Source: Streptosporangiaceae bacterium
GTDB taxonomy: Bacteria; Actinomycetota; Actinomycetes; Streptosporangiales; Streptosporangiaceae
Assembly (NCBI GenBank): GCA_035606435.1
Contig: DATNFM010000054.1
Span: 3,413-67,412, forward strand
Length of the DNA: 64,000 nt
Direction of reading: 5' to 3'
This document shows positions 1 through 64,000 of this stretch, in pieces. Positions within the stretch are counted from its first letter, which is position 1. Every line of letters starts with the position of its first letter. The translations under genes and the position numbers were made by a program. The notes under the pieces are model-generated. The model was not told where the DNA came from. It did no database searches and saw only the letters and a list, made by a program, of their open reading frames with translations.

Positions 1-7
1 TGAAAAT

Positions 8-52
8 GTGACGTGAGTGACGTGAGTGACGTGAGTGACGTGTGTGAGTGAG
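8..52. repeat. Tandem 9-mer GTGAGTGAC, three perfect units (13..39) with degenerate flanks
   Basis: Read directly: gtgac gtgagtgac gtgagtgac gtgagtgac gtgtgtgagtgag. Confidence 0.8.
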
Positions 53-68
53 CCGCGAGTTGGCCTGA

Positions 69-123
69 CCCGGTGAATCTGCATATTCACCGTCCGGAAT
101 CCCGGTGAATCTGCATATTCACC
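69..123. promoter_or_regulatory. Two direct copies (32-bp period) of CCCGGTGAATCTGCATATTCACC, each holding the inverted repeat GGTGAAT-N6-ATTCACC; operator-like
   Basis: Identical 23-nt units at 69..91 and 101..123; 7-bp perfect inverted arms in each. Confidence 0.45.
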
Positions 124-307
124 CGGACCTCAAGATCATCAATCTGGGACGCATCGCGGGGAGTTGCCGTTGGACGAAGACTTTGCCGCGCAAAATCGCG
201 AAAATGCGCGGCAACTCTCCCTGATCCGAAAAGTTTTCGCCAAAATTCGGGCGGGCAGCCCCGTCAAGCGTGATCGCGAAGACTTTGCGGGCGGCCCGCC
301 GCCGTCC

Positions 308-412
308 GCGCCCGATCAGCCCGCACCCGACACCCCCGCGCCCGATCAGCCCGCACCCGATCAGCCCGCACCCGACGCCCCCGCGCCCGATCAGCCCGCA
401 TCCGACGCACCC
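308..412. repeat. Imperfect tandem array of about 15-bp units (CCCGATCAGCCCGCA / CCCGACRCCCCCGCG); would encode PAPDQ/PAPDT repeats
   Basis: Visible periodicity. It lies just 3' of the uraD-like gene inside two mutually antisense ORFs (164..589 +, 119..505 -), neither convincing. Confidence 0.75.
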
Positions 413-429
413 GGACTCGATGCTCCCAC

Positions 430-951
430 TCACGGCTGGGCCCCGAGCAGCTTGCGGAGCCTGAGCTGGTTGATCTTCGCGAGTTCGGCGGCGACGATCT
501 TCCACTCGGTGTCGCGATCATTGCCGAGCCGCCCGCGCAGGATCGCCAGCAACTCCTCGCCGCTCTTCCCGGTCGCGCAGACCATATAAATGTGCCCGAA
601 CCGCCGCTCGTACTCCGCATTCCCGTCCGCTAGCGCCGCCGCCAGTTCCGCGTCGGCGGCGGAAACCCCGGCCTGCTCCTGCCGCGACCAGCCGGCCGAC
701 GCCGCCATCCGGTCCCCGATCCTTGGATGGCCCGCCAGCGCCTCCTCCAGATCGGCAGCGGTCAGCGCGGCGACCGCCGCATCGGAAGCCGCGAGCAGAG
801 CCCGCACCGACTCGTAGGGCCGCGCCGCAACCAGCGCATCGATCCACCGGCCGGCCTTGCAACAGCCAGCGAACTCCCGCCCGGCCGCATCGGCCGGCAG
901 ATCGTTCAGCTCGGCAACAGACAACTGACTAAGCGCGGTCACGCAGGCCAT
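430..951 (-). CDS. uraD: 2-oxo-4-hydroxy-4-carboxy-5-ureidoimidazoline (OHCU) decarboxylase
   Basis: ORF 430..1074(-). HPRIG motif and family-like sequence (LEEALAGHPRIGDR, FGHIYMVCATGKSGEELL). Start moved to the internal Met (MACVTALSQ), giving about 173 aa as is typical for the family. Confidence 0.8.
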   Translation of the reverse strand: MACVTALSQLSVAELNDLPADAAGREFAGCCKAGRWIDALVAARPYESVRALLAASDAAVAALTAADLEEALAGHPRIGDRMAASAGWSRQEQAGVSAADAELAAALADGNAEYERRFGHIYMVCATGKSGEELLAILRGRLGNDRDTEWKIVAAELAKINQLRLRKLLGAQP

Positions 952-1072
952 GATCTCAAGATCCTGCCCACCGCGGTAGCCATGACTCAGCGAGCCTCCG
1001 CCGACCCTCGCCGGCGAGCGGACAAGCCAGCATTCCTGGATAGACCCGCTCTCTTCACGCCCGCTAGACGCC

Positions 1073-1224
1073 ACTTACCACCCCTTGCGCGGACTACCCA
1101 CCGGTTGCGCTGTCACGAACCGACCCAAAAACGACATAACGACAGCGCAACGGGTGGTAAGTCGGCGCAACGGGTTGTAAGTCAGCGCAACGGGTGGTAA
1201 GTGGGCCCCGAACGGGTTGGAAGT
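1073..1224. repeat. 20-bp-period array of an 18-mer (GCGCAACGGGTGGTAAGT): two inverted copies, a 34-bp spacer, three direct copies plus one degenerate
   Basis: Inverted copies 1073..1090 and 1093..1110; direct copies 1145..1162, 1165..1182, 1185..1202; degenerate 1207..1224. Upstream of the uraD-like gene. Confidence 0.8.
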
Positions 1225-1228
1225 GGCG

Positions 1229-2116
1229 TCAGGCGGGCGGCAAACGCCAGCCGCGAGGCGGTCTGGGCGGTCCCGGATGACCGTCGCCACCCGGCGCCGG
1301 TGCCGATTTCAGTTCGTCGTCGGGGTCGGCGGTGTCGCGCAGCCACATGATCAGCGAGAAATACACCACCGGGATGAAGAACAGGCCGGGGATGGCCCAC
1401 AGCACGACAGCGGCGATCTCCTGATCTGCGACTACCCCGAGTCCGTTCCTGGGCCGGTGCCCAAGCGCGGTGAACCAGGTCGCGTGGCTGAACCCCATGA
1501 TGTAAGCGGTCGCCCAGATCGTCCACATCGGCACGGCGGCGAACGCCGCCCGCAGCGGCCGGTTCATGCGAGGCAGCAGCGGCGGCGACTCGACCAGTTC
1601 GAGCCAGAGGGCGACGCCGACGGCCAGCAGCGTGATGGCCTCGACGACGGTCAGTACCGGCTTGGTGACCAAGGCGTTGACCGCCAGCGGCAGCCGCCAG
1701 AAGATCGCCAGCGCGAGGAAGCCGAGAAGAATCACCGCGCACCGGACCGCACTGGGCCGACGGTGCGATCGGGCGACGGCGACCCGGTCGACCAGCCTCA
1801 TCGTGACCGCGACCGGCTCACCACCCGGCCTGGCAGTGCCCCCACCCCCGTCAGCGACCCCGCCCTCGTCAGCGACCCGGCCCTTGGCAGCGACCCGGCC
1901 GCCGAGTCGCCAGGGCGCACCGAGCACCACCAGCGCGGGCACTGCCGTCGCTAGCACGGCGAACTGCACCGCCTGGGCGAACACGTAGCGCCTGGCCTCG
2001 GCGCCAACCGGAGGCAACAGCACAACCAGCGCGAGCACGCCGCCAAGCGCGCCGAACCACGGCCGCCAGTGCCAACGCCCCAGTCGGCGCTCCAGTCGGC
2101 GCTCCAGTCGGCTCAC
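1229..2116 (-). CDS. Polytopic membrane protein, possibly a CtaG-type cytochrome c oxidase assembly factor
   Basis: 295-aa ORF with several hydrophobic spans. Segments PALVVLGAPW and LWLELVESPPLLPR resemble the Caa3_CtaG family. The 5' end carries a 12-bp tandem (RLER repeats, 2081..2112). Confidence 0.5.
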   Translation of the reverse strand: MSRLERRLERRLGRWHWRPWFGALGGVLALVVLLPPVGAEARRYVFAQAVQFAVLATAVPALVVLGAPWRLGGRVAAKGRVADEGGVADGGGGTARPGGEPVAVTMRLVDRVAVARSHRRPSAVRCAVILLGFLALAIFWRLPLAVNALVTKPVLTVVEAITLLAVGVALWLELVESPPLLPRMNRPLRAAFAAVPMWTIWATAYIMGFSHATWFTALGHRPRNGLGVVADQEIAAVVLWAIPGLFFIPVVYFSLIMWLRDTADPDDELKSAPAPGGDGHPGPPRPPRGWRLPPA

Positions 2117-2233
2117 CGGACACCTGCAATCTGCGGGTCTGGCCGGCCGTGCCCGGCCGGTCTACCGGGACTGTCCTACGCAACACAGCCGGTAGTCAAG
2201 TGGGCGGTAAGGCCTTGGGTGGAAGATGGACCA

Positions 2234-3304
2234 ATGCAGCTACCTGTGATGCCGCCTGTCGCTCCGATGCTGGCCAAGTCCGTGGCCAAGATCCCGGGCG
2301 GCGCGATGAGCTACGAGCCGAAGTGGGACGGCTTCAGGTCGATCATCTTCCGCGACGGCGACGAGGTCGAAATCGGCAGCCGGAATGAGCGGCCGATGAC
2401 GAGGTACTTCCCCGAGATCGTCGCGGCCGTGCTGGAGAGCTTTCCCGAGCGGTGCGTGATCGACGGCGAGATCGTCATCCCGGACGGCGAAGGCCGGAAG
2501 CTGGATTTCGAGGCGCTGCTGCAGCGGATCCATCCCGCCGACAGCCGGGTCAGGCTGCTCGCCGAGCAGACTCCGGCTTCTTTCGTCGGCTTCGACCTGC
2601 TGTCGGTTGGCGACGAGGATTACTCTGAGCGACCGTTCGCCGAGCGCAGGGCTGCGCTGGAGCAGGCGCTGGCCAAGGCCAGGCCACCGGTCTACCTGAC
2701 GCCGACGACCACCGACTCCGGGCTGGCCGAGGTCTGGTTCAGCCAGTTCGAGGGCGCGGGCCTCGACGGGATCATCGCCAAGCCGCTGGAGGGGATCTAC
2801 GAACCCGACAAGCGCGCGATGTTCAAGATCAAGCACGAGCGGACGGCGGACTGCGTGGTCGCCGGGTACCGGGTGCACAAAGCCGCCGAGGACGCGATCG
2901 GCTCGCTTTTGCTCGGCCTGTATAACGAGGCCGGTAATCTCGCGAGCATCGGCGTGATCGGAGCTTTCTCCATGGAAAAAAGAAAAGAGCTCTTCGTCGA
3001 GTTCCAGCCTCTGGTGACGACCTTCGAGGGCCACCCATGGAATTGGGCGGCGCAGGCGGAGCAGCAGGCCCGCAATCCGCGGGCGGCCGAGCACAGCCGA
3101 TGGAACGCGGGCAAGGACCTGTCGTTCGTGCCGCTGCGGCCAGAACGGGTCGTCGAAGTCAGGTATGACCACATGGAGGGCACCAGGTTCCGGCATACCG
3201 CGCAGTTCGTGCGCTGGCGCCCAGACCGGGAGCCGACCTCGTGTGGTTTCGAGCAGCTCGAGGAACCCGTGAGTTTCAACCTGGCCGATATCCTCGCGGG
3301 CTGA
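2234..3304 (+). CDS. ligC: ATP-dependent DNA ligase, single-domain LigC type
   Basis: Adenylation motif I KWDG (SYEPKWDGFR); 356 aa from MQLPVMPPVAPMLAK. The upstream part of ORF 2069..3304 overlaps the neighbouring gene and was discarded. Confidence 0.85.
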   Translation: MQLPVMPPVAPMLAKSVAKIPGGAMSYEPKWDGFRSIIFRDGDEVEIGSRNERPMTRYFPEIVAAVLESFPERCVIDGEIVIPDGEGRKLDFEALLQRIHPADSRVRLLAEQTPASFVGFDLLSVGDEDYSERPFAERRAALEQALAKARPPVYLTPTTTDSGLAEVWFSQFEGAGLDGIIAKPLEGIYEPDKRAMFKIKHERTADCVVAGYRVHKAAEDAIGSLLLGLYNEAGNLASIGVIGAFSMEKRKELFVEFQPLVTTFEGHPWNWAAQAEQQARNPRAAEHSRWNAGKDLSFVPLRPERVVEVRYDHMEGTRFRHTAQFVRWRPDREPTSCGFEQLEEPVSFNLADILAG

Positions 3305-3338
3305 CCTACGCACCGGATTAACCAGGCAGACTGGCTTC

Positions 3339-4430
3339 ATGGACTTGCGAGGGGTCGGGAGAATTAACGGCGGCCTGATTGCGGCGGTGGCCTTGCTGGT
3401 CGCTGGCTGTGCCTCTTTCGGCACGCATCCGGCCTCGCGCGGGCAGGGGCAGCGCCAAGAGCAGGGGCCGACGACGGTGAGCCATCCATCGGCCACGCCC
3501 ACCCCGTCAAAGAACCTGCTGCCGGTCGGGGGCTCGGATCGGCTGATCGGAGTCGCCGGCAGCTACTGGGTTGGCTCGTCGGTGTTCACGATCACCGAGC
3601 CCGCGCACACCAACGTCGCTGGTACTGCCATTCCGGCCCGGCAATTGCTGATGGAGATCAGGTATCCGCTGGCCGGAGCACCGTCAAAGACGAAGCAGCC
3701 TGCGCACGGACCATTGCCGATGATCGTGTTCGCGCCTGGGTTCATGCAGTGCGGCCTGCACTACTTCGACATGCTGAAGTACTGGGCGACCGCCGGGTAC
3801 GTGGTCGCGGTCGTGAACTTCCCGAAGTCGGACTGCAAGGTTGGCAACGCGGCGACCGAGTCCGACATGATCAACCAGCCGTATGACGTGTCGTATGCGA
3901 TCACCAAGCTGCTGGCGATGAGCAAGGCCAAGCGCGGCCTGTTCGCCGGGCTGATCGCCCCCGGCAAGATCGGGATCGCCGGCCAGTCCGACGGCGGCGA
4001 CACGGTCGCGGCTGTTGCCGCCAGCACCTGCTGCATCGATCGCCGGGTCAAGGCGGTGGTGGTCGAGTCTGGCTCGGAGTGGCCGCCGATGCCCGGCAGA
4101 TACTTCTCCAGGACCCCAGGTCCGATCCTGTTTACCCAGGGCAGCGCGGACGTCATCAACCCGCCCGGCTGCAGCGTGCAGATGTGGCGGGATGACCGGA
4201 ACAAGACCCGGTTCTACCTCGACCTGTTCGGTGCCAGCCACACCGAGCCGTACTGGGGCATCAACCGCTGGGAGAAGATCACTGTGCGGGTCACGCTCGC
4301 CTTCTTCGACCGCTACGTCCTGCGCCAGGCCGGCCAGGGCGCCGTGATGTCGAAGCAGGGAAACAAGCCGCACCTAGCCGCGCTCTACCGGGCCGGCGGC
4401 GGCAACCTGGCGCTCACGCCGTGCACCTAA
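3339..4430 (+). CDS. Secreted lipoprotein, alpha/beta hydrolase (lipase/esterase-like)
   Basis: Lipobox LLVAGC; nucleophile elbow GQSDGG (GxSxG); 363 aa. Confidence 0.7.
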   Translation: MDLRGVGRINGGLIAAVALLVAGCASFGTHPASRGQGQRQEQGPTTVSHPSATPTPSKNLLPVGGSDRLIGVAGSYWVGSSVFTITEPAHTNVAGTAIPARQLLMEIRYPLAGAPSKTKQPAHGPLPMIVFAPGFMQCGLHYFDMLKYWATAGYVVAVVNFPKSDCKVGNAATESDMINQPYDVSYAITKLLAMSKAKRGLFAGLIAPGKIGIAGQSDGGDTVAAVAASTCCIDRRVKAVVVESGSEWPPMPGRYFSRTPGPILFTQGSADVINPPGCSVQMWRDDRNKTRFYLDLFGASHTEPYWGINRWEKITVRVTLAFFDRYVLRQAGQGAVMSKQGNKPHLAALYRAGGGNLALTPCT

Positions 4431-4431
4431 G

Positions 4432-5160
4432 TTGCTCACCAGGAGGGGGAACGTCTTGCTTCCAATGCCAGAAGACTGGAACTGCGCCGTCGCCGTCGCC
4501 GCCCATCCCGACGACCTTGAGTACGGGGCCGCGTCCGCGATCGCGCGGTGGACCAGGCAGGGCAAGAAGGTGACCTACCTGCTCGCCACCAGGGGCGAGG
4601 CCGGCATCGCGGGAATGGCGCCCGCCCAGGTCGGGCCGTTGCGAGTGGCCGAAGAGCAGGCGAGCGCGGCCGTCGTCGGGGTGAGCGACGTGCAGTTCCT
4701 CGACTTCGCCGACGGCCTGGTGGAGTACGGTATCCCGCTGCGGCGCGAACTCGCGGCCGCTTTCCGCCGTGCACGCCCCGACGTGGTGCTCACGTTGAGC
4801 TTCGACCTCACCTGGGGCGAGGAAGGGCCGGTCAACCACGCCGACCACCGCGCGATCGGGCTGGCCGTGCTCGACGCCTGCCGGGACGCCGCGAACGAGT
4901 GGGTGTTCACCGACGCCGGTCCGGCCTGTCCGCCGATCGGTTCCGCCTACGTGATCGGCAGCAGCGACCCGACGCACTTCGTCGATGTCACCGGCACGAT
5001 CGACTCCGGAGTTGCCTCGCTCCGCGAGCACAAGGCCTACATCGATGGCCTGGGACGCGAGTTCGACCCTGACCAGTTCCTGCGGGATATGGCCGGCTAC
5101 GTCGGGCTCGGCGCCGGCTGCGATTACGCCGTCGGCATGCGCCGGTACAACACCGGCTGA
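4432..5160 (+). CDS. PIG-L/LmbE family deacetylase
   Basis: AHPDDLEYG and HADHRA motifs. The start is more likely TTG 4456 or ATG 4465, downstream of a strong AGGAGG at 4441..4446. Confidence 0.8.
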   Translation: MLTRRGNVLLPMPEDWNCAVAVAAHPDDLEYGAASAIARWTRQGKKVTYLLATRGEAGIAGMAPAQVGPLRVAEEQASAAVVGVSDVQFLDFADGLVEYGIPLRRELAAAFRRARPDVVLTLSFDLTWGEEGPVNHADHRAIGLAVLDACRDAANEWVFTDAGPACPPIGSAYVIGSSDPTHFVDVTGTIDSGVASLREHKAYIDGLGREFDPDQFLRDMAGYVGLGAGCDYAVGMRRYNTG

Positions 5161-5345
5161 GGAGAGCTGAGGCCGGGGTGACCAGCCCGGCACCTGGCCG
5201 GCCTCACGGCCCGGCGCCAAAGCCACCGTAATTTTTTATGCATAAAAATTTGTGTCCGTTGAATCGGTGCGATCCAGATCACGCCGCGTGACAGACTGGG
5301 CAGACGTTCGGTTCCAGGCATGGGCATGAGCAAACGGGGCGGATC

Positions 5346-6068
5346 TTGAACCCGATCTGGGTCGTGATCGGAGCGGCAGCCGGTCTTGTCGCGGGGTTAG
5401 CGCTGCGCGGCGAGGTCGTCAGGCTGTCGGTGCCCGCCGGCGAGCCTGAGGAGACCTCGTGCGGCCGGTGCGCCACTCCCCTGCCGCACCGGCCAGCGCT
5501 GCGCTGCGGGCACTGCGGCCAGTGGCTCGGTCCGCCGCTGGCGATCGAGTTGGTGAGCGCCTCGGTCGTTGGCTTGCTCCTGGCCAGGCTCGGCGGCCAG
5601 CCAGCGGTCGCGGCTTTCGCCTACCTGGCAGTGGTAGGAGTCGCGCTCAGCCAGGTCGACAACGCGGTTCAGCGACTGCCTGACCGCCTGACCTTACCGG
5701 CCTATCCGGCGCTGATCTTGCTGCTCGCCGCTGCCGCCGCGATCACCGCTGACTGGAGCGCGTTCGTCCGCGCGGTGCTTGGCGGGCTGGCTACCGCGGG
5801 TGGCTACCTCGCCCTCTGGCTAGTGAGCGCAGGCCAGGTTGGGGGCGGCGATATCAAGCTGGCCGGCCTCATTGGCCTGGTGCTCGGCTGGCTGAGCTGG
5901 CATACGCTGCTCGCCGGGGCGTTCGCCGGATTCTTCCTGGCGGCGCTGGTCAGTGCCGGGCTCCTGGTAGCCAGACGGATCTCCCGGCATTCGCGGATCA
6001 GCTTCGGTCCCTACCTGCTCGGCGGTGCGCTGCTGGCGACGGTCGCCAGCAGCGCCGCTCCGCATTAA
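5346..6068 (+). CDS. Prepilin peptidase (A24 family)
   Basis: GGGDIKLAGLIGLVLGW motif; N-terminal CxxC...CxxC; polytopic; 240 aa. Confidence 0.8.
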   Translation: MNPIWVVIGAAAGLVAGLALRGEVVRLSVPAGEPEETSCGRCATPLPHRPALRCGHCGQWLGPPLAIELVSASVVGLLLARLGGQPAVAAFAYLAVVGVALSQVDNAVQRLPDRLTLPAYPALILLLAAAAAITADWSAFVRAVLGGLATAGGYLALWLVSAGQVGGGDIKLAGLIGLVLGWLSWHTLLAGAFAGFFLAALVSAGLLVARRISRHSRISFGPYLLGGALLATVASSAAPH

Positions 6069-6110
6069 AGCTTTCTGACTAGACGATCAGCTCGCCGTCG
6101 ATCCGGGTCG

Positions 6111-6926
6111 TCACGGCCTGCGGCCGACACCGCCATAGAGGTCGGCAGGGTCGTCGTATTCCGGTGGCTCCGGTGCCCGCCATTCGCAGGTGCAAGCCAG
6201 CCCAGGTTCGGCTAGCTCAAATCCTTCAAAATATGCGGCTATCGCGCTCTTCGACCTAGTCACCATCGGCGAGGAGGCGCGCTTGTACATCTTTTCAGCC
6301 CGCGCCGATTCTTCGGGCTTGGCATCGTGATGAGCGGTGGTCAAGATCAGATAGCTGCCAGAGGGCATGGCGCCGGAGAACGCACGGACGATTCCGATCG
6401 GGTCCTCGTCATCGGTAATGAAGTGCAAGATAGCGGCGAGCAGCACCACGAACGGCTTGGTGAGATCAAGCAGTCCCTGTTCGCGCACATCGGCCAGGAT
6501 CTTGCCGGGCTCGCGCACGTCGCCGTACATCGCGACCACGCCCTCGCTCGTCGCCAGCAACGCATTGGCGTGCGCCAGCGCGATCGCGTCGTTGTCGACG
6601 TAGACCACGGCAGCCTCCGGATGCACCCGGCGGGCCACCTCGTGCACGTTCTCCATGGTCGGCAGGCCACTGCCGATATCGAGGAACTGGGTTATCCCCT
6701 GCTCCGCGCAGTACGTGACCGCGCGGCCGATAAACGCCCGATTCTGGCGGGAGATCCAGACGCTGTCGGGAAACGCCGCCTTCAGCTCATCGCCGAGTTG
6801 CCGGTCGACTGCGAAGTTGTCCTTGCCTCCGAGCAGGTAGTCGTAGACCCTGGCGACGCTGGCGATTCCGGTATCGAGGACAGCTCCGCCCTCATAGCCG
6901 GTGTTACTGCTCACGAGAGCGAGCAT
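6111..6926 (-). CDS. SAM-dependent methyltransferase (actinomycete Methyltransf_19/DUF574 type)
   Basis: ARVYDYLLGGKDNFAVDR signature; FLDIGSGLPT SAM motif. Confidence 0.75.
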   Translation of the reverse strand: MLALVSSNTGYEGGAVLDTGIASVARVYDYLLGGKDNFAVDRQLGDELKAAFPDSVWISRQNRAFIGRAVTYCAEQGITQFLDIGSGLPTMENVHEVARRVHPEAAVVYVDNDAIALAHANALLATSEGVVAMYGDVREPGKILADVREQGLLDLTKPFVVLLAAILHFITDDEDPIGIVRAFSGAMPSGSYLILTTAHHDAKPEESARAEKMYKRASSPMVTRSKSAIAAYFEGFELAEPGLACTCEWRAPEPPEYDDPADLYGGVGRRP

Positions 6927-7149
6927 ATCGGAGAAAACGGTCTTCAGTTCGCCGGATCCTACCGATCGGTAACCACGGTGCTGACCAGGTAAGACACTCC
7001 GGCCTAAGGCTTGCTCAGGCCGAGCAGCTTGCCTAAGCCGTCGGCTAGGGCCAGAGATAAGGCATACGCCCGATGCGGCGGCGGGGGTCTTACGACGAAC
7101 CTGGATATTGCCGGACCGAGACTGGCCCGGCAGTACTCAGGAGGTTGCA

Positions 7150-7362
7150 ATGCATCCGGAATTGGCCCACCAGCTGGCCGTCCAGCATGTCAACGACATG
7201 CGGGCATCAGCGGCTGCGGCGCGGCGTGCCCGGCAGGCACGCCGCGCCCGGCGCGGCCCGAGCCCGGTCATCACCAGTGCTCGCCCGCCGCAGCCGTGCC
7301 CGCAGCCACCCTGCACCGACTTCCCCGCTACCCGTCAGCCGCTTTCGGCCAAGGCCGCCTGA
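7150..7362 (+). CDS. Small Arg/Ala-rich hypothetical protein (70 aa)
   Basis: ATG 7150 preceded by AGGAGG (7138..7143); MHPELAHQLAVQHVNDMRASAAAARRARQARRAR. Weak call. Confidence 0.35.
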   Translation: MHPELAHQLAVQHVNDMRASAAAARRARQARRARRGPSPVITSARPPQPCPQPPCTDFPATRQPLSAKAA

Positions 7363-7412
7363 CAACGGACCTGGCCGCTCGCCGAAGGGGCGCGAGCGCA
7401 GGCGAAGCCGGA

Positions 7413-7477
7413 GGCGCGGTGCCGTCTGGACTGACGAGCGCAGTTTGCGAGGAGGGAAGACGGCGCCTAAGAGCGCC
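7413..7477. repeat. Third copy of the left arm of the long structured repeat (GGCGCGGTGCCGYCTGGACTGACGAGCGCAGTTTGCGAGGAGGGAAGRCGGCGCCTAAG.GCGCC)
   Basis: Near-identical to 55333..55396 and to the reverse complement of 54545..54617. Sits just 3' of the LuxR gene stop (7533). Confidence 0.8.
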
Positions 7478-7532
7478 GGAGGCTCTCGCCAAAGGCGCGC
7501 AGCGCCGGAGGCGACAAGCTGACACAGCTAAC

Positions 7533-10500
7533 TCAGAGGCCGTCGCGATAGGCAATCGCGGCGGCCTCCGTCCTGCTTCCGGCCTTCAGCTTCGCGAGGA
7601 TGTTGGACACGTGCACGCTGGCCGTCTTCGGCGAGATGAACAGCTCGGAGCCGATCTCCCTGTTGCTATGGCCGGCGGCCAGCAGCTTCAGCACCTCAAG
7701 CTCCCGCTCGGTCAGGCCCGACAGCGGGCTGCCGCCTGCGGCGCCGGACTGACCGGGCCCGTCACTGGCCGGGCCCGCGATCCTCGCCCGGCGCCCCAGA
7801 TCACTCAGCGCCGCCAGGAGCGGCGCGGCCCTCAGGTTCTTCGCGGTCGCGGTCGCCAGCAGCAACTCTTCGCGGGCCGCTGCCCGGTCACCAGCTTCGG
7901 CCAGAGCCTCGGCCAGCCGCCAGCGCGACCTCGCGGTCTCGTACACGAATCCCGGCGCGAACGCGTCGACGACGCCGCGCCAGGCGGCCGGATCGTTCGC
8001 CCCGCTGACCCGGCTCCATTCCGCTTCCGCCCTGGCCAGCCAGCCGCGGCCGTCCACACCCAGCGTGAATCCCTGCGAACTGCGGTAGGCACCGCCCGTG
8101 CGGGCGATCTCGACCAGATCGCGCGCCTGGTCCACGGCCCTGTGCGCGGTCATGGCGTCGCCACCCGCCCGGCACACTGCCGCCTGATCGGCCAGCGCGC
8201 TCAGCCCGATGGCGGCGACTCTGATGGCCTCCGGGCCGATCTCGCCGTCGCCGAATGCCTTCATCACCCGAACGGTCGCCAGCACCTCGGTGACCGCGGT
8301 GGTGGTGTCGCCGCGCCAGAGCGCCTGCTCGGCGAGCAGACCGCGGGTGATGTACTCGACGAACGAGTCCCGGCGGAACATGGGCTCGAGCCAGCGGCGT
8401 CGCTCCTCGACCGACGGCAACCCGCGCGCGACGGTGACGAATAGCGACATCGCCGACAGGCGGGCTTCGGCTGGATTGGCGACGCGCACCGCAAACCCAT
8501 CGGCGATCTCCTGCGCGTGGTCCCACCGGCCGTCGGCGAAATGCGCCAGGTAATGCACGTACTGCAGGTCGATGCCGTACTGGGCCAGCCCCAGGCCAGC
8601 GCCCTCGGCGGTCGCGGCGCCCTCATGCGCCCGGCGGGCCGCGGCGACCAGGTCACCTTGCTCAAGCTGCAGCCGGGCGAGCTGGAACGTGGCCCGCAGC
8701 TGAACCCCGAGCACCTTAGCTTCGATCGCTTGCTCGTGGGCGGTGTTGAGCTGCTCGGCGGCGGCTTCGATCTTGCCTGACCGCTCACTGATCAGCCCGA
8801 GCGTGACCAAAGCGTCCGCCTCGACCCACGGAGCGGCGGCCGCTCGGGCGGCCTCCCTGGCCTGCTCCGCACGCAACCTGGCCGGCTCGGTACTCGACAG
8901 GCCGAGCAACGCCCGCGCATGCGTGGCCAGGGCCCTGGCGTACTCCCAGGTCGGCGGGTCGGCAGGCAGTGCGTCCACCGCTGCCTGCGCGATCTCGGCC
9001 GCCGCGTCTTCCTCGCCAAGATCATTGAGGAAATAGCTGAGCCGCTCGGAAATCCGGCTCAGCAGGATCTGGTCGCCACTGTCACGGATATAGGGAAGAG
9101 TGCGCCTCAACTGGGCGACCGCTCGCGCTAGGTCGCCGCCATCGGCGGCACTGATGGCCGACCGGTAGGCGAGCTTGCCCCGGCCGATGCCGCCGAGCTT
9201 CTTGGGATCGCTTACCCGGTCCCACAGCGACAGCGCAAGGTCGTAGTGCCGGTGCGCTTCGGCGGGCGCGGCGAGTTTCTCGGCCTCGCGGCCGGCCCGG
9301 ATCGAGGCGGTGAACGCCGTCGGGACGTCATGGCTCGCCAGCGCGTGGTGGGCCAATTCGGCCGCAGTCCCGGGGACGTCGGCGAGCCTGTGATCGTCGG
9401 CCAGCAGCTCAGCCAGCCGGCCGTGCAACCTGGTGCGCTCACCTGGGAGCAGGTCGGCGTAGACGGCCTCGCGGACCAGCGCGTGCCGGAACGAATAGCC
9501 CTGCTCACCGTCGGGCACCAGCAACTGGTTGGCGACCGCTTCCCTGACGGCGCTGTCGTAGACCGGCGCGTCGAGACCGGAGGCCCGCCTGACCAGCTCG
9601 TCGTCGACCCGGCGGCCGGCGACGGCGGCCGTGCGCAACACCTGCTGGGCCTGCGCAGACAGCCGCTCTACCCTGGCGAGCAGCAAGTCAGCTAGGCCAG
9701 CCGGCAGGTAAGAGCCGTCGGCGGAGGCTTCCAGCAGCTCCTCTGCGTAGTAGGCGTTGCCTTCGGCCCGCGTGATCATCTGATCGATAGCGCGCGCTTC
9801 GAGCGGCTTCGAGGACAAGCTGGAGAGCAACGTCGCCATGGCCGAGGAACTGAGCGGCCCGAGCTCGATCGACGTCACGTCAGGGAGCCGCTGCAGCTCG
9901 GCGATCAGCGGGCGGAGCGGGTGCCGTCGATGCAGGTCGTCGCTGCGATAGGTAGCGATCAGGGCCAGCCGCTCGTTGTGCAGCATCCGGCTGAGGAAAT
10001 TGACCAGGTCACGGGTGGACTGGTCGGCCCAGTGCAAGTCTTCGAGTACCAGCAGAACCGGCGCCACGCCGGCCAGCTCGGTCAGCAGCCCGAGCACCGC
10101 CCCGAACAGCTGCTGCTGCACCAGGCCAGGAAGGTCTCCACCGGCCGGCTGGCTGTCGTCCCGGTCAGGGAGCAGCCGCGACAGCACCGGACGAGCGGCC
10201 AGCGCGTCGAGCAAGGCCCCACCCGGTGACGGTCGGTTCGTCGCGTCCCTCAGCGCGTCCGCCAGCGGGAGATAAGGCACCGCGTCGCCAAGTTCGGCGC
10301 ACCGGCCGGACAGCACGGTGAAACCCCGGTCACGCGCCCGCGCGGCCAGCTCGGTGACCAGACGGGTCTTGCCCACGCCAGCGTCCCCGCTGATGAGCGT
10401 GACGACAGGCTGCCCGGCCGCGGCTGTATCCAGCAGCGCGAGCAGCTGGCTGAGCTCGGCATCCCTGCCGACCAGCCGGTTACCTGTCAAGGGAAACACC

Positions 10501-10601
10501 ACTCCAGTATCACAGCAAGCACTGACACGCGGACCGCATGAAGCGGCCCGGTAATGGTTGATTGGGGAGATCCTGGCCGACGCGCCAGGCAGCCCGGTCA
10601 C
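7533..10601 (-). CDS. Large ATP-binding LuxR-family (LAL-type) transcriptional regulator
   Basis: Walker A GDAGVGKTRL near the N-terminus; C-terminal LuxR HTH (LTERELEVLKLLAAGHSNREIGSELFISPKTASVHVSNILAKL). The true start may be GTG 10502 or 10499. Confidence 0.85.
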   Translation of the reverse strand: MTGLPGASARISPINHYRAASCGPRVSACCDTGVVFPLTGNRLVGRDAELSQLLALLDTAAAGQPVVTLISGDAGVGKTRLVTELAARARDRGFTVLSGRCAELGDAVPYLPLADALRDATNRPSPGGALLDALAARPVLSRLLPDRDDSQPAGGDLPGLVQQQLFGAVLGLLTELAGVAPVLLVLEDLHWADQSTRDLVNFLSRMLHNERLALIATYRSDDLHRRHPLRPLIAELQRLPDVTSIELGPLSSSAMATLLSSLSSKPLEARAIDQMITRAEGNAYYAEELLEASADGSYLPAGLADLLLARVERLSAQAQQVLRTAAVAGRRVDDELVRRASGLDAPVYDSAVREAVANQLLVPDGEQGYSFRHALVREAVYADLLPGERTRLHGRLAELLADDHRLADVPGTAAELAHHALASHDVPTAFTASIRAGREAEKLAAPAEAHRHYDLALSLWDRVSDPKKLGGIGRGKLAYRSAISAADGGDLARAVAQLRRTLPYIRDSGDQILLSRISERLSYFLNDLGEEDAAAEIAQAAVDALPADPPTWEYARALATHARALLGLSSTEPARLRAEQAREAARAAAAPWVEADALVTLGLISERSGKIEAAAEQLNTAHEQAIEAKVLGVQLRATFQLARLQLEQGDLVAAARRAHEGAATAEGAGLGLAQYGIDLQYVHYLAHFADGRWDHAQEIADGFAVRVANPAEARLSAMSLFVTVARGLPSVEERRRWLEPMFRRDSFVEYITRGLLAEQALWRGDTTTAVTEVLATVRVMKAFGDGEIGPEAIRVAAIGLSALADQAAVCRAGGDAMTAHRAVDQARDLVEIARTGGAYRSSQGFTLGVDGRGWLARAEAEWSRVSGANDPAAWRGVVDAFAPGFVYETARSRWRLAEALAEAGDRAAAREELLLATATAKNLRAAPLLAALSDLGRRARIAGPASDGPGQSGAAGGSPLSGLTERELEVLKLLAAGHSNREIGSELFISPKTASVHVSNILAKLKAGSRTEAAAIAYRDGL

Positions 10602-10686
10602 GTTACGCCGACCGGGACTGCTAACACAACGTTTTTGTCTGCTGTGGCCGGGCTGGCAAGATTCGCTGACAGTGGTGGCTGGCAGA

Positions 10687-12162
10687 ATGCCGGATGTGCC
10701 ACGTTCTAATCGGGGGATTTACCGTGGGCTGCCGCGCGAAGTAGCGATCCTGAGCGCAGTCTCGTTCACGGTCGCACTTGGCTACGGGATCGTCGCACCG
10801 AGCATTCCGGCGTTCGCCAGAGGGTTCGGCGTCAGTGCGGCTGCGGCGGCGAGCGTGATCAGCGCCTTCGCCTTGATGCGGGTGGCGGGAGCGCTGCCCG
10901 CCGGGCGGCTTGCGGACCGGTTCGGCGAGCGACGCACGATGGCCGTCGGGATCGGGATCGTCGCGGTCAGCAGCCTGGTGGCCGGGCTGTCGCACTCCTT
11001 CGTCCAGCTCATCGTGCTGCGCGGCGTCGGCGGGGTGGGCTCGGCGATGTTCAGCGTCGGCGCCCAGACCTTGCTGCTGCGCACGGTGCGGTCCGACCAG
11101 CGAGGCCGGGCGAGCGGCCTGTACACGGGCGCATTCCTGCTGGGCAGCATCAGCGGCCCGGCGATCGGCGGGCTGGTGGCGGCGTGGTCGCTGCGGGCGC
11201 CGTTCTTCATCTACGGCGTCATGCTGGCCATTCCGACCGCCATCGCCTTCGCCGTCCTCCGGGACAAACCCGCGCAGGCCGACGACGCGGACGCTCCAGT
11301 CCAGGACGTGCCAGCGGCAGACGGCGTGCTGACCGGTGGCCAGGTCGCCGACACGCCGGTCCAGGCCGGCCCGGGACAACGTCCCGGCATGCTCGCTGGC
11401 CTCGGCAATGTGCTGCGCAGCCGGGCCTACCAGGCCGCCGCCGCAGCTAATCTCGCCGACGGTTTCGCCGTGCTCGGCGTGCGGAGCGCGATCGTGCCGC
11501 TGTTCGTCCGGGACGTCCTGCACAAGTCGCCGACCTGGACGGGCATCGGCTTCGGCGTCGTCGCCGCCCTGAACGCGGCGATGCTGCTCCCGGCGGGCCG
11601 AGTCGCCGACACGATCGGCCGACGGCCGGTGATCGTGGGCGGCTGCCTGCTGTCGGGCGCCGGCATGATCCTGCTGGCGTTCGTGCCCGGGGTCGGCGGG
11701 TTCCTGGCCGCCATGGCCGCGCTCGGGCTCGGTTCCGGCATGCTCGACGTCGCTCCGGCCGCCATGATCGGCGACCTCCTGGGCAAGTCAACCCCAGCCA
11801 GGCAGGAGAGCACCTCTAGGGAAGGCGACCGGCCCGGAAATAGTGAAGGTCAGCCGGCTGGCGGGGCCCGCGAGCAGCGGGTTGGCGGGACTGTGGTCGC
11901 GTCGTATCAGATGGCTGGTGATGTGGGGGCGGTGACCGGGCCGATCGCGGTCGGGTTCCTGGTTGACTCGGTTTCTTACGGAGCCGCGTTCATTCTGGCG
12001 GCGGCGATCCTCGGGCTGGCGGCCTGCGTCGGGCTGGCGGCACCGGAAACCAGGAAGCTCGCTCGCGGCGGCCGGCCTGCCGCGCCTCCTGGGCCTCCTT
12101 CGGCCGAGCAGATCGACCCATGCGACGACCCGTGCGATCCCTGCCCGAGCCAGCAGCGCTGA
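10687..12162 (+). CDS. MFS transporter
   Basis: AGRLADRFGERR-type MFS loop motif and many TM spans. Start set to ATG 10687 (MPDVPRS). Unusual hydrophilic insertion near 11800..11890. Confidence 0.8.
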   Translation: MPDVPRSNRGIYRGLPREVAILSAVSFTVALGYGIVAPSIPAFARGFGVSAAAAASVISAFALMRVAGALPAGRLADRFGERRTMAVGIGIVAVSSLVAGLSHSFVQLIVLRGVGGVGSAMFSVGAQTLLLRTVRSDQRGRASGLYTGAFLLGSISGPAIGGLVAAWSLRAPFFIYGVMLAIPTAIAFAVLRDKPAQADDADAPVQDVPAADGVLTGGQVADTPVQAGPGQRPGMLAGLGNVLRSRAYQAAAAANLADGFAVLGVRSAIVPLFVRDVLHKSPTWTGIGFGVVAALNAAMLLPAGRVADTIGRRPVIVGGCLLSGAGMILLAFVPGVGGFLAAMAALGLGSGMLDVAPAAMIGDLLGKSTPARQESTSREGDRPGNSEGQPAGGAREQRVGGTVVASYQMAGDVGAVTGPIAVGFLVDSVSYGAAFILAAAILGLAACVGLAAPETRKLARGGRPAAPPGPPSAEQIDPCDDPCDPCPSQQR

Positions 12163-12235
12163 TTGCTAGCCACAGCGTCCGGAAATGGACTATCTGCCCG
12201 ATTTGCCGTTCGGTCGACACGCTTGGACTTAGGCA

Positions 12236-12384
12236 CTTGCCACGGATTTCTGCGTCTTACCACGGATTCTGAACTCACATAATGGTCCAAATTAGTACAT
12301 AATTTGTCTAGAATCCGTGGTAAGACGGCGGGATCCGTGGTAAGACGGCGGGATCCGTGGTAAGTGGTCATAGATCGTGGTAAG
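12236..12384. repeat. 20-bp-period array of GAATCCGTGGTAAG: two inverted copies, a 41-bp AT-rich spacer, four direct copies
   Basis: Inverted copies 12236..12249 and 12256..12269; direct copies 12311..12324, 12331..12344, 12351..12364, 12372..12384. Lies between convergent genes. Confidence 0.8.
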
Positions 12385-12414
12385 TGGGCCGTGGAACTGA
12401 GGAGGTGGGCCGCT

Positions 12415-13263
12415 TTAAGGCGCTGCTGGGTGGCCTGGACGGTCCAGGAGGGCGGTTAGGGCGGAGGTCAGGACGGTCCGGATGTTGGCGATGGAAAGGT
12501 GCTGGTCGCTGCTTAGCAGGTGGAAGGACTCGAACGAGCAGAGCACGTCGGCGGCGGCCAGCACAGCCGCACCGCCAGCAACCGCACCGCCAGCAACCGC
12601 ACCGCGACCGCCCGCGCTAGGCCCGTCACTCCGGCTTTGCCGGTTACGCGCGCCCTGGTCGTCGACCGCATCCGTCCCGACCACCTCTTCGGCTACGCCG
12701 GCCCGTTCGGCTACGTCGGCTTTTGCGGGTGGACTGGCCTCGGGGGCGGGGTTCAGTTCGGGGGCGAACAGGTCGGCTACCTGGGCTCGGAGGATGGCCC
12801 GGTTCTTTGTCAGCTCGGCCGCGAGGACGTGGGCGAACGGGGCGTTGAGGCGGGAGACCTGGGCCACCTGGCCGAGGGCCACGAACAGCCTTAGCCGCTG
12901 GCTGACCAGGGCCTCGATCCGGTCCGCCAGTGGCGCCGCGCGGTCGATGTCGATCGGGACGAGCGGCCTGGCCCGCAGCTCGGCTCGGCAGATTGCCTCG
13001 CGGCACAGGTCTTCGAAGTCGTCGAAATACCTGAACAGGGATCGGTGCGACAGCCCCGCCCGGTCGGCGATCTCGGCGGTGCTCGGCCGCAGATTGGATT
13101 CGCCGTACAGGTCGAGCAGCGCGTCGACGACGGCCATCCGGTTGCGGTCGCGGCGCAGCCGCCGGCCATCACCAGCGGAATCGACACCCGGCGGATCGAC
13201 ACCCGGCGGATCGACACCCGGCGGATCGACACCCGGCGGGTCGACACCCGACTGCCCGCTCAT
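12415..13263 (-). CDS. TetR family transcriptional regulator with repeat-expanded termini
   Basis: TetR HTH (STAEIADRAGLSHRSLFRYF); N-terminal (GVDPP)x4; C-terminal (GGAVA)n. Confidence 0.8.
   Translation of the reverse strand: MSGQSGVDPPGVDPPGVDPPGVDPPGVDSAGDGRRLRRDRNRMAVVDALLDLYGESNLRPSTAEIADRAGLSHRSLFRYFDDFEDLCREAICRAELRARPLVPIDIDRAAPLADRIEALVSQRLRLFVALGQVAQVSRLNAPFAHVLAAELTKNRAILRAQVADLFAPELNPAPEASPPAKADVAERAGVAEEVVGTDAVDDQGARNRQSRSDGPSAGGRGAVAGGAVAGGAAVLAAADVLCSFESFHLLSSDQHLSIANIRTVLTSALTALLDRPGHPAAP
13181..13250. repeat. 15-bp tandem repeat TCGACACCCGGCGGA, about 4.7 copies, in frame in the TetR gene
   Basis: Read directly; encodes GVDPP repeats on the minus strand. Confidence 0.9.
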
Positions 13264-13267
13264 CCGG

Positions 13268-14119
13268 CTAGATCGTGAACGCGAAATTGGACGCCAGCCG
13301 ACGGGCGAGGTCGATGTCGCCGTCGAGCTTGATCTGCCCGGGCGAGGTTTCCGGGTCTTGGCGCCCGCCGGCCAGCCGCAGGAACAGCGACGACGACAGC
13401 GTGATCATCGCGGTCGGCTCGCCGTCGAGCGCGTCGGTCACCCGGGCGCGGCCCTCGACGATCACGTGCAGGTCGCGCTCGATCGGGCCGGTGAGCCTGA
13501 TCAGGACCGCGCTGCCGTCCGGCGCCCGGCCGAGCTTGCCGATGATGTAGCCGAGCGCACCGGTGACCTCGTCCAGCGACCGCTCGGCGGCAGCGCCGGA
13601 CTCGTGACCCGGCCGGCCGACGGCGGACCTGATGTCCTGCTCGTGCATCCAGCAGTCGAAGACCCTGATCTGCATGAACCTGGCGTAGGTTCCAGGTCCG
13701 GCTGGAGTCCAGGACGGAGCGTAGAAATCCCCGGCCGACATCGCGCGCAGGCTGGTCAGCCGCTCGGCCGTGATCCGGTTGAACTCGGCCAGCAACTCCT
13801 GATGCGACAGGCTGCGCAGGGAGACGACCCACGCCTCGTTGACCTTGCCGATGTCGTTGCGCACATGTTCGAAGCCGTGGGCATCGTCCGGCACGGGCGG
13901 CAGGTTCTTCCCCGACAGCGAGTACTCGGTGCCGACCATGTGAGCGAGCACGTCGTGGACGTCCCAGCCGGGCAGCACCGTGGCCGACCAATCCTCGGCC
14001 GGCAGGTCAGTGAGCAGCTCGGTGATCGACGACCATTCCGCACCGAGCAGGTCGATCAGGCGATCCTTGTCGACACCCTGCTGGTCGACGTCGGCCCCCA
14101 TGGCAGTTGCGTCAGTCAC
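13268..14119 (-). CDS. Mycothiol-dependent maleylpyruvate isomerase family protein (DinB-like N-domain, SCP2-like C-domain)
   Basis: [29 protein letters not shown]-terminal signature typical of this actinobacterial family. Confidence 0.65.
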
Positions 14120-14895
14120 GACGGCTCCGTTCGGTTCGGGTGCGGACCAGCGGCCGTTCCAGCGGCCTTCGGATCGGCCTCCCCGAAATCGACCACCTTA
14201 CCCCGGTTAATACTGAGCCAGTCGCGGCCGCGCAGGTACGGCTGGAACGACCTCGTGATGTCCTCGAGATCGGACAGGCTCTTCGGCCTCTGCAACTCAT
14301 ACACATGCGGGAACCCGGTCCAGGCCACCACCGCGTCCCAGAGCCTGGTCGCCGCCTCCCCGCGCGGCGGATCGATGAGCACCGGCCCGAACAGGCACTG
14401 GCCGTCGGGGAAGAACAGTGTCGGCACCCCGAAGCCGCCCGCCTCGATGACCCGGCGGTGCTCGGCCAGCACCTCGTCCCCGGTGCTCGGATCGGCGATC
14501 GCTCGGTCGACCAGCTCGGGATCGTGACCGAGCCGCGCGATGATCTGCTTAGCGACCTCGCGGTCGTGCGGCTTGCCGCCTTCTTCGTGCAGTTCTCGCC
14601 CGGCGGCGGCGTACCAGGCGTCCAGCTGGTCCATGCCCTGACGGCGCAGCAGCGCGCCGATCCGCATCAGCGACCAGCCGTACGTCCACTCGCGCTCCCA
14701 CGGGTGCTTCTTGCCCTCGACCCAGTTGACCTCTTCGAGGCTGAAGAACCGCCAGTTCACGGTCAGTCCGGTCTGATCGCGGACCTCGCGGATCCACAGC
14801 GACGTCTGATACGCGTACGGGCACATCAGGTCGAAATGGAAGTCGACCGAGGCCGGGCGGCCATCGGCGGGTCCAGCGGCGGGGACAGGGCTCAT
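14116..14895 (-). CDS. DsbA-like thioredoxin-fold oxidoreductase/isomerase
   Basis: [12 protein letters not shown] active-site region; 4-nt overlap with the downstream gene. Confidence 0.65.
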
Positions 14896-14968
14896 TTCGG
14901 CAACGTAACTCTTGACAGCCGCTATGACAAGACTGGCCCCCGCCCCGGCCTGGGTGACCGGCCCCGAG

Positions 14969-15292
14969 CTAGATGAACTCCTCGAACTCAGCCATCAGCG
15001 CGGACTTGGACTTGGCACCGATCACCTGCTTGACCACCTGCCCGCCCGAGAACAACTCGATCGTCGGCGCCATCATGATCCCGTAGCGCTGAACGACCTG
15101 CGGATTCTCGTCGATGTTGAGCTTCACCACGTCCAGGCGATCGGCGTTCTCGGCCGCGATCTCCGCGAGCACCGGCCCGACCATGCGACACGGGCCGCAC
15201 CACGGCGCCCAGTACTCCACGATGACCGGCCGCGGGCTGGACACGACCTCAGCATCGAAATCGGAGTCGGTCACGGACTTGAGTGCGTCCAA
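14969..15292 (-). CDS. trxA: Thioredoxin
   Basis: WCGPC active site (WAPWCGPCR); 107 aa. Confidence 0.9.
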
Positions 15293-15315
15293 GGTAGCTT
15301 TCTCCTTCCAGATCT

Positions 15316-15738
15316 TTATGGTTTTGATTTTTCGCCGATTACGGGCAACGGGAGCTCACCCAGGTGCAAGGCAACGCAGTCATCCCGGCTGCCGTGCGCG
15401 CAGACCTGGACCAGCCGGCGCAACCGGCACTGCAGCTCGGCCAGCTCGGCCAGCTGCTCGCCGACCGAGCTGAGCTTGGCCTGCGCCGCGCGGAGGATGT
15501 CGTCGGCGGAGCGCGCCTGCGCCGGACCGAGCAACTCGGCGATCTCACCGAGCGTGAACCCCAGCTGCTGGGCCCGCCGGATGAAGGCGAGCCGCCAGAG
15601 GTCGTCCTCGGTGTACTCGCGGAACCCCGAGCCAACTCGCTCAGGCTGCGCGAGCAGGCCACGGCGCTGATAGAACCTGATCGTCTCGACGCTGACCCCC
15701 TGCGCCGCGGCGAACTTCCCGATCGTCATGCCAGCCAT
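15316..15738 (-). CDS. MerR family transcriptional regulator (Cys-rich C-terminus)
   Basis: MerR HTH (IGKFAAAQGVSVETIRFYQRRGLL). Start taken at Met 35 of ORF 15316..15840. C-terminal cysteines in CRLRRLVQVCAHGSRDDC. Confidence 0.8.
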   Translation of the reverse strand: MAGMTIGKFAAAQGVSVETIRFYQRRGLLAQPERVGSGFREYTEDDLWRLAFIRRAQQLGFTLGEIAELLGPAQARSADDILRAAQAKLSSVGEQLAELAELQCRLRRLVQVCAHGSRDDCVALHLGELPLPVIGEKSKP

Positions 15739-15954
15739 GTTCTGCAAGCTAACAGCCGTACTACGGTACGGAGTCAACTCCAAGCCGGCCGCCCACGCCG
15801 CGGGCGAGCTGCGCGTACTAAGAAATTTCGACCAAATCAACCGTCATGTGCGCCATTGACTGCCATATGCTTAACACTAAGTACAGCTTGCACGGCTCCT
15901 TGCACGGCAATTTGCGGCGCAGGTCGAAGAAGAACCACGGCGACTGGGCGAAAC

Positions 15955-17697
15955 ATGACAACACGTGGTCCCGGTGAAGTGACCAAGCCTGTCGCAAACG
16001 ACACTGTCGCAAACGATCGCGCCGCAAACGACACTGCCGCAAACGACACTGCCGCGTCCGACTTCATGGCCGAGGTCGCGCTCACCGTTTTCCATCCGAG
16101 CGCGACCAGCGTCGAGGCCGGGTTCTTCACCTGGGACATTGCCTCAGGAGAGGTGATCTGCGACCCGGTGACGTTGCGCATGCACGGCCTGGCCGACGGC
16201 CAGATCGCGACCATGGACATGTTCCTGGCCCGGGTGCCCGCCCACGATTTAGCTCAGGTCAGCGAGGCGATGTCGAAGATGGTCGCCTCCGTTGGCACCT
16301 ACCAGATCGAGTACCGCGTCCTCGGGGAGGACGGCAGCCTGCGCTCCATGGAAGCGCGCGGCCGCATCATGCCCGGCCCGGACGGCCAGCCCGCCAGGAT
16401 GATGGGCCTGGTCATGGACACGACCGCGGTCCGGGCCCAACGCGAGTTCGAGGAACGCCAGCTCCGAGAGCTAGCGGACCGAGCCAGCCGGGCCCGCGAC
16501 TTCACCGCGGCGCTGGCCTCGGCCAGCACGGTCGACGAGATCATGGACGCGGCCCGAACGGGCCTGCGCGCCTACGGCGCCGACAGCCTGATCCTGATGG
16601 CCTCCCGCGACGGCTGGCTCCAGGTGGTCGCCTCCTGCGGTTTCGACGACGCCAGCGTCGCCGCCCTCAGCAGCCTCGACCCCGCGCGTCCCACGCCACT
16701 TTCCGTCGCGATCCAATGGCGCTCTCCGGTCCACCTCCCGTCGGCGGAAAACCTGACCGATGACTTCCCCCACCTCACGCAGGTGATTGCTAAGGCAGAA
16801 CAGCGAGCTTGGGCCGCACTTCCGGTTCTTGATTCAGGGGGAAAAATTGGCGCGTGTCTTTTCGGCTTTCCTGAGCCGCAGGAGTTCTCCCCTGATGAAC
16901 GGACCTTGCTTTTCGCCGCGTCTGGCCTGCTGAGCCAGTCGCTGGAGCGGGCGCGGATGTATGAGGCCCAGCACGCGCTGGCCGCCGAACTGCAGCGGGT
17001 CATGCTTCCGCGCGGGACCCTGACCGCGACCGGCATGTCGATCGCCACCCGGTACCAGGCCGCCACCACCGGCATCGAGATCGGCGGTGACTTCTACGAC
17101 GTCGTGCGCTGCGCCGGTGACCGGACGGCGCTGGTCATCGGAGACGTCCAGGGGCACAACCTGCTGGCCGCCTCCCTCATGGGACGGCTGCGCACCGCCG
17201 TGCACGCGTACACGCGCGAAGGGCACGGCCCGGCTCAGGTCATGGCCCGGGCGAACCGCTGGCTGTGGGACCTCGACGCCAACACCGATCCGGACTCCGC
17301 GCTGTTCGCGACCTGCTGTTTCCTGGTGGTCGATCCGGCCACCGGTACCCTCACGGTGAGCCGGGCCGGGCATCCGCCGCCCATGCTGCTCACGCCGGGG
17401 AAAGAGCCGCGGGTGCTCGACTGCGAGGCCGGACTGCCGCTCGGCATTGACCCGGCGGCCGAGTACTCAACGATCCAGATGCAGGCCGATCCCGGTTCGC
17501 TGCTCGTGCTCACCACCGACGGCCTGCTCGAATCCGATGCTGGCGATGACTTCAACCTCAGCAGGTTGATGGACGTGCTCAGGATCAGCCCGACCGACGA
17601 TCTTGACGAGCTGGCGAACGACCTGCTGAACAGCGTCCAGCGATCCCGGCGGCACGGCGACGATGTCGCTCTGCTGCTCGCCCGGCTCGACGCTTGA
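15955..17697 (+). CDS. PAS/GAF-domain PP2C (SpoIIE-type) serine phosphatase
   Basis: C-terminal GGDFYDV and TDGLLE PP2C motifs. Start set to ATG 15955; the upstream part of ORF 15364 is antisense to the MerR gene. Confidence 0.8.
   Translation: MTTRGPGEVTKPVANDTVANDRAANDTAANDTAASDFMAEVALTVFHPSATSVEAGFFTWDIASGEVICDPVTLRMHGLADGQIATMDMFLARVPAHDLAQVSEAMSKMVASVGTYQIEYRVLGEDGSLRSMEARGRIMPGPDGQPARMMGLVMDTTAVRAQREFEERQLRELADRASRARDFTAALASASTVDEIMDAARTGLRAYGADSLILMASRDGWLQVVASCGFDDASVAALSSLDPARPTPLSVAIQWRSPVHLPSAENLTDDFPHLTQVIAKAEQRAWAALPVLDSGGKIGACLFGFPEPQEFSPDERTLLFAASGLLSQSLERARMYEAQHALAAELQRVMLPRGTLTATGMSIATRYQAATTGIEIGGDFYDVVRCAGDRTALVIGDVQGHNLLAASLMGRLRTAVHAYTREGHGPAQVMARANRWLWDLDANTDPDSALFATCCFLVVDPATGTLTVSRAGHPPPMLLTPGKEPRVLDCEAGLPLGIDPAAEYSTIQMQADPGSLLVLTTDGLLESDAGDDFNLSRLMDVLRISPTDDLDELANDLLNSVQRSRRHGDDVALLLARLDA
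15991..16065. repeat. 15-bp tandem repeat (GYCGCAAACGACACT) x5, in frame (ANDT repeats)
   Basis: Read directly near the phosphatase N-terminus. Confidence 0.85.
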
Positions 17698-17749
17698 CTG
17701 GTCCGGGTTTCTTAAGCATTTCGCGTGATCGCCGCATCGGAGGACCCGT

Positions 17750-18718
17750 ATGACCATGGTGGTGGTGCCTGACCTTGACTGCCCGTTCGGCGATGAGATC
17801 AGCGCTCACGCTGACGAAGTCGACGAGCACGTCATCGACTGGGCCTGCCGGATCGGGTTACCGGTCGATGAGGCCGAGGCCACCCGGCTGGGCGAGGCCA
17901 AGGTGGGACGGCTCGCGGCCAGGACCACGCCCCGGGCCAGTCTCGAAGCGCTCTGCCTGCTCGCCGACTGGCAGATGTGGCTGTTCCTGTTCGACGACCG
18001 GTACAGCGATGAGTGCGCCGACGGGGCCGACCTCACCCAGTTAAGCCGGCTCGTCACCGGCTTCATGCTCGTGCTCGACAACGACGGTGAACGGCGCTAC
18101 CGGCGGGACCCGTTCACCGTGGCGCTGGGCGAATTGATCGACCGGATCCGGACCCTGGCGACCGGGCCGCAGGTCAACCGGTTCGTCAATGCCGTGCGGG
18201 GCTACTTCCTGGCCCAGTTCTGGGAGGCGGGCAACCGGGCGCAGGACCAGCCGGCCGGGCTGGCCGAGTACACGGCGATGCGCAGGCACAGCGGCGCGGT
18301 CCCGACCTGCACCGCGCTGATCGATGTGGCCAACGGCTTCGAGCTGACGGGTCGCGATTACTGGCGGCCTGAGGTCCGGGCGATCAGCGACATCGCGGTC
18401 AACGTGACGTGCTGGGCCAACGACATCCTTTCGTTCCCCAAGGAGGCGCAGCGCAGTTTCAAGGTGCACAGCCTGCCCGCGGTACTCGCCGAGGAGCTGC
18501 AGTTACCGGTGACCGATGCGCTCGCGCTCGCGGCCGAGATGCACGACGCCGAGGTCGAGCGATACCTGAATTCCGAGCGGCCGCTGCGCTTCGTCGCCGG
18601 GCCCGCGCTGAGTGACTACCTGGACGGTCTGCGCTGGTGGATGGGCGGCAATTTCTACTGGTCGCTGGAGACCGGCCGGTACAACGTCGCGGCCGGATCG
18701 GCCTGCTCGGTAATGTGA
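17750..18718 (+). CDS. Class I terpene synthase/cyclase
   Basis: Asp-rich motif FLFDDRYSDE and NSE/DTE motif NDILSFPKE at canonical spacing; 322 aa. Confidence 0.8.
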   Translation: MTMVVVPDLDCPFGDEISAHADEVDEHVIDWACRIGLPVDEAEATRLGEAKVGRLAARTTPRASLEALCLLADWQMWLFLFDDRYSDECADGADLTQLSRLVTGFMLVLDNDGERRYRRDPFTVALGELIDRIRTLATGPQVNRFVNAVRGYFLAQFWEAGNRAQDQPAGLAEYTAMRRHSGAVPTCTALIDVANGFELTGRDYWRPEVRAISDIAVNVTCWANDILSFPKEAQRSFKVHSLPAVLAEELQLPVTDALALAAEMHDAEVERYLNSERPLRFVAGPALSDYLDGLRWWMGGNFYWSLETGRYNVAAGSACSVM

Positions 18719-18722
18719 CCTC

Positions 18723-19619
18723 GTGACAGAACAGGCTCCTGATGAGCAAGCCGCTGAGCTCGCCGGGCGTACTTTCCTGGTGACTGGCGGCAACGCCGGC
18801 GTTGGTTATGCCACGGCGATTGACCTGGCTCGGCGGGGCGGGCGGGTGCATATCGCTGGCCGGTCTCAAGCCAAATGCGAGGCGGCGGTCGCGTCGATCA
18901 AGGCCGACACCGGCAGTGACCAGGTGTTTCTGGTGCTGCTTGACCTGGGCAGCCTGGACAGCGTGCGGGCGGGCGCGCAAGCGTTCCTCGCCCGGGATGA
19001 GCCGCTTCAGGTGCTGATCAACAATGCGGGCGTCGCGGGCCAGCGCGGGCTGACCTCGGATGGTTTTGAACTCCATTTCGGGGTCAATCACCTGGGCCAT
19101 TTCTTGCTGACTCAGCTGCTGCTTCCCCGGATTATCGAGAGCGGGCCCGGCGGCCGGATCGTCGTGGTCTCGAGCGACTCGCACTATCAGGCCCGCGGCA
19201 TTGACTTCGATCAGCTGCGTTCTCGCACGAAGACGGTTACCGGCCTGCGCGAGTACTCCGTCTCCAAGCTCGCCAACGTGCTGTTCGCCCAGGAGCTGGC
19301 CCGGCGGCTGGACGGTGCTGGCGTGCACACCTACTGCCTGCATCCAGGTGTGGTCGCCTCGGAGATCTGGCGGCGGGTGCCGTGGCCGCTGCGGCCGCTG
19401 ATCAAGCGCCGGATGCTGACCATCACCGAAGGCGCGCGGACCTCGCTGTACTGCGCGACGTCGGTTTCGGCTGAGGTGGCCGGCCAGACCGGGCTCTTCT
19501 ACGACAAGTGCGCGGTGCGGGAGCCGAGCAAGGTGGCCCAGCCGGAGCTGGCGGCGGAACTGTGGGGTTACAGCGAGAAGTGGATCTCGGCGTTAGAAGC
19601 CGGTCCTCCGCAGGGCTAG
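18723..19619 (+). CDS. Short-chain dehydrogenase/reductase
   Basis: TGGNAGVGYAT cofactor motif; YSVSK catalytic motif; 4 nt after the terpene synthase stop. Confidence 0.85.
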   Translation: MTEQAPDEQAAELAGRTFLVTGGNAGVGYATAIDLARRGGRVHIAGRSQAKCEAAVASIKADTGSDQVFLVLLDLGSLDSVRAGAQAFLARDEPLQVLINNAGVAGQRGLTSDGFELHFGVNHLGHFLLTQLLLPRIIESGPGGRIVVVSSDSHYQARGIDFDQLRSRTKTVTGLREYSVSKLANVLFAQELARRLDGAGVHTYCLHPGVVASEIWRRVPWPLRPLIKRRMLTITEGARTSLYCATSVSAEVAGQTGLFYDKCAVREPSKVAQPELAAELWGYSEKWISALEAGPPQG

Positions 19620-20218
19620 TCGAACTGGTCTGGGTGCGGGCCGGCGTTGCGCAGCCGCATGCCGCTGAAGCTGACCGTTGAGCTCGCGACCTGTCGCCAG
19701 AACGGCCAGATCGACGGCGTGATCCGAAGCTCGATCTCGGCGGCCGCGTGCCTCGCGATCAGGTCATCGATTGGCTCCTGGCCGGTGGCCTCGACGGGCT
19801 GGCCGGTTGTCCAGTAGCCGCCGACCTCTTCGTGCGGACGGAACTCGTCGACTGGCAACTCGTAGGCGAAGAGACGGGTGGCCTGCAGGCGTCGCAGCCA
19901 GCCGGTCTCGGTGACGTGGACCCGGCCGGCGGCGGTCTGGCCGAAAAACTTCGCCCGGTCCGACGCCGTCGTCTTCGGTGTCGGCCAGATGCAGCCGCGC
20001 GGGCAGTCCCTGGGGAACCAGAACATCGGCGCGTGTCGGGTGTCCACGGCCCAGACCAGCGGCGGAGCCTGCGGATCGGCCGCGATCGGCCGCGGGCTGA
20101 ACCGGCCAAGCGACGGATTCTCGCTGAAGTGCCAGAGCTTGAACGGGCCTTCTCCCGCGTAGGCCGGGGCCGGCTGGCGGGCAAGCAACTGCTCGGGGTA
20201 GTCCGCCGGGGTGCCCAT
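19616..20218 (-). CDS. Conserved hypothetical protein
   Basis: 200-aa ORF with coding-like composition; no motif recognised. Confidence 0.5.
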   Translation of the reverse strand: MGTPADYPEQLLARQPAPAYAGEGPFKLWHFSENPSLGRFSPRPIAADPQAPPLVWAVDTRHAPMFWFPRDCPRGCIWPTPKTTASDRAKFFGQTAAGRVHVTETGWLRRLQATRLFAYELPVDEFRPHEEVGGYWTTGQPVEATGQEPIDDLIARHAAAEIELRITPSIWPFWRQVASSTVSFSGMRLRNAGPHPDQFD

Positions 20219-20221
20219 CGG

Positions 20222-20938
20222 TCAGGCCTTGAGGCAGCGGGCGACGAACTGGATCGGATGACTGGCGACGTCCGGGCCGACCCAGGCCGCCCAGGCCTCG
20301 TCCGGGCGTGGTTCGACGGCCTCGTCGAGCCGAAGGTCGTGGCGGTGCAGAGCATTGACGTAGGTACTGAGCATTCGGTGGTTGGCGCCGACCTGGCGGC
20401 GCAGCCTGGATATGGCGCTGTCGGCGATCCAGAACCCCTCGTCGTAATAGCTTTCTGCGGCCGGCCAAGATCCCGACACGTACTTGCCGCCGGGGAAGCA
20501 GGGATGCAGGATCGAGAACACGAACCGGCCGCCGGGTCGCAGCGCGGCGCCTATCCCGTGCAGCGCCCCGTCCAGGTCATCGATGTCGGAAAGCCCGTAG
20601 TGGCAGGTCACGGCGTCGAAGCCGGTCTCGTCATCCAGCCAGTCAAGGGAAGCGGTTACGTCGGCATGGAGATACCGGATGCCCAGCGGGTTTTCCTGTT
20701 CGGCCTCTTTGGCCCGGCCCAGCAGCGCGGCCGAGCTGTCGACGCCGATCGTCGGCTGGCGGGCGCCAGCCCGGGCGAGTTCGCGGGTGATCCGGCCGTG
20801 CCCGCAAGCGATGTCGAGCACCCGCAGGCCTTCGACCGGCCCGAGCAGCTCTAGCAGCGCCCGCGAGACCGGGTCGTCGACGGAGTCGAAGCCATCGACG
20901 TAGAAGTCCGCGACGTCGTCGTACCTTGACCGCACCAT
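20222..20938 (-). CDS. Class I SAM-dependent methyltransferase
   Basis: VLDIACGHGRITRELA motif I; start at Met 13 of ORF 20222..20974. Confidence 0.8.
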   Translation of the reverse strand: MVRSRYDDVADFYVDGFDSVDDPVSRALLELLGPVEGLRVLDIACGHGRITRELARAGARQPTIGVDSSAALLGRAKEAEQENPLGIRYLHADVTASLDWLDDETGFDAVTCHYGLSDIDDLDGALHGIGAALRPGGRFVFSILHPCFPGGKYVSGSWPAAESYYDEGFWIADSAISRLRRQVGANHRMLSTYVNALHRHDLRLDEAVEPRPDEAWAAWVGPDVASHPIQFVARCLKA

Positions 20939-21134
20939 GGCTCTCGCACCTCCTAGCCCGAGCTTTGCCCGCATTGACCCGGGCTACGCGGGTTTCCGCC
21001 TCCGGCGGAAAGCCAGCCATGTTGTCGGCTAGCTGGCGTCTGGCCAGACACACCCACTACGCGTTCGCCCTGATGCTCATTCCAGAGTCCGACCTCGATC
21101 AGGGCCTGGGCTCCGGTCAGGGACTAGGTCATCG

Positions 21135-22013
21135 CTAGCTGGCCTCGGTGAGCTCACTGATCCGGGCGAGCGCGGCCGCGACGCAGCCGGGCTGCTCATG
21201 CCAGGGCAAGTGCCCCGCCGCCGGAACGACCTGCACTTCGGCCCGGGGAAGGAGAGCGGCGGTGCGTTCACCCTGGCTGACCGGCATCGGGCTCTTCTCG
21301 CCGAGCACGAACACGGCCGGCGCCTCGATCCCGCCCAGCCGCTCTCCCAGCCCGCTGGCCTGGAGTTCGGCAACCGAAGCGAACGTGCCCGCATACGCCC
21401 CCACCGACGCCCGCATGAACGACGGCAACGCCGGCGCGGCCTGAGGATCGGCGAAGTAGCCCGGCCACAGCAGCCTGAGTGACTCAAGCATGTCGTCATC
21501 GGTTGGCTCGGGCGTGGCCAGCCGGGCGGCGACCTCCGCATACTGGTCAAGGGCCGAAGGCAGCAGCCGGCTACCCAGGTTCTGCCCCATCTCGACCAGG
21601 CCGCCGTCATCCACGGCACCGAGCGGGTCGATGATCACGAGCCCGGTGACCCGCTCCGGGTGAGCCAGCGCGAGGTTCAGCGCGAGATAGCCGCCCCACG
21701 AGTGCCCGAGCACCACGGCCTGGTCGATGCCGAGTTCGTCGAGCACCGCGACCGCATCGGCGACGTGGCGCTCGACGGTGAAGGGACCGCCGACAGCCGA
21801 TGGAGCCAGACCGCGCTGCTGATACTTGACCGCGCGCCAGCCGGCCAGTTCAGGGCCCAGCATCTCCATGTAATCCGACATGGCCGGACCACCGTGCAGC
21901 AGGAGCAACGGCGTGCCGGTCCCCTGCACCCCCTGCACCGAGCCGACGATCGGCCCGTCCGTCGTGTTCGCGGTAAACGTCTGCTGCGACGTTGCATCAA
22001 GCGCTTCTGACAT
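21135..22013 (-). CDS. Alpha/beta hydrolase (proline iminopeptidase-like)
   Basis: HGGP oxyanion region; GHSWGG nucleophile elbow. Confidence 0.8.
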   Translation of the reverse strand: MSEALDATSQQTFTANTTDGPIVGSVQGVQGTGTPLLLLHGGPAMSDYMEMLGPELAGWRAVKYQQRGLAPSAVGGPFTVERHVADAVAVLDELGIDQAVVLGHSWGGYLALNLALAHPERVTGLVIIDPLGAVDDGGLVEMGQNLGSRLLPSALDQYAEVAARLATPEPTDDDMLESLRLLWPGYFADPQAAPALPSFMRASVGAYAGTFASVAELQASGLGERLGGIEAPAVFVLGEKSPMPVSQGERTAALLPRAEVQVVPAAGHLPWHEQPGCVAAALARISELTEAS

Positions 22014-22240
22014 ACGGGCACGCTAGCCCGACGGACCCGAAGAATCCCCATATTCATCCAGATTCGCGAGGCCTCCCGTGCCGACTCCAACACCGCAAGG
22101 GCCCCTGAGCCGCAGTCCGACTCCAGTCCGGTCCGCGACTTAGCCCGGGTTAAAACGTCATATCCCCGCCAAGCGGAGGCTACCCGCGACCGCAGAGGCC
22201 GGGCCCACGTCGATGTCAGAACACACCGCACGGGGCCAAC

Positions 22241-22291
22241 GCTGAGGCCCAGCCAGCGGTCAGTGCGCTGAGGCCCAGCCAGCGGTCAGTG
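22241..22291. repeat. Direct duplication of the 25-mer GCTGAGGCCCAGCCAGCGGTCAGTG
   Basis: Copies at 22241..22265 and 22267..22291, immediately 3' of the DUF5134-like gene stop. Confidence 0.85.
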
Positions 22292-23239
22292 TTAGGCCAT
22301 CTGGATCAGCATGTAGCCCATGGTGACGGCCATGGCGATCGTCGAGAACGCCGCGATCCTCGGCGCCAGCAGGCCATTCGCGACTACGCCGACACCAGCC
22401 GAACCAGCTACCCCAGCCGACCCAGCTACCCCAGCCGACCCAGCTACCCCAGCGGAGCGAGCCACCCCCGCCGACCCAACTGCCCCACCGGCGCCGACGC
22501 CGCCAGCAACCGCGGCGGTTGCGACGGCCGGGGTGACGGACCGGGTGCGGGCCAGGGCGTCGGTGGTCCAGACGACGGAGCCGACCAGGCAGAACGCCAG
22601 GAGCAGGGCGACGCACGGGGCTATGGTGATCAAGCCGGTGCGGCTCATGCCGGCCATCGCCCGACCGACCGGATGAAAGCGCCCGGAAGCGTCGTCCACG
22701 GCGGGCAGGAACATGAAGATCATCGCGAGGCACTCGATCACATGCGCCAGCGGAGCGCCACCCGCCAGCGGAGCACCACCCGCCAGCGAGGCACTGCGCG
22801 CCGTCGAGCCACCCCGCGCCGTCGAGCCACCCCGCGCCGTCGAACCACTGGCTGCCAGGCGCCCGAGAGATCCCGACGGCCAGGGTCCAGTCCTCCGAGA
22901 GGCGAACGCCTGCCAGCCGAACCACAGTGCGCCGAGGCCGAACACCGCTTCCCAGACCTGCTCGGGCAGTACGCGCAACTGCGGCAGCAGCATCCCCGCC
23001 ATGGCCACGCCCATCAGTACGTGCAGCCCGTCAACGCCGACCGACGCCCACCGCTTACGCAAGCCTTGCTGGACCGTGTCCCAAGACCCGCGATCCCAAG
23101 ACCGGCGGTCCCAAAACCCGCGGTACCAGGACCCGCGCCGAATCCCGAACGCAACCAGGCCCGCCCGGATCGCGCAATTGGCGGCGATCACGATCATCAA
23201 GCTCGCGAGGGCCGCATGCAGCCACAATGGACCGCTCAC
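22292..23239 (-). CDS. DUF5134-like membrane protein carrying three in-frame tandem-repeat blocks
   Basis: N-terminal LWLHAALASLMIVIAANCA and MGVAMAGML are typical of DUF5134. Repeat blocks at about 22398..22460, 22748..22852 and 23087..23140. Confidence 0.65.
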   Translation of the reverse strand: MSGPLWLHAALASLMIVIAANCAIRAGLVAFGIRRGSWYRGFWDRRSWDRGSWDTVQQGLRKRWASVGVDGLHVLMGVAMAGMLLPQLRVLPEQVWEAVFGLGALWFGWQAFASRRTGPWPSGSLGRLAASGSTARGGSTARGGSTARSASLAGGAPLAGGAPLAHVIECLAMIFMFLPAVDDASGRFHPVGRAMAGMSRTGLITIAPCVALLLAFCLVGSVVWTTDALARTRSVTPAVATAAVAGGVGAGGAVGSAGVARSAGVAGSAGVAGSAGVAGSAGVGVVANGLLAPRIAAFSTIAMAVTMGYMLIQMA

Positions 23240-23384
23240 GCGGTCACCTCCCCCCGGCTGGTCGCATCAGTGCGCCCGGAATGCCCCCAGGCCAGACCAG
23301 ACCGCAGGTCGCGTCCGGCGCACCCATCGAGATTAAACGGGCTACCGACGCCCTGACAAGATAGCCATTCAATGTTTTCTAGAA

Positions 23385-23501
23385 TTACCACCCGGGGGTA
23401 TCTAGCCTGCCGCAGATAAAACCCGGAGGGGGTACTCATAAAACCCCTCCGGGGTATGTTCGGCCAGGTCAGGGCAGCAATTTAACACCCCACCGGGGTA
23501 T
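23385..23501. promoter_or_regulatory. Four copies of a CCCC-N3-4-GGGGTA(T/C) pseudo-palindrome in a divergent promoter region; CsoR-type operator candidates
   Basis: TTACCACCCGGGGGTAT 23385..23401; AAACCCGGAGGGGGTAC 23419..23435; AAACCCCTCCGGGGTAT 23441..23457; AACACCCCACCGGGGTAT 23484..23501. Confidence 0.45.
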
Positions 23502-23619
23502 TCAGCTCCGTCGGCGATTATGCATAATTCTCACCTGCCCTCTGACCAAAATACGGCCGGAGGCAACGACCGGCGGTGCGCGCGACGCCGGCTGGCCACA
23601 AAGGAGCACGCGGACAGCC

Positions 23620-25512
23620 ATGCCCGGGATGAACTCAGGGCTCAACATCAACGATGCCCAGGTGGTTTCCGCCTTCGGTCGCGCCTTGCTGCATCAGGGC
23701 CTGATCGCGGTGCTGCTGTTCGCGACCCTTGGCGTGATCTGGATTTCCGCCCGAGCCTGGCACTCGCAGAAGGTTCCCCTGGAGCCGACCGGCGCCCCCG
23801 GCAACTCCGGCAACTCCGGCAACTCCGGCACCGAGGCCCAGGAGTCACCAGAGCCGGCGGCCAGGCAGGTTCTGCGGATCGGGTTCGGGCTGATCTGGAT
23901 CTTCGACGGCATCCTGCAGGCCCAGCCCAAGATGGCGCTCGGCCTGCCGTCTCAGGTCATTCAGCCGACCGCGGCGACCTCCCCGCACTGGGTGCAGACG
24001 ATAGTCAACTGGGCGGGCACGAACTGGTCGTATCACCCCCTGCAGGCGGCAGCGGCGGCGGTCTGGATCCAGGTCGGAATCGGCGTCTGGCTGCTCGCCT
24101 CGCCGAGAGGGCGGCTGTCGCGGCTGGCTGGCCTGGCCAGCGTCGCCTGGAGCCTGGTCGTCTGGGTGTTCGGCGAGTCCTTCGGCGGAGTCCTCGCCCC
24201 CGGCCAGACCTGGCTGTTCGGCGCCCCCGGCGCGGCGCTGATCTACGCGGTCGCGACCGGCCTGATCGCGCTGCCCGACCGGGCCTGGACAACACGCAAG
24301 CTGGGCCGCGCTGTGCTCGGCGGCACCGGAGTGTTCCTGCTCGGCATGGCGCTGCTGCAGGCCTGGCCCGGCCGCGGATTCTGGCAGGGCACGACCGGAC
24401 GCGGACAGACCGCCCCGCTCGCGGGCATGGCCAGTTCTATGGCGCAGTTGTCGCAGCCGCAGTTCCTGGTCAAGCTGGTTAACGCCTTCACGTCCTTCGA
24501 CGAGGCCCACGGCTTCGCGGTGAACCTAGTCGCCGTCATCGCCCTCGCCGCAATTGGCTCGGTCTTCCTGCTCAGTTTCGCTAAGAGCCCGGAGCCGTAC
24601 CGGATCGGCCGCCTGCCGATACTCAAGGGCGCCCTGATCGCCTTCGTCGCGATCAGCCTCCTCGACTGGATCTTCATCGAGGACCTCGGCTTCCTCGGCG
24701 GCCTCGGCACCGACCCGAACAGCATGATCCCCATGATCTTGCTGGCCGTAGCCGGCTACCTGGCCCTTACCCGCCCCACCCCCGCCGAGGCGCAGTCCCC
24801 AGCCCAGGTCACCAGCCGCGCGTCCCTCAGTCCAGGAAGAGCCTTCGGCCTGCTAGCCGGCGCCAGCTTCCGCTCGGTCGTCGCCGCCGGTGCCGTCGCC
24901 GTGATCTTGCTCGGCGCCGCCCCGCTGGCGATTGCCCGGTCCAACCCGAACGCCGACCCGATCCTGGCCCAGGCGGTCAGCGGCCACTCCTCCAACCTGA
25001 ACCTGCGGGCCCCAGGATTCACGCTGACCGACCAGTCCAGCCACCAGATCAGCCTGGCCAGCCTGCGCGGCAAGGTGGTCCTGCTGACCTTCCTCGATCC
25101 GGTCTGCACGACCGACTGCCCGCTGATGGGAACCGAGTTCGCGCAGACCAGCCGCCTGCTGGCGGCCGACTCCGGCCGGGTCGAATTGGTCGGTGTCGTG
25201 CTGAGCCCTTCGTACCGGTCCCTGTCGGCGGTGCGGGCCTTCGATGAGCACGACGGACTCGCTTCGATCTCAAACTGGCACTACCTGACCGGCTCGCTGG
25301 CCAGCCTGAAGAAGGTCTGGGCCAGTTACGGCATGACGGCCGATGTGCTGCCGGCCGGAGCGATGACTGGCCATGACGATGTGGCGTTCCTGATCAACCA
25401 GGCCGGCAAGGTCGTGCGCGAGTTCGACGCCGACCCGGGCCCTGGCACGGCCGCGATGATCTCGTCGTACTCGGTCCTGTTCGCCAACGCCGTCCGCCAG
25501 GAACTCAGATGA
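23620..25512 (+). CDS. Membrane protein with a C-terminal SCO1/SenC thioredoxin-like copper chaperone domain
   Basis: Polytopic N-terminal half; C-terminal FLDPVCTTDCPLMG (CxxxC) with a downstream His. Confidence 0.7.
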   Translation: MPGMNSGLNINDAQVVSAFGRALLHQGLIAVLLFATLGVIWISARAWHSQKVPLEPTGAPGNSGNSGNSGTEAQESPEPAARQVLRIGFGLIWIFDGILQAQPKMALGLPSQVIQPTAATSPHWVQTIVNWAGTNWSYHPLQAAAAAVWIQVGIGVWLLASPRGRLSRLAGLASVAWSLVVWVFGESFGGVLAPGQTWLFGAPGAALIYAVATGLIALPDRAWTTRKLGRAVLGGTGVFLLGMALLQAWPGRGFWQGTTGRGQTAPLAGMASSMAQLSQPQFLVKLVNAFTSFDEAHGFAVNLVAVIALAAIGSVFLLSFAKSPEPYRIGRLPILKGALIAFVAISLLDWIFIEDLGFLGGLGTDPNSMIPMILLAVAGYLALTRPTPAEAQSPAQVTSRASLSPGRAFGLLAGASFRSVVAAGAVAVILLGAAPLAIARSNPNADPILAQAVSGHSSNLNLRAPGFTLTDQSSHQISLASLRGKVVLLTFLDPVCTTDCPLMGTEFAQTSRLLAADSGRVELVGVVLSPSYRSLSAVRAFDEHDGLASISNWHYLTGSLASLKKVWASYGMTADVLPAGAMTGHDDVAFLINQAGKVVREFDADPGPGTAAMISSYSVLFANAVRQELR

Positions 25513-26693
25513 GCGGCCGCCCGACCAAGGCCAGCCTCCGGGCAGCGGCCACGGCACTCGGCATCGCCCTGCTGGCTACCGCCTGCGGCCAAGCCAGCCG
25601 CCAGGCGGCCCGGCCACCAGCCGGGAATCCAGCCGCCAAGCTTTCCCTGGCCACATCGGTGGCGACCACCAGCCGCAACTGGGCGGTCCTGGTGGTCGGC
25701 AACTCGGCCGACAGCACCAACGACTTCTGGCAACTCCTCACCCGCCCAGCCCGCCCTACCCGCCCGGCCACCGGCGGCACCTGGCGGCTGGTCACCCCGC
25801 CCGGCGTGGCGAGCAACGGCGGCCTCGTAGTCGCCCCGACCGGCACCAGCTCGCTGCTCGCCGGATTCCTTCCTAGCCAGGAACTGCGCTTCACCCCGCT
25901 CGCCACCACGGCTAGCGCCGGCAGCAGTTGGTCGGCCGGCGTCCTGAATGCCCGCCTGGCCGACACCCCGGACGCCCTGGCCGCCGACCCTGGCACCGCC
26001 AAGGTGCTGGCTCTCCTGGCCGACGGCACGCTGCGCCAGAGCCTCAACAGCGGCCAGACCTGGTCCACGATCGCCACCAGGCAGTCGGTCGCCAGAACTC
26101 AGGCCGGCCGCCGCTGCGACGTCACCCGGCTCACCGGCACCGCGTTCAGCCCGTCCGGCGACCCGATGCTCACCGCCGGCTGCACGGCCAACGGCCAGGC
26201 TGGCATCTTCACCCTCACCAGCGGAACCTGGCAGCCCGGCAACCCAGGCGTGCCAGCCCGCCAGCCGGTCACCACCTTGTCGATCTCATCGTCCGCCGGA
26301 ATCACCCAGGCGCTGCTGGCGATCGGCGATGGTGCCACCACCGGCCTGGCCGCCGCCCGCTACGCGGGCGATCCGGCCCGCTGGACGCTGTCACAGGCAT
26401 TCACGGTCGGCAACGAGAAGGTTCTTTCCGTATCGACCGGCAGCAACGGCACTATCGCCGTGCTGCTGTCGGGTCGTCGCGGTCTGCTGCTAGCGGGGGC
26501 AGCAGCAGACTGGCGGCGGCTACCCGGGCTGCCGCCAGCCACCCAAGCGCTGGCGGCCGGCCCGGGTACTGAACTGCAGGCACTTACCGCCGGGCGCACC
26601 ACAGTTGGTGTCTGGACGCTGAACGACTCACGCTCGGGCTGGACCCAGGCCCAGCACCTGCCGGTCCCGATCCAGTTCGGCAGCTCGGGCTGA
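25509..26693 (+). CDS. Lipoprotein, BNR/Ycf48-like beta-propeller candidate
   Basis: Lipobox LLATAC; BNR-like SLNSGQTWS; 4-nt overlap with the upstream SCO gene. Confidence 0.55.
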   Translation: MSGRPTKASLRAAATALGIALLATACGQASRQAARPPAGNPAAKLSLATSVATTSRNWAVLVVGNSADSTNDFWQLLTRPARPTRPATGGTWRLVTPPGVASNGGLVVAPTGTSSLLAGFLPSQELRFTPLATTASAGSSWSAGVLNARLADTPDALAADPGTAKVLALLADGTLRQSLNSGQTWSTIATRQSVARTQAGRRCDVTRLTGTAFSPSGDPMLTAGCTANGQAGIFTLTSGTWQPGNPGVPARQPVTTLSISSSAGITQALLAIGDGATTGLAAARYAGDPARWTLSQAFTVGNEKVLSVSTGSNGTIAVLLSGRRGLLLAGAAADWRRLPGLPPATQALAAGPGTELQALTAGRTTVGVWTLNDSRSGWTQAQHLPVPIQFGSSG

Positions 26694-26852
26694 CCGCAGT
26701 CACGGCAAAGTTCTTAAGTTCTTTCAGCCAGAAAAATTTGCGCCCGCCAGCGGCCCAGCGTCCTGAACGGCTGCGGTGTAAGGGCAATGTCGGGGCAATG
26801 TCGGGGCGGCGTGCCTGGGGAGCCGACGCGCTCTGCCGGACTATCGAATGGC

Positions 26853-26907
26853 ACCGGCAAACAGGCTGGTCAGAACAAAAGGGACCGGCAAACAGGCTGG
26901 TCAGAAC
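26853..26907. repeat. Direct repeat of the 24-mer ACCGGCAAACAGGCTGGTCAGAAC (31-bp period) just upstream of an RBS
   Basis: Copies at 26853..26876 and 26884..26907; GAAGGAA RBS and ATG 26924 follow. Confidence 0.85.
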
Positions 26908-26923
26908 CCGAGAAGGAACAGCG

Positions 26924-27916
26924 ATGAGGTATCCCCAGTCCGCTACCCGGCGCTTCCTGCGTTCCGCTGGCGTTGCCGGCGCGGCCGCCCTGGCTACCGG
27001 CGCGATGGCGGCGGTCTCGCTCGCGCCAGCTCAGGCCGCACCGAGCGCGCCAGCGATCCACTACAAGTTCAAGACGATCAACAACAACAACGACCCGACG
27101 TTCAACCAGCTGCTGGGCATCAACGACGCGGGCAAGATCGCCGGCTACTTCGGCTCAGGCGCCAAGGGCCACCCCAACAAGGGCTACACGCTGACCTCGC
27201 CGTACCACCAGGTCAACTTCCGCAACCAGAACTTCCCCGGCTCCAAGCAGACCCAGGTCACCGCGCTCAACAACACCGGCATCCAGGTCGGCTTCTACTC
27301 CAAGATGAACACGGCCAGCGGGGCGAACAATAACTTCGGCTACTACTCGCTCAACGGCACGCACTTCCACAAGGTCAACTTCCCGACTCACAACCCCGCC
27401 AACCCGCCCGTAGACCAGTTGCTCGGCGTCAACGACTCCGGCCTGGCGGTCGGCTTCTACGTGGACGCCGCTGGCGCTAGCCACGGCTACCTGTACAACA
27501 TCAACGCGCACAAGTACCACAGCGAGAACCCGCCGCTCGGCACTGGCGTGAAGAGCGTGACGCCGACCGGCATCAACGACTCGGACAGCGTCGTCGGCTT
27601 CTTCGTCAACTCCCACGACGACACCCGCGGCTTCCTGGTCAGGACGGCTTCGCCGCATCTGTTCATCCTCAACGTGCCCGGCTCGGACTCCACGACGCCG
27701 TTCGGCGTCAACAAGTTCGGAATGGTCGTCGGCACCTACACCGTCGGCTCGAAGAACCTCGGCTTCACCTGGACCCGCAAGGGCGGCTTCCACACCGTCA
27801 AGGACCCGAACGGCCCGAACCAGACCTTCGTCAACGGCGTCAACTCCGCCGGTGACCTGGTCGGCTTCTACGTCGACAAGAAGGGCAACACCGACGGCTT
27901 CCTCGCAAAGCCGTAA
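26924..27916 (+). CDS. Secreted repeat protein (HAF-like GxND.G..VGFY repeats)
   Basis: Signal peptide RRFLRSAGVAGAAALATGAMA...AQA. Five or more repeats: GINDAGKIAGYF, GVNDSGLAVGFY, GINDSDSVVGFF, GVNKFGMVVGTY, GVNSAGDLVGFY. Confidence 0.7.
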   Translation: MRYPQSATRRFLRSAGVAGAAALATGAMAAVSLAPAQAAPSAPAIHYKFKTINNNNDPTFNQLLGINDAGKIAGYFGSGAKGHPNKGYTLTSPYHQVNFRNQNFPGSKQTQVTALNNTGIQVGFYSKMNTASGANNNFGYYSLNGTHFHKVNFPTHNPANPPVDQLLGVNDSGLAVGFYVDAAGASHGYLYNINAHKYHSENPPLGTGVKSVTPTGINDSDSVVGFFVNSHDDTRGFLVRTASPHLFILNVPGSDSTTPFGVNKFGMVVGTYTVGSKNLGFTWTRKGGFHTVKDPNGPNQTFVNGVNSAGDLVGFYVDKKGNTDGFLAKP

Positions 27917-28076
27917 TCGACTCGCCGTAAACCGACTCGGGCGGTGGGCCAGGACGGCTCACCGCCCGCTCCAACCCGCGGCTGGGCGTCGTTTGGCGGG
28001 CGACGCTCGGCCGCGTTCGCTGACGTCACCACCACGGGGCAGGGCGGACCTTCTGGAAGGCCGGTCTCAGCCGGGG

Positions 28077-31000
28077 CTAGCTCGTGCTCCAGACGGCCGG
28101 CGGCCGGCAGCCGAGTTCGGCCAGTTCGGCCAGGCCCTCGGCGGCCCGGTCCGGCAGCAGGAGCAGAGTGCAGGCTCGCTCGAATCGAGCCCCGATCCGC
28201 TCCCAGCCGGCCACCGACCGCTCAAGCTCGGCCCGGTCGTCATGCAGCCTGCCGGCGGCCCTGGCCAGGCAAGCGGCGGCCCAGTAGTTCTCCGCTCCGG
28301 CCGGGGCCGCCTCCTCGAGCCGACTCTCCGCGTCAGGAAGGCCAGCGACGACCGCGACCTCGGCCACGATTCCCCATGCGTACGGGCGCATCGAGTACCA
28401 GTGCGGCGCCTCGTACCACGGCTGGCGGGCATCGTTCAGGCCCCGCACGGCGGCCAGCGCCAGATCCAGCCGCTGCTCATGCAGGGCGATGCGGGCATCG
28501 GTGAACATCGCCGCCCAGAACAGGTTCGTGCCGGCCGCCGGATCACCGTCGATGCCGATCAGCTCGCCAAGCCGTCCAAGCCATACTCGACGGCTTTCGT
28601 CGTCGCCGCGCAGGCCGTGTCCGAGCATGGCGCCGTAGATCGCCGGACCCATCCACCGCGCATCCGGCCGGCCGGCCATCTCCCACCCGTCCCACATCGT
28701 CTGGGCCGATGCGAGCGCTTCGTCGAACTTGCCTTGCAGCACTAGCGGCAGGATCGGCTTGCTCGCGGTCCGATGCGGCTGGCCGCTGGCGATGTCATCA
28801 CCCGCTGCTAGCGTGGCCGTGTTCAGCGCAGCGGGAAGGTCACCGGCAGTCACTGCGATCTCGGTGACCATATGGAAGGCGTCGATGATCTCCGCGCCGG
28901 CGCGGGGATCGTGCCGGGGAAGGAGCTTGAGCAGTTCGGCCCGTTCGGCGTTGACCTGGTGGGCCTCGCGCAGCCGGCCGCCGGCGTCCAGCGCGCCGAC
29001 AACAGCGTCTAGCGCGCCGCTGATCAGCACGGGATCGGCGGTCAGCCGGGCGGCTTCCAGCGCCTTGGTCGCCAGGGTCAGCTCTGGCACTGTCTTCTCG
29101 CCCTGCGCGATCCAGGCCGCCGCGGCCGCTAGGTACGCGGCCGCGACCGGAGCGTAGGCCGGGGACCGGGCGGTCGCCTCTTCCAGCATCGCTTCCAGTT
29201 GGCTGTGCGGGATCTCCGCCGGGAACTCGGCGGCGAACCGGTCAGCGATCGTGACGGCATACCCGATAGCCGCAGCCCAGCCCCCTCGGTCGCCGGCCGC
29301 ATCAGATCGCGCCGCCGAAGCGAGCAGCAGGTCAAAGGCCTGCTGGCCGCGCCCGGTCGCCATCGCGACATCGGCCGCCGTGCGCAAGTCAAACGCGGCC
29401 TGCCCCGGGGTCGCCGCGAGCGCCGCGGCGGTCCGGTAGTGCTCGCACGCCTCGTTCATGAATCGTCGCGCGTAAGCAAGATGCCCGAGGGCCCGAGCCA
29501 GCCGATGCCGCACGCCCGAACCCCCGGCGGCCCGCCCCAGCCCAGCCGCGCCGCCGGCCGGCCGGGCAAAGTCCGCCGCACGCGCAACTGAACCCTTCCC
29601 GCCGGCACCACCGGCCCCGCGTGCGGTGCTGGCTCCTGTCGCACCGGAGCGACGGCTATCGCTGGATTCTCGGGCGACGTCGGCCTCGGGGGCCGATAGG
29701 GCGGCGCGGAGGTCGTCGGCGATGGTGTCGAAGGCGGCGCGCCAGGGGCGGTCAGACTCGGCGCGTTTTTCGAGGTCGGCCGCGACCTGGGCGGCCCAGC
29801 GCAGGTGCGCGTCCAGGATCGCGGCCTCCTCGTCGCTGGCAGCGAGCCGGTCGACCGCATAGGCCCTGATCGTCTCGAGCATCTGCCAGCGGCTGCTGTC
29901 CGGCCCCTGCCGGTGGGTCAGCAGGCTCTTGTCGGTCAGCCGACCGACTAGGTCAGCGATCACGCTCCGGTTGGCTTCGCGGCCCTCACCCGCAACCGCC
30001 ACGGCGGCGTCCAGGTCGAACCCGCCGATGAACGCTCCCGCCCGCCGGAACATCACCCGCTCGTCCTCATCGAGCAGATCGTGGCTCCAGTCGATCACCG
30101 CGCGCAGCGACCGGTGCCGCTCGTGCGCGACCCGGCTGCCCGCCAGCAACCGCAGATAGTCATCGAGCCCAGCGAGCAGGCCGTCGATTCCCAGCGAAGC
30201 GCTGCGGGCGGCGGCTAGCTCGATTGCCAGGGGGATCCCGTCAAGCCGGGCACAGACCTGACTGATGACCTCAGCGGAACCGGCAAAGCTCGGGTTGCTC
30301 GCCTTTGCCCGGTCCAGGAACAGCGCTTCGGCCTCTGGCCTGGCCAGCCCGGGCGAACCGTTCACCAGCGACAGCGGCGGGACCGTGACGACTACCTCAC
30401 CCGGGATGGCCAGCCGTTCCCGGCTGGTGGCCAGGACGGTCAGGTCACCGCAGTTGGCCAGCAGCTTTTCCACGAACGGGGCGACCACATCGAGCAAGTG
30501 CTCGCAATTGTCCAGGACGAGCAAGGACCGGCCTTTCGCCAGATGCTCGTGCAGGGCCGCATCCAGCGACCGGCCAGGCCCCTCCGTCACGCCCAGCAGC
30601 GCGGCCACCGACTGGCTGATGAAGCCCTGGCGCACCGGAACCAGATCGGCGAACGCGGCGCCGGACGGATATGCGGGCGCCGCCAGTTCGGCGGCCCTGG
30701 ACGCCAGCCTGGTTTTGCCAACCCCGCCGGGGCCGACCAGGCTCACCACCGAACTGCCGTTCAGCGCCGTGAGTACCGCTGTCAGCTGGTTGTCCCGGCC
30801 GACGAAGCTGGTGCGGGTCGCTGGCAGGCCGGCCACCACCCCGGCCTGTCGCCCGGCACCCTCGGGCGACTCGATGCCGACCGCAGGCGGCGCTGGCCCG
30901 GCCCTGGGCAGGCTCGTGGCCTGATCGGCGGCCAGTGCCAGCAGTTCCCGGTCCGCAGGAGACAAGTCGAGCGCCTCGGCGATGAGTCGTACCGTCGACA

Positions 31001-31139
31001 GCCTCGGTGCGTTTCGCCGGCCCTGCTCGATGGCCGCGATCGTCGCCGGGCTGATGCGACACTGCTCGGCGAGTGCCTCCTGGGTAAGGCTGGCCGCTAC
31101 TCGGAACCGCCGCAGCAAATCACCAAAGGCATCGGCCAT
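28077..31139 (-). CDS. XRE-HTH / NB-ARC-type ATPase / TPR-like large regulator
   Basis: N-terminal HTH (LTQEALAEQCRISPATIAAIEQGRR); P-loop GPGGVGKTRLA; long helical C-terminus. Start at Met 36 of ORF 28077..31244. Confidence 0.8.
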   Translation of the reverse strand: MADAFGDLLRRFRVAASLTQEALAEQCRISPATIAAIEQGRRNAPRLSTVRLIAEALDLSPADRELLALAADQATSLPRAGPAPPAVGIESPEGAGRQAGVVAGLPATRTSFVGRDNQLTAVLTALNGSSVVSLVGPGGVGKTRLASRAAELAAPAYPSGAAFADLVPVRQGFISQSVAALLGVTEGPGRSLDAALHEHLAKGRSLLVLDNCEHLLDVVAPFVEKLLANCGDLTVLATSRERLAIPGEVVVTVPPLSLVNGSPGLARPEAEALFLDRAKASNPSFAGSAEVISQVCARLDGIPLAIELAAARSASLGIDGLLAGLDDYLRLLAGSRVAHERHRSLRAVIDWSHDLLDEDERVMFRRAGAFIGGFDLDAAVAVAGEGREANRSVIADLVGRLTDKSLLTHRQGPDSSRWQMLETIRAYAVDRLAASDEEAAILDAHLRWAAQVAADLEKRAESDRPWRAAFDTIADDLRAALSAPEADVARESSDSRRSGATGASTARGAGGAGGKGSVARAADFARPAGGAAGLGRAAGGSGVRHRLARALGHLAYARRFMNEACEHYRTAAALAATPGQAAFDLRTAADVAMATGRGQQAFDLLLASAARSDAAGDRGGWAAAIGYAVTIADRFAAEFPAEIPHSQLEAMLEEATARSPAYAPVAAAYLAAAAAWIAQGEKTVPELTLATKALEAARLTADPVLISGALDAVVGALDAGGRLREAHQVNAERAELLKLLPRHDPRAGAEIIDAFHMVTEIAVTAGDLPAALNTATLAAGDDIASGQPHRTASKPILPLVLQGKFDEALASAQTMWDGWEMAGRPDARWMGPAIYGAMLGHGLRGDDESRRVWLGRLGELIGIDGDPAAGTNLFWAAMFTDARIALHEQRLDLALAAVRGLNDARQPWYEAPHWYSMRPYAWGIVAEVAVVAGLPDAESRLEEAAPAGAENYWAAACLARAAGRLHDDRAELERSVAGWERIGARFERACTLLLLPDRAAEGLAELAELGCRPPAVWSTS

Positions 31140-31244
31140 CGCAGGAATATCTACTCCCCTCCGGCCTGAGTCTAGGACCGCTGGTTTCAGCGGGCCAGAC
31201 CCCTCGCGTGACAGAAATGCCACACGATGGGTCCTGGACTTCAC

Positions 31245-32810
31245 TCAGATCCAACTGTTAACCCACATTCGGCTCAGCCAGGCCCCGTAAGGAAGCACTC
31301 TGTCGGCAAGTACCGGATACAAGTAGATGAAGTTCGCCAGCACCAGGAGCAGGTAGCCACCCGATACCGAGGCCAGGACGATCCGGGACTGAAAGGTTTC
31401 GTAAAGCAGGCCAAGGACGAGGGCGGTGGCCATCACCAGGAACGGATCGAATACCACGGCGTAATAGAAGAACTCGGTACGGTGGTCGTGGTAGTAAAAC
31501 CAGATCCACGGCAGCCACCCGGCGGCGACCGCGGCCAGAACGGCGCCAACCTGCCAGTCCCGCCGCCAGATCCACCAGGCAACGCTGAAGAGCAGCGCGG
31601 CAGTGGCCATCCACCAGATCAGCGGGGTGCCGATGGCCAGTACTTCCTGCTCGGTCGAACGCGCCGTCCCGCCGCACAGGCGTCCGGCCGGAACGCAGTT
31701 GGCGTGGAACGAGATCGGCCGGGCGAGGATCGGCCAGCCGAGCGGATTCGTCTGGTAGGAGTGAGTGGTGCGCAGGCCCAGGCCGAAGCCGAGCATGGAT
31801 TTCTGATACTGCAGCCAGGCCAGGATCGTCCCGGCCGGATGACCGTCGTTGAAGGCGGCCCCGTTGCGGTCATAGCCGTAGCTGGTCGCGAACCAGCCGG
31901 TCCAGGACGCGACGTAGGCCGCCAACGGCGCAAGCCCAAACCAGACCGGCAGCCACGGGCCATCGCTGCGGGCCACTGCCCCGAGAGCCCGGAGGGACGA
32001 CCTCCCGGAACCCCCCGCGATGACAGGCCTGACCGATCCAGCCGCGCGCCGGGCGGCCCAATCCCAGGCCACCACCAGGATCGCGAGGACCGGAAGGTAC
32101 CATACACCATTCCATTTCGTCGCGCACGCGGCGCCCAGGCACACCCCGGCGAGCAGCAACGGCCAGCGGAGCCCCAGCCTCGCCGGCACATCCCGAGCCA
32201 GCGCATCGGCAAGCCGCGCTCTCGTCCGGTCGCGGTCCAAGACGATCAGGCCGAAGGCGGCCAGGATCCAGAACATGACGAAGATATCGAGGATCGCCGT
32301 CCGGCTGAGCACGAATTCGAGGCCATCAAGAGCCAGCAGCAGGCCGGCCACGCAGCCGAGCCAGGTGGACCCGGTCAGCCGTCGGGCGATCCGGGCCGTC
32401 ATCAAGATCGCCAGCGAGCCGACCAGCGCGGCCGCGAACCGCCAGCCGAATGGCGTCACGCCGAACAGCCATTCCCCGACCGCGATCATGATCTTGCCGA
32501 GCGGCGGGTGGGCCACGTACTCGGCCTGGGTACCGAGCAGAATGTGGGTGCCGCCGTGAGCTAGCACGGCATCGGAGTTGTGCACGTGGCTGATCTCAAC
32601 GCCGTGTTTCAAGATGCCGTAGGCATCGGGCACGTAGTAGGTCTCGTCGAAGACCACCCCGTGCGGCACGCTCAGCCGGTCGAACCGCAGGAAGCCACCG
32701 AACAATGTCACTAGCAGCGGACCGGCCCAGCCCTGCCAGTTGCGCGGCAAAGGCAAAACGAGCCGATCACGCAGATCAGGTTGTGCGGCAGCAGGAAGCG
32801 ATTCGATCAA
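31245..32810 (-). CDS. pmt: Dolichyl/polyprenyl-phosphate-mannose protein mannosyltransferase (GT39)
   Basis: VFDETYYVPDAYGILKHGVE signature loop; polytopic; 521 aa. Confidence 0.85.
   Translation of the reverse strand: MIESLPAAAQPDLRDRLVLPLPRNWQGWAGPLLVTLFGGFLRFDRLSVPHGVVFDETYYVPDAYGILKHGVEISHVHNSDAVLAHGGTHILLGTQAEYVAHPPLGKIMIAVGEWLFGVTPFGWRFAAALVGSLAILMTARIARRLTGSTWLGCVAGLLLALDGLEFVLSRTAILDIFVMFWILAAFGLIVLDRDRTRARLADALARDVPARLGLRWPLLLAGVCLGAACATKWNGVWYLPVLAILVVAWDWAARRAAGSVRPVIAGGSGRSSLRALGAVARSDGPWLPVWFGLAPLAAYVASWTGWFATSYGYDRNGAAFNDGHPAGTILAWLQYQKSMLGFGLGLRTTHSYQTNPLGWPILARPISFHANCVPAGRLCGGTARSTEQEVLAIGTPLIWWMATAALLFSVAWWIWRRDWQVGAVLAAVAAGWLPWIWFYYHDHRTEFFYYAVVFDPFLVMATALVLGLLYETFQSRIVLASVSGGYLLLVLANFIYLYPVLADRVLPYGAWLSRMWVNSWI
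31988..32017. repeat. Diverged copy of the G-run/C-run hairpin element inside pmt (CCCGGAGGGACGACCTCCCGGAACCCCCCG)
   Basis: Two substitutions relative to the 47247..47276 copy; translated in frame as GGSGRSSLR on the minus strand. Confidence 0.8.
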
Positions 32811-32816
32811 CTGATG

Positions 32817-33683
32817 CTAGCCGTGACGCGGCTGGTGCTTACCTGTGCTAGCCCGGCCCTGAACATCAACCTTTGTGATAGCCAGGAAGGCGACCAGGAT
32901 CGCGATCAATACGGTGAACCCGAGTGCGACCCGGCCATCGCCCCAGCCGAGTCCGCCCAGGCTGACCGGCTTGCCCAGCCAGTCGGCGACCGAGGCGCCG
33001 AGCGGCCTGGTGACCACGTAGGCCAACCAGAACGCGCCGATGGCGTTCCACCGGAAGAAGCGGAAGCCGATCGCCGGGATCATGATCATCACGGCGAACA
33101 GCACGATCGAGAAGTCGTAGCCGAGCCCGACGGTGACCGCGGTCAGGTCGCCGAGCGCCGTTCCCATCGCGAACGTCGCCACCACTGCGGTCCAGTAGAA
33201 AAGCTCGCGGCGGAGCGTGTCGATCGTGTGGATCGACAGCGTCCGCTCGGTCCGCTGCCAGGTCACGAACACTGCGGCCAGCGCGATCGCGTACAAGGCG
33301 GACGAGACGACGTACGGAACTCCGAATCCGACGTGCAGCACGTCGGCGGCCATCGTGCCGAACACGCCGACCATGACCACCGCGAGCCAGTAGGTCCAGG
33401 CCACATAGCGGCGGACCGACAATTGGAGCGCCAGTGCGGCCACGAAGCCCGCGAAGCCGATGCCGACGGCCAGGACCGGATTCATTGCGTGCACGAGGTA
33501 GTCGGAGGTCGACTCCCCCATCGCGGTGGACAGCCCTTTGATGATCCAGAAGTACGCGGTAATTTCCGGCACCCGCAGCGCGCCGCGAGCGGTCCACGCC
33601 GAAGGGCGGTCGCGATCGACTGTCGGCTGAACTCCGGCCGGAATCGGGGTCACCTGCTGACCGCGCCGCGCGTATTGATCCAT
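32817..33683 (-). CDS. Membrane protein (COG4705-like, uncharacterised)
   Basis: VPEITAYFWIIKGLSTAMGESTSDYLV N-terminal signature; multiple TM spans. Confidence 0.65.
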   Translation of the reverse strand: MDQYARRGQQVTPIPAGVQPTVDRDRPSAWTARGALRVPEITAYFWIIKGLSTAMGESTSDYLVHAMNPVLAVGIGFAGFVAALALQLSVRRYVAWTYWLAVVMVGVFGTMAADVLHVGFGVPYVVSSALYAIALAAVFVTWQRTERTLSIHTIDTLRRELFYWTAVVATFAMGTALGDLTAVTVGLGYDFSIVLFAVMIMIPAIGFRFFRWNAIGAFWLAYVVTRPLGASVADWLGKPVSLGGLGWGDGRVALGFTVLIAILVAFLAITKVDVQGRASTGKHQPRHG

Positions 33684-34098
33684 GGCTGACCTAGCCGTCC
33701 AATCCGGATCTACTCTTTCTCGGAGTTCCTGCGACCCCTGTGTCTATCAGAGCGCCGTGCTAGCGGCCCTCGTGGTTACCAGACGCTAAGCATTCCCAGA
33801 TAGTTCCCTTCGCTGGAGTTCGGCAGCGAAGACCTGCGAATCCTGGTCGAGCGCAGGTCGGACGGGCAGTCTGGAGGAAGTGCCCGCTCTCAGTTCGCTG
33901 CCTCACGGCGAGTTCGCCGATCTCAGCTTGGCTGCCGGTATCGGCCAGATGGCCGATACCGACTGGGAAGGGAGGCGAGAGTATCCATGGAGCCACATGG
34001 CGCGATTCACCTGATCTTGACCATCGTGTCGTTTCTTGCCCTGCGTGTCTGGTAACGCGGGAGTGCTGACGGGGGCATAGGCCCAATTCGGGGGTGGG

Positions 34099-34116
34099 CC
34101 CGCCCGCAAGGGCGGG
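34099..34116 (-). terminator. GC hairpin CCCGCCC-GCAA-GGGCGGG 26 nt past the stop of the 34142 gene
   Basis: Perfect 7-bp stem with a tetraloop; no U-tract. Confidence 0.4.
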
Positions 34117-34141
34117 TCACCTCCTTTCGCCAGACCTGCGG

Positions 34142-35110
34142 TCAGAACTGCCACTGCAGGCCGTAGCCCAAGTACAGGACCGGATTCTCGAACCGGACGT
34201 GAGCTTCGCCCGCACCATTGAGGCTTACCGGTTCACCGGGATGAGCGGGATCGAACATCCGGACGGTCTCCCCCGATACGACCCTGATCCAGGCCGGCGG
34301 CCTGGTCAGGTCAAATCGAACCGTCAGGTCGAAGACATTGCACTGGTACTCGGGCGTGAAGATGTAATGCGATCTCATCGGCTCATCCGGTGGCACCCTC
34401 AAGATCAGCTCGTATTCGTGCATTTCTCCGGCGGCCAGCGGCTCGGGCAATTCGATGAAGTAAGCGTGCCGGTGGCCGACAGGATCGGCCCGTCGCACCA
34501 GCCGTCCCCCCACCAGCACGTCAGCGTGCAGATTCATCCTCGGCTGGTCGGTATCTCTCGGGACATCGAGCCAGGCCATTACCTCAGAAAGACCGGCCTT
34601 GGTCGACACGATGCGGCGCCGCTCGTGCGACTCCGGGGTCGGCGTGTCGAGGCGGAGCACGGTCCTGAATTCGTCCAGATACCAGCCGGCGGCCGTCGAC
34701 ACGACGCGACCGCGCCGACTTCGCAGCTCGGTACTGACCTCCTCGGCCAGCAGCGCCTCGGCGTCATCGATCCGCCGGAGCACGGTCCGCTCATTGCGGG
34801 CCACTCGCTCGGCCAGCCAGGTCACCCGGTCGCCGAAGTGCTCCATCTGCTTGGTCTCGTCAAGCAAGCCCAGGCTAGCCAGCACGGCTACGTTCAAGTC
34901 GCCGGGCAGCTTCGCCGCGCTGTTGCTCAGTTCACTGGCCAGGCTCCGGCGAAGTTCGCTGACGTCGCCTCGCGATTCGCCGGCCAGCTCGCGCAGGCTC
35001 AGGCCGATCCGTTGCTCCAAATCCCGGGCCCGAATGCCGCGGCCCTTCCTGAGCTGTCGTATCTCCGCCGCGATCTGCGAGGTGGGCGCGTCATCTTGGC
35101 TGAACGTCAT
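34142..35110 (-). CDS. Conserved hypothetical protein (possible N-terminal HTH)
   Basis: 322-aa ORF with coding-like composition; IRQLRKGRGIRARDLEQRIGLS at the N-terminus. Confidence 0.55.
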   Translation of the reverse strand: MTFSQDDAPTSQIAAEIRQLRKGRGIRARDLEQRIGLSLRELAGESRGDVSELRRSLASELSNSAAKLPGDLNVAVLASLGLLDETKQMEHFGDRVTWLAERVARNERTVLRRIDDAEALLAEEVSTELRSRRGRVVSTAAGWYLDEFRTVLRLDTPTPESHERRRIVSTKAGLSEVMAWLDVPRDTDQPRMNLHADVLVGGRLVRRADPVGHRHAYFIELPEPLAAGEMHEYELILRVPPDEPMRSHYIFTPEYQCNVFDLTVRFDLTRPPAWIRVVSGETVRMFDPAHPGEPVSLNGAGEAHVRFENPVLYLGYGLQWQF

Positions 35111-35227
35111 CTATTTGGCAACTCCGGCTTGCCATGGCATCTTCTTGCCGCATTGTCTTCTTCTTAGCGTATCGCCCGTTCCAGCAGCGTGGTAACGACC
35201 GGACCCGGAACTCGGAAGAGAACGCGC

Positions 35228-35785
35228 TCAAATGCGGGTAGCCAGGTATCCCCACAGGCCGATCAAAGTGCCGGCATTCACGATCTGGCCCTCGTTTATC
35301 AGCTGGGTAACAGACCGCAGCGGAACCCATTCGATCCGGTCGGCCTCAGTCAGGTCGACCGGATCGGCCACCTTCTCTGGCTCGTAGCCGATGAAGATCG
35401 AGTTCTCGCTGTCGACCATGCCGACCGTCGGCTGGAAGGTCACCAGGGGTTCGACCCGTCCGGCCCGGTAGCCGGTCTCTTCCTCAAGCTCCCGGATCGC
35501 CGTTTCTGCTGGCTGCTCGTTCTCATCGATCAGCCCACTTGGCAGTTCCCAGCCCCACCGATCGACGACGAACCTGTGCCGCCACAGCATCAGCACCCGA
35601 TCCTGGTCGTCGACCAAGAGCATCACCGCTGCCCGACGCAGTCGCACGACGTGGTGCCAGAACCGGTCGCGCCCGGGGATCTCGACATCGACCTGGCCCA
35701 GCCACACCCAGGGGGGATCGTCGTAGATGGTTCGTTCGCCGAATATCCGCCACCGGCTGAGCCCGTCTTCAGAAGTGTTCGCCAC
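35228..35785 (-). CDS. NUDIX hydrolase
   Basis: Nudix box GLIDENEQPAETAIRELEEETGY. Confidence 0.85.
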   Translation of the reverse strand: MANTSEDGLSRWRIFGERTIYDDPPWVWLGQVDVEIPGRDRFWHHVVRLRRAAVMLLVDDQDRVLMLWRHRFVVDRWGWELPSGLIDENEQPAETAIRELEEETGYRAGRVEPLVTFQPTVGMVDSENSIFIGYEPEKVADPVDLTEADRIEWVPLRSVTQLINEGQIVNAGTLIGLWGYLATRI

Positions 35786-35819
35786 GGCCCGATGCTAGAA
35801 CCTGGGGCACGATGGAGGG

Positions 35820-36440
35820 GTGGAGCTTGATCCTAAGGACATCGTCAGGCGCGGCTATGACGCCGTCTCCGTCAGCTACGACCGGGAGTACGGCGGCGCC
35901 ACGAAATATCAGGCCTGGCTCAGCGAGCTGCGCGAGGCCATCCCGGCGGGCGGCACGGTGCTGGACCTCGGCTGCGGCAGCGGGCTGCCGGTCGCGCTGA
36001 ACCTCACCGACGCCGGATTCGCCGTCACCGGCGTCGATATCAGCGACGTGCAGATCAGCCGGGCCAGGGAGCTGGTGCCGCAAGCCGAGTTCATCCGGGC
36101 CGATGTCACGACCGCCCGTTTCGAGCCGGAGTCGTTCGATGCGGTAGTGACGTTCTATGCGCTGATCCACATACCGGTCGACGAGCACCTCCCGCTGCTG
36201 GCCAAGGTCGCGGCCTGGCTCCGGCCAGGCGGCCTGTTCGTGGCCACGACCGGTCATACGGCCTGGACCGGCGTTGAAGAGAACTGGCTCGGCCAGGGCT
36301 CGGCTATGTGGTGGAGTCACGCTGACGCGGCCACGTACCGGTCCTGGATCACCGACTGCGGACTCCGCATCGAGCGGGAGGAGTTCGTGCCAGAAGGCGA
36401 TGTCGGGCACGCGTTCTTCTGGGCCCGGCGCGCGGCTTAG
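35820..36440 (+). CDS. Class I SAM-dependent methyltransferase
   Basis: VLDLGCGSGLPVA motif I; 206 aa. Confidence 0.8.
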   Translation: MELDPKDIVRRGYDAVSVSYDREYGGATKYQAWLSELREAIPAGGTVLDLGCGSGLPVALNLTDAGFAVTGVDISDVQISRARELVPQAEFIRADVTTARFEPESFDAVVTFYALIHIPVDEHLPLLAKVAAWLRPGGLFVATTGHTAWTGVEENWLGQGSAMWWSHADAATYRSWITDCGLRIEREEFVPEGDVGHAFFWARRAA

Positions 36441-36733
36441 ATTGCCTCGTTGACCTGATCCGTCATGGCGGCCAGGTCGCCTAGATCGCCGTAACGGACC
36501 CACATATCCCGGTGCACCTGGTACCAGTCCGTGCTCCTCGGCGTGGTTTCCGCCAGGCGCCGCAGCGCGGCCGCGGCCCGGTCGGCGTCCTCGGCCAGCT
36601 GCCCGCACAGGTTCGCCGCCTCGGGCTCGCGCAGCGCCCGGAGCCCGGTGGCCGTCATCGCGGCCCGCTCGGCGACCTGCGCGACCAAGGCCACCGCTTG
36701 CTCGAACGACAGCCGTCCCGGATAAGAGTTCAT
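36437..36733 (-). CDS. Small hypothetical protein (98 aa)
   Basis: Only the 3'-terminal part (from MNSYPGRLSFEQ) of the 660-aa ORF 36437..38419(-) is taken; the rest is antisense to the peptidase gene. Confidence 0.4.
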   Translation of the reverse strand: MNSYPGRLSFEQAVALVAQVAERAAMTATGLRALREPEAANLCGQLAEDADRAAAALRRLAETTPRSTDWYQVHRDMWVRYGDLGDLAAMTDQVNEAI

Positions 36734-36853
36734 CGTCACCACGTCCCCGCCGCAATGCCAGCACGGTTCCGAATTGAGCTTACTTACTGGCGCGAGACAG
36801 TTAAGCGGCCTGATATACATCAATTGGCTAGCCGCCGCGAATCCGGAGGACCT

Positions 36854-39208
36854 GTGCGGAGAAAATCGCTTAACGGGACGGTGGCCTTGGCCGCCGTCGC
36901 AGCAGTCGTCGCAGCGCTCGGTACGTCGCTGCCCGCCTCGGCCACCTCGGCCGCGCCCATGGCACCGGTGCGTACCACGGCCGCACACCCTATGCCGGCC
37001 ATGGTCAGGGGAACCACCGTGCACCGGGCCGCCCTGCCGGCCGGCGAGCAATACGTGTGCCCGGCCGCGATCAAGCGCGGACAAATGGAGTGCAATTCGA
37101 TCCGCTCCACCCGACCGGTCACCCCCGGTAAGGCGTCCGCCGCGAACGGCAACTACGGACCGGCTCAGCTGCGCAGCGCCTATGCGATCGCCTCGGCGGC
37201 CGCCAAGAAGGGCAAGGGCGTACTGGTCGCGATCGTGGACGCGTTCCGCGATCCGAACCTGGCCTCGGACCTCGCTAAGTACCGTTCGCACTTCCATCTC
37301 AGCGCGTGCACCACGAAGAACGGCTGCCTGAAGATCGTCAACGGAGCGGGCAAGACGAGCCCGCTGCCAAGGGCAGACAAGGGCTGGGCGATCGAAGAGT
37401 CGCTGGACGTGGACATGGTGTCGGCGGTCTGCCCGAACTGCCACATCCTGCTGGTCGAGGCGAAGACCAACGGGACCGCCGACCTCGGGGCGGCCGAAAA
37501 GACGGCGGTCGCCAAGGGCGCGCGGTTCGTGTCCAACAGCTGGTCGGGCCCTGAGTTCTTCGGCGACGACATCTCCAATCCAGACTTCAACCATCCGGGC
37601 GACGTCATCAACTTCGCGGCCGGGGACGCCGCGACCGGCCCGGCCTACCCGACCGATCTCCAGTACGTCACGGCGGTGGGCGGAACGTCGCTGAAGCACG
37701 CCAAGAACAAGCGCGGCTGGACCGAGAGCGCGTGGGGCGTCAACACCGCGTTCGCGGAAGGCACGGCCGGCGGCTGCTCGGTCCAGGAGCCCAAGCCGTC
37801 CTGGCAGCGAGCCGACGCGAGCGCGTCCGCCGGCTGCCTGAACCGCACCGAGAACGACGTGTCCGCGGTCGCCGACCCGAACACCGGCGTGCTGATCTGG
37901 GACAGCTACAAGACCACCCCGTCCGGCCTGCAGGAGATCGGCGGCACCAGCGCCGCGACCCCGATCGTGACGGCGATCGCCGCGCTGGCCGGCACGCCGG
38001 CCAAGGGCTCGTACCCGGCCGAGTACCCGTACCGGCACACCAGTCACCTGTTCGACGTCACCACCGGGGTGAGCGGCAAGTGCGAGTCGTTCCGGCAGTA
38101 CATCTGCCACGCTAAGCGCGGCTTCGACGGGCCGACCGGCCTGGGCACGCCGAACGGGACCGCCGCGTTCGCCAACACCGCTCACCTGGTCACCCTGGTC
38201 GATCCGGGTACCCAGGACGCCGCCACCGGCAGCGCGTTCTCGCTGGGGATCACCGGCCTCGATACCGCCCACGGCACGCTGAAGTGGAGCGCGACCGGCT
38301 TGCCGGCCGGACTGAAGATCAGCGCGAAGGGCAAGATCACCGGCACGCTTCCTGCGAGCCCGGGCACCTCCCACGTCACGGTGACGGCCAAGGACGGCAC
38401 GGTGACCGGCACCACCCACTTCGACATCGTGACCGTCTCATCGCTGACGTCGGCCAGTCCGCCGTCAGGACCGGTAGTGATCACCTCGGCCGACCTCTGC
38501 CTGGACGGCGGCACGAACGTTAGCGGTCAGTCGGTAAAGGTGCAGAACTGCAGCGGACAGAACTTCACCATCACCTCGGGCCCGGCTCCGAACGATGTCC
38601 AGACGATCTCTGTTGGCAATCAGTGCCTTACCGTCGCGGCCACCGGGTCGCAGCACAACGTCACGCTGTCGAACTGCAACAGCGCCCTTCCCCTTTCCCA
38701 GCAATGGCAGTACCTGGGATTCGGCTTCATCTTCAGCCCGCTCACCGGCGGCTGCCTCGCCCCGTCGAGCGCGACCGCTGGCGCCCAGGTTCAGGCCAAG
38801 ACCTGCAACTTCAGCAATGCCAACCAGGAATGGTCGCTGCCGGCCGGGCCGATCACCGTCGGCGGCAGCTCGCTGTGCCTGAACAACCCGAGCGGGACGA
38901 CGATCGATGTCGCCGCCTGCAGCAGTTCGGGCTCAGAGAAGTTCTCGTTCCTTACCGACGGCGTGATTGCCAGCAACAGCGGGATGTGCCTGGCCACCGA
39001 TGGCGGTGACCTGGCCCAGACCGCGATCACCCTGCAGAGCTGCAATGACCAGGACATCTTCCAGATCTGGGTGCCCGGCTCGTTCGGGGAGATCACGGCG
39101 TTTAACTTCAGCCTGTGCATGGCCGTCAAGAACAATGGCGGTGCCGGCACGGCTGTCGTGCAGAACGATTGCTACGGCGATCCGGGCGAGAACTGGGGCA
39201 TCAACTAG
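36854..39208 (+). CDS. Secreted S53 (sedolisin-like) peptidase with Ig-like and ricin-type lectin domains
   Basis: GTG 36854 after GGAGGA; signal peptide; IVDAFRDPN, EESLDVDM and GGTSAATP catalytic regions; C-terminal QxW-type repeats (QQWQY, NQEWSL, FQIWVP). Confidence 0.8.
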   Translation: MRRKSLNGTVALAAVAAVVAALGTSLPASATSAAPMAPVRTTAAHPMPAMVRGTTVHRAALPAGEQYVCPAAIKRGQMECNSIRSTRPVTPGKASAANGNYGPAQLRSAYAIASAAAKKGKGVLVAIVDAFRDPNLASDLAKYRSHFHLSACTTKNGCLKIVNGAGKTSPLPRADKGWAIEESLDVDMVSAVCPNCHILLVEAKTNGTADLGAAEKTAVAKGARFVSNSWSGPEFFGDDISNPDFNHPGDVINFAAGDAATGPAYPTDLQYVTAVGGTSLKHAKNKRGWTESAWGVNTAFAEGTAGGCSVQEPKPSWQRADASASAGCLNRTENDVSAVADPNTGVLIWDSYKTTPSGLQEIGGTSAATPIVTAIAALAGTPAKGSYPAEYPYRHTSHLFDVTTGVSGKCESFRQYICHAKRGFDGPTGLGTPNGTAAFANTAHLVTLVDPGTQDAATGSAFSLGITGLDTAHGTLKWSATGLPAGLKISAKGKITGTLPASPGTSHVTVTAKDGTVTGTTHFDIVTVSSLTSASPPSGPVVITSADLCLDGGTNVSGQSVKVQNCSGQNFTITSGPAPNDVQTISVGNQCLTVAATGSQHNVTLSNCNSALPLSQQWQYLGFGFIFSPLTGGCLAPSSATAGAQVQAKTCNFSNANQEWSLPAGPITVGGSSLCLNNPSGTTIDVAACSSSGSEKFSFLTDGVIASNSGMCLATDGGDLAQTAITLQSCNDQDIFQIWVPGSFGEITAFNFSLCMAVKNNGGAGTAVVQNDCYGDPGENWGIN

Positions 39209-39665
39209 GCGGCCGAAGGGTGCTCCGGGCGCACGCCCGGAGCACCATGACCAGGCGAGCGGGGCCTAAGCGGCGGTGCGGTGGCGGAATGCCCACGGCG
39301 ATGACCAGGGCGGTGGCGATCAGGTTGCGGGCCAGGCTCGCCACGATGTGTCCGACCAGCACGGACGAACTGGCGATCGGCATCGACCTGAACCGGTCCA
39401 CGATCCCGTTGGACATGTCGGTGGCGACAGCCACGGCTGTGGTGCCCGCGCCGAATCCGGCGCAGAGCACGATGAGGCCGGGAACCACGTAGTCGACGTA
39501 CTTGACGCCAGTGTTCAGTGCGCCGCCGAAGACGTAGACGAACAGCAGCATCAGCACCACGGGCAGCATCAGTGCGGTGAAGAACGCTTCCGGGTCGCGC
39601 AGCGACCGGCGGACGCAGCGGCTGACCATGACATTGGCGTCGGAGACGGTGTAGGCGAGGCTCAT
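39201..39665 (-). pseudogene. Truncated ABC-2 (DrrB-like) permease
   Basis: Only about 125 family-like residues, roughly half the usual length, followed by an unrelated tail. The 3' end overlaps the peptidase stop by 8 nt. Confidence 0.55.
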
Positions 39666-40603
39666 CGGGTCAGCTCCATCTGGGTCGTCGGCGCGGTGAG
39701 GGACAGGAAGACGTCGTCGAGGCTCGGGCGGTGGGTGGAGACCTTGGCGACCGGGGCGCCTGCCGCCTCCAACTGGCCGAGCAGGTCGTGCACGTGAGCG
39801 GCGGTCCCGCTTGAGGCAACCTCGATCAGGCGCAGCCGGCTGTCGCAGCGGACCGGATCGAGCTCGAGCAGGGCACGGTCATAGCTCTCGGAGTCGCCGA
39901 ACCGCAGCTGGACCACTTCGGCGCCGACGCTTGACTTCAGCTCGTCGGCGGTGCCCCTGGCCACGATCTGACCGTGGTCGAGAAGAGCGATGGTGTCCGC
40001 GAGTTGATCGGCCTCCTCCAGGTACTGGGTGGTCAGCAAGATGGTCACGCCGTCGTCGGCCAGGTCGCGGACGCTGCCCCAGACCTGCTCACGGCTTCGG
40101 GTGTCGAGCCCGGTCGTCGGCTCGTCCAGGAAGATCAGCTCAGGCCGCTTGATCATGCTGATGGCCAGGTCCAGGCGGCGCTTCAGGCCACCGGAGTAGG
40201 TGCCGGCCCGACGGTCGGCGGCGTCGGTGAGGTCGAAGGTGGCCAGGAGCTCGGCGGTCCTGACTCGCGCCGCGCGACGGCCCAGGTGCAGCAACCGGGC
40301 CATCATCTGCAGGTTCTCGCGACCGGTCAGCTTGTCATCGACGGCCGCGTACTGGCCGGTGAGGCTGATCGCGCCGCGTACCCGGTCCGGATCGCGGAGC
40401 AGGTCGTGGCCGGCGACGGTGGCCGAGCCAGAGTCTGGCCGCACCAGCGTGGCCAGAATCCTGATCATGGTCGTCTTGCCGGCGCCATTCGGTCCGAGAA
40501 GGGCGAAGACGGAGCCGGTCTCGATGGCAAGATCGACGTGATCGAGAGCGTGGTGCCCGCCGAAGGACTTGGAGATCGCCGAGGCATTAACTGTGTATGG
40601 CAT
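39662..40603 (-). CDS. ABC transporter ATP-binding protein (DrrA-like)
   Basis: Walker A GPNGAGKTT; signature YSGGLKRRL; Walker B LIFLDEPT. Confidence 0.9.
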   Translation of the reverse strand: MPYTVNASAISKSFGGHHALDHVDLAIETGSVFALLGPNGAGKTTMIRILATLVRPDSGSATVAGHDLLRDPDRVRGAISLTGQYAAVDDKLTGRENLQMMARLLHLGRRAARVRTAELLATFDLTDAADRRAGTYSGGLKRRLDLAISMIKRPELIFLDEPTTGLDTRSREQVWGSVRDLADDGVTILLTTQYLEEADQLADTIALLDHGQIVARGTADELKSSVGAEVVQLRFGDSESYDRALLELDPVRCDSRLRLIEVASSGTAAHVHDLLGQLEAAGAPVAKVSTHRPSLDDVFLSLTAPTTQMELTR

Positions 40604-40634
40604 ACACTTAACTGTATGCGTCGTACACAGTTAA
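40587..40634. promoter_or_regulatory. Nested palindromes in the ABC/TetR divergent region; TetR operator candidate
   Basis: GTGTATG-G-CATACAC 40593..40607 spans the ABC start codon; TTAACTGT-N11-ACAGTTAA 40608..40634; TTAACTGT also at 40587. Confidence 0.55.
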
Positions 40635-40673
40635 CGTCAAGCTTGTTGGTCCAGCACAGGAAGGAGCACGCCG

Positions 40674-41444
40674 ATGACGGAGCCGGGACGGCCGCCGCTG
40701 CCGCCGGGCCTTGACCTGCTGTGGGGACGGCGCGAGGCCGGCAGCCGGGGACCGAGGCGCGGACTGTCGGTGAGCGACGTTGTCGCGGCCGCGATCCGGG
40801 TAGCCGACGCCGAGGGACTTGAGGCGGTGTCGATGGCGCGGGTGGCTAAGGAGCTTGGCTTCACCACCATGTCGCTGTATCGCTATGTGAGCAGCAAGGA
40901 AGAGCTGCTGCAGCTGATGTGGAACGACAGCGCGCAAGGGTCGAGCGAACTGGTGCTGGACGGCGGCACCTGGCGAGAGCGGCTGAAATCGTGGGCGATC
41001 ACCCAGCGTCGCGTCATCGACCTGCATCCTTGGATCACCCAGATGCCGATGGCCACGCCGCCGCTGGCTCCGAATTCGCTGACCTTCGTGGAGAAGGGAC
41101 TGGAGGCACTCGACGGCTCCGGGCTCGGCGAGGCGGACAAGCTGCGGGTGATCGGGCTTCTCAGCTCGTACACACTGGGCGAGGCCCGGCTGGCCAACGA
41201 CGCGGCCCGGGCCGCGGCCGAGGTCATCGCGGCCGGTGGCAACGTCGCGGACATGTGGACTTTCGAGGGGCTGCTGCGAGAACTGGTCGACGCGGACAGG
41301 TATCCGCTCCTGCACCGGCTGGCTTGGAACGCCGAGGTCGGGGACGCGCGGTCGGGATACGACGAGAGCGCCGAGTTCCTGTTCGGCGTCGATCTCATCT
41401 TGGATGGAGTACAGGCGTTGATTAAGGAGACTAATGGTGAGTGA
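40674..41444 (+). CDS. TetR family transcriptional regulator
   Basis: HTH VSMARVAKELGFTTMSLYRYV; RBS GGAAGGAG; divergent from the ABC pair. Confidence 0.85.
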   Translation: MTEPGRPPLPPGLDLLWGRREAGSRGPRRGLSVSDVVAAAIRVADAEGLEAVSMARVAKELGFTTMSLYRYVSSKEELLQLMWNDSAQGSSELVLDGGTWRERLKSWAITQRRVIDLHPWITQMPMATPPLAPNSLTFVEKGLEALDGSGLGEADKLRVIGLLSSYTLGEARLANDAARAAAEVIAAGGNVADMWTFEGLLRELVDADRYPLLHRLAWNAEVGDARSGYDESAEFLFGVDLILDGVQALIKETNGE

Positions 41445-42267
41445 GAACGCGGCCAGGCTTGCGGTGCTGATCGACGCCGACAACGCCCAGCCGACCATCG
41501 TCGACGAACTGCTGGCCGAGGTTGCCCGGTATGGCACCGCGCACGTCAAGCGCGCCTACGGCGACTGGACCGGGACGAGCCTGAAGGGCTGGAAAGACCG
41601 GCTGCTGGCGCAGTCGATCCAGCCGGTGCAACAGTTCGCCTACACGACCGGCAAGAACGCCACGGACTCGGCGATGGTCATCGACGCCATGGATCTGCTG
41701 TACTCGGGTCGGTTCGACGGCTTCTGCATCGTCTCCAGCGACAGTGATTTCACCCGGCTGGCCGCGCGGCTGCGCGAGTCTGGCCTGACCGTCTACGGGT
41801 TCGGCGAACGCAAGACGCCCAAGGCCTTCGTCGCGGCCTGCGACAAGTTCATCTACATCGAGAACCTGCGCAAGCCGACCGCGGACACGGCGGCCGGAGC
41901 GCCCGGGGCGGCACCGGCGGCCGTACCGCGCCCGTCGGCCGCGCAGCTCAGGCGGGACAGCCCGCTGATGAACCAGCTCCGCGATGCGGTGGAGGCGGCC
42001 TCGGACGACGACGGCTGGGCCGCACTCGGATACGTCGGCACGCTCATCACCAAGCAGCAACCGGACTTCGACTCCCGCAGTTACGGGTACGGCAAGCTGA
42101 GCGACCTGATGACGGCCACCACCGTGTTCGAGCTGGAGCGTCGTAGTACCGCTGACGGGCGACCGGGCGTGATCTACGTCCGGGAGAAGCGGCGGCGCCC
42201 GGCGGCATCGAAGGACACACCCACGTCGGGGAACGCAACAGTAAAGAAGGTTTCTCGTAGTACATAA
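41434..42267 (+). CDS. NYN-domain protein with a C-terminal OST-HTH/LOTUS-like domain
   Basis: AVLIDADNAQ...VKRAYGDW...CIVSSDSDFTRLA NYN signature; AAGGAG RBS; 11-nt overlap with the TetR gene. Confidence 0.75.
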   Translation: MVSENAARLAVLIDADNAQPTIVDELLAEVARYGTAHVKRAYGDWTGTSLKGWKDRLLAQSIQPVQQFAYTTGKNATDSAMVIDAMDLLYSGRFDGFCIVSSDSDFTRLAARLRESGLTVYGFGERKTPKAFVAACDKFIYIENLRKPTADTAAGAPGAAPAAVPRPSAAQLRRDSPLMNQLRDAVEAASDDDGWAALGYVGTLITKQQPDFDSRSYGYGKLSDLMTATTVFELERRSTADGRPGVIYVREKRRRPAASKDTPTSGNATVKKVSRST

Positions 42268-42394
42268 GCTAGATACGGATCCAAATGGTCCTTGCGTACC
42301 GTTTTGGTCGTGTTGTAATTATTTGATACGCCGCCTCGGTAGCGCCTGCTAAAGCGGTGAACATGGGTCCATCCGCCAGTCCCATGGAGCTGAC

Positions 42395-45289
42395 ATGACG
42401 GCCAACAGCGTCGAGTTCGGTGTTCTTGGACCAGTGCAGGCCCTGATCGTCGGCCGGTCGGCGGACTTAGGCGAGCGCAAACAGCGCCTGGTGCTGGCCA
42501 TGCTGGCGCTCGAGGTCAACAAGGTCATCCCGGTCAGCCGATTTGCCGACATCCTCTGGAGCGATTCACCGCCGAACAGCGCCCGCCGGATCATCCAGGC
42601 CCATGTCAGCAGGCTGCGGACGGCGCTGCACGAGGTCGGCGCGGCCGCCGACGGCACGGCGCTCGTCCGGCGCGGCTCTGGCTACCTGCTCGCCACCGAT
42701 CCGGTGAGCGTCGACGCGCACCGATTCCGCTTTTTAGTCGAAGACGCCGAACTTCGAACCGACGATCCTGGCAAGGTCAAGGTGCTGAGCGAGGCTCTGG
42801 CCTTGTGGCGCGGCCCGGCGCTCGCCGACGCGGCACCCGATGACCTGCGTCAGCAGCTGTGCGGCGGCCTCGAAGAGGCACGGCTCATGGCGGTGGAGAA
42901 CCTGCTGGAAACCAGGCTCCGGCTCGGTCATCACCTGCCGGTCCTCGACGAGCTGACCGATCTGGCCGCGCTGCATCCGTACCGGCCGAGGATCACGCGG
43001 TGCCTGATGCTGGCCTTGTACCGGGCCGGCCGGACGGCCGATGCCCTGCGCAGCTTCGAGGTCCTCCGCGACCGGCTGAGGCGAGAACTCGGGCTTGACC
43101 CGCCGGCCGAGCTGACCGAGCTGCACGTCGCCATTTTGCGGGCCGATCCCGGGCTGTCGCACGGCCAGGTGAACCTGGCCGATCCGGCCCCGGCTCAGCT
43201 CCCGGCCGATATCGCCGATTTCGTCGGCCGGGACACCGAACTGGCCGCGCTCGGCCGATTCACCGAAGCCCACCCGCTACACCCCCCGCCCGCCACCCAC
43301 ACCGCCCGGGCCAGCACCGTCATCATCACGGGCGGGGCCGGGGTCGGCAAGACCGCGCTCGCGGTGCACTGGGCTCACCTGGTAGCGGACGACTTTCCTG
43401 ACGGCCAGCTGTACGTCGACCTCCGGGGCTATTCAGGCACCGCCCCGGTCACGACGCTCGACGCACTGATCTCCTTGCTGCATGGCCTAGGCGTGCCGAT
43501 GGCACGGATTCCGGCCGATGAGAGGCAGGCGGCCGCACTGTACCGATCCGAGATGGCCGGCCGGCGAATGATCGTCGTGCTCGACAACGCCCGCAGCGAG
43601 CAGCCCGTCCGGCCGTTGCTGCCGGGCCGATCCAAGTCCGTGACGCTGGTGACCAGCCGGACCGGGCTGACCGGGCTGACCGCCCGGGAGGGCGCGGCCC
43701 GTATCTGCCTGGACCCGCTCAGCACCGACGAGGCGCTGGCTCTGCTGGCGGGCATGATCGGCGCGGTCCGGATCCGCCGCGAGACCGAGCCCGCCGCGGA
43801 ATTGGCCCGGCTGTGCGCCGGACTGCCGCTGGCGCTTCGCATCGCGGCGGCGAGGTTGCTGGCGCTTCCCCACACTCAGATCAAGGAGTACGTGAAGGAG
43901 ATCGCCGACGAGGACGCGTTCGCCTCGCTCCAGGTCGACGGTGACGATTCGGCTAGTGTCTGGACCGCGTTCGACCTTTCTTACCTGGCGCTTGACCCGT
44001 CGTCCAGGCGAGTGTTCCGGCTGCTCGGCGTGATCGGCAGCGGGAACCTGTCGGTGCACGCGATCGCGGCCATGAACGGGGCCACGGCCGCTCACGTCAG
44101 GCACGCGCTCAGCCGGCTGGCCGATGCCCACCTGGTCGAGCAGCATTCTGGCGCCCGGTTCGGCCCGCACGACCTGCTCCGGCGCTACGCGATGGTCAAG
44201 AGCAAGGACGAGGACACCACCCCGGATCGGCAGGCCGCCTTGCTGCGCCTGCTCCGCTGGTACCTGCACGGCGCGGACCAGGCGACCCGGCTCTTCAGTC
44301 CCTTCGCGCTGCGGCAGTTGCCGCCGGTCAGCCCCGCGGGCCAGAAGCTGGAGTTCGCGGGGATCGACGAGGCGCTGGCCTGGCTTGAAAGCGAGCAGGC
44401 CCACATGGTGGAGGCTCTCGTGCGGGCGGCCGACGAGGAGGATGACTCGATCTGCGATCTGGCCGTCCAGCTCGCCCGGCGGCTGCACTCGTTCCTGTTC
44501 AGGCGCGGCCACCTGGCCAGTGATGTCCAGGTCAGCCAGGCGGCCTTGAACGCCGCGGTACGCAGGCACGACCCGGGCGCCGAGGCCTGGGCCTGCATCT
44601 CACTCGGTGCGACCAACGCGCTGCTCGGGCGCGATGACCAGGCCCGGCCCTTGTTCCACCGGGCACTCAAGATCGCCAGGGCCACCACCGACACCTCCCT
44701 GCTGGCGAACTGCATCAGCAACGCGGCCGATGTCTGGTGGCGGGCCGGCGAGATTGACAAGGTCGAAGCGGCGCTGCGGGAAGAGATAGACCTGCGAGTC
44801 GATCTCGACGACGACTACGGCCTGGCGTTCTGCGAGCTCAACCTCGGCGAGCTGTATCGCGGTAAGGCGCTGTACGAGCAGTCTCGCAGCGCCTACGAAA
44901 GATCCATGCGCAAGCTGCGCGCCGTCGGCGACCGGTACGGCGAGTCGCTGGCCCTGCACGGCCTCGGCTGCCTGGAAATGCGGCAGGGACGGCTCGACCA
45001 GGCGGCCGACTCGCTTAACGGCGCGACGGTCATTCTCCGTGAGGTCAAGAACCGGTCCGCGCTCGGCTTCGTTCTGGTCGACCTCGGCCAGGCCTACCGG
45101 CGCCAAGGACAGAGCGGGCAGGCGATGAGCAGCCTTTACGAAGGACTGCGGCTGTGCCGGGAGCTTGGCATGCGCCGCCGGGAGGCCGAATGCCTGCAGG
45201 AGCTGAGCGTCACCCTTGATGAGATCATTCCTGAGCAGGCCGACAGTTACCGGCAGCAGTCGATGGCGATCCTGGGGGAACTGAAGTAA
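42395..45289 (+). CDS. SARP/AfsR-family regulator (OmpR-type wHTH + BTAD + NB-ARC + TPR)
   Basis: N-terminal FGVLGPVQA...RIIQAHVSRLRTAL; BTAD (ALALWRGPALAD); P-loop GGAGVGKTALA; C-terminal TPR-like repeats. Confidence 0.9.
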   Translation: MTANSVEFGVLGPVQALIVGRSADLGERKQRLVLAMLALEVNKVIPVSRFADILWSDSPPNSARRIIQAHVSRLRTALHEVGAAADGTALVRRGSGYLLATDPVSVDAHRFRFLVEDAELRTDDPGKVKVLSEALALWRGPALADAAPDDLRQQLCGGLEEARLMAVENLLETRLRLGHHLPVLDELTDLAALHPYRPRITRCLMLALYRAGRTADALRSFEVLRDRLRRELGLDPPAELTELHVAILRADPGLSHGQVNLADPAPAQLPADIADFVGRDTELAALGRFTEAHPLHPPPATHTARASTVIITGGAGVGKTALAVHWAHLVADDFPDGQLYVDLRGYSGTAPVTTLDALISLLHGLGVPMARIPADERQAAALYRSEMAGRRMIVVLDNARSEQPVRPLLPGRSKSVTLVTSRTGLTGLTAREGAARICLDPLSTDEALALLAGMIGAVRIRRETEPAAELARLCAGLPLALRIAAARLLALPHTQIKEYVKEIADEDAFASLQVDGDDSASVWTAFDLSYLALDPSSRRVFRLLGVIGSGNLSVHAIAAMNGATAAHVRHALSRLADAHLVEQHSGARFGPHDLLRRYAMVKSKDEDTTPDRQAALLRLLRWYLHGADQATRLFSPFALRQLPPVSPAGQKLEFAGIDEALAWLESEQAHMVEALVRAADEEDDSICDLAVQLARRLHSFLFRRGHLASDVQVSQAALNAAVRRHDPGAEAWACISLGATNALLGRDDQARPLFHRALKIARATTDTSLLANCISNAADVWWRAGEIDKVEAALREEIDLRVDLDDDYGLAFCELNLGELYRGKALYEQSRSAYERSMRKLRAVGDRYGESLALHGLGCLEMRQGRLDQAADSLNGATVILREVKNRSALGFVLVDLGQAYRRQGQSGQAMSSLYEGLRLCRELGMRRREAECLQELSVTLDEIIPEQADSYRQQSMAILGELK

Positions 45290-46589
45290 GCCGCCCGGCG
45301 ACATCGGCGACCGCCGCGACATCGGCGACCGCCGCGCCAGGCAGGTTGGCCGCTACCCAGCCCTCGCGGACGAGCGGCCTGGTCCGGGAACTGGCCAGAG
45401 CTCCGCTGGGCACATCGCTGGACAGCACAGTTCCGCCGGCGGTGTAGGCACCGTCGCCGACCGACATCGGGCCGATCATGATCGTGCCCGCCCCGATGAA
45501 GACGTGGTCGCCGATCTCGACCCTGTGCTTAGCCTGGCCGTCGAAGATGGCCGTGCCCGAGAGCCCCGCGATGTTGCAGCCCTTGCCGATGTCGGCGCTC
45601 ATCAGGCCGGCCACGTGCGGGATCTGGGTGTCGTCGCCGACGACCGAGTTGCTGACTTCGACGAACGACCCGGCCCTGGTCCTGGCGCCGAGCCGGGTGC
45701 CGGAGCGAAGCCAGGTGAAGGGCCCGATCCTGGCGTTGTCACCGATCGTCACGTCCTCGCAGACCGCGTACCTGACCACGCAATCGTCACCGGCCATCGT
45801 GTCGATCATCGTGGTGACCGGGCCGATGCTGGCGCCCGAGCCGATCACGGTACAGCCGGCCAGGTCGGTGTGCGGGCGGATCCGCGCTCCCCGGCCGATC
45901 TGGACGCTCGCATCGATTCTGGTCGTCGCCGGGTCCTCGATGACGACACCGCGACGCTGCCAGTCGACGGCGATGCGCTGGTACAGCGCCACCTCGGCCT
46001 GCTGTCGCTCGGCCAGGTCATCGACGCGCAGGGACTCGACCTGACCGGCGTCGATCGCGGTCACCCGCGCGCTGGGGTCACCCGCGCAGACCACGGCGGC
46101 GAGCGTGCACGCGGCCTGCCGCTGCGACCACCACCACTGCGGACCGCGCGAACGGATCACCGCTACGCCGAACTCACCGTCGTTCAGCGCCTCGATGGCC
46201 CGCCGGATGCTGGCCGGCTGCAGCAGCGGATTCAGGCACGACAGCGTCACCGTCAGCCCCGGCCACTGCGCGAGGCCGTCCCGGCCCGCCGAGATCGCCG
46301 GGCGCAGCCCGCGCCGGGCGCAGGCCCGGACGCTGACCGCCGCCGCTGCCCGTCCGCTGAAGCCGACCGCGTCGGGCCCGAGCTCGGCCACCGTGTCCAG
46401 CAGCCATTCCACCGCCGGCCGCCCGCACAGCGGAGCGCTCCAGCAGTCGCACGGCGGCGGGCAGATCCTGGCCGGCTCGTCGGTGGCCAGAACGACCGCG
46501 AGCCCCCCGCCTGGCCGGCCCGGGTGGTGGGCGGGGGGTGTAGCGGGTGGGACCCCCCGGAATCCCCCGTGGGCGCGGGCCTCAGGCAT
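45225..46589 (-). CDS. GlmU-like protein: intact hexapeptide-repeat acetyltransferase domain, degenerate N-terminal nucleotidyltransferase-like domain
   Basis: The C-terminal half is a classic LbH repeat (IGDNARIGPFTWLRSG...VGDDTQIPHV...IGDHVFIGAGT). The N-terminus lacks GxGTR. ATG 46589 overlaps the permease stop. Confidence 0.7.
   Translation of the reverse strand: MPEARAHGGFRGVPPATPPAHHPGRPGGGLAVVLATDEPARICPPPCDCWSAPLCGRPAVEWLLDTVAELGPDAVGFSGRAAAAVSVRACARRGLRPAISAGRDGLAQWPGLTVTLSCLNPLLQPASIRRAIEALNDGEFGVAVIRSRGPQWWWSQRQAACTLAAVVCAGDPSARVTAIDAGQVESLRVDDLAERQQAEVALYQRIAVDWQRRGVVIEDPATTRIDASVQIGRGARIRPHTDLAGCTVIGSGASIGPVTTMIDTMAGDDCVVRYAVCEDVTIGDNARIGPFTWLRSGTRLGARTRAGSFVEVSNSVVGDDTQIPHVAGLMSADIGKGCNIAGLSGTAIFDGQAKHRVEIGDHVFIGAGTIMIGPMSVGDGAYTAGGTVLSSDVPSGALASSRTRPLVREGWVAANLPGAAVADVAAVADVAGRLTSVPPGSPSTAAGNCRPAQE
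46526..46569. repeat. Variant-B G/C-run element (GGTGGGCGGGGGGTGTAGCGGGTGGGACCCCCCGGAATCCCCCG)
   Basis: Close match to 61018..61060; translated on the minus strand as the N-terminus of the GlmU-like ORF. Confidence 0.75.
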
Positions 46590-47682
46590 CGTCCCACCGG
46601 AACAACCGGATCGCGATGAGCGCGATCACCAGCGCGAACCCAAGCAGCACGCCCAGTTGCGGCAGCACCGTCACCGGTCCGTCGCCCCGGGCCAGGACAT
46701 CGAGCACGGCATCGTTGAGGTGGCGCAGCGGGAGCACCTGGGAGATCGACTGAACCCACGACGGCACATCGTTGATCGGAATGAACGCACCGGACAGGAA
46801 TGCCATCGGGATCACGATCAGGTTGGCCAGCGCGCTCGCGGCCTCGACAGACTTCGTCAGCGCCCCGGCCAGCAGCCCGATCGACAAGAACGCCAGAGTC
46901 CCGGCCAGCACCAGCGGAATCGCCATCCACCAGGCTCCGGAAAGCTTCAGGTGGAAGGCCAGCACGGCGACCACGACGAACAGCACCGTCTGGGCCAGCG
47001 CGATGCCCAGGCTGACCAGGATCCGCGCGCCGATGACGGACCGCACGCTGACCGGGCTGAGCGTCAGCCGGCGCATCAGCTTGCGCTGCCGCCAGACGAT
47101 CAGCGTCGAGGCGGCCGCGAACGTCGCCCCGGTCGCGATCGCCCAGCCGAGGATGCCGGGGGTCAGGTACTGGATCTCCTTGAGCGACTTGTCGTCCACC
47201 TGGCTCGTCGACAGCGCCACCCGGGGCGCTTGACCGGCAGTGCTGACCCGGGGGGACGACCCCCCGGAACCCCCCGCCGCGGCCAAGTTAGAGGCATCGA
47301 CCAGGTACTGGAACACGCTGCTTACCGCGCCGGCCGACGATGGCGACGCACCGGAGTCGTAGATGACGACGCCGGTGCCGCGCTGGACCACCGCCGCCGC
47401 CTCGTTGCCGTTGCGGACATCGGCCAGGGCCGCGTGCAGGTCATGGGACCTGGTGATCGCCAGGACCTGGTCCACCTTCGCCTTGCCGTGGGCCGGCAGG
47501 CCGTCATACACCGCGACCGGACCGACGAGCACCACGTTCGAGCGCGGGTTCTTGGCCCCGCCGAGCAGCCCGCCGAGCAGGAACAGGAAGATCAGCGGGA
47601 ACACGATCGTGAAGAACAGCGCCGCGCGATCACGCAGGTAGCCGCGCATCAGCGCCCCGGAGAGCGTCAGCAGGCTGGTCAC
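46582..47682 (-). CDS. ABC-2 type transporter permease
   Basis: 366 aa with a large extracytoplasmic loop and C-terminal TM bundle; start overlaps the ATPase stop by 4 nt. Confidence 0.8.
   Translation of the reverse strand: MTSLLTLSGALMRGYLRDRAALFFTIVFPLIFLFLLGGLLGGAKNPRSNVVLVGPVAVYDGLPAHGKAKVDQVLAITRSHDLHAALADVRNGNEAAAVVQRGTGVVIYDSGASPSSAGAVSSVFQYLVDASNLAAAGGSGGSSPRVSTAGQAPRVALSTSQVDDKSLKEIQYLTPGILGWAIATGATFAAASTLIVWRQRKLMRRLTLSPVSVRSVIGARILVSLGIALAQTVLFVVVAVLAFHLKLSGAWWMAIPLVLAGTLAFLSIGLLAGALTKSVEAASALANLIVIPMAFLSGAFIPINDVPSWVQSISQVLPLRHLNDAVLDVLARGDGPVTVLPQLGVLLGFALVIALIAIRLFRWDDA
47244..47276. repeat. G-run/C-run hairpin element TGACCCGGGGGGACGACCCCCCGGAACCCCCCG
   Basis: 33/33 identical to 54501..54533; in frame in the permease loop as GGSGGSSPR. 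Confidence 0.9.
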
Positions 47683-48581
47683 GAGCGGTACTCCCGTCCG
47701 GTCAGCGCGAGGAACGCGTCTTCCAGCGTGGCGCCGCGCATCGTGAGGTCACGCAGCGCGTGGTGATCGGCCAGTTCGGCCAGCACCGGTCCCGGGTCGG
47801 AGCTGGCGATGACGAGCTCGGTCTCGTCTTCGGTCACCACCGCGTCCGGGAATCGCTTGCGCAGCAGGTCGGGATCCAGCTGGCCGGCTCCCACGGTGAT
47901 CCGCGCCACGGCCTCGACCTTGCGGATCAGCTTCTCCGGGGTGTCGCACTCGACGATGCGGCCGTGGTCGATGATCGCGACGCGGTCGCAGAGGATCTCG
48001 GCCTCTTCGATGTAGTGCGTCGTCAGCACGACGGTCCGGCCGGCCGCGTTGGTCGCGCGGAGCAGATCCCACAGGTTGCGCCGGGCCTGCGGATCGAGGC
48101 CGGCGGTGGGCTCGTCCAGGAACAGAACCTCGGGATCGTGCACCAGCGCGCACGCGATCGACAGCCGCTGCGCCTCGCCGCCGGACAGCCGCTCGACCTG
48201 CGTGCCACCCCGGCTGGTCAGCCCGAACAGCTCGAGCAGCTCCTCGCCTCGCGCCACCGGCACCCGGTAGAGCTTGGCGAAGGCGCGCAACTGCTCGGCC
48301 GCGGTTAGCCGCTCGAAGAAGGCAGAGGTCTGCAGCTGCACCCCGATCCGGCTCGCCAGCTTTTGATTGCGCGGCCAGGACGGCAGGCCGAGCACCTTCG
48401 CCGAACCTGAATCCGGCTGGCGGAGCCCTTCGATCATCTCCAGCGTCGTGGTCTTCCCCGCGCCGTTGGGTCCCAGCAGCCCGAAGAACTCCCCCGCGCC
48501 GACGTCTAACGAGACCCCGTCGACCGCGACCAGCTCGCCGTAAGTCTTCCGGAGATCCTGGGCCACCACAGCGTTGGTCAT
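47679..48581 (-). CDS. ABC transporter ATP-binding protein
   Basis: Walker A GPNGAGKTT; signature LSGGEAQRL; Walker B VLFLDEPT. Confidence 0.9.
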   Translation of the reverse strand: MTNAVVAQDLRKTYGELVAVDGVSLDVGAGEFFGLLGPNGAGKTTTLEMIEGLRQPDSGSAKVLGLPSWPRNQKLASRIGVQLQTSAFFERLTAAEQLRAFAKLYRVPVARGEELLELFGLTSRGGTQVERLSGGEAQRLSIACALVHDPEVLFLDEPTAGLDPQARRNLWDLLRATNAAGRTVVLTTHYIEEAEILCDRVAIIDHGRIVECDTPEKLIRKVEAVARITVGAGQLDPDLLRKRFPDAVVTEDETELVIASSDPGPVLAELADHHALRDLTMRGATLEDAFLALTGREYRS

Positions 48582-49444
48582 CTGGCGTCCTCCTCGATCA
48601 TCGCGTCCACTCCGGCCGCCAGGCGCTCGCCGTAGATCGCCTTGTTGGCCCGCAGGTGGGTCGCTGTGTGGGTGCGTGGATGCTCGTAGTGAAGGCAGTT
48701 CAGCTGACGAGCCGAGGTACGGAACGCACGGATGACGCCGACCCGCTCGGCCAGCTTGGTAATGAGATCATCGTCTTCACAGCCCCAGCCGGAATAACGC
48801 GCGCAGTAACCGCCGACGGCATCAAAGGTTGCCCATCGCACCAAGATTCCACCCCAGTGGAAGGGGAAAGCTGGGCAGGGGCTCCCGTCCTCGTAGCGCC
48901 AGCCGAATCCCGGCGGTGGTTCGACCGCCAGCAGCTCGGGGCCGAGCCAGCTGAATTGCTCGCCGCCCACCGGCACCAGCCTTCCCTGGGCGTCGGCAAA
49001 GACGTGACATAGCCGGCCGCCGCCTGGCCGCTCGAACGGCTGGGTGGCGAACAACGCGTCAGACGGATTGACTAGCCGGTACATCCACGGCTGAACTACC
49101 GCCTGGTCACCAAGCAGCTTCAAGGCCTGGCCGGCGAAGTCGCGGCCTACCGGCGCCACATCGCCGTCGCTCAGGTACAGCACCGGCGCCTGGCAGGCGG
49201 CGGCCGCGATGTTGCGCAGCGGTCCAGGGGCTGTCAAAGCCCCGTCAGCCCACACGATCTTGATCCGGTCGTCGGTGAGCGGCGGAATCCTCGTGCCAGC
49301 GGCCACCCCGACCACGACCTCGCAGGGCACGTCCTGGGCGAGCCAGGCCCGGCACACGGCGGGCAGCGCCTGGATCGCCTGATGATCGCCGAACAGCGGC
49401 AGCACTACCGACAGCTCAACGGAGGGCGCCTTAACCACCGACAT
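48578..49444 (-). CDS. GT-A fold glycosyltransferase with a beta-1,4-galactosyltransferase-like C-terminal motif
   Basis: LSVVLPLFG N-terminus; DxD-like SDGDV; GWGCEDDDL motif. Start at Met 28 of ORF 48578..49525. Confidence 0.7.
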   Translation of the reverse strand: MSVVKAPSVELSVVLPLFGDHQAIQALPAVCRAWLAQDVPCEVVVGVAAGTRIPPLTDDRIKIVWADGALTAPGPLRNIAAAACQAPVLYLSDGDVAPVGRDFAGQALKLLGDQAVVQPWMYRLVNPSDALFATQPFERPGGGRLCHVFADAQGRLVPVGGEQFSWLGPELLAVEPPPGFGWRYEDGSPCPAFPFHWGGILVRWATFDAVGGYCARYSGWGCEDDDLITKLAERVGVIRAFRTSARQLNCLHYEHPRTHTATHLRANKAIYGERLAAGVDAMIEEDAR

Positions 49445-49564
49445 AAGGCCGAGCGTAGGTACGGATCGGCCGCAGTGGAATGGGCCGCTGGCGACCGCAG
49501 CATCACCACAACAAAAGCGCAGCAACGGCTAGTTACATTGCGATCCGAGGAGCTTGTGCTGGCA

Positions 49565-49606
49565 ACTCAGTGTTAGCTAATCGAGACTCAGTGCCAGCTA
49601 ATCAAG
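49565..49606. promoter_or_regulatory. Tandem 21-bp direct repeat ACTCAGTGYYAGCTAATCRAG x2, ending 10 nt before the operon start codon
   Basis: Copies at 49565..49585 and 49586..49606; a related GTGCTGGCAA at 49555. Confidence 0.5.
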
Positions 49607-49616
49607 GGGGCGGCCA

Positions 49617-50417
49617 GTGAGCGGAGGACCCGTAAGGTTTGGCATTGTGCCTGCTGCCGGCGCCGGGACGCGGCTGTCACCCTACCGCGCGCCCAAGGAA
49701 CTCATTCAGGTCGGATACCGCTCGGCCGGCGGGCAGTTGCTGCCGAAGGCGGCCATCGAGCACGTCCTGACGGCGATGGCGACCGGCGGAGCCGACCGTG
49801 CTTTCGTGATCTTGTCCCCGGCTAAATGGGATCTGTTCCGCTATCTCGGGTCCGGTGAGCACCTCGGCCTGGATCTGGCCTATCTGTGCCAGGAGACGCC
49901 GCTCGGCATGCCGCACGCGATCGACCTCGCCACGCCGTTCCTGGCCGGGCGGACGGTCGGCCTGGGAATGCCGGACACGATCGTGGCCCCCGCTGACTGC
50001 TTCGCCCAGCTCTTCGACTTCCACGATGCCACCAGGGCCGATCTCAGCCTGGGCGTGTTCCCGACGGCCGAACCGCAGTCACTGGCGCCGGTCGTGATTG
50101 AGCCCGGCTCGCACCGGGTTCTCGCGATCCTGGACAAGCCACTGGACCCGCCGGCCGCCAACACCTGGGGCATCGTGGTCTGGTCGCCGGTCTTCACCGA
50201 GATGCTGCACGACTACGTCGCGGGCGCGCTCCGGCAGCCGGGCGGGGAGCTGCTGCTGAGCGAGGTGTTCGCGGACGCGGTCACCGCCGGGCTGCGCGTT
50301 CACGCGCTTTCCTTCGACTCCGGCGAGTTTCACGACATCGGCAAGCCGGCCAACCTGATGCGCGCCCGGGCCTGGCTCGACAACGCCGGTGACGTCCTGG
50401 CGGGACACCAGCTATGA
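49617..50417 (+). CDS. Sugar-1-phosphate nucleotidyltransferase
   Basis: GIVPAAGAGTRLSPYRAPKEL (GxGTR) motif; 266 aa. Confidence 0.85.
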   Translation: MSGGPVRFGIVPAAGAGTRLSPYRAPKELIQVGYRSAGGQLLPKAAIEHVLTAMATGGADRAFVILSPAKWDLFRYLGSGEHLGLDLAYLCQETPLGMPHAIDLATPFLAGRTVGLGMPDTIVAPADCFAQLFDFHDATRADLSLGVFPTAEPQSLAPVVIEPGSHRVLAILDKPLDPPAANTWGIVVWSPVFTEMLHDYVAGALRQPGGELLLSEVFADAVTAGLRVHALSFDSGEFHDIGKPANLMRARAWLDNAGDVLAGHQL

Positions 50418-51520
50418 CCAACCTGCTGCTCGTCCCGTTTCCGCCCGCCGGGCATACGAAGCCGATGGAGGCGCTGGCCGGTCAATTACGCGCCGACGGG
50501 CACGCGGTCACGATCTTCGCCGAGACCGCGACAACCCGCTGGGGCATGCGACGGCCGGTGACCCCGCGGATGCACGCGTCCTACGACGCGGCGGCGCTGT
50601 TCCGGCACATGTTCGCCGGGAACGTCGCCGACATGGCCCGCGACGTCGTCGACCTGGCCGGTGCGTGCGGGGCCGAGCTGATCGTGACCGATGTGCTAAT
50701 GCCGGGCGGCGGGCTCGGGGCCGAACTGGCCAGACTGCCCTGGGTGTCGCTGGCCTGCACGCCGATCCCTGAGCTCGACACCTACCGGTACTTCTTGCCT
50801 CCCGAGGCAGGCGCCAGTTATGAGCCCCGCTCGACGCGGCTGGAGCTGGGGCTGCCGGCCGACGATGACCGCAACCTGCTCGCCCGTACCTCGGACCTGC
50901 TTCACCTGATCCCGACCACGCCGCGGTTCGCCGGCTTCCCGCAACTGCCCCCCGAGGTCGCGCTGACCGGCCCCTTCAACGCGATCCCGACCGCCTCACC
51001 AGCAAACGACGGCCGTCCGACGGTCACGGTGACCACGAGCAGCAACCCGATGGGACAGTTCGCCCGGATCGAGGATCGCTACCTCAAGGCCGCAGTTAAG
51101 GCGTTGACGAGCCTGGACATGACCGCCCTCATGGATCACGACGCCCCTCACTCCAAGCTCTTCCGGCAAAGTGACGCGGTAATCACCCACGGAGGCTGGG
51201 GCACTGTGTCCCGCGCGCTGCTGCTTGGCTTGCCGCTCGTCCTAGTGCCATTCGGCGCCGACCAGCCCTACATCGCCGGTCGTTGCGCCGATTTGGGAGC
51301 CGGGATCGTACTGCCAGCGCAGACCGTGACCGATGCCGAGCTTCGTGACGCCATCGGCGCGGTCATAGAAGAACCCAGCTATCGCAAGGCGGCCGCCGAG
51401 CTAGCCGCCGAGTTGCGGGAGGCCGAGCCACTATCGGTGGCTAGCTCGATGATCACATCCGTCTCCGCGGTGCCGGCCAAGGGGGACGACCCCCTATCAA
51501 CCCCCGCTTCAAGAAGGTGA
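50414..51520 (+). CDS. GT1 (MGT/UDP-glycosyltransferase-type) glycosyltransferase
   Basis: C-terminal donor motif ITHGGWGTVSRALLLGLPLVLVPFGADQ; ATGA overlap with the upstream gene. Confidence 0.85.
   Translation: MTNLLLVPFPPAGHTKPMEALAGQLRADGHAVTIFAETATTRWGMRRPVTPRMHASYDAAALFRHMFAGNVADMARDVVDLAGACGAELIVTDVLMPGGGLGAELARLPWVSLACTPIPELDTYRYFLPPEAGASYEPRSTRLELGLPADDDRNLLARTSDLLHLIPTTPRFAGFPQLPPEVALTGPFNAIPTASPANDGRPTVTVTTSSNPMGQFARIEDRYLKAAVKALTSLDMTALMDHDAPHSKLFRQSDAVITHGGWGTVSRALLLGLPLVLVPFGADQPYIAGRCADLGAGIVLPAQTVTDAELRDAIGAVIEEPSYRKAAAELAAELREAEPLSVASSMITSVSAVPAKGDDPLSTPASRR
51481..51506. repeat. Short-form hairpin element GGGGGACGACCCCCTATCAACCCCCG
   Basis: G5-ACGA-C5 then a C5 run; encodes the GT1 C-terminal tail KGDDPLSTPA. 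Confidence 0.75.
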
Positions 51521-53253
51521 CAGCTATGCCTATCCGCGTGATGCTCCTCGTCGTCCCCGGTGATCAGCCCATGTTCACCAAGATGAATTTGCCGCCCTTC
51601 GGGCCGGGCATCGTGGCCGCGAGCCTGCGCGACGCCGGTTACGAGGTCGACTTCCACGACCTCAACTCCGATCTGGAGCGGATGTGGCACGCGGGCGAGT
51701 TCACCAAGGCCGAACTGCGCCCGTTCTACGACGAGCGCGCGGTGATCGACTACATGGCTGGCGCCAGCGACGATTTCCTGGACTCGTTCGCCGGCCGCCT
51801 GCTGGCCGGCAAGGACATCGCCGCCGCCGATGTGGTGGGGATTTCGGCCGGCGGCGATTTCGCGTTCCTTGAAATGCAGTCAGCGGCCGTGCTCGGCGCG
51901 CACGTCCAGCGTCACTACGGCAAGCCGGTCGTGCTCGGCGGGAACAACCTCGATTACCTGATGCAATTCCACGACGCGTTCTACAGCTGGTGGAAGGCCT
52001 GCATCACGCATTTCTCGGCGGCCGTCACCGGCCCGGGCGAGGACGTGTTCGTCGAGCTCGCCCGGGCCCTGGGCGGCGGCGGGCCGCTGCTGCCGATGGC
52101 CAGGGCCGGCGTCGCCCGGGTGGCCGGCAATACGATCCTGCGGGCACCGGACGCCGTGCACCGCATCCTGGCCCCGGACTTCGACGGGCTCCGTCTGGAT
52201 GACTACAACAACTACATCCGGTACCGGCCAGAAGCCAGCGCGCGCAAGCAGGCCGTCGATGAGCAGTGGAACCGGATGCAGCTCTACAAGTTCCCGGCCT
52301 ACCTGAGCCGGCTGGCCAACGACGCGAACGCCGCTCAGATCGGCAAGGGCGCGTCCAGCACGCTGATCATGCCGTACGTCTTCAACTACAACTGCCCGTA
52401 CTCGTGCGCGTTCTGCACCGAGAGCCTGGAGCGGAACAAGCTCGTGCACGCCTCGGTCGACGACATCATCACCGACATGTCGGGGCTGGCCGAAAAGTAC
52501 CAGACCACGCACTTTTATCTGTTCAACAACTACTTCAACCTGCTCAACGGCTTCGTGGAGGAGTTCGCTAGCCGGGTCGTCATGCACGGCGTCAAGCTGA
52601 ACTGGTCGGACTGTGCGCGCTTCAACAGCCTCACCTACGAGCGCCTGGCGCTGCTCGCCGACTCTGGCTGCCGGAAGCTGACGTTCGGCCTGGAAACCGC
52701 CAGTAACACGATGCTGAAAATCATCGACAAGAAGGTCAAGCTGACCGAGGCCGAGCAAGTGCTGCGCTGGTGCAAGGAGATCGGAATCTGGGCCGACCTC
52801 GAGATCATCACGGGAATGCCGCACGAAGACGACAGGATCTTCGCCGATACGGCCGACTTCCTTGAGCGCAACTCCGACTACATCAACTACTTCCACATCA
52901 ACCGGTATTTCGTCGCGCCGAAGTCGCTGATGGGCGCCAAGCCCGAGGCGTACGGCATGAAGCTTCGCAAGGTTCCCGACGCCTACCAGCGGCTGCTGGA
53001 TGCCAACTATCAGTGGCTCGCCGACGACCTGGATATCTCCTACAAGCCGCAGAACTTCCGGGTCTACGAATTCGACGAGATCGGCGGCCGGACCGCCGAG
53101 GAACTCGCCGCCGACGTCGGCCCCAAGATCGCCAAGCTCAACGCGATCCAGAGCAGCGACTACATCGACGCGTTCCGGGTCTTGAGCCTGCAGCAGGACC
53201 GGCTGCCCAAGACGCCCGCCACCCTCAGCAACGACTCTATGGCGCTGGCCTGA
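51517..53253 (+). CDS. B12-binding-domain (class B) radical SAM enzyme
   Basis: N-terminal LPPFGPGIVAASLRDAGYEVDFHD B12-domain-like segment; CPYSCAFC (Cx3Cx2C); GTGA overlap with the GT1 stop. Confidence 0.8.
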   Translation: MTAMPIRVMLLVVPGDQPMFTKMNLPPFGPGIVAASLRDAGYEVDFHDLNSDLERMWHAGEFTKAELRPFYDERAVIDYMAGASDDFLDSFAGRLLAGKDIAAADVVGISAGGDFAFLEMQSAAVLGAHVQRHYGKPVVLGGNNLDYLMQFHDAFYSWWKACITHFSAAVTGPGEDVFVELARALGGGGPLLPMARAGVARVAGNTILRAPDAVHRILAPDFDGLRLDDYNNYIRYRPEASARKQAVDEQWNRMQLYKFPAYLSRLANDANAAQIGKGASSTLIMPYVFNYNCPYSCAFCTESLERNKLVHASVDDIITDMSGLAEKYQTTHFYLFNNYFNLLNGFVEEFASRVVMHGVKLNWSDCARFNSLTYERLALLADSGCRKLTFGLETASNTMLKIIDKKVKLTEAEQVLRWCKEIGIWADLEIITGMPHEDDRIFADTADFLERNSDYINYFHINRYFVAPKSLMGAKPEAYGMKLRKVPDAYQRLLDANYQWLADDLDISYKPQNFRVYEFDEIGGRTAEELAADVGPKIAKLNAIQSSDYIDAFRVLSLQQDRLPKTPATLSNDSMALA

Positions 53254-53281
53254 GGCCAGATCGCAGGAAGGGAGCACTCAG

Positions 53282-53599
53282 GTGACGACCGCAGAAACGA
53301 CCGCGCAAGACGGTCAGCCCGCGCAGAACCAGGTCAAGGAGGTGCTTGAGCGGGCGATCGCGGAGCCGGAGTTCGCGCAGAAGCTGCTCGATGACCCCGA
53401 TGAGGCGCTGTCCGGCTACACGCTGACCGAGGTGCAGTTGCTGCTCCTGCGCAGCCTCGACGAGGAGGACCTGGCGAAACTGACGCCGGAGAACCTGGAG
53501 GAGTTCTTCGCGGTCGACTCGGCCGTCTACACGCCTGAGGACGCCCGGATGGTCCAGCTCGGCTACGAGATGTACGACGAGGAAGAGCTCGAAGGTTAG
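53282..53599 (+). CDS. Small highly acidic Cys-free protein (105 aa); candidate precursor or scaffold peptide
   Basis: GTG after GAAGGGAG. 27 Asp+Glu against 6 Lys+Arg; 4 Tyr, no Cys or Trp. N-terminal AIAEPEFAQKLLDDPDEAL resembles NHLP/Nif11-type leaders. Confidence 0.7.
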   Translation: MTTAETTAQDGQPAQNQVKEVLERAIAEPEFAQKLLDDPDEALSGYTLTEVQLLLLRSLDEEDLAKLTPENLEEFFAVDSAVYTPEDARMVQLGYEMYDEEELEG

Positions 53600-53608
53600 G
53601 GGCTGGTC

Positions 53609-54646
53609 GTGAAGGCGCTCAGCATCCACCTGACCGACGTATGCAATAGCAAGTGCACGTTCTGCATTGTCGACGCGCCGTACATGAAGCAGGACACGAT
53701 CATGCGACGACGGGTGTCGAGGTTTCTCGCCGAGCACGCGGGTCAGGGCTACGAGGCGGTCAGCCTGCATGGCGGTGAGGCCACGGTCCGGCCGGACTTC
53801 CTTGAGATCCTGGACGAGATCGCCGAACGGGGCTACCCGACCGTGTTCTTGATGACCAACGGCCGCAAGTTCGCCCGGATGAACTACGCCCAGACCGTGG
53901 TCGGCAAGGGAGTCAGCGAGTTCATCATTTCGCTGCACGGCGCCACGGCCGCGACCCAGGACGGGATCAGCCTCGCGCGCGGATCGTTCGACCAGGCGAT
54001 CCAGGGCATCAAGAACGTCAAGGCACTGGGCGCGACGGTGCGCACGAACTCCGTCGTCTGCAAGGACAACTACACCGAGCTGCCGGCCATCATCGACCTC
54101 TGCCTGGATCTCGGAGCCGACCAGGTGAGCATCTCGGCGCTGCATACCTCCGGCACGGCGTTGCGCAACTTCGACAAGGTCACGCCGCGGTACGAGGTGA
54201 TCCGGCCGTACGTGGTCGAGGCGACCGACCGGGCGGTTCGCCGGGGCACCCGGCCGTACCTGGAGGGCTTCCCTTACTGCGCGGTGCCGCCGGAGTACGA
54301 GGAGTACCTGGTCGACTGGGAGGAACACAAGTACAAGGTCCTGTACCGCAGCTTCGTCATGGACGACTACGGCGACCACATGGACGACTTCGCCCGGGTG
54401 AAGGACGAGCGCTGCGACTCGTGCTTCTTCAACGACGTGTGCGGCGGCGTCTACAAGGAGTACGCCGAGTTCATCGGCTGGGACGAGTTCAAGCCAGTGC
54501 TGACCCGGGGGGACGACCCCCCGGAACCCCCCGAAGGTCGGGACGCCTTAGGCGCCGCCTTCCCTCCTCGCTCTGGCGCTTCGCTTTGTCGCTCGTCAGT
54601 CCAGGCGGCACCGCGCCCCGACGGTCCGGTGGTGACTGTTCAATGA
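53609..54646 (+). CDS. Radical SAM enzyme with a C-terminal auxiliary-cluster (SPASM/twitch-like) Cys motif, paralog 1
   Basis: CNSKCTFC (Cx3Cx2C) at residues 12-19; FPYC and CDSCFFNDVCGG. The last ~45 residues are encoded by the repeat element and its flank. Confidence 0.85.
   Translation: MKALSIHLTDVCNSKCTFCIVDAPYMKQDTIMRRRVSRFLAEHAGQGYEAVSLHGGEATVRPDFLEILDEIAERGYPTVFLMTNGRKFARMNYAQTVVGKGVSEFIISLHGATAATQDGISLARGSFDQAIQGIKNVKALGATVRTNSVVCKDNYTELPAIIDLCLDLGADQVSISALHTSGTALRNFDKVTPRYEVIRPYVVEATDRAVRRGTRPYLEGFPYCAVPPEYEEYLVDWEEHKYKVLYRSFVMDDYGDHMDDFARVKDERCDSCFFNDVCGGVYKEYAEFIGWDEFKPVLTRGDDPPEPPEGRDALGAAFPPRSGASLCRSSVQAAPRPDGPVVTVQ
54501..54619. repeat. Long structured repeat, left copy: hairpin element plus GGCGCC-TAA-GGCGCC stem region
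   Basis: The reverse complement matches 55331..55434, apart from an internal ~12-nt longer, diverged segment. Confidence 0.85.
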
Positions 54647-55320
54647 TCCCGATTACCAAGGCCGACGACGACCTCTTCGGGACGGCCGTACTCGCGACTC
54701 GGCTGGGGCGGGCCAGGGCGCTGATCGAGCATCTGCGTAAGCGGTACCACGACGAATGGGATGACCCGATGGCTGGCGTGCCGTTCGCGCTGGCGATGTT
54801 CGCCCTGGTGCAATCGGGGCGAACAGAGATCTCGGCGGAGTTCAACTTCACCGACATCATCGAGACGTTCGGCGATCTGCTTTATGACGAGCCCAATCAC
54901 TGGCTCGCCCGGTACCTGCGAATCCACGCCCGGACGCTGCTGCCGACCGACGGCGACTACCAGAACTACATGATCGCCGAGCGAGTCAGGGCCGCCGAGG
55001 ACGTCCAGGAACTGATCGACCGGCAGAGCCGGGCCGCCTGGCAGCCCTGGTTCACCTGCACCTACATCACGGCGGCCAGGCTGGCCTGGCAGACGAACCC
55101 GGCCGACCTGGACGCGATCGCGAAACTGGTCACGACGGCCGCTGAGTTGCCGTGCGCGCCGGTCAGGTTCCCCTCGCTCGGCAGCGTCATGTGCAGCTCG
55201 TTCTTCTTGTACTACGACCAGCCTGAACTGCCGGAACGAGACACGGTCGGCGCCTTGACGGGGCTGGTCTTCCCCGATCACCTGATCGTGAAGCGCGACC
55301 GGGTGGAGCGGCTCGCATGA
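54643..55320 (+). CDS. Hypothetical protein, paralog of 60327..61079
   Basis: 225 aa. ATGA overlaps at both ends. N-terminus MIPITKADDDLFG versus MRLITPADDELYG, and EPNHWLARY versus EPDHWFARY. Confidence 0.7.
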   Translation: MIPITKADDDLFGTAVLATRLGRARALIEHLRKRYHDEWDDPMAGVPFALAMFALVQSGRTEISAEFNFTDIIETFGDLLYDEPNHWLARYLRIHARTLLPTDGDYQNYMIAERVRAAEDVQELIDRQSRAAWQPWFTCTYITAARLAWQTNPADLDAIAKLVTTAAELPCAPVRFPSLGSVMCSSFFLYYDQPELPERDTVGALTGLVFPDHLIVKRDRVERLA

Positions 55321-56747
55321 GTGCCCGGGAGGGGCGCGGTGCCGCCTGGACTGACGAGCGCAGTTTGCGAGGAGGGAAGGCGGCGCCTAAGGCGCCCCTC
55401 CCTTCGGGGGGTTCCGGGGGGTCGTCCCCCCGGGCCAGCACAGCTAAGACCGTTCTCTTCATCGTCACCAGCTTCTGGGCCTTTGGTGAGTTGGCGATCG
55501 CGCTTGAGTTCGCCGAGCGGATGACCGGCACCGGATTCCGGCCGCTGTTCCTAATTCCGCCCACGCACCGGGCGCAGGTCGCCGCGACCGGGTTTGAATA
55601 CCAGGTCATGATCCCGGGAGCCGGAAAGATCAACCGGATTCAGCTCGCGGACATCGGCCATGTGCACCAGCCCGCGCTGGTCGTGCTCGCCGACTTCCTG
55701 AACTACGACTTCTGCGAGCGTCACTACGGGCTGCGCCGCGGCGATCTCGCCGTGTTCGGCTGCCCGATCGGTACCTTCGACGACTTCTCGTGGGGCCGGC
55801 CGGGCGCCTGGCTGGACACCTACGGATTCCAGGCGAAGGTCGAGGGCGAGATCACGCTCGACGGGCTGTCGTTCCGGTTGCGACCGTGTCCCCTCAATGA
55901 CCCGATAGCAGAGCACAATCCGCTCGATGAAATCGGTGAAGCCCAGATCTACCCGTACCCGATGCTCGAGAACGTCACCGACGTTCCCGACGACCATCGG
56001 GCCACCGTCCGGAGCGAACTCGGCCTGGCTAAGGACCGGCCGGTGGTGCTGGTGACCGGCGCGACGTGGCAGCGGACACACGAGGCGTATCCCAGGGTCA
56101 CGGCGTTCGTGAATGCCTGCAACTCGATGCTGGAACGGCTGCTGGCGAACCTGCTTCCGCACGCGGACGTGCTGGCCGTCGGGCCGCAACTGGTATTCGG
56201 TGACCAGGTGCCGGCTGGATTCCACCCGCTCGGATCGGTTCCGCCGGAGCGGTTCCAGCGGCTGATCCAGGCCGTCGACCTGCACATCTCGAACAACATC
56301 ATCTCGGTGAGCCTGCACCGGCTGGCGCTGCGCGGGATCCCGTCGGTCGTGATGATCAACTCCCTGCACAAGCGGTCCGGGCGACTCCGCTGGGAAATGC
56401 CCTCGGGGGGCTCCGGGGGGCCGTCCCCCCTGGCCAGCTCAGCGGCCCCAGGGCTGTCTGGGTTCGCCCAGGGAGTCATCGATGACCTCGACTACCTGTA
56501 TCCATACCGGATGTTCCCGGTCGGGTGGTACCACTTCCTGGACTCGTTGCTGGCCGGCAATCCGTTCAGCGACGTGATCACGCAGGTCGAGACGTTCGAC
56601 GAGGAGGCGGCGCTGGCCGCGATCCTCCCGTTGCTTGCCGCTGGTCCGGAGCGCGACCGGCTGGCAACTGCCCGCGAGCAATACCTCGAGGCGCTGCGCA
56701 AGCTGCCCGAGGTCGGTTCGATCCTGAATGAGGTGGCGGCGCTATGA
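55317..56747 (+). CDS. Divergent GT-B-like protein, paralog A (repeat-encoded N-terminal extension)
   Basis: Paralogous to 56744..58024 and 61092..62351. The first ~40 codons are the repeat element. A second element copy is in frame at 56401. Confidence 0.7.
   Translation: MSAREGRGAAWTDERSLRGGKAAPKAPLPSGGSGGSSPRASTAKTVLFIVTSFWAFGELAIALEFAERMTGTGFRPLFLIPPTHRAQVAATGFEYQVMIPGAGKINRIQLADIGHVHQPALVVLADFLNYDFCERHYGLRRGDLAVFGCPIGTFDDFSWGRPGAWLDTYGFQAKVEGEITLDGLSFRLRPCPLNDPIAEHNPLDEIGEAQIYPYPMLENVTDVPDDHRATVRSELGLAKDRPVVLVTGATWQRTHEAYPRVTAFVNACNSMLERLLANLLPHADVLAVGPQLVFGDQVPAGFHPLGSVPPERFQRLIQAVDLHISNNIISVSLHRLALRGIPSVVMINSLHKRSGRLRWEMPSGGSGGPSPLASSAAPGLSGFAQGVIDDLDYLYPYRMFPVGWYHFLDSLLAGNPFSDVITQVETFDEEAALAAILPLLAAGPERDRLATAREQYLEALRKLPEVGSILNEVAAL
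55331..55434. repeat. Long structured repeat, right copy (inverted relative to 54501..54619)
   Basis: GGGGCGCGGTGCCGCCTGGACTGACGAGCGCAGTTTGCGAGGAGGGAAGGCGGCGCCTAAGGCGCCCCTCCCTTCGGGGGGTTCCGGGGGGTCGTCCCCCCGGG. Confidence 0.9.
56401..56433. repeat. Hairpin element, reverse orientation variant (CCTCGGGGGGCTCCGGGGGGCCGTCCCCCCTGG)
   Basis: In frame as PSGGSGGPSPLA in GT-B-like paralog A. Confidence 0.8.
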
Positions 56748-58024
56748 AACTCCTGGTGCTAGCTCCAAGCCGGCGTTCGCGCGGGGATGCGATCATCGCC
56801 GCCGACCTGGCTCGATCGCTGCCGAGGTCGCGGTTTCAGGTCGCGTTCGCGGCGGCGCCTGAAGTCCTGTCCCAACTGCACGACCTGGGAATGCCGACGC
56901 TGCCGCTGACCGGCGCCACCCCGGCCGACAACCTAGCGATCCTGGATCAGATCGTCGCCGGCTTCAAGCCGGACTGCCTGGTCGCCGCCGACGCGTTCGA
57001 GCTGGAGCACACCACGAAGTGGTCGGGCCTGGCGATGGGCATGCTGCGCGAGCGCTACGGCCGGCCGGTCGCGAGCCTGGACCGGCTGGGCTGGCAGGCG
57101 GCCGGCTACAAGGCCGACATCTACGGCGGCGGCGCTGGCCAACTCAGTGAGCTGACCTTCCCGCCGCTGCTGGATGACTGCGACGTGCTGATCAGGCCGT
57201 GCCCGCCGCACCGGGCCGAGCCGGGTCCGGCTGGCGTTGTGGTGGCGCCGCTCGGGCTGTCCGGGCTGCGCGATGGAGGGCGAACGTCGGAGTCCGCCCG
57301 GGCGGACCATGCCTCTGGCAAGGAGGCGGAGACCACTCTGCCGCTGCTAGGGGGACGACCCCCTAGGACCCCCGACCAACCCGTAGTGTTTCTTTCCAAC
57401 TCAGCGTGGGAGTACCGCAACCGGACTCGGTCTCTGGCCGTGGCTGAGCTGATCGATGCGTTGCCGCGATTGATCCACAGTCATCTCGCCGCGCTGGGCC
57501 GGCGGCTGCGGGTGGTGCACGTCGGGGCGCGGCAGTGGCGGTTCCCGCTCGCCGACCAGATCGACTACCGGCACTTCAGCAAGCTGCCATACCAGATGTT
57601 CCACGAGAAGCTGGCGGCGGCGGACCTGTTCGTGACGACGAACGTGCTGTCGGTCACGCTCGCGCAAGCGGTGCTGTCCGGCGTCCCGGCGCTCGTCCTG
57701 GAGAACCACCAGACGCTCGGGGCATCCGAGTTGCCCGGCTGGGTTGGCGCGGCGGCCCCGCTGCTGCGTTCCGCGTATCCGTTCCGGGTCGCGCCGCTGG
57801 GCTGGCACGACTTCCTGGAGCCACTGCTGGCCGGGAACCCGTACGCCGACTGTTTCGCGAGCGCCGGGATCCTGGATCGGCAGGCGGTGCTCAGTGCGGT
57901 GAATGGGCTGCTGGACGACGAACCGGGTCGATCGCAGCTTAAGGAGCGTCAGCAGGGTTTCCGCGACGCGCTGGCCGGGCTCCCTCCGGTCGGCGAGGCC
58001 CTGGCGGCGGCGGTGCCTCGATGA
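56744..58024 (+). CDS. Divergent GT-B-like protein, paralog B
   Basis: MKLLVLAPS...GDAIIAADLARSLP N-terminus; C-terminal LFVTTNVLSVTLAQAVLSGVPALVL in place of the GT1 HGG..T donor motif. Confidence 0.7.
   Translation: MKLLVLAPSRRSRGDAIIAADLARSLPRSRFQVAFAAAPEVLSQLHDLGMPTLPLTGATPADNLAILDQIVAGFKPDCLVAADAFELEHTTKWSGLAMGMLRERYGRPVASLDRLGWQAAGYKADIYGGGAGQLSELTFPPLLDDCDVLIRPCPPHRAEPGPAGVVVAPLGLSGLRDGGRTSESARADHASGKEAETTLPLLGGRPPRTPDQPVVFLSNSAWEYRNRTRSLAVAELIDALPRLIHSHLAALGRRLRVVHVGARQWRFPLADQIDYRHFSKLPYQMFHEKLAAADLFVTTNVLSVTLAQAVLSGVPALVLENHQTLGASELPGWVGAAAPLLRSAYPFRVAPLGWHDFLEPLLAGNPYADCFASAGILDRQAVLSAVNGLLDDEPGRSQLKERQQGFRDALAGLPPVGEALAAAVPR
57350..57374. repeat. Short-form hairpin element GGGGGACGACCCCCTAGGACCCCCG (extended stem CTAGGGGG-ACGA-CCCCCTAG)
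   Basis: In frame as LGGRPPRTP in the interdomain region of paralog B. Confidence 0.8.
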
Positions 58025-59367
58025 CGGCCGTAAGCGAGGCGACTCGACCGCTGGCCGGCCGGCGCCGGATCGACCCGTCGACCGGGCGGGTGTTCTCCGC
58101 GAGCATGCGCAACGACTTCCTGACCCCGCGCGGTACCCCATACAAGTGGCAGGAACTGACGGCCAGCGTCGAGCGGACGGTGATCGGCGGCGGGGGGCCG
58201 ACCGTGGTGCCGGTGCGGTATGAATGGCAACGGGTGGACGCCCAGGTCGGCAATCCGGACGGGGCGCAGACGCGCCGGGAGTGGACGTTCGCCCGGGGGC
58301 AGAGCTTCACCTCGCTGCTGCTGCACACCGAACTGGACGGCGCCCTCGCGCCCATGCCGGACTTCGACGGGCCGACCTGCACCACGATGGACATCTCCTA
58401 TCCGGGGCTGCCGAAGTCGCCCGCGGTCGACTTGCTGCTGATGCTGAGCTGGGACGTCGTCACGTTCGAGATGATGGCGACGAACCTGATCACCACGCCG
58501 GAGCTACGCGAGGTGGGCGGCTGCACCAACCTGGAGCGGATCTCGGGAACCTGGGCCGAGCTCCGGTTCTCCGATCCCAGGTCGACCGCGGTCTTCAGGA
58601 ACGCGCGGGGGACGGCGCGGCACCTGGGGTACGGGCACGCCGACGGCCGGCCGACCCGGATCTACACCTCGACGTGCTTGGACTGCCAGCTGGATGTTCG
58701 GTCCGGGCCGCTGGCTGAGCGGGGCCGTTCGTCGTACTGGCTGACGCTGCAGGTCGACGCCGAGAGCGCGGACCTGCTGTCGGCCGAGATGACCGAGATG
58801 ATCGTCGCCACGCTGACCGGTCCTGAAGCGAAAGCAGTTCCGGTCTGCAAGCGCCGGACCGTGCGGCTGTGGGCCGGGCTGGAGCCGAGCGGACTCGATC
58901 CGGCCGAGCCTTCCGCCTCCGGGACGGTCGCGGTCCAGCGGCACGACCCAGAGGTGCTCGCCGAGGCGATTAGGTTCGCCGGGCAGGTCGCCCAGTATCT
59001 GGCCTGGCAGGTCTCGTCGCTGGAGAACCTGCCGCAAGGGATGTCCGAGCTGGCCTTGATGGGATTCCGCAGCCTGGTGGGGGCGGACCTGGCCAGTACG
59101 TTTCTGCGGGTCAAGTCGCTGCAGACCGATCTGGAGGCGGCCGCTCGATCCTCTTCCGGGCAGGCCGCCCTGGCGCAGGCGCTGCCCGAGCACCGTCGGC
59201 GCCTTGAGGGGCTGCTCGCCTTCGGGCAGCTGGCGGCCGACGGGACCAACCGAGGCCTGGTTCTCGAAGAAGCCGACCGCAGGGCGACGCGCGCCCGCCT
59301 GCAGTCGGTCAGCAACGACCTCATCGCCCTGCTCGGGCTAGTCGAAAAACTGGAGCAACCACAATGA
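58021..59367 (+). CDS. Hypothetical protein (448 aa), no recognisable motif
   Basis: ATGA overlaps at both ends inside the operon; coding-like composition. Confidence 0.7.
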   Translation: MTAVSEATRPLAGRRRIDPSTGRVFSASMRNDFLTPRGTPYKWQELTASVERTVIGGGGPTVVPVRYEWQRVDAQVGNPDGAQTRREWTFARGQSFTSLLLHTELDGALAPMPDFDGPTCTTMDISYPGLPKSPAVDLLLMLSWDVVTFEMMATNLITTPELREVGGCTNLERISGTWAELRFSDPRSTAVFRNARGTARHLGYGHADGRPTRIYTSTCLDCQLDVRSGPLAERGRSSYWLTLQVDAESADLLSAEMTEMIVATLTGPEAKAVPVCKRRTVRLWAGLEPSGLDPAEPSASGTVAVQRHDPEVLAEAIRFAGQVAQYLAWQVSSLENLPQGMSELALMGFRSLVGADLASTFLRVKSLQTDLEAAARSSSGQAALAQALPEHRRRLEGLLAFGQLAADGTNRGLVLEEADRRATRARLQSVSNDLIALLGLVEKLEQPQ

Positions 59368-60323
59368 AGGCCCTGAGCGTCCATCTGACCGACATCTGCA
59401 ATAGCAAATGTTCCTTCTGCATCGTCGACTCGCCGCATATCAAGGAGGACTCGATCTCCCGTAAGCGGGTCTCCCGGTTCCTGCGGGAGAACGCGGACAA
59501 GGGTTACGAGGCCGTCAACATCCACGGCGGCGAAGCCACGATCCGCCGCGACTTCCTCGAGATCCTGGACGAGATCGGCGAGCTGGGCTACCCCACCGTG
59601 TATCTGCAGACCAATGGCCGCAAGCTCTCCCACATGAAATACGCCCGCACCGTCGTGGACAAGGGCGTCAGCTTGTTCATCGTGTCGATGCACGGCGCGA
59701 CCGGCCTGACCCAGGACCGGATCAGCAAGTCGCTCGGTTCGTTCGAGCAGGCGGTCAAGGGCATCAAGAACGTCAGCGAGCTGGGCGCGAATATCAGGAC
59801 CAACACGGTGGCGTGCAAGGACAACTTCACCGAACTGCCGGAGATCGCCGATCTGTGCGTGGATCTCGGGGCCGATCACGTGAACATCTCCGCGCTGCAT
59901 ACGGCGGGGACCGCGTTCCGCAACTTCTGGGAGGTGACGCCTCGGTACGACGAGATCCAGCCGTACGTGTTCGAGGCCGTGGACCGGGTTGCCCGCCGGG
60001 AGCGGGCGATCACCTTGGAAGGCTTCCCCTACTGCGCGATCCCGGGCTACGAGAAGTACATGATCGACTGGTCAGAGAACCAGTTCAAGATGCTGTACCG
60101 GGCGTTCGTGTTCGAGGACTACGAGAACTACATGGACTCGAACTCGCGGGTCAAGGACGCTCGGTGCTCGGGGTGCGCCTTTGACGAGGTGTGCGGCGGG
60201 GTCTATAAGGAGTACGCCGAGATGATCGGCTGGGACGAATTCCAGCCCGTCCCCGCGGGAGATTCCGAGGGCTCGTCCCCACGGGCTGGCACAGCTCCGA
60301 CCCCGACTACCTTGACGGCGTAA
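59364..60323 (+). CDS. Radical SAM enzyme with a C-terminal auxiliary-cluster Cys motif, paralog 2
   Basis: CNSKCSFC; FPYC; CSGCAFDEVCGG. 43 of the first 60 residues are identical to paralog 1 by eye. Confidence 0.85.
   Translation: MKALSVHLTDICNSKCSFCIVDSPHIKEDSISRKRVSRFLRENADKGYEAVNIHGGEATIRRDFLEILDEIGELGYPTVYLQTNGRKLSHMKYARTVVDKGVSLFIVSMHGATGLTQDRISKSLGSFEQAVKGIKNVSELGANIRTNTVACKDNFTELPEIADLCVDLGADHVNISALHTAGTAFRNFWEVTPRYDEIQPYVFEAVDRVARRERAITLEGFPYCAIPGYEKYMIDWSENQFKMLYRAFVFEDYENYMDSNSRVKDARCSGCAFDEVCGGVYKEYAEMIGWDEFQPVPAGDSEGSSPRAGTAPTPTTLTA
60254..60285. repeat. Decayed reverse-orientation hairpin element (CGCGGGAGATTCCGAGGGCTCGTCCCCACGGG)
   Basis: Aligns with CGGGGGGTTCCGGGGGGTCGTCCCCCCGGG; encodes GDSEGSSPRAG in the C-terminal tail of rSAM paralog 2. 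Confidence 0.55.
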
Positions 60324-60326
60324 GTC

Positions 60327-61079
60327 GTGCGGCTTATTACGCCGGCCGATGATGAGCTGTACGGACTGGCCAGCGCGGCGGGGAAGCTAGGCCGGGCCGA
60401 TCGGCTGCTGGCCATGCTCGAACGGGAACACCTGGCGCGGCCGGGCGATGGCGAAGCGGCCGGGCGGTACGCGCTGGCGATGATGGCGGTGCTGCCTAGC
60501 GTCAACTTCGAACTGGCCGCGCACGCACCGTTCACCGCCGCGATCGACGCGTGGGGGCGGGTCCTCGCCATCGAGCCTGATCACTGGTTCGCCCGGTACG
60601 GCCGGGCCCGGCTGCAGACGTTGACCCCGGGCGGCTACGGCCTCGATTCCGCTGGTGCGGCCGATGAGCTCGCGTCGGCGCGGGCGGATCTGGATTTCCT
60701 GATCGACCTGCAGTCCGGGCTCGGGTACCAGCCGTACTTCGTCAGCACCCATGCGCTGGCGACGGTGCTGGACGGGCTTTGCGTGGAGTCGGCCCGGGTC
60801 GGCCGGCCTTCGCTGGCCGATGAGCTGGCGGCGTGCCCTCGGGTCAATGTGCGCCTGCCCGCTCTGGGCGCGGTGCTGTGCGAGCCGCTGGTCACCTTGT
60901 ACGCGGGGTCGGCCGAACGGGAACGGCACGCGATCGGCGAGGTTGCCGCCGCGTTGTACGGGGACCAGGCCGCCGTCGCCGCGCTGCGTCGCTCCCTGCT
61001 TCAGTGCTGGCCCGGGAGGTGGGCGGGGGGTGAAGCGGGCGGGACCCCCCTGATCCCCCCGCAGCCGGCGCGGCGGTGA
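60327..61079 (+). CDS. Hypothetical protein, paralog of 54643..55320
   Basis: 250 aa, GTG start 3 nt after the rSAM stop; the C-terminal tail is encoded by the variant-B element. Confidence 0.7.
   Translation: MRLITPADDELYGLASAAGKLGRADRLLAMLEREHLARPGDGEAAGRYALAMMAVLPSVNFELAAHAPFTAAIDAWGRVLAIEPDHWFARYGRARLQTLTPGGYGLDSAGAADELASARADLDFLIDLQSGLGYQPYFVSTHALATVLDGLCVESARVGRPSLADELAACPRVNVRLPALGAVLCEPLVTLYAGSAERERHAIGEVAAALYGDQAAVAALRRSLLQCWPGRWAGGEAGGTPLIPPQPARR
61018..61060. repeat. Variant-B G/C-run element (GGTGGGCGGGGGGTGAAGCGGGCGGGACCCCCCTGATCCCCCC)
   Basis: Matches 46526..46569; encodes WAGGEAGGTPLIPP. Confidence 0.75.
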
Positions 61080-61091
61080 GGCGATGAGGCG

Positions 61092-62351
61092 GTGAGTATC
61101 CGGCGGGTGCTTTTTCTCGGGCTTGGCCACCTGTCCAACGGCGATATCAGCATCGCGGCCGACTTCGCGCGCCAGCTGCCTTCTGACCGCTTCGAGGTCG
61201 CGTTCGTCACGTCCGCTACCGCTGCGGCGTTCGTCCGGGCGACCGGCCTCGTCGTTCATCCCCTGGTGAGCCGCGACCCCGAGCGCAACCTGGACACCTT
61301 CGACCGGCTGGTGGCCGACTTCCGGCCCGACCTGTTCGTCGCGGCCGACGCCTACACGCTCTATTACTCCACCGCCTGGTCGGGCCTGTCCGTTCCGCTG
61401 CTGCGCGAGCGCTATGGCATCGCGCTCGCGAGCTTCGATCAGTACGACTACCTGGCCGCGGACTACGCCGTCGACTTCTACGGTGGCCACCGGACCCGGT
61501 TCCCGCGGCTGCTGGACGAGTGCGACCTGCTGATCCGCAACAGCCCGCTGAACCGTCCGGCGCCCAGCGACCCGGGAGTGATCGTGACTCGGATGGGCTG
61601 TGCCGGCGGCTCGTCGTCGCTACCGGTCTCGCGGCCGCACCGCGACCGGCCGACGGTCTTCCTCACGAACTCCCGCTGGGAGTCCGTGAACGTGGTGCAC
61701 TCGCCGGCCATGGGCCAGCTGATGGCCGCCATGCCGCGAATCCTGCACAGCCACCTGGCCGCCCTGCAACGCCCGCTTCGCGTGGTCCACATCGGGCCGG
61801 AACGGTGGGACTTCCCGGTCGCCCCGCAGCTCGACTACCGGTACGCGACGGGACTGCCGCCGGACGAGTTCCACGCGCAGCTGACCGGAGCCGACCTGTA
61901 CATCACCGGCAACGCCGTGTCGGTCACGCTGACGCAGGCGGTGCTCGCCGGGGTGCCGTGCCTGTTGCTCGACAACCACAAGATGCTCGACCTGTCTCGT
62001 CTGGCCAGGAACGGGTCCATCCCGGCCTGGCTGACCGAAGCCGCGCCCCAGCTGACCATCGCCTACCCGTTCCGGGTGTTCCCGTGGGGCTGGCACGACT
62101 TCCTGACGCCGGTGCTATCGGACAACCCGTACCTGGACTGCTTCCTGGCCGCCGGGGTGTTCGAGCGCCGCCGCGTGCTGGCCGCCATGACCCAGCTGCT
62201 CGACGATGCGACGGTGCGGGACCAGCTGGCCGAACGGCAAGCCGTCCTGCTCAAGCGCCTAGACGAGCTCCCGCCGGCCGGCGATGCGCTGGAGTCGGCT
62301 GAGTTCGCCCGCCCGGTTCGGGGCAGCCGCATTACTGAGGGAGCGTCATGA
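61092..62351 (+). CDS. Divergent GT-B-like protein, paralog C
   Basis: VLFLGLGHLSNGDISIAADFARQLP N-terminus; DLYITGNAVSVTLTQAVLAGVPCLLL C-terminal motif. Confidence 0.7.
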   Translation: MSIRRVLFLGLGHLSNGDISIAADFARQLPSDRFEVAFVTSATAAAFVRATGLVVHPLVSRDPERNLDTFDRLVADFRPDLFVAADAYTLYYSTAWSGLSVPLLRERYGIALASFDQYDYLAADYAVDFYGGHRTRFPRLLDECDLLIRNSPLNRPAPSDPGVIVTRMGCAGGSSSLPVSRPHRDRPTVFLTNSRWESVNVVHSPAMGQLMAAMPRILHSHLAALQRPLRVVHIGPERWDFPVAPQLDYRYATGLPPDEFHAQLTGADLYITGNAVSVTLTQAVLAGVPCLLLDNHKMLDLSRLARNGSIPAWLTEAAPQLTIAYPFRVFPWGWHDFLTPVLSDNPYLDCFLAAGVFERRRVLAAMTQLLDDATVRDQLAERQAVLLKRLDELPPAGDALESAEFARPVRGSRITEGAS

Positions 62352-63580
62352 CCGAACTGTGCTGCCCGCAGGGGGCCGATCCCCTGGAACCGTCGCTTCC
62401 TGTGATGCCGTTCGAGCAGGCGCATCCGCTGCAGCCGGCCCCGGTGCTGCGGGCGCTGGCCGAACGCGGCCCGATCCACCGGGTACGGACGCTGGTGGGC
62501 GACGAGGCGTGGCTGGTCACCGGATACGCGCAGATCCGATCGCTCTACAGCGGAGAATTGCTCGGCCGCTCGCACCCCAGGCCCGAGTGCGCGGCCCGGC
62601 TGACCGCCTCGGCGCTGTTCGGCGGGCGACCTCAGGAGAACTACGCCAGCGAGGACTCGGACCGGGCCTGGTTCAGGGACGTGCTGCACACCGTCATGTC
62701 GCCGGCGCCGCTGCGCGAGCTGCGCCCGTGGGTCGACGGGCTCGTCACCTCGCTGCTCGACGACCTCGCGGCCGCTCCGAGGCCGGCCGACCTGGTCGAC
62801 CTGGTGGCCGTGCCGCTGCCGACCTTGGTGATCTGCAAGCTGCTCGGGTTGCCTACCAGCTACGTGACGCGGTGCCGGGAACTAGCCGAGGCGATCGCCT
62901 GTCCCGACGACGAGCAGAAGTCCAAGGCCGGCCTGACCGAAATGACGGACCTACTGCGGCAGGTCGCGACCAGCGGCGAAGCCGAGCCAGGCGGGCTGAT
63001 CGCCAGGCTGCGTTCGAGTCCGTACCGGCTGCGCGCGCCGATCGTCGCGCACATCTGCTCGTCGCTGATGTTCACCGGTCATCACACCACGGTCGTGGCG
63101 ATCGGGTACGCGGCGCTGCTGTTGCTGCTGCATCCTGACCAGCATCAGGTCGTGCTGGCCGACCCCGGCCGGCTGCCCGACCTGATCGAGGAGAGCCTGC
63201 GGATCGGCAACGTGGGCGTCAATACCGGCGGCGGCAACGGCATCCCCACCTACGCCCGCACGGACATCCAGATCGGCGATGTGTGCGTTAAGGCCGGCGA
63301 TCTGGTCCTGCTGGATACCGGCGCCGGCAACCACGACGAGCAGGTCTTCGGCGACGCCTACCAGTTCGACATCGACCGGCCCGCCAATCCGCATCTGACC
63401 TTCGGTTACGGACGGCACTACTGCCCCGGCGCGGGCCTGGCCCGGATGGAACTGCAGGCTTTGCTTACCCAGCTCGTCCCCCGGTTCCCGACGATGCGGC
63501 TCGCCGCCGACCTCGCTGACCTGCGAGCCCACGACGATCAGATCACCGGCGGGCTGGTCGCGTTGCCGGTCACCTGGTGA
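62348..63580 (+). CDS. Cytochrome P450
   Basis: Heme-binding loop FGYGRHYCPGAGLA; ExxR (EESLR); I-helix FTGHHTT; ATGA overlap with the upstream gene. Confidence 0.9.
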   Translation: MTELCCPQGADPLEPSLPVMPFEQAHPLQPAPVLRALAERGPIHRVRTLVGDEAWLVTGYAQIRSLYSGELLGRSHPRPECAARLTASALFGGRPQENYASEDSDRAWFRDVLHTVMSPAPLRELRPWVDGLVTSLLDDLAAAPRPADLVDLVAVPLPTLVICKLLGLPTSYVTRCRELAEAIACPDDEQKSKAGLTEMTDLLRQVATSGEAEPGGLIARLRSSPYRLRAPIVAHICSSLMFTGHHTTVVAIGYAALLLLLHPDQHQVVLADPGRLPDLIEESLRIGNVGVNTGGGNGIPTYARTDIQIGDVCVKAGDLVLLDTGAGNHDEQVFGDAYQFDIDRPANPHLTFGYGRHYCPGAGLARMELQALLTQLVPRFPTMRLAADLADLRAHDDQITGGLVALPVTW

Positions 63581-63584
63581 TGCC

Positions 63585-64000
63585 GTGACGACCCTCGGGC
63601 CGGCCAGAGTCAGCCGGACCGCGCTCGGAGTCGCGATGGTCCGGGCGATGGAAAGCCGCCGTCGCGACCGGCTCTTCTGCGACCCGTACGCCGCCGCGTT
63701 CCTCGCCGCCGCGCCCGAGGTCTTCGATCGAGCCGAACGGGGCGCGGTGGCCTGCCTGTCCGGCCTGTCAGCCGCGGGCACCGCGTTCTGGTCTCGGGCC
63801 GTGATCCGCACCCGGTTCTTCGACGACTACCTGGTCGACGCCGTCGGTGCGGGCATACGTCAGGTCGTGCTGCTCGCGGCCGGGCTGGACACCAGGGCGT
63901 TCCGGCTGAACTGGCCGGCCGACGTGCGGCTGTTCGAGCTGGACCTGCCCGAGGTGCTCGAATTCAAGCGGCAGGTACTGGCGTCGCGATCGGCCAGGCC
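63585..64000 (+). CDS. SAM-dependent (carboxyl/O-) methyltransferase of the TIGR00027/LCM-like family, 3'-truncated by the window end
   Basis: Manual translation from GTG 63585: TTLGPARVSRTALGVAMVRAMESRRRDRLFCDPYAAAFL...VVLLAAGLDTRAFRL. Absent from the ORF track because no stop lies in the window. Confidence 0.7.
   Translation, partial: MTTLGPARVSRTALGVAMVRAMESRRRDRLFCDPYAAAFLAAAPEVFDRAERGAVACLSGLSAAGTAFWSRAVIRTRFFDDYLVDAVGAGIRQVVLLAAGLDTRAFRLNWPADVRLFELDLPEVLEFKRQVLASRSAR

Follow-up and report, generated by a model that had tools for sequence, protein, structure and literature searches.

Rickettsia palindromic elements (RPEs) are small palindromic repeats that enter unrelated coding genes in frame, the resulting peptide being tolerated by the host protein (PMC10969869, reviewing Ogata et al.). 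REPs are G/C-rich stem-loops of 20-40 bp with a high copy number, found in gaps between co-directional or convergent but not divergent genes; they overlap ORF ends, a minority lies in frame within ORFs, homologues are hit repeatedly at one site, and mosaic composites (BIME) are formed (PMC3733652). Among actinobacteria, mycobacteria harbour MIRUs, short mobile repeats at start codons or stop-start junctions of operons which keep translational coupling with a -4 spacing (PMC12548453). A further point of comparison is the guanidine-II riboswitch, which is defined by two stem-loops that share identical, conserved ACGR tetraloops and have a linker between them (PMC5558903). The repeats described here, in a 64 kb stretch of actinomycete DNA (hereafter the window, ~68% G+C), belong to a new REP-like, coding-tolerant family of mobile repeats, whose in-frame behaviour is already known from RPEs and proteobacterial REPs.

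Copies in the window and their anatomy

The 20-nt core CCGGGGGGACGACCCCCCGG yields 10 strand-hits with up to three mismatches in the 64 kb window (matches at 31989, 47248, 54505, 55414, 56413 and 60265), against 0.14 expected from shuffles preserving dinucleotide content. The short form GGGGGWCGWCCCCC yields 6 hits against 0.19 expected, and adds the copies at 51481 and 57350. The copy number is consequently not a mere effect of G+C content, and the G-run/C-run hairpin family proposed by the sequence-only reading is real, with every copy that it listed present. A profile built from 145 copies and run over the window with nhmmer gave no further type-A copy, so that seven of the eight type-A copies in 64 kb fall within 47.2-60.3 kb. 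The clustering initially reported for 45-62 kb holds for these, and the list is now extended by a partial variant-B copy (43265-43309) and a lone module 2 (7411-7478). Likewise, the copies at 47244 and 54501 are indeed identical, but over 39 nt (47238-47276 and 54495-54533) rather than the 33 nt first given.

The basic unit of ~39 nt reads GTGCT(G/A)GC-CCGGGGGG-RCGA-CCCCCCGG-AA-CCCCCC-G, in which a G/C stem of 8-9 bp is capped by a conserved RCGA loop and the C-run is then repeated. It is often fused to interchangeable second modules, giving mosaics of 111-127 nt. Composite elements join the hairpin module to a second palindromic module of ~75 nt, and the copies at 54501 and 55403 are the heads of two such elements (54495-54621 and 55330-55444), which are mutually inverted and 95-100% complementary. 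Variant B corresponds to a type-A element with 24-26 additional bases between its two arms. The run lengths of the hairpin, including the second C-run, co-vary (r ~0.5-0.6); the G-run might pair alternatively with the second C-run. The copies are given below, together with their state in five syntenic contigs (L120-L124), which are either ~99% or 87-91% identical to the window.

7411..7478, minus strand: module 2 alone, 97% to 55333-55391; taken as intergenic, since a GC3 frame screen lists no gene-like ORF in 6069-7532.
31979..32017, plus strand: short type-A copy, its stem carrying two substitutions, within the minus-strand gene pmt and reading IAGGSGRSSLRALG; the alignment of Pmt orthologues shows a net gain of 12 codons in a variable loop.
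43265..43309, minus strand: partial variant-B copy (5' half) inside a SARP/NB-ARC regulator gene (plus strand), found by nhmmer; L120 has diverged there and 18 nt are missing.
46511..46571, plus strand: variant-B copy with type-A ends (GCTGGCC..CCCGGG ... GACCCCCCGGAAYCCCCCG) and 24-26 extra nt between them, a few codons past the ATG of a hexapeptide-transferase gene (minus strand), the start region of this gene overlapping the stop of the permease; the window and L122-L124 have the copy, L121 does not, and L120 bears a type-A-like copy (loop ACAT) at that site.
47238..47276, plus strand: canonical 39-nt type-A copy inside an ABC-2 permease gene (minus strand), adding the 13 residues AGGSGGSSPRVST to a variable extracytoplasmic loop.
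51468..51506, plus strand: short form (G5-ACGA-C5) in the final codons of the GT1 gene, reading PAKGDDPLSTP, directly before the stop/start junction with a B12-rSAM gene; filled in the window, L122 and L123, empty in L120 and L121 (net +27 nt).
54495..54621, plus strand: composite of hairpin module (54495-54533) and module 2 (54534-54621, a long imperfect palindrome), lengthening rSAM-1 by 40 codons while its stop still overlaps the start of the following gene (ATGA); empty in L123 and L121, filled in L120.
55330..55444, minus strand: inverted composite copy two codons past the ATG of DUF6365-A, adding 37 codons; this ATG overlaps the upstream stop (ATGA), and the Pfam DUF6365 match begins at residue 65; missing from L123, L121 and L120.
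56401..56441, minus strand: short copy whose hairpin loop is ACGG, read as GGSGGPSPL within an internal loop of DUF6365-A; an insertion hotspot with different occupants in three relatives (a long composite in L120 and L121, a distinct forward-oriented variant in L123).
57337..57384, plus strand: short form that adds 48 nt (16 codons, read as LPLLGGRPPRTPDQP) to an internal loop of DUF6365-B; missing from L123, L121 and L120 and from the paralogue 61092-62351.
60254..60292, minus strand: decayed copy (3 mismatches) that makes up the C-terminal tail of rSAM-2, reading AGDSEGSSPRAGT; divergence from the paralogue starts exactly after GWDEF(K/Q)PV.
61003..61063, plus strand: variant-B copy in the C-terminal codons of gene 60327-61079.

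Retranslation reproduced the peptides read earlier from these copies (RGDDPPEPPE, KGDDPLSTP, GGRPPRTP, GGSGGSSPR, GGSGRSSLR and GGSGGPSPL). Relatives of module 2 were found in L005, L011, L030, L052 and L062.

Filled and empty sites in relatives

Most window copies have empty sites in the syntenic contigs, at both levels of identity. The comparison revealed empty sites for the GT1, rSAM-1, DUF6365-A N-terminal and DUF6365-B copies. The net lengths of 39, 36, 27, 48, 111 and 120 nt each correspond to whole codons, with gains of 39 nt in the ABC-2 permease, 27 in GT1, 120 in rSAM-1, 111 at the N-terminus of DUF6365-A and 48 in DUF6365-B, and the same holds for every length change in the retained intragenic and junction copies. 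The peptides are not conserved in orthologues: AGGSGGSSPRVST is missing from 15 ABC-2 permease orthologues, including three whose contigs are ~99% identical in DNA, and from the DNA of L120-L124, and the 12-residue insert of Pmt is missing from orthologues at 84-91% identity. Neither of the refuting outcomes named in the sequence-only reading is borne out. Pmt has independently received inserts in P0124 and P0131, the one in P0124 being longer and at the same loop; the same protein loops have been hit independently in different relatives. The placement originally described, in frame at termini or loops, is borne out: the copies lie in variable loops (ABC-2 permease, Pmt, the two DUF6365 proteins) or a few codons from ATGA junctions, where four or five of them leave the overlapping stop/start of the operon intact. 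Even genomes ~99% identical differ by the gain, loss or exchange of copies, and the family has entered the genes of this locus recently. The open frames suggest that the inserts are translated.

Four filled/empty pairs share no common target-site duplication; one site carries GACCA at both ends of the insert. Empty sites loosely resemble the 5' end of the element (GCCTGG, GTGTGGCC, CCAGTC), and the junctions bear small local sequence changes, features that would suit recombination, or copying driven by microhomology, equally well. The rSAM-1 allele with the insertion, including a 24-nt flank, is common to the window and L120 (87% identical) and is not found in L123 (99% identical), which indicates that some of the presence/absence pattern results from allele exchange and not from transposition.

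The family elsewhere and in comparison with described repeats

The family occurs in at least 119 genome stretches, mainly of Streptosporangiales among the matches listed, and in at least 120 metagenome stretches; the matches listed cover Streptosporangiales, Acidimicrobiia and soil metagenomes. Complete isolate chromosomes, those of Actinomadura madurae ATCC 19425, A. nitritigenes and Spirillospora sp., also carry copies. Elsewhere the copies lie mostly at or outside gene ends, only ~11-22% of the matches listed being intragenic according to a crude classifier based on GC3 periodicity alone. The proposal that the element is tolerated only where it adds linkers describes this window but not the family as a whole. 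No strand bias is seen (24 sense and 19 antisense copies). Tandem periods are multiples of 3 in 24 of 38 cases (p = 1.6e-4), with modes at 39 and 42 nt. The encoded peptides are flexible and of low complexity, mostly GGSGGSSPR, PGGRPP or GDDPPEPP; pooled frame use is PGGRPP 12, GDDPP 7 and GGTTP 1 in the forward orientation, and GGSGGSS 17, GGFRGV 5 and RGVPGGRPP 3 in the reverse. A pattern agnostic to the loop recovered 123 copies, 94% of which have an RCGA loop (ACGA 61%, GCGA 33%), and the pairs extending the stem co-vary (paired fractions 0.90, 0.73 and 0.59, against shuffle maxima of 0.85, 0.61 and 0.56). The hairpin is therefore under constraint, in its covarying stem pairs and its conserved RCGA loop.

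The family resembles REPs in several respects. The 39-nt unit with its 8-9 bp stem is present in many copies (8 in 64 kb); the GC3-based classifier places the matches listed in 43 co-directional, 9 convergent and no divergent contexts; and overlap of ORF ends, an in-frame minority, recurrent hits at the same site and mosaic composites are all shared. Unlike REPs, the palindrome does not end in a GTAG/CGTC tag, CGTC being confined to the loop as read on the reverse strand (GTCGTC); the 5' flank is GTGCT(G/A)GC, the unit has an extra downstream C-run, the hosts are Actinomycetota, and no RAYT was found in the window, nor is one enriched at 245 loci. With RPEs, the family shares in-frame integration into unrelated genes (here those of Pmt, the ABC-2 permease, two DUF6365 proteins, MurD, NadE and a CoxL-like protein), both being selfish DNA that survives inside ORFs, but the resemblance is functional only, and no kinship in sequence is expected. 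By their description, RPEs are ~100-150 bp long, A+T-rich and confined to obligate intracellular alpha-proteobacteria, whereas the present elements measure 39-42 nt, contain G/C homopolymer runs and lie mostly at gene ends in free-living, high-G+C actinomycetes. The four or five window copies near preserved ATGA overlaps recall MIRUs. However, a MIRU has a small ORF of its own, which overlaps the stop and start codons of the neighbouring operon genes and is coupled to the neighbour. The present element instead becomes part of the adjoining reading frame and extends the protein at its C- or N-terminus (40 codons in rSAM-1 and 37 in DUF6365-A, ATGA kept), it also occupies internal loops, and there is no sequence similarity. 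MITEs have terminal inverted repeats of 15-30 bp matching those of a parent IS. On inspection, neither the ends of the short unit (GTGCTGGCC... / ...AACCCCCCG) nor those of the composite (GTGCTGG... / ...GGCACCGCGCCCC) are mutual inverted repeats, and the element is not a classical MITE; the four filled/empty pairs show no consistent target-site duplication. The core sequence was found in no paper in the literature searched, and searches on REPs, MITEs and riboswitches gave no actinobacterial description.

Origin and consequences of the repeats

We propose that the window copies are a non-autonomous, REP-like mobile repeat, a reading that we consider probable. The hairpin would be the recognised feature, probably as single-stranded or cruciform DNA, and the recogniser would be a trans-acting enzyme encoded elsewhere in the genome, for which a hairpin-specific HUH/Y1-type transposase may serve as a model by analogy with REP/RAYT. 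Purifying selection would then filter the insertions, so that all survivors are in frame and confined to loops, termini and gene junctions; a unit that is 13-14 codons long and almost free of stop codons presumably helps. In the biosynthetic cluster (45-62 kb), copies may gather because its genes are tolerant, through local re-insertion, or both.

No transposase or other mobilising enzyme, RAYT included, was detected in the window, and none is enriched beside copies at ~245 loci, where all-against-all clustering of 1,448 gene-like ORFs returned generic families only. A DUF222-HNH gene lies between inverted copies in L038, but it is rejected as the autonomous partner, since the arrangement does not generalise: four of five homologous loci are without a nearby hairpin, and the fifth has copies only 350-580 nt downstream. 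The 225-aa gene 54643-55320, situated between the inverted composites in the manner of a REPtron-like transposase, has no Pfam match, and its presence without elements in L121 and L123, together with a paralogue in the duplicated cassette, leads us to reject such a role. The composite element had no match by blastn in PLSDB and INPHARED, which were searched for a plasmid or phage origin.

It could be argued that the repeats spread without a dedicated transposase, by gene conversion or recombination between copies, or by hairpin-induced template switching of a polymerase, seeded at microhomologies resembling the 5' end. The likeness of the empty sites to the GTGCTGGCC end, the junction substitutions without target-site duplication, the rSAM-1 allele shared with the distant L120 and not the close L123, the C-run lengths that co-vary as if templated, the frequency of tandem arrays and the outcome of the transposase search would all be consistent with this. 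Nevertheless, identical 39-nt units stand in unrelated genes without flanking homology; recognition by a protein more easily explains a family that is dispersed over many genera with a conserved loop and a covarying stem; and a linked transposase is, as a rule, absent for REPs and MITEs. We therefore regard this alternative as unlikely. It is scarcely credible that the segments are ordinary conserved low-complexity linkers, alike in DNA through G+C-rich codon usage, or artefacts of metagenome assembly. A G+C content of ~68% does favour Gly, Pro, Arg and Ala codons and long open frames, but the shuffled sequences fall far short of the observed hits, frame and strand vary in the reading of one and the same DNA, close orthologues are without the segments, the empty-site alignments already contradict either version, and copies lie in the complete isolate chromosomes named above.

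The resemblance to the guanidine-II riboswitch (mini-ykkC, RF01068) requires separate consideration. If the copies were such riboswitches, G/C stems with ACGR loops would kiss in pairs once guanidine is bound, and would regulate the operon. Repeat and riboswitch alike have a G/C stem under an ACGA or ACGG tetraloop, the loop sequence is conserved across genera, the window copy 54505-54550 scores 25.3 bits against RF01068, and tandem copies elsewhere surpass the Rfam gathering score of 32 bits (L067 38.1, L044 34.8, L027 33.8, L118 33.8). The window copies, however, are single hairpins below this threshold (25.3 and 16 bits), and a unit contains a single hairpin of the ACGR kind, module 2 having no such loop. 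A third of the copies recovered by the loop-agnostic pattern carry GCGA and not ACGR, orientation to transcription is unbiased as noted above, and five of the eight window copies would give UCGU loops in mRNA. Furthermore, the copies are located inside CDS or at gene 3' ends, and do not occupy the 5' leader of genes for guanidine carboxylase or SugE-type proteins, and they are polymorphic among 99%-identical strains. A riboswitch function is thus very improbable, and the repeat hairpin is a structural look-alike of the guanidine-II riboswitch, not a member. The Rfam gathering scan of the window gave no match to known RNA families, and a permissive scan yielded, apart from noise, nothing beyond the guanidine-II match below threshold. 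Module 2 has a CUGACGAG motif reminiscent of a hammerhead, but neither scan matched a hammerhead model, and the expected GAAA core was not found by eye.

Returning to the mobile-repeat reading, it is conceivable, though we judge it less likely than not, that an undescribed family extends over several actinobacterial orders, with stop-free units of 39/42 nt (13/14 codons) adapted to the inside and ends of CDS, a fast turnover, a role as linker source and true mimicry of guanidine-II. In that case, strains ~99% identical would differ by several insertions through fast turnover, which would be a continuing source of linker insertions, supplying Gly/Ser/Pro or Asp/Pro linkers even in the essential murD, nadE and pmt. 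On this view the hairpin would truly mimic the structure of the guanidine-II stem-loop and could contaminate riboswitch annotation or provide raw material for such riboswitches.

The family carries the phenomenon of selfish DNA in coding genes beyond Rickettsia, where it is best documented, into antibiotic-producing actinomycetes that are free-living and high in G+C. It provides clean pairs of filled and empty sites for study, while the conserved RCGA hairpin offers a concrete handle for finding the mobilising enzyme. Annotation is affected in several ways: ORFs are lengthened at either end, biosynthetic gene clusters acquire strain-specific indels, each copy brings three G/C homopolymer runs, and tandem copies are called guanidine-II riboswitches by Rfam. 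As natural GGS-type linkers, the peptides mark insertion-tolerant positions in MurD, Pmt and ABC-2 permeases. In the MurD of Actinomadura nitritigenes, the in-frame copy appears as a 13-residue gap against PDB 3lk7, and isolate genomes have further in-frame copies in core genes, in the NadE linker and in a CoxL-like protein.

Hairpin copies in the window and the genes that carry them

The G-run/C-run hairpin repeats constitute a dispersed, polymorphic and structure-constrained family, the surviving genic copies of which are frame-neutral. In the 64-kb window, with a G+C content of ~68%, the 20-nt core CCGGGGGGACGACCCCCCGG gives 10 strand-hits at ≤3 mismatches, against 0.14 expected from dinucleotide-preserving shuffles. 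The type-A copies (units of ~39 nt in which a G/C hairpin with an RCGA loop is followed by a repeat of the C-run) and the variant B copies are listed by window position.

Hairpin copies in the window (core, match to CCGGGGGGACGACCCCCCGG at ≤3 mismatches; short, further match to the shorter GGGGGWCGWCCCCC)
31989: type A, core
47248: type A, core
51481: type A, short
54505: type A, core
55414: type A, core
56413: type A, core
57350: type A, short
60265: type A, core
43265-43309: variant B, partial
46511-46571: variant B
61003-61063: variant B

Seven of the eight type-A copies fall within 47.2-60.3 kb, and the two best (47238-47276 and 54495-54533) agree over 39 nt without a difference. The inventory drawn up in the sequence-only reading proved complete for type A, since a profile from 145 copies yielded no additional one in the 64-kb window, and its peptide translations were correct on re-translation. 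The copies at 54501 and 55403 each head a longer composite (54495-54621 and 55330-55444, respectively), and these two composites are mutually inverted and 95-100% complementary. Each comprises the hairpin module followed by a ~75-nt module 2, which folds as a long imperfect palindrome (z-score -3.4, one strand). Module 2 is also found without the hairpin module, in the window at 7411-7478 and elsewhere in five unrelated genomes. Variant B retains the type-A 5' end GTGCTGGCCCGGG and 3' end GACCCCCC..CCCCCCG around 24-26 added bases; it was found again in L121, a syntenic relative of the window, and in locus L235.

The position of copies relative to genes was read from a GC3 frame plot together with Pfam matches and alignments of paralogues. 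They are internal in pmt, the ABC-2 permease gene, DUF6365-A and DUF6365-B, and lie a few codons from the gene end at the C-terminus of GT1, rSAM-1, rSAM-2 and the 60327-61079 gene and at the N-terminus of DUF6365-A and the hexapeptide transferase. The gene ends concerned include several ATGA junctions at which stop and start overlap. In DUF6365-A, the Pfam domain match starts only at residue 65, and the first ~43 residues are therefore element-encoded. Translation and alignment revealed no alternative start codon after the element and before the conserved first strand, so this extension is probably translated.

The stretch in which copies abound, 45225-63580, is a biosynthetic gene cluster encoding a SARP regulator, hexapeptide transferase, ABC-2 exporter, glycosyltransferases, NTP-transferase, B12-binding radical SAM enzyme, two paralogous radical SAM proteins, three DUF6365 proteins and a P450. 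A small acidic precursor-like ORF lies at 53.2-53.6 kb, with a weak Frankia_peptide Pfam match in its orthologues. A cassette of rSAM, an unknown 225-250-aa gene and DUF6365 occurs twice, once at 53.6-58.0 kb and again at 59.4-62.4 kb. Identity amounts to 66% between the two rSAM proteins and to 50% between the paired DUF6365 proteins (56744-58021 and 61092-62348).

Filled and empty sites in relatives

The window was aligned site by site with five syntenic contigs, of which L122-L124 are ~99% identical to it and L121 and L120 87-91%.

Occupancy of element sites in the window and its syntenic relatives
ABC-2 permease: +39 nt in the window; filled in the window alone; empty in L120-L124
Hexapeptide-transferase start: variant B; filled in the window and L122-L124; empty in L121; type-A-like copy in L120
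GT1 C-terminus: +27 nt in the window; filled in the window, L122 and L123; empty in L120 and L121
rSAM-1 C-terminus: +120 nt in the window; filled in the window and L120; empty in L123 and L121
DUF6365-A N-terminus: +111 nt in the window; filled in the window alone; empty in L123, L121 and L120
DUF6365-B loop: +48 nt in the window; filled in the window alone; empty in L123, L121 and L120

The filled sites are read as recent insertions. Every net length change is a multiple of three, and the ATGA overlap is kept at the junctions. The exact ABC-2 permease sequence is on record in a Streptosporangiaceae MAG, and all of the 15 orthologues closest to it lack 13 residues, precisely at the element. 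The loop of DUF6365-A has different occupants, namely a short reverse copy in the window, a long composite in L120 and L121, and a different forward variant in L123. The 12-residue insert of the window's Pmt is missing from orthologues at 84-91% identity; one Pmt orthologue (P0124) carries a longer insert in the same protein loop, and another (P0131) carries two tandem forward copies in another loop. L120 and L121 have further copies at the starts and ends of other genes of the cluster (e.g. L121 9067-9105 and L120 7278-7302, locus coordinates), namely at the NTP-transferase/GT1 junction and at the N-terminus of the ABC ATPase, which has 17 more residues in L121. This makes the cluster a common playground of the element across strains.

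The family beyond the window

When one genome per species was scanned for the pattern, at least 119 stretches matched, and a loop-agnostic metagenome scan gave at least 120 more. Among the genome matches listed, which include complete isolate chromosomes (carriers with complete genomes are Actinomadura madurae ATCC 19425, CP083237; A. nitritigenes CA-153451, CP191984; and Spirillospora sp. CA-255316, CP192047), the taxa are mainly Actinomadura, Trebonia, Nocardiopsis and Streptosporangiaceae, with some Acidimicrobiia and Propionibacteriaceae. The stem is lengthened by co-varying pairs outside the fixed G5/C5 core, and the lengths of the G-run and both C-runs co-vary. Of 123 unbiased copies among the matches listed, 61% have an ACGA loop and 33% a GCGA loop. 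By a crude classifier based on GC3 periodicity, 13 of 113 genomic and 23 of 106 metagenomic copies among those listed are intragenic, flanked to left and right by coding signal of the ORF; the remaining classified ones are mostly at gene ends. Gene contexts are co-directional (43) or convergent (9), with 0 divergent and no orientation bias. Frame use, when pooled, favours GGSGGSS in reverse orientation (17/25) and PGGRPP plus GDDPP in forward orientation (19/20), a bias partly due to TGA/TAG in some 5'-flank variants, which shuts one frame. Tandem arrays are common, one of them lying immediately 3' of a tRNA gene. Of their 38 periods, 24 are divisible by three (p = 1.6e-4), the modes being 39 and 42 nt. 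In Acidimicrobiia, copies begin ≤~15 nt from the 3' end of tRNA genes, singly or in 42-nt tandem arrays (L013 about 7900-7973; L118 1-180). In metagenomic locus L165 (about 2940-2990), a copy precedes a run of ≥13 G that leads into a run of ≥13 C; homopolymer runs probably seeded this artefact during assembly or sequencing.

Core enzymes (loci L101, L015 and L060) also carry in-frame copies. In MurD of the Actinomadura nitritigenes chromosome (L101 5347-7933), an in-frame copy corresponds to a 13-residue gap in the alignment to PDB 3lk7; the GGSGGSGGSSPQE-type insert has the P-loop region on one side and the ELSS(Y/F)QL motif on the other, and the predicted tryptic peptide spanning it ends in GGSGGSGGSSPQEEYAEPYDVLAVELSSYQLHW... 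NadE has RGDDPPEPP in the linker joining its nitrilase and synthetase domains, and a CoxL-like molybdopterin protein has WGDDPPEPP.

Riboswitch mimicry, known repeats and proposed mode of spread

In a permissive Rfam scan, the hairpin scored 25.3 bits against RF01068, under the 32-bit gathering score, and tandem copies in four other genomes exceeded that score at 32.4-38.1 bits (L067 7511-7626; L044 769-824; L027 1306-1364; L118 39-97). Some of these pairs fall within tandem repeats that look coding, or immediately 3' of tRNA genes, so that copies of this family may be among the RF01068 matches in Actinomycetota. The guanidine-II riboswitch is a pair of stem-loops, their conserved ACGR loops being identical, in the leaders of guanidine-related genes (PMC5558903), whereas the repeat occurs as single units, with one third GCGA loops, in both orientations and as intragenic, polymorphic copies. 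With these features, the hairpin is a structural mimic rather than a member, and likely a source of false riboswitch calls.

The family behaves like the Rickettsia RPEs, palindromic elements inserted in frame (PMC10969869), the proteobacterial REPs, which occur within or at the ends of ORFs and recur at particular sites (PMC3733652), and the MIRUs, which insert at start codons with coupling preserved (PMC12548453). It lacks the GTAG/CGTC tag of REPs, the terminal repeats of MITEs and the separate small ORF of MIRUs. Our literature search found no description of it, and it is best filed as REP-like, being notable for its clean population-level evidence, codon-sized unit, essential-gene insertions and riboswitch mimicry.

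By analogy with REP/RAYT, we propose that a trans-acting enzyme would mobilise the element through recognition of the hairpin, and that selection would then filter the insertions. No transposase was found in the 64-kb window, and in about 245 loci none of the protein families is enriched in the neighbourhood of copies. Copying by recombination or template switching stays a live alternative, because the filled and empty sites show no consistent target-site duplication, empty sites loosely resemble the 5' end of the element, and the rSAM-1 allele is common to the window and the more distant L120 and missing from the close L123. A DUF222 and HNH endonuclease gene (REP13E12-like family) lies between inverted ~55-nt hairpin-containing repeats in an Acidimicrobiia MAG (L038 5186-6698), with a partial second unit downstream. 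This gene was rejected as a partner of the element since the bracketing does not generalise; the link looks incidental, as four further contigs have a homologous HNH gene with no hairpin nearby.

The window also holds other repeats. Arrays of 20-nt units with the common word GTGGTAAG (1071-1224 and 12234-12387), in which tandem repeats face inverted copies (e.g. ATCCGTGGTAAGACGGCGGG, 2.6 copies at 100% match), lie outside gene-like ORFs in the GC3 frame screen and look like multi-site operators or iteron-like arrays. Tandem arrays of 15 or 18 nt, with units such as CCGCACCCGATCAGC, GCGGATCGACACCCG and CCAGCCGACCCAGCTACC, are located at 306-425, 12557-12605, 13175-13250, 15989-16055, 22388-22848 and 23078-23137; these periods are whole codons, and any array within a gene would therefore encode short repeated peptides.

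Follow-up and report, generated by a model that had tools for sequence, protein, structure and literature searches.

The window (the whole 64,000-nt stretch of Streptosporangiaceae DNA that was analysed) carries a genuine, tightly packed gene set that is conserved over four bacterial phyla. On balance we read it as a SARP-activated cluster for an uncharacterised RiPP family, whose product would probably be a glycosylated, radical SAM (rSAM)-modified peptide, and which most likely employs three uncharacterised protein families. The sequence-only reading had proposed an undescribed biosynthetic locus in which a small peptide gene is accompanied by rSAM enzymes and glycosyltransferase-like proteins, next to a SARP regulator and a divergent operon for sugar and export functions, and this proposal survived every test run. 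Full-text literature searches found no paper on this rSAM/DUF6365 system, in agreement with its description of the locus as a candidate undescribed one.

Gene content and operon structure

Every open reading frame in the earlier list was present where it had been placed, with a GC3 of 0.83-0.91 in each (0.88 in the 105-aa peptide gene), and the families assigned to them were borne out by Pfam/NCBIfam profile searches. The features are as follows.

42395..45289, plus: large SARP-family regulator of AfsR-like architecture (Trans_reg_C, BTAD, NB-ARC/AAA and TPR)
45225..46589, minus: hexapeptide (left-handed beta-helix) acetyltransferase (Hexapep 3e-16)
46582..47682, minus: ABC-2 type transporter permease (ABC2_membrane_3 4.8e-36)
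47679..48581, minus: ABC transporter ATPase (ABC_tran 1.3e-28)
48578..49444, minus: GT-A-type glycosyltransferase-like protein (Glyco_transf_7C 3.3e-7, 30 bits versus cutoff 23)
49496..49539, plus: SARP-box-like promoter element, three heptamers and a -10-like hexamer, directed at the plus-strand operon
49617..50417, plus: sugar-1-phosphate nucleotidylyltransferase-like enzyme of RmlA/GalU-type fold (NTP_transferase 3.3e-12, full length)
50414..51520, plus: GT1-family (macrolide/EryCIII-like) glycosyltransferase (EryCIII-like_C 1.3e-18, UDPGT 3e-13)
51517..53253, plus: class-B-like (B12-binding) rSAM enzyme (Radical_SAM 6.7e-15; CX3CX2C at residues 293-300)
53282..53599, plus: precursor peptide, 105 aa, NHLP-clan (Os1348-family) leader domain at about residues 15-74
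53609..54646, plus: rSAM-1, HxsC/HxsC4-like rSAM enzyme (CX3CX2C at residues 12-19; C-terminal CX2CX5C)
54643..55320, plus: H1, 225 aa, unnamed family (weak TPR-like profile matches)
55317..56747, plus: DUF6365 protein A, GT-B fold (PF19892 4.9e-73)
56744..58024, plus: DUF6365 protein B, paralog of the C type (PF19892 1.5e-52; 25% identical to A)
58021..59367, plus: orphan protein, 448 aa, N-terminal domain of about 290 aa and C-terminal helical bundle of about 140 aa
59364..60323, plus: rSAM-2, HxsC-like rSAM enzyme (65% identical to rSAM-1)
60327..61079, plus: H2, paralog of H1 (33% identical)
61092..62351, plus: DUF6365 protein C, GT-B fold by homology to A (PF19892 3.3e-59)
62348..63580, plus: cytochrome P450, accessory tailoring (p450 2.8e-19)
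63636..64000, plus: SAM-dependent methyltransferase (TIGR00027/LCM type), truncated by the window; the full gene encodes 264 aa and is the operon's last

Eight junctions of the plus-strand operon are translationally coupled by 4-nt ATGA/GTGA start/stop overlaps, located exactly as had been described (50414, 51517, 54643, 55317, 56744, 58021, 59364 and 62348), and the remaining junctions are gaps of 28, 9, 3, 12 and 55 nt. The last of these separates the P450 and methyltransferase genes and exceeds the 28 nt originally given as the maximum; similarly, the operon had been counted as 15 genes but comprises 14, the number that the earlier list itself names. The operon does run through the window edge as proposed, but it stops about 430 nt beyond, after the methyltransferase gene, which on an identical metagenome contig (L001) encodes 264 aa and is followed by a minus-strand gene.

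This combination of genes is far beyond chance and recurs in 34 independent loci from Actinomycetota, Clostridia, Anaerolineae and Blastocatellia. Such loci are rare and patchily distributed, with 35 matches among 185,579 species genomes. The precursor, the HxsC-like rSAM and DUF6365 are found together in nearly every one of the 34 loci. When neighbourhood conservation was compared, as the sequence-only reading had suggested, the peptide and rSAM genes proved to be retained in syntenic loci: the precursor is encoded in 33/34, with a weak leader-like match in the last, and the HxsC-like rSAM in 34/34. The B12-type rSAM (29/34) and the NTP-transferase (27/34, Clostridia and Blastocatellia included) are also widespread, while the GT1 is restricted to actinomycete and Anaerolineae loci and the P450 to 8 actinomycete loci. 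The NTP-transferase is nearest to RmlA-type enzymes (rmlA_long) but far under cutoff (TIGR01208, 56.8 versus 320 bits), and the top NCBIfam match of the P450, pentalenolactone synthase (289 bits), is likewise under cutoff; the methyltransferase scores over cutoff against TIGR00027 (237.9 bits).

Regulation and export

SARPs are typical controllers of secondary metabolism, and one adjoins 9 of the related actinomycete loci. The regulator in the window matches Pfam BTAD (4.7e-35), Trans_reg_C, NB-ARC and TPR, and scores 430 bits against the NCBIfam AfsR model, which is under the model cutoff. The promoter element consists of the heptamers CGCAGCA, CACAACA and CGCAGCA at an exact 11-nt spacing (49496-49524) with a -10-like TACATT downstream (49534-49539). 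It occurs once in the window, and just 2/100 shuffles contained any match. The element is kept in register in 11 further actinomycete loci (alignment A5), making 12 in all, and in every locus where it was found the NTP-transferase gene begins 50-98 nt downstream. The divergent GT-A gene probably starts at ATG 49444, because a longer ORF from TTG 49525 would overrun this conserved element.

Within the divergent operon, the ABC ATPase is found in 29/34 related loci and the permease, by phmmer matches with this query, in 13/34; Clostridial loci have an ABC-2 permease too, but a more divergent one. The GT-A-type protein, a weak family match, occurs in 10 actinomycete loci only. The description of the acetyltransferase as GlmU-like holds for the C-terminal acetyltransferase half (residues 178-430), while no other part matches GlmU models, and among the related loci it is conserved in L003 and L004 only, the nearest two.

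The precursor peptide

The 105-aa peptide contains 27 Asp/Glu, no Cys and no His, and ends in a 20-aa acidic tail. It scores over the cutoff of NCBIfam NF038399 (48.1 versus 40 bits), and an identical protein at NCBI carries the name 'Os1348 family NHLP clan protein', so the earlier statement that the locus has no hallmark of a known RiPP class must be corrected. Membership of the Os1348/NHLP family relates the locus, via its leader, to proteusin-type and pos/pfl-type RiPPs. In the Pseudomonas pos/pfl system (Os1348 = PosA), the same leader family has been found experimentally to be a RiPP leader (PMC7726476, PMC12636437).

Alignment of 34 precursors gave the invariant motif ...LTPENLEE[YF]F..D.A[VI]YTP[DE], of which A[VI]YTP lies 16-30 residues before an acidic C-terminus. 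Pfam/NCBIfam searches and the precursor alignment revealed no double-glycine site, protease or PqqD-type RRE in the cluster. In most RiPP precursors it is the core that varies. Here, by contrast, conservation peaks in the putative modified segment, and the real core could instead be the acidic tail. In the Blastocatellia, a trio of NTP-transferase, DUF6365 and HxsC-like rSAM stands beside a PapB-like rSAM/SPASM protein (252 bits) and a YydG-like rSAM; the protein encoded ahead of the trio has a leader-like domain but ends differently, in ...CYYFG. This variant fits the way in which RiPP families keep a leader while exchanging the core.

Radical SAM enzymes and uncharacterised families

Nearly all of the top dozen NCBIfam matches of the B12-type enzyme are B12-binding rSAMs, including ApyD, PhpK, TIGR03975, HpnJ, BzaD and BchE, each far under cutoff, and its Pfam B12-binding domain is sub-threshold (21 bits). 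The best named relatives of rSAM-1 are HxsC4 (142.8 bits over the full length, cutoff 500) and HxsC (107.6 bits, cutoff 267.9), and its C-terminal CX2CX5C probably binds an auxiliary cluster. Its nearest PDB sequences are BlsE (1.4e-15), whose substrate is a nucleoside sugar, and PqqE (3.7e-15), whose substrate is a peptide; this equal proximity of the small rSAMs to both counts against a firm peptide-substrate reading. rSAM-2 is the copy nearest to the single rSAM of simpler loci.

The proteins described earlier as 'GT-B-like' A, B and C all belong to Pfam DUF6365, which is encoded in 34/34 loci, with two or more copies in 32. Two-copy loci always have one A-type and one C-type protein, and the third copy, B, occurs only in full actinomycete loci and L018. 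The AlphaFold model of A (AF2, pLDDT 80.7) matches GT-B glycosyltransferases only (the top 50 Foldseek hits versus PDB are all GT-B, E ~1e-10, probability 1.0), and we accept the GT-B fold on the strength of this model. The first ~40 residues of A are a low-confidence extension, homologs being mostly ~415-420 aa. No sequence similarity to known GT families was detected, and hhalign against the cluster's own GT1 gave E 0.17. The modelled fold, together with the co-conservation of an enzyme that would form an NDP-sugar, suggests that the DUF6365 proteins may be active glycosyltransferases acting on the peptide.

H1 returned nothing in Pfam or NCBIfam searches, while the H family profile (32/34 loci) found weak TPR matches in the PDB, best to YrrB (4e-4) and also to Ski3, MamA and the OGT TPR. 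The orphan protein, present in 30/34 loci, has no Pfam, NCBIfam or PDB sequence match, and its family is very small, with 50 representatives among 1.84 billion. Its N-terminal domain is predicted to form a large beta-sheet wrapped round a long helix (AF2 pLDDT 84.4) with weak fold matches to LmcA and lipovitellin/ApoB-type sheets (TM 0.2-0.4), and the C-terminal helical bundle is confined to actinomycetes. In three Clostridia (L025, L031 and L036) a single polypeptide combines the orphan domain with a C-type DUF6365.

Proposed pathway

In the proposed pathway, the folded Os1348-type NHLP leader (about residues 15-74) would dock the tailoring enzymes and be followed by the ...F.(A/V)D.A(V/I)YTP(D/E) segment and the acidic tail; the modified residues and any site of leader removal are putative. 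The HxsC-like rSAMs, with H proteins as putative peptide-holding adaptors, and the B12-type rSAM would perform C-H chemistry on the peptide or an attached sugar, with cross-linking, epimerisation and/or C-methylation as candidates. The nucleotidyltransferase would provide an NDP-sugar. The A-type and C-type DUF6365 proteins, as a divergent GT-B family whose C-type member would partner the orphan beta-sheet domain, may act together with the orphan to transfer this sugar to the peptide, with the conserved Tyr/Thr as the most plausible acceptor. In actinomycetes, the GT1, GT-A, acetyltransferase, P450 and methyltransferase could extend and decorate the product before the ABC-2 transporter exports it.

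Alternative explanations

A doubtful alternative is that the product is a peptide-derived small molecule, comparable to PQQ or mycofactocin, for which only a few residues of the AVYTPD segment would be cross-linked or oxidised by the rSAMs, excised and glycosylated to give a conserved compound serving as redox cofactor, metallophore or signal. In its favour, four phyla share an almost unchanged candidate core, as is typical of cofactor precursors (PqqA, MftA) but not of antibiotic RiPPs; the two small rSAMs are as near PqqE and MftC-type enzymes as anything else, mycofactocin is likewise glycosylated, and the leader contains no cleavage motif. However, the MftC and PqqE models score far under cutoff (68 versus 265 and 71 versus 381), the conserved motif is internal here but C-terminal in MftA, and genes for a peptidase, a flavoenzyme or a dependent oxidoreductase are missing from the co-conserved set; the SARP and dedicated exporter of the actinomycete loci, with the rare, patchy distribution, point to a specialised secreted metabolite. 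It is also unlikely that the locus makes a RiPP with DUF6365 proteins that are not glycosyltransferases but GT-B-fold scaffolds, peptide-binding partners of the rSAMs or non-sugar transferases, leaving any glycosylation to the actinomycete GT1 and GT-A. Such a role would fit the lack of a sequence-level match to any GT family, the (S/T)-x-N-x-x-S that replaces the classic GT1 H-G-G-x-G-T loop in the alignment as read, the constant position of DUF6365 genes next to an HxsC-like rSAM and the constant A/C pairing, which may parallel known active/inactive GT-B pairs. Against it, the nucleotidylyltransferase is co-conserved even in minimal Blastocatellia loci without another GT, and D321, N327, G340, P342 and other residues are invariant in three paralogs and four phyla and, going by the fold match, would map to the GT-B nucleotide-binding region.

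The sequence-only reading had itself offered a cell-envelope glycoconjugate pathway. In a fuller version of this alternative, which also takes in an unusual-sugar pathway, the rSAMs would remodel a nucleotide sugar, the GT-Bs would build a lipid or wall glycan and the small protein would serve as chaperone or regulator and not as substrate. The nucleotidyltransferase, four or five GT-like proteins, acetyltransferase and ABC-2 (wall-polymer-type) exporter would suit this, as would the weak likeness of the orphan domain to the lipid-binding sheets of LmcA and lipovitellin and the proximity of rSAM-1 to sugar-modifying BlsE as much as to peptide maturases. It is nonetheless highly improbable given the strict co-conservation (33-34/34 loci) of a precursor whose family is experimentally a RiPP leader, and the Blastocatellia variant, with its trio alongside PapB-like and YydG-like peptide maturases, weakens it further; moreover, the conserved set has no polyprenyl-phosphate transferase, flippase or polymerase genes, and SARPs are typically tied to secondary metabolism. 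A fortuitous juxtaposition of unrelated functions is for practical purposes refuted by the eight 4-nt overlaps, synteny over 34 loci in four phyla and the fusion of two components in one gene.

Comparison with known systems

The preferred reading, a glycosylated and rSAM-modified RiPP, can be set against several characterised systems. The named enzymes that score best for rSAM-1 and rSAM-2 (HxsC/HxsC4) come from the Hxs system, but the locus lacks an HxsA-type His-Xaa-Ser repeat peptide, HxsB and HxsD. Like the mycofactocin and PQQ pathways, the locus combines a small precursor, with an invariant and here putatively modified motif, and an rSAM of the same broad branch, and mycofactocin is later glycosylated; in contrast, this locus has no PqqD/MftB RRE, peptidase or flavoenzyme, its motif is not C-terminal, its distribution is rare and its rSAMs score far under the family cutoffs.

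In glycosylated RiPPs (glycocins such as sublancin/SunS, cacaoidin and NAI-112), cluster-encoded glycosyltransferases add sugars to ribosomal peptides, and cacaoidin-type actinomycete clusters combine several GTs with P450 and methyltransferase tailoring. Glycocins use GT2 (GT-A) SunS-type enzymes on Cys/Ser/Thr of disulfide-stapled hairpins, while cacaoidin and NAI-112 are lanthipeptide-based; to our knowledge, none of these has a DUF6365 protein, an NHLP leader or an HxsC-like rSAM.

Proteusins (polytheonamides, landornamide, aeronamides) have an NHLP-type structured leader, a long precursor and rSAM tailoring, including B12-dependent enzymes, as here. The locus differs in its acidic, Cys-free core and in its additional components, namely three GT-B-like proteins, a nucleotidyltransferase and members of two unnamed families; a PoyD-type epimerase is missing from the window, and there is neither a GG cleavage site nor a C39-peptidase exporter. 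Of the characterised systems, Pseudomonas pos/pfl comes closest; it shares the NF038399 leader with its folded helical domain and, like this locus, does without a double-glycine site and an in-cluster protease. The core sequences differ, and the pos/pfl enzymes are an alpha-KG HEXXH hydroxylase/cleavage enzyme, an MNIO-nitroreductase fusion and a GNAT, whereas here they are rSAM, DUF6365 and H/orphan proteins; the leader family is the sole part that the two have in common.

Organisation and borders of the locus

Every ORF that a sequence-only reading of the window had named was recovered at the coordinates assigned to it. The eight 4-nt start/stop overlaps reported there (50414, 51517, 54643, 55317, 56744, 58021, 59364 and 62348) are exact, and the operon stands as a packed unit, of 14 genes rather than the 15 first counted; the junctions without overlap have gaps of 28, 9, 3, 12 and 55 nt, so that the proposed ceiling of 28 nt holds for all except the final one. 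Pfam and NCBIfam scans upheld almost all of the family guesses, the label GlmU-like only in part. GC content in the window is 64-72%, and GC3 lies between 0.83 and 0.91 in every ORF, the gene for the 105-aa acidic peptide included.

Features of the locus (coordinates, strand, description; families from Pfam and NCBIfam scans)
42395-45289 (+): large SARP regulator with BTAD, winged-helix, NB-ARC and TPR domains
45225-49444 (-): GT-A-type protein (weak support), ABC ATPase, ABC-2 permease, and a hexapeptide acetyltransferase that resembles GlmU over its C-terminal half only
49617 to beyond the window edge (+): operon encoding, in order, an RmlA-like nucleotidyltransferase, one GT1, a B12-type radical SAM enzyme (rSAM), the precursor, rSAM-1, H1, DUF6365-A, DUF6365-B, a 448-aa orphan protein, rSAM-2, H2, DUF6365-C, one P450 and a methyltransferase (TIGR00027, 264 aa)
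53282-53599 (+): gene of the precursor, the 105-aa acidic peptide

On an identical metagenome contig (L001) the 264-aa methyltransferase is the last operon gene, ~430 nt past the window edge, and is followed by a minus-strand gene. At the other end, the S8 subtilase with ricin lectin, TetR, DrrA-like ABC, NYN and PMT genes upstream were considered as cluster members and rejected, since none is kept beside related loci, which places the left border at the SARP gene. The secreted-type S8 subtilase, with two ricin-B lectin domains (36512-39208, +), lies 3 kb upstream of the SARP gene, and the PMT-family protein O-mannosyltransferase (31245-32810, -) 10 kb upstream; both are probably unrelated to the cluster because they are not conserved beside related loci, and a sugar-binding protease close to a protease-less glyco-RiPP cluster is worth keeping in mind. 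An Rfam scan of the whole window returned no riboswitch and no other RNA family.

Conservation across related loci

A DUF6365 profile scan of one genome per species returned 35 loci, among them 13 syntenic actinomycete loci and many from Clostridia. Actinomycete carriers include Streptosporangiaceae, Catellatospora, Dactylosporangium, Micromonospora, Solwaraspora, Longispora, Streptomyces echiniscabiei, Rhizohabitans and Virgisporangium, and further loci occur in one Anaerolineae MAG, one Dermatophilaceae MAG and two Blastocatellia MAGs. Cultured carriers include Catellatospora bangladeshensis (NBRC 107357), Micromonospora sonchi, S. echiniscabiei (WI04-05B) and, from the Clostridia, Ruminiclostridium papyrosolvens and Lachnoclostridium phytofermentans. 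The closest relative of the window locus, from a Streptosporangiaceae MAG (L003; 80-95% protein identity), has two tandem P450 genes (L003:16753-19263) where the window has one.

Gene occurrence in 34 independent loci (HMM-based census)
HxsC-like rSAM: 34/34
DUF6365: 34/34; at least two copies in 32; where two, always one A-type and one C-type
Precursor: 33/34; weak match in the remaining one
H family: 32/34
Orphan: 30/34
B12-type rSAM: 29/34
ABC ATPase: 29/34
Nucleotidyltransferase: 27/34
GT1: 14/34; actinomycete and Anaerolineae only
GT-A: 10/34; actinomycete accessory
SARP: 9/34; actinomycete accessory
P450: 8/34; actinomycete accessory
Methyltransferase: 8/34; actinomycete accessory

The sequence-only reading had named loss of the peptide or rSAM genes from syntenic loci as the sign of a fortuitous grouping. 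No such loss occurs (precursor 33-34/34, HxsC-like rSAM 34/34), and the gene association is therefore not fortuitous. A precursor with a recognisable leader (NF038399), co-conserved with tailoring enzymes in 33-34 of the 34 loci, is also what characterises a RiPP system.

Clostridial loci carry three added rSAM/SPASM enzymes and a YydG-like rSAM, the latter confined to Clostridial and Blastocatellia variants, suggesting that the same invariant core undergoes more extensive radical chemistry there. In the L. phytofermentans locus (L022:5529-20222) and similar ones, the extra rSAM/SPASM enzymes are closest to tungsten-cofactor-oxidoreductase maturase models, three H-family proteins are present, and GT1, GT-A, P450 and methyltransferase are lacking. 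A minimal variant occurs in the Blastocatellia MAGs (L033:8249-14448 and L034:543-3248), where a nucleotidyltransferase, one DUF6365 and an HxsC-like rSAM stand alongside a PapB-like rSAM/SPASM (252 bits) and a YydG-like rSAM. In front of this trio lies a 170-aa precursor-like protein that combines a twin-arginine (TAT) signal with a leader-like domain and ends differently, in ...CYYFG, a pattern that reads, from sequence, as leader kept and core swapped. The trio may behave as a portable peptide-tailoring module. Tyr is the residue class shared by the ...CYYFG and AVYTP-type cores.

A putative SARP-dependent promoter

Three heptamers, CGCAGCA, CACAACA and CGCAGCA, are spaced at exactly 11 nt in the divergent intergenic region (49496-49524), with TACATT after them (49534-49539), a combination unique in the window. 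The triple-heptamer element recurs in register in 11 other actinomycete loci (12 with the window), always 50-98 nt ahead of the nucleotidyltransferase gene, including loci in which this gene is inverted. Heptamer direct repeats with 11-nt spacing beside a -10 box are the textbook architecture of a SARP box, and the element thus ties the adjacent SARP, as its putative activator, to the plus-strand operon. Given its position, ATG 49444 is also a likelier start of the GT-A gene than TTG 49525. A sigma-70 consensus scan of the promoter region found no match, as expected for an activator-dependent promoter. In two actinomycete loci that are rearranged (L010:20095-20203 and L014:20061-20089) the triple heptamer is found again at another site, which suggests a second SARP-dependent promoter there.

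A 21-nt tandem repeat in perfect register, ACTCAGTG(TT/CC)AGCTAATC(G/A)AG x2 (49565-49606), stops 10 nt short of the GTG start codon of the operon's first gene, and none of 100 shuffles gave two matches. It was rejected as a regulator site, being conserved in no related locus.

The precursor peptide

Over residues 17-74 the precursor scores 48.1 bits (cutoff 40) with NCBIfam NF038399, "Os1348 family NHLP clan protein", and NCBI gives the same name to an identical protein; a 100% identical peptide is on record from a Streptosporangiaceae metagenome-assembled genome. The earlier statement that the locus bears no hallmark of a known RiPP class thus fails on the peptide itself. Pfam Frankia_peptide reached 28 bits (cutoff 48), and a single-sequence search of the PDB matched nitrile hydratase alpha and the 85-aa chain 6lk7 at no better than E ~0.5. 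The latter is deposited under the title 'nitrile hydratase, alpha chain' and is probably the Os1348 crystal structure.

The 34 precursors are 95-142 aa long, essentially Cys-free and mostly without GG, and share an invariant ...LTPENLEE[YF]F..D.A[VI]YTP[DE] located 16-30 residues short of a C-terminus in which Asp/Glu make up 35-60%. In the precursor alignment a double-glycine site is absent from the window precursor and from 31 of 33 relatives, and the window precursor has no His. Its tail contains 'DARM' at residues 87-90, recalling the C-terminal ARMD of pos/pfl, the trigger of oxidative cleavage in that pathway. 'ARM' was rejected as a cleavage motif of the pos/pfl type because the locus lacks a HEXXH enzyme and relatives differ in the motif, and the likeness, as judged from these sequences, is probably coincidence.

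Predicted tailoring enzymes

The two small rSAMs, rSAM-1 and rSAM-2, are 65% identical and align over their full length to the HxsC4 and HxsC models, far below cutoff (142.8 versus 500 and 107.6 versus 267.9); they are equally close to BlsE and PqqE, for which structures are solved. The PoyD-type epimerase model TIGR04517 is not among the matches listed for either enzyme, the best being HxsC4/HxsC. The B12-type rSAM matches PF04055 (56 bits), has its CX3CX2C motif as CPYSCAFC at residues 293-300, and shows a sub-threshold cobalamin domain (PF02310, 21 bits, cutoff 32.1). Its best dozen NCBIfam matches are nearly all B12-binding rSAM families, and a search of PDB sequences gave no match.

The three proteins first described as GT-B-like belong to Pfam DUF6365 (PF19892; E 5e-73 to 1.5e-52), and that description agrees with the AlphaFold model of DUF6365-A, which finds only GT-B glycosyltransferases in the PDB. 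For this AF2 model (pLDDT 80.7, pTM 0.80), every one of the top 50 Foldseek matches is a GT-B enzyme (E down to 9e-11, probability 1.0, TM 0.4-0.6), including PimB', CalG1/3, GtfA/D, SpnG/P and MurG, so that DUF6365 is predicted to adopt a two-Rossmann-domain GT-B fold. An hhalign comparison of DUF6365 with the cluster's own GT1 was not significant (E 0.17). DUF6365-A begins with a ~40-residue Gly/Ser/Ala/Pro-rich extension (window 55317-55440; pLDDT below 50) that most homologs, at about 415-420 aa, do not have. We take the ATGA-overlap start as probably genuine, since the only in-frame alternative before the conserved domain is TTG 55365, the next, TTG 55491, lying inside it.

H1 and H2 are paralogs (33% identity) that match no Pfam or NCBIfam family, and the H profile gave weak TPR-type matches only in the PDB. 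The orphan has no Pfam or NCBIfam match and no PDB sequence match, whether searched singly or as a profile. Its model (pLDDT 84) shows a large curved beta-sheet around a long helix and a helical C-terminal bundle, with matches at low TM only, to lipid-binding sheets (LmcA, lipovitellin) and to porins, from which we assign no function. The family has 50 representatives, all unnamed, among 1.84 billion cluster representatives. In three Clostridial genomes a single 725-727-aa ORF joins a C-type DUF6365 (residues about 3-416) to the orphan domain (about 424-717):

L025:13979-16153: DUF6365-orphan fusion ORF
L031:13993-16173: DUF6365-orphan fusion ORF
L036:13994-16174: DUF6365-orphan fusion ORF

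As Rosetta-stone evidence, this fusion suggests that the C-type DUF6365 and the orphan domain work together physically. A 725-aa protein in the representative library likewise carries the orphan domain, at residues 440-707.

Proposed pathway and alternatives

The reading we favour, with somewhat better than even confidence, is that of a RiPP cluster activated by the SARP and belonging to an uncharacterised family, for which the chemistry, the residues modified and the removal of the leader are what we infer. The NHLP-type leader would dock the HxsC-like rSAM enzymes, the H proteins being proposed as adaptors, and the B12-type rSAM would likewise act on the substrate. The DUF6365 A/C glycosyltransferase pair would act with the orphan domain on an NDP-sugar made in situ, yielding a peptide with radical modifications and sugars, probably placed around the invariant Tyr-Thr-Pro; the actinomycete accessory enzymes would add further decoration before the ABC-2 transporter carries the product out.

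Several other readings deserve weighing. The invariant motif could instead be the source of an excised small molecule resembling PQQ or mycofactocin, which we consider unlikely: rSAM scores are 68 for MftC (cutoff 265) and 71 for PqqE (cutoff 381), and, in contrast to those systems, with their PqqD-type RRE and C-terminal Val-Tyr or Glu...Tyr, no gene scanned matches PqqD and the precursor C-terminus is acidic. That the DUF6365 proteins are partners of the rSAMs that transfer no sugar is distinctly improbable, for the nucleotidyltransferase is co-conserved even where no other glycosyltransferase is present, which is the chief, though indirect, reason to think that a nucleotide sugar is used by DUF6365. 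A pathway to a cell-envelope glycan in which the small protein is a bystander is very improbable in view of a precursor co-conserved with the enzymes, and chance juxtaposition is negligible.

A bolder and quite tentative extension of the RiPP reading is that nucleotidyltransferase, GT-B-type DUF6365 and HxsC-like rSAM form a portable, previously unrecognised RiPP tailoring module, which would equip a Tyr/Thr of the leader-bound peptide with either a radical-remodelled sugar or a sugar-peptide linkage forged by radical chemistry. If true, this would define a new RiPP class in Actinomycetota, Clostridia, Chloroflexota and Acidobacteriota and give a function to three orphan families, namely DUF6365, the H adaptor with its weak TPR-like matches, and the beta-sheet orphan domain. 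Sugar-plus-radical chemistry, if real, would be a new mode of peptide glycosylation and give Pfam DUF6365 a function.

New enzyme families drive RiPP discovery, and this locus offers a GT-B-fold DUF family, always as an A/C pair, an HxsC-like rSAM branch, a B12-type rSAM and two nameless families, all tied to an invariant-motif precursor from soil actinomycetes to gut and cellulolytic Clostridia. It is a concrete, testable and experimentally tractable lead with several orphan families, and a SARP with an identifiable putative site provides a handle for switching the cluster on.

Comparison with known systems

Full-text searches of the openly available literature found no match to a characterised cluster, no account of this system and no mention of DUF6365, PF19892 or the core motif, the Os1348 papers alone being relevant. 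Os1348 is the 85-aa precursor of an antibiotic-related cluster of Pseudomonas sp. Os17, with a reported crystal structure (PMC7726476). Work from 2025 established this cluster (pos/pfl) as a RiPP pathway in which the leader is of the NHLP type, a GG site is lacking and the cluster encodes no protease; its tailoring enzymes are a HEXXH alpha-KG enzyme, an MNIO-nitroreductase fusion and a GNAT (PMC12636437). The window precursor shares this leader family (NF038399), but Pfam and NCBIfam scans of 19 genes found none of these tailoring domains. Proteusins likewise share the NHLP-type leader (NF038399 above cutoff), whereas their GG site, C39 exporter and PoyD were not found at the window locus, whose transporter is of the ABC-2 type without a C39 domain. 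Unlike the Hxs system, the locus has rSAMs below the HxsC/HxsC4 cutoffs and no HxsA His-Xaa-Ser repeat peptide, the precursor being His-free. Glycocins combine a SunS-type GT2 with a Cys-containing helix-loop-helix core, whereas the precursor here is Cys-free and the GT-A-like gene, present in 10 actinomycete loci only, lies outside the conserved core. Judged by these sequence comparisons, the locus appears by its leader to be a relative of pos/pfl and the proteusins, and by its enzyme set to match none of them. It probably represents an uncharacterised RiPP family with new tailoring enzyme families, and thus still a RiPP cluster, not a biological system of a new kind.

Follow-up and report, generated by a model that had tools for sequence, protein, structure and literature searches.

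The window, a stretch of 64,000 nucleotides from a Streptosporangiaceae bacterium, contains an operon in which the gene for a precursor peptide is followed by two copies of a cassette encoding a small radical SAM enzyme (rSAM), a helical protein (H) and a protein of family DUF6365. We give roughly even chances to the interpretation that this region is the core cluster of an uncharacterized, rSAM-modified and glycosylated RiPP, or of a small molecule derived from such a RiPP. To our knowledge, no member of the system has a known product, modification or enzyme activity.

Operon organization and the duplicated cassette

An ORF check verified all seven ORFs described in the initial annotation (rSAM-1, H1, A, B, rSAM-2, H2 and C) on the + strand (Table 1). 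From 49617 to beyond 63586, each gene overlaps the next by 4 nt or lies 3–28 nt away from it, and this tight spacing argues for a single + strand operon. The RiPP precursor gene, which supplies the context of the cassettes, had been overlooked. The B12-binding radical SAM enzyme upstream of it is likely a C-methyltransferase, and scores under every curated cutoff. Among the loci with neighboring genes listed, the P450 and LCM genes are found only beside the second cassette. The genes of the divergent operon (GT, ABC-2 exporter and hexapeptide transferase) are also located upstream in four related loci (L001, L003, L005 and L009), and the SARP/AfsR-type regulator also adjoins two (L002 and L008). 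Sugar genes are abundant in the actinomycete clusters (NTP_transferase, GT1, GT7C-like, hexapeptide transferase, PIG-L and DegT).

Table 1. Features of the operon and its surroundings, by position in the window.
Feature	Position	Strand	Basis or remark
SARP/AfsR-type regulator	42395..45289	+	Trans_reg_C, BTAD, NB-ARC, TPR
Divergent operon: Glyco_transf_7C-like GT, ABC-2 exporter (ATPase and permease), hexapeptide-repeat transferase	45225..49525	-	domain matches
Sugar-1-phosphate nucleotidylyltransferase (NTP_transferase)	49617..50417	+	same domain fused to DUF6365 in other genomes
Canonical GT1 glycosyltransferase	50414..51520	+	EryCIII-like_C / UDPGT matches
B12-binding radical SAM enzyme	51517..53253	+	kept in nearly all related clusters
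Precursor peptide, 105 aa	53282..53599	+	NHLP-clan (Os1348-type) leader; directly 5' of rSAM-1
rSAM-1, small twitch-like radical SAM enzyme	53609..54646	+	PF04055, cysteine set
Interspersed palindromic repeat, ~125 nt	54497..54619	+	makes the 3' end of rSAM-1
H1, 225 aa, all-helical TPR-like, rare family	54643..55320	+	AF2 model, Foldseek
DUF6365 A-type (A), old GT-B paralog	55317..56747	+	PF19892; one per complete cluster
Inverted copy of the ~125-nt repeat	55331..55441	-	within the 5' end of gene A
DUF6365 B-type (B)	56744..58024	+	PF19892; true counterpart of C
Protein X, 448 aa	58021..59367	+	always 3' of B-type DUF6365
rSAM-2, paralog of rSAM-1	59364..60323	+	all cluster cysteines kept
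H2, paralog of H1	60327..61079	+	BLASTP to H1, phylogeny
DUF6365 C, copy of B-type	61092..62351	+	PF19892; GT-B fold in AF2 model
Cytochrome P450	62348..63580	+	adjoins second cassette
LCM-type carboxyl methyltransferase, 5' part; gene leaves the window	63586..64000	+	orthologous loci and our reading of the translation

The initial annotation had proposed that a cassette of rSAM, H and a GT-B-like protein was duplicated. Pairwise BLASTP and phylogeny bear this out: all three families are homologous, so the proposal is not overturned by unrelatedness of the paralogs. The rSAMs share 65% identity over 310 aa (E = 2e-160), with 43 of their 60 N-terminal residues identical, as counted previously by eye; H1 and H2 share 33% (E = 5e-32). 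The motifs by which the H and GT-like sets had been called alignable (MIPITKADDDLFG/MRLITPADDELYG and EPNHWLARY/EPDHWFARY) are all present. The partner of C in the first cassette is B, however, and not A as had been assumed. B and C share 46% identity (E = 4e-124), compared to 25% for A with C (E = 2e-28) and 27% for A with B (E = 3e-34), and the phylogeny agrees; A is a much older paralog. A and X are not duplicated.

Each paralog forms a separate clade with 97–100% bootstrap support, indicating that the duplication is old and that both copies have been kept. At least 12 genomes, belonging to several families, carry both copies as intact ORFs, and the whole layout, including the duplication, recurs in at least nine actinomycete genera; the full architecture is present in Catellatospora, Dactylosporangium, Micromonospora, Longispora, Solwaraspora, Natronosporangium, Streptomyces, Actinocrinis and a Streptosporangiaceae MAG. 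A simpler core, consisting of the precursor, rSAM, H, A-type and B-type DUF6365 and X, occurs in Chloroflexota (Anaerolineae), more than 12 Clostridia and Paenibacillaceae (Gorillibacterium), and a Cellvibrionaceae locus contains the core with no detectable H. A search of genomes for the proposed triad found rSAM, H and DUF6365 together in 24 of 36 loci from three phyla (L010–L045, six of which repeat loci already in the set). The notion that the triad acts as a unit is thus upheld as far as wide co-occurrence and conserved order are concerned, but the unit has five parts (rSAM, H, A-type, B-type and X) rather than three.

H1 is bracketed by the two copies of the palindromic repeat. Residues 298–345 of rSAM-1 are an in-frame repeat insertion, and gene A contains two more (the first ~40 residues and an internal stretch of 13 residues). 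Since these insertions are missing in the closest ortholog, the ORF lengths first quoted for rSAM-1 and A are inflated. The C-terminal ~25 residues of H2 also derive from a repeat insertion.

Precursor peptide, radical SAM enzymes and H proteins

The precursor passes NF038399 with 48.1 bits (cutoff 40, residues 17–74), matches PF14407 weakly, and is classified as an NHLP-clan RiPP precursor of the Os1348 family. Besides the conserved motif EEFFAVDSAVYTPED, it has an acidic tail that includes GYEMYD. The near-invariant motif EE[YF]F..D.AVYTP[DE] is common to precursors from three or four phyla, and a distant branch of precursors has a C-terminal YY. AVYTP, which is invariant across phyla, could serve for recognition or cleavage rather than for modification, in which case the real core would be the variable tail. 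The leader clan is shared with proteusins and with the Os1348 (pos) cluster of Pseudomonas sp. Os17 (PMC7726476), and a B12-radical SAM enzyme is present here as in proteusin pathways. In contrast to proteusins, there is no PoyD-type epimerase, GG cleavage motif or cyclodehydratase; in contrast to the Os1348 cluster, there is no HEXXH, SagB or GNAT enzyme, and the tailoring set is wholly different. We rejected a proteusin assignment because no operon protein reaches the PoyD-type epimerase model TIGR04517, the only match being a spurious one of 15.6 bits to the precursor.

Both rSAMs match PF04055 (60.8 and 65.7 bits, cutoff 29.5), which places them in the radical SAM superfamily, and an alignment of 14 sequences reveals no N-terminal extension. 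The cysteines of CNSKCxFC, FPYC and CxxCx5CGG, already noted in the initial annotation, are found in both enzymes and are invariant in 14 orthologs. They comprise the CX3CX2C motif (C12, C16 and C19) and four further conserved residues, C224 (FPYC) and C268, C271 and C277 (CX2CX5C). As only four extra cysteines are conserved, the rSAMs fit a twitch-like architecture with a single auxiliary cluster. The SPASM model PF13186 does not match either enzyme and its C-terminal motif of 7–8 cysteines, which binds two auxiliary clusters, is absent.

The best PDB sequence match of rSAM-2 is BlsE (E = 2.6e-12), a cytosylglucuronate decarboxylase that acts on a sugar nucleoside; the BlsE model scores 65 bits and covers only the N-terminal half. 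The nearest curated HMMs are those of HxsC4 (E = 1e-41) and HxsC (E = 5e-31), which match over the full length. Identity with either is ruled out by scores of 143 and 138 bits compared to a cutoff of 500 (NF038332), and of 108 and 98 compared to 268 (TIGR03977). MftC (TIGR03962, 68 bits compared to 265) and PqqE (TIGR02109, 71 compared to 381) are rejected likewise. HxsC complexes with the small non-catalytic HxsD to modify a protein substrate (PMC13128918), and the rSAM-H pair parallels this arrangement. The HXS system, however, is a phage-defence system without glycosyltransferases, and no Hxs partner genes were found in the operon, which lacks HxsA, HxsB, HxsD, His-Xaa-Ser repeats and a peptidoglycan-binding effector.

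H1 and H2 match no Pfam model, and the H1 family is rare, with 22 homologs in 5.8e9 proteins searched. Identities within clades are 51–66% for H1 and 58–73% for H2. The AF2 model of H1 (pLDDT 90.8) is all-helical with 13 helices. In Foldseek it matches TPR proteins best, among them the TPR domains of OGT/SPY, at weak scores (E = 0.02–0.1, TM ~0.5), and one clostridial H matches TPR_14 at E = 1.4e-4, under the cutoff. We propose that H is a TPR-like helical protein that serves as a peptide-docking adaptor. In Clostridia, the neighbors of H are the precursor and the pair formed by B-type DUF6365 and X, while rSAM adjoins the A-type DUF6365; H is, thus, not strictly coupled to rSAM.

The DUF6365 proteins and protein X

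A, B and C match PF19892 (DUF6365) with 246.8, 179.3 and 201.3 bits (cutoff 32.5; E = 5e-73, 1.5e-52 and 3e-59) and are assigned to this family. The AF2 model of C (pLDDT 92.7) consists of alternating β/α elements in two halves. A Foldseek search with this model returned 305 PDB matches at E ≤ 1e-3, the top ranks being nearly all GT1 GT-B enzymes, led by elaiophylin GT, VinC, CalG1/3/4, LanGT2, SpnP and UrdGT2 (E = 7e-15 to 1e-11, TM ~0.5). As modeled, DUF6365 has a two-Rossmann GT-B fold that is closest to the GT1 natural-product glycosyltransferases.

Membership of GT1 itself is ruled out. No GT Pfam model matches A, B or C, whereas the neighboring GT1 enzyme does match, and [ST]-x-N-x-x-S-x-[ST]...G-[VI]-P...N takes the place of the donor motif HGGxGT ... 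[DE]-Q. The C-terminal D..N..S / G.P residues are conserved alike in A- and B-types, with a spacing that we take to resemble the GT1 donor-binding box. DUF6365 proteins also differ from GT1 natural-product enzymes in their acceptor, presumed to be a peptide, and in always occurring as a pair of A-type and B-type, with a single A-type per complete cluster. Streptococcal GtfA/GtfB is a complex of two GT-B proteins, and the constant pairing of two paralogous GT-B proteins is similar here. The combination of a TPR-like peptide-binding module (H) with GT-B catalysis recalls OGT/SPY, although H and DUF6365 are separate polypeptides without GT41/GT4 sequence similarity, and the TPR match is generic. 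DUF6365 has no match among PDB sequences.

Three fusion partners of DUF6365 are found elsewhere, namely NTP_transferase (NTP_transferase-DUF6365, P0252 and P0280), a pyruvyl transferase (DUF6365-pyruvyl transferase) and X (DUF6365-X), and in Acidobacteria NTP_transferase, DUF6365 and rSAM are adjacent in that order. The NTP_transferase fusions, together with the adjacency in actinomycete and acidobacterial loci, suggest that DUF6365 may use an NDP-sugar donor. No sugar-nucleotide genes were found in the ~20 kb examined around clostridial clusters. Protein X has no Pfam or PDB relative and is fused to B-type DUF6365 in some Lachnospiraceae.

Proposed pathway and alternatives

The phylogeny, homology, folds, domain fusions, gene order and conservation described above are observed directly, whereas the substrate site, the type of reaction and the order of steps are inferred. 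The substrate would be the 105-aa precursor, with its folded NHLP/Os1348-type leader, AVYTP motif and acidic tail, and the ancestral machine would consist of a twitch-type rSAM, H, A-type and B-type DUF6365 and X. Because the rSAM lacks a separate recognition domain, H may dock the very acidic precursor, allowing hydrogen-abstraction chemistry on or beside the invariant tyrosine of AVYTP. The nucleotidylyltransferase of the cluster would supply NDP-activated sugars to both DUF6365 enzymes, which would move them onto the Tyr/Thr site or a growing glycan, and X would probably assist the B-type enzyme. The genes for rSAM-2, H2 and C, which make up the second cassette, stem from an old duplication of part of this set (rSAM, H and B-type DUF6365).

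Each rSAM-H pair may serve a single tyrosine; the most likely role of the second cassette is to carry out this chemistry again on another tyrosine, located in the tail (GYExY). At least three independent duplications of rSAM(-H) units have taken place, in three lineages. Every locus with two rSAMs of this family contains an extra tyrosine downstream of AVYTP, and every locus with no tail tyrosine has one rSAM only, the loci being phylogenetically non-independent. The suggestion in the initial annotation that the unit is applied twice, at two sites, is consistent with this correlation, but one rSAM per tyrosine is not a strict rule: six single-cassette loci (L007, L008, L029, L032, L034 and L036) also have a tail tyrosine.

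The rSAMs could, alternatively, have a sugar and not the peptide as their target, given their scores far under the curated cutoffs and the best PDB match to BlsE. They would then tailor an NDP-sugar or a peptide-bound sugar through C-H abstraction that results in epimerization, deoxygenation, decarboxylation or oxidation, like BlsE, BtrN and DesII, with H as the TPR adaptor of a split, OGT-like glycosyltransferase and one differently tailored sugar per cassette. The A-type DUF6365 that always adjoins the rSAM, the acidobacterial gene order, the clostridial position of H beside the precursor and B-type DUF6365 rather than the rSAM, and the wealth of sugar genes in actinomycete clusters are all consistent with this possibility. 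We regard it as rather unlikely, since the models of protein-modifying HxsC4 and HxsC match over the full length with 143 and 108 bits, compared to 65 bits over the N-terminal half for BlsE, tandem rSAM-H, rSAM-H units (L024, L028 and L031) suggest that rSAM and H are paired, and rSAM number follows the tyrosine content of the tail.

A bolder version of peptide modification, which we consider unlikely, is a tyrosine-centred glycoconjugate shared across phyla. Here, the rSAM and DUF6365 would act on the AVYTP tyrosine through radical-enabled sugar-tyrosine chemistry (e.g. C-C or C-O linked) or produce a glycosylated cofactor resembling PQQ or mycofactocin, the duplicated cassette adding a second unit. 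If true, such a glycoconjugate would constitute a new RiPP class and provide the first functions for the orphan families DUF6365, H and X.

It is doubtful that the peptide is only a scaffold from which a tyrosine-derived, glycosylated PQQ- or mycofactocin-like cofactor or signal is excised at AVYTP, with cassette 2 providing a second unit or variant from the tail tyrosine. Unusually strong conservation of the precursor, above all of AVYTP, over three or four phyla is typical of cofactor precursors and not of antibiotic RiPPs, the C-terminal YY of distant precursors recalls the VY at the C-terminus of MftA, and the models matched by the rSAMs include PqqE and MftC. Mycofactocin is modified at a tyrosine by an rSAM and then oligoglycosylated (PMC7491314). 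Both systems would combine a ribosomal precursor with a key tyrosine, an rSAM with auxiliary Fe-S cluster(s), a separate peptide-binding partner and a glycosylated product. However, MftC is a full SPASM enzyme, MftB is of the RRE/PqqD type rather than TPR-like, MftF is a GT2 (GT-A) rather than a GT-B enzyme, and the target in MftA is the C-terminal VY rather than an internal AVYTP. No equivalents of MftD/MftE and no RRE/PqqD protein were found in the operon. The low equivalog scores, the lack of an RRE/PqqD protein and the different precursor rule out a mycofactocin or PQQ system. A cofactor is also disfavored by the MftC and PqqE scores far under their cutoffs, by the lack of a recognized peptidase, flavoenzyme or dependent dehydrogenases in the clusters, by the SARP regulator and ABC exporter, which point to a secreted secondary metabolite, and by a patchy distribution (only hundreds of 50%-identity clusters) with no tie to one type of metabolism.

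That the second cassette is a redundant or decaying leftover of the duplication with no distinct role is highly improbable: repeat insertions in several genes of the region in this genome and the existence of single-cassette clusters (L007 and L008) would fit, but both copies are intact across genomes in well-supported clades of their own, the Fe-S ligand cysteines and DUF6365 signature residues are all kept, and H1 and H2 have diverged from each other yet are conserved within their clades, the pattern expected after subfunctionalization.

Operon layout and duplication

The seven ORFs named in the initial annotation were all recovered, on the plus strand and with unchanged coordinates. They lie within a longer run of plus-strand genes, from 49617 to the window end, whose neighbours either overlap by 4 nt or are 3–28 nt apart, and which therefore forms a single operon (see table). 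Since the window end truncates the last gene, the cluster continues past the window. In orthologous clusters this LCM-type methyltransferase gene also trails the P450, and PIG-L or polysaccharide deacetylase genes come next.

Genes of the operon and repeats in the window
Feature	Position	Strand	Remark
SARP regulator			ahead of the divergent genes
Glyco_transf_7C-like GT, ABC-2 exporter, hexapeptide transferase			divergent, upstream of operon
NTP_transferase		+	operon gene 1
Canonical GT1		+	2
B12-radical SAM		+	3
Precursor	53282-53599	+	4; 105 codons
rSAM-1	53609-54646	+	5
H1	54643-55320	+	6
DUF6365-A	55317-56747	+	7
DUF6365-B	56744-58024	+	8
X	58021-59367	+	9; 448 aa, no Pfam match
rSAM-2	59364-60323	+	10
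H2	60327-61079	+	11
DUF6365-C	61092-62351	+	12
P450		+	13
LCM-type methyltransferase	starts within 63586-64000	+	14; incomplete
Repeat copy	54497-54619	+	
Repeat copy	55331-55441	-	
Repeat hairpin core	56404-56433	-	
Repeat hairpin core	47247-47276	+	
Repeat hairpin core	31988-32017	+	
Related repeat piece	7413-7471		
Related repeat piece	51447-51506		
Related repeat piece	46514-46569		
Related repeat piece	61006-61061		
Short tandem array	306-425		
Short tandem array	12542-12615		
Short tandem array	13170-13250		
Short tandem array	15993-16067		
Short tandem array	22392-22481		
Diverged spaced repeats	27116-27872		five to six units

A precursor gene, which had gone unmentioned, ends nine bases 5' of rSAM-1. 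Residues 17–74 of its product score above the cutoff of NCBIfam NF038399 ("Os1348 family NHLP clan protein"; 48.1 bits, cutoff 40) and weakly match Pfam Frankia_peptide; this stretch is a RiPP precursor leader. The family was founded on Os1348 of Pseudomonas sp. Os17, a small precursor protein that is folded and on which an unrelated group of enzymes acts (PMC7726476). The precursor clearly belongs to the NHLP clan (Os1348 family), but PoyD, the epimerase by which proteusins are defined, is missing from the cluster.

The two radical SAM proteins (rSAM-1 and rSAM-2) both match PF04055 and share 65% identity across 310 residues (E 2e-160), including the 43 of the first 60 residues that had been counted by eye. 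The H1 and H2 proteins are 33% identical (E 5e-32). The GT-B-like proteins A, B and C are homologous as proposed: all match one and the same Pfam family, DUF6365 (PF19892), whose function is unknown, with pairwise identities of 25% for A/C (E 2e-28), 46% for B/C (E 4e-124) and 27% for A/B (E 3e-34). However, the initial pairing of C with A, as its cassette-1 counterpart, is ruled out by these identities (25% vs 46%) and by neighbor-joining trees (200 bootstraps), in which C pairs with B. The A-type proteins form a clade of their own (100% bootstrap) with ∼24% identity to all other DUF6365 proteins in the tree, and the C (100%) and B (98%) proteins of two-cassette clusters form separate clades. 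The duplicated unit is thus rSAM, H and a B-type DUF6365; A and X, the protein next to B, are uncopied.

Orthologous clades were also obtained for rSAM-1 (100% bootstrap), rSAM-2 (97%), H1 (98%) and H2 (97%). The two-cassette layout is found in Catellatospora (2 species), Dactylosporangium (2), Micromonospora sonchi, Longispora, Solwaraspora, Natronosporangium, Streptomyces echiniscabiei, Actinocrinis, several metagenome contigs and a Streptosporangiaceae MAG, the closest relative of the window (96% in rSAM-2). Because this layout recurs across genera, with each paralog in its own clade, we conclude from the sequences that the duplication is old and that both copies have been maintained. Among loci with neighboring genes listed, the P450 and LCM genes were seen only beside cassette 2. 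Simple redundancy of cassette 2 is unlikely. A decaying second copy is ruled out on conservation, and a recent tandem duplication by the orthologous clades that every paralog forms across genera. Only a single cassette, ordered precursor-rSAM-H-A-B-X, is present in Rhizohabitans arisaemae and Virgisporangium aurantiacum, whose proteins never fall outside the group of copies 1 and 2 in the trees; these species may have split off near the time of duplication or may have lost cassette 2. The rSAM was duplicated independently at least three times, in the actinomycete 1/2 pair, in Anaerolineae and in an older "beta" lineage (rSAM-H-rSAM-H-A-B). In Catellatospora sp. IY07-71 (locus L001), an IS605/OrfB (Cas12f-like TnpB) gene (17383-18588, minus strand) separates DUF6365-C from the P450.

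Distribution of the module and its component families

A one-genome-per-species scan with the rSAM alignment yielded 41 loci, and HMMs derived from the actinomycete proteins were used to annotate them. All parts of the set (precursor, family rSAM, H, two DUF6365 proteins and X) are also present in an Anaerolineae MAG, Virgisporangium ochraceum, Gorillibacterium and more than 12 Clostridia, including Ruminiclostridium papyrosolvens, Acetivibrio straminisolvens and Lachnoclostridium phytofermentans; in a Cellvibrionaceae (Proteobacteria) MAG the remaining set is present, and H was undetected by these HMMs. In each complete locus, DUF6365 is represented by exactly one protein of the A type and one of the B type. 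The idea that an rSAM/H/GT-B-like triad acts as the unit fails as a universal rule, and a five-part set (rSAM, H, A-type, B-type and X) takes its place. Despite variable gene order, two adjacencies are constant: rSAM is followed by A, with H between them or absent there, and B is followed by X, the two forming one 725-aa protein in some Lachnospiraceae. In Clostridia, H is placed between the precursor and B rather than beside rSAM. A distant branch in Bryobacterales, Blastocatellia and Mycobacteriales MAGs combines a precursor ending in YY with NTP_transferase-DUF6365-rSAM and a B12-rSAM, and a reduced rSAM-DUF6365 relative is present in Acidobacteria.

The families are small, with 614 DUF6365 representatives at E≤1e-3 among 1.84 billion and 22 detectable H1 homologues among 5.8 billion proteins. 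In our literature search the cluster was nowhere described and DUF6365 was unmentioned, the relevant papers being those on the Os1348 precursor family and HxsC. The locus is an uncharacterized, phylogenetically wide RiPP-like system built from three orphan families, a genuine finding that goes beyond a local duplication.

The clostridial clusters (locus L025, 4469-19707, of R. papyrosolvens C7; similarly L029, L032 and L036) are unusually rSAM-dense RiPP loci: in addition to the family rSAM they contain two B12-type rSAMs and an unbroken run of five to six small rSAM-SPASM genes; no sugar-nucleotide genes were found within the 20 kb examined of clusters of the L025 type. In some actinomycete clusters a further, third H-like protein is encoded on the other strand (L009, 19434-20474; L013, 14921-16228; L018, 15907-17043; L008, 18068-18766; all minus); no equivalent was found in the cluster portion inside the window. 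Three of these four also weakly match the X profile (22–43 bits), suggesting a fusion between an H domain and the helical extension that X has at its C-terminus.

The rSAM proteins begin right at the CX3CX2C motif (C12, C16, C19) and so have no N-terminal peptide-recognition domain. Since they contain four further conserved cysteines (FPYC, CX2CX5C) and are not matched by the SPASM Pfam model, we read them as probably having one auxiliary cluster, in a twitch-like arrangement. HxsC4 and HxsC are the best curated models, covering the full length with scores far under the cutoffs, and membership tests place the rSAMs outside HxsC, MftC, PqqE and SPASM. In complex with a small partner, HxsD, HxsC matures a protein substrate by a chemistry that is still undefined (PMC13128918). 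The best sequence matches in the PDB are BlsE and PqqE.

The AF2 model of H (pLDDT 90.8) consists of 13 helices, and its top Foldseek matches are TPR proteins, including the TPR domains of OGT and SPY, with modest scores. The TPR_14 match of one clostridial H is under threshold; no match to H was found in Pfam or NCBIfam, and a profile search of PDB sequences returned nothing meaningful.

The AF2 model of DUF6365-C (pLDDT 92.7) has a GT-B fold, with natural-product glycosyltransferases of GT1 as top structural matches: the elaiophylin glycosyltransferase (E 7e-15), then VinC, CalG3, LanGT2 and SpnP. While the GT-B fold test was positive, GT1 sequence tests were negative, as was a profile search of PDB sequences with DUF6365; where GT1 enzymes carry the HGGxGT/DQ box, DUF6365 has an invariant [ST]-x-N-x-x-S-x-[ST] ... 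G-[VI]-P ... N. Invariant residues of DUF6365 include G17-D/E18, D268, N274 and S277. Because A and B types alike retain the replacement motif, neither type looks degenerate, and a role for A or B as a non-catalytic partner is unsupported. Three kinds of DUF6365 fusion occur elsewhere: NTP_transferase-DUF6365 (homologues P0252 and P0280), DUF6365-polysaccharide pyruvyl transferase (PS_pyruv_trans; P0307) and DUF6365-X (P0174 and P0176). The NTP_transferase domain in such fusions is a sugar-1-phosphate nucleotidylyltransferase. The fusions, with the adjacency of NTP_transferase genes, are the strongest argument that DUF6365 may transfer a nucleotide-activated sugar.

X has ∼290 conserved residues and, in actinomycetes, a helical C-terminal extension. 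Neither Pfam nor the PDB contains a relative, 12 X orthologs matched nothing in Pfam or NCBIfam even with a threshold of E≤10, and every homologue is annotated "hypothetical protein".

Proposed pathway

Precursors from Actinomycetota, Chloroflexota, Bacillota and Proteobacteria share the motif ...LTPENLEE[YF]F[SA][AV]D[SAT]AVYTP[DE], followed by a variable, very acidic tail. As Tyr is the sole feature in common with the YY-ended branch, the main modified site is probably the AVYTP tyrosine, Y83 in the precursor of the window, perhaps together with the Thr beside it, T84; the tail tyrosines of this precursor are Y95 and Y98. Wherever two family rSAMs are present, the tail carries one Tyr or more, and all loci with a Tyr-free tail (five minimal clostridial/Paenibacillaceae loci and four others) have a single family rSAM; the loci are non-independent and the rule is one-directional, as some single-rSAM loci do carry a tail Tyr.

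RiPP gene clusters are a known kind of locus, and from the homology, folds, fusions, synteny and phylogeny established here we infer the chemistry of this one. In the most likely mechanism, H would bind the acidic precursor and present it, and the rSAM would abstract a hydrogen at or near the Tyr site. The A/B pair of DUF6365 enzymes, with X, would carry out glycosylation, using sugars activated by the cluster NTP_transferase. The B12-rSAM, GT1, GT7C-like enzyme, P450 and LCM could provide extra tailoring and the ABC-2 transporter could export the product, while cassette 2 would repeat the rSAM/H/B-type step at the tail Tyr (GYExY).

Under the main rival, the rSAMs would tailor the sugar, not the peptide, and H would assist the glycosyltransferases as one half of a split OGT-like arrangement. 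It is favored by the BlsE match, by the adjacency of rSAM and A, and by the position of H in Clostridia. A cofactor-type product, similar to PQQ or mycofactocin, is a minority option, to which the unusual cross-phylum conservation of the precursor lends some support. By analogy, the cluster would work most like mycofactocin maturation, in which an rSAM acts with a partner protein on a Tyr-containing precursor and glycosylation follows, and like OGT-type protein glycosylation by TPR plus GT-B. It belongs to neither.

If the proposed mechanism holds, the product would represent a novel class of ribosomally made natural product, or of cofactor derived from a peptide, made by functionally uncharacterized core machinery common to soil actinomycetes, cellulolytic Clostridia, Chloroflexota and a Cellvibrionaceae locus without detectable H. 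As candidate first assignments, DUF6365 would be an NDP-sugar glycosyltransferase family whose A and B types always work as a pair, H would stand in for the usual RRE domain as a substrate adaptor of TPR-like build, and X would be a partner on which the B-type enzyme is always paired. One- and two-cassette clusters, with precursors bearing zero, one or two tail tyrosines, constitute a natural experiment that can reveal re-targeting of a maturase module to a new site after duplication, and offer a handle on site specificity.

Repeats in and around the cluster

In-frame insertions of a GC-rich interspersed repeat of ∼125 nt, which contains palindromes (CCCGGGGGGACGACCCCCCGG; GGCGCCTTAGGCGCC), occur within coding regions. 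The last ∼48 residues of rSAM-1, the H2 tail and part of the ABC permease derive from this repeat. In DUF6365-A it accounts for ∼39 residues at the N-terminus and for an internal loop of 13 residues. Two near-identical inverted copies (95–100%) flank the whole H1 gene. The insertions are missing from the closest ortholog (locus L010). The short tandem arrays, with periods of 15 or 18 nt, are unrelated to the cassettes and probably encode Pro/Ala/Thr-rich repeats, if they lie inside genes. The diverged spaced repeats, ∼135–160 nt each, share a coding motif resembling G-[IV]-N-D-x-G-x-x-V-G-[FY]-[FY], which suggests a gene for a repeat-domain protein.
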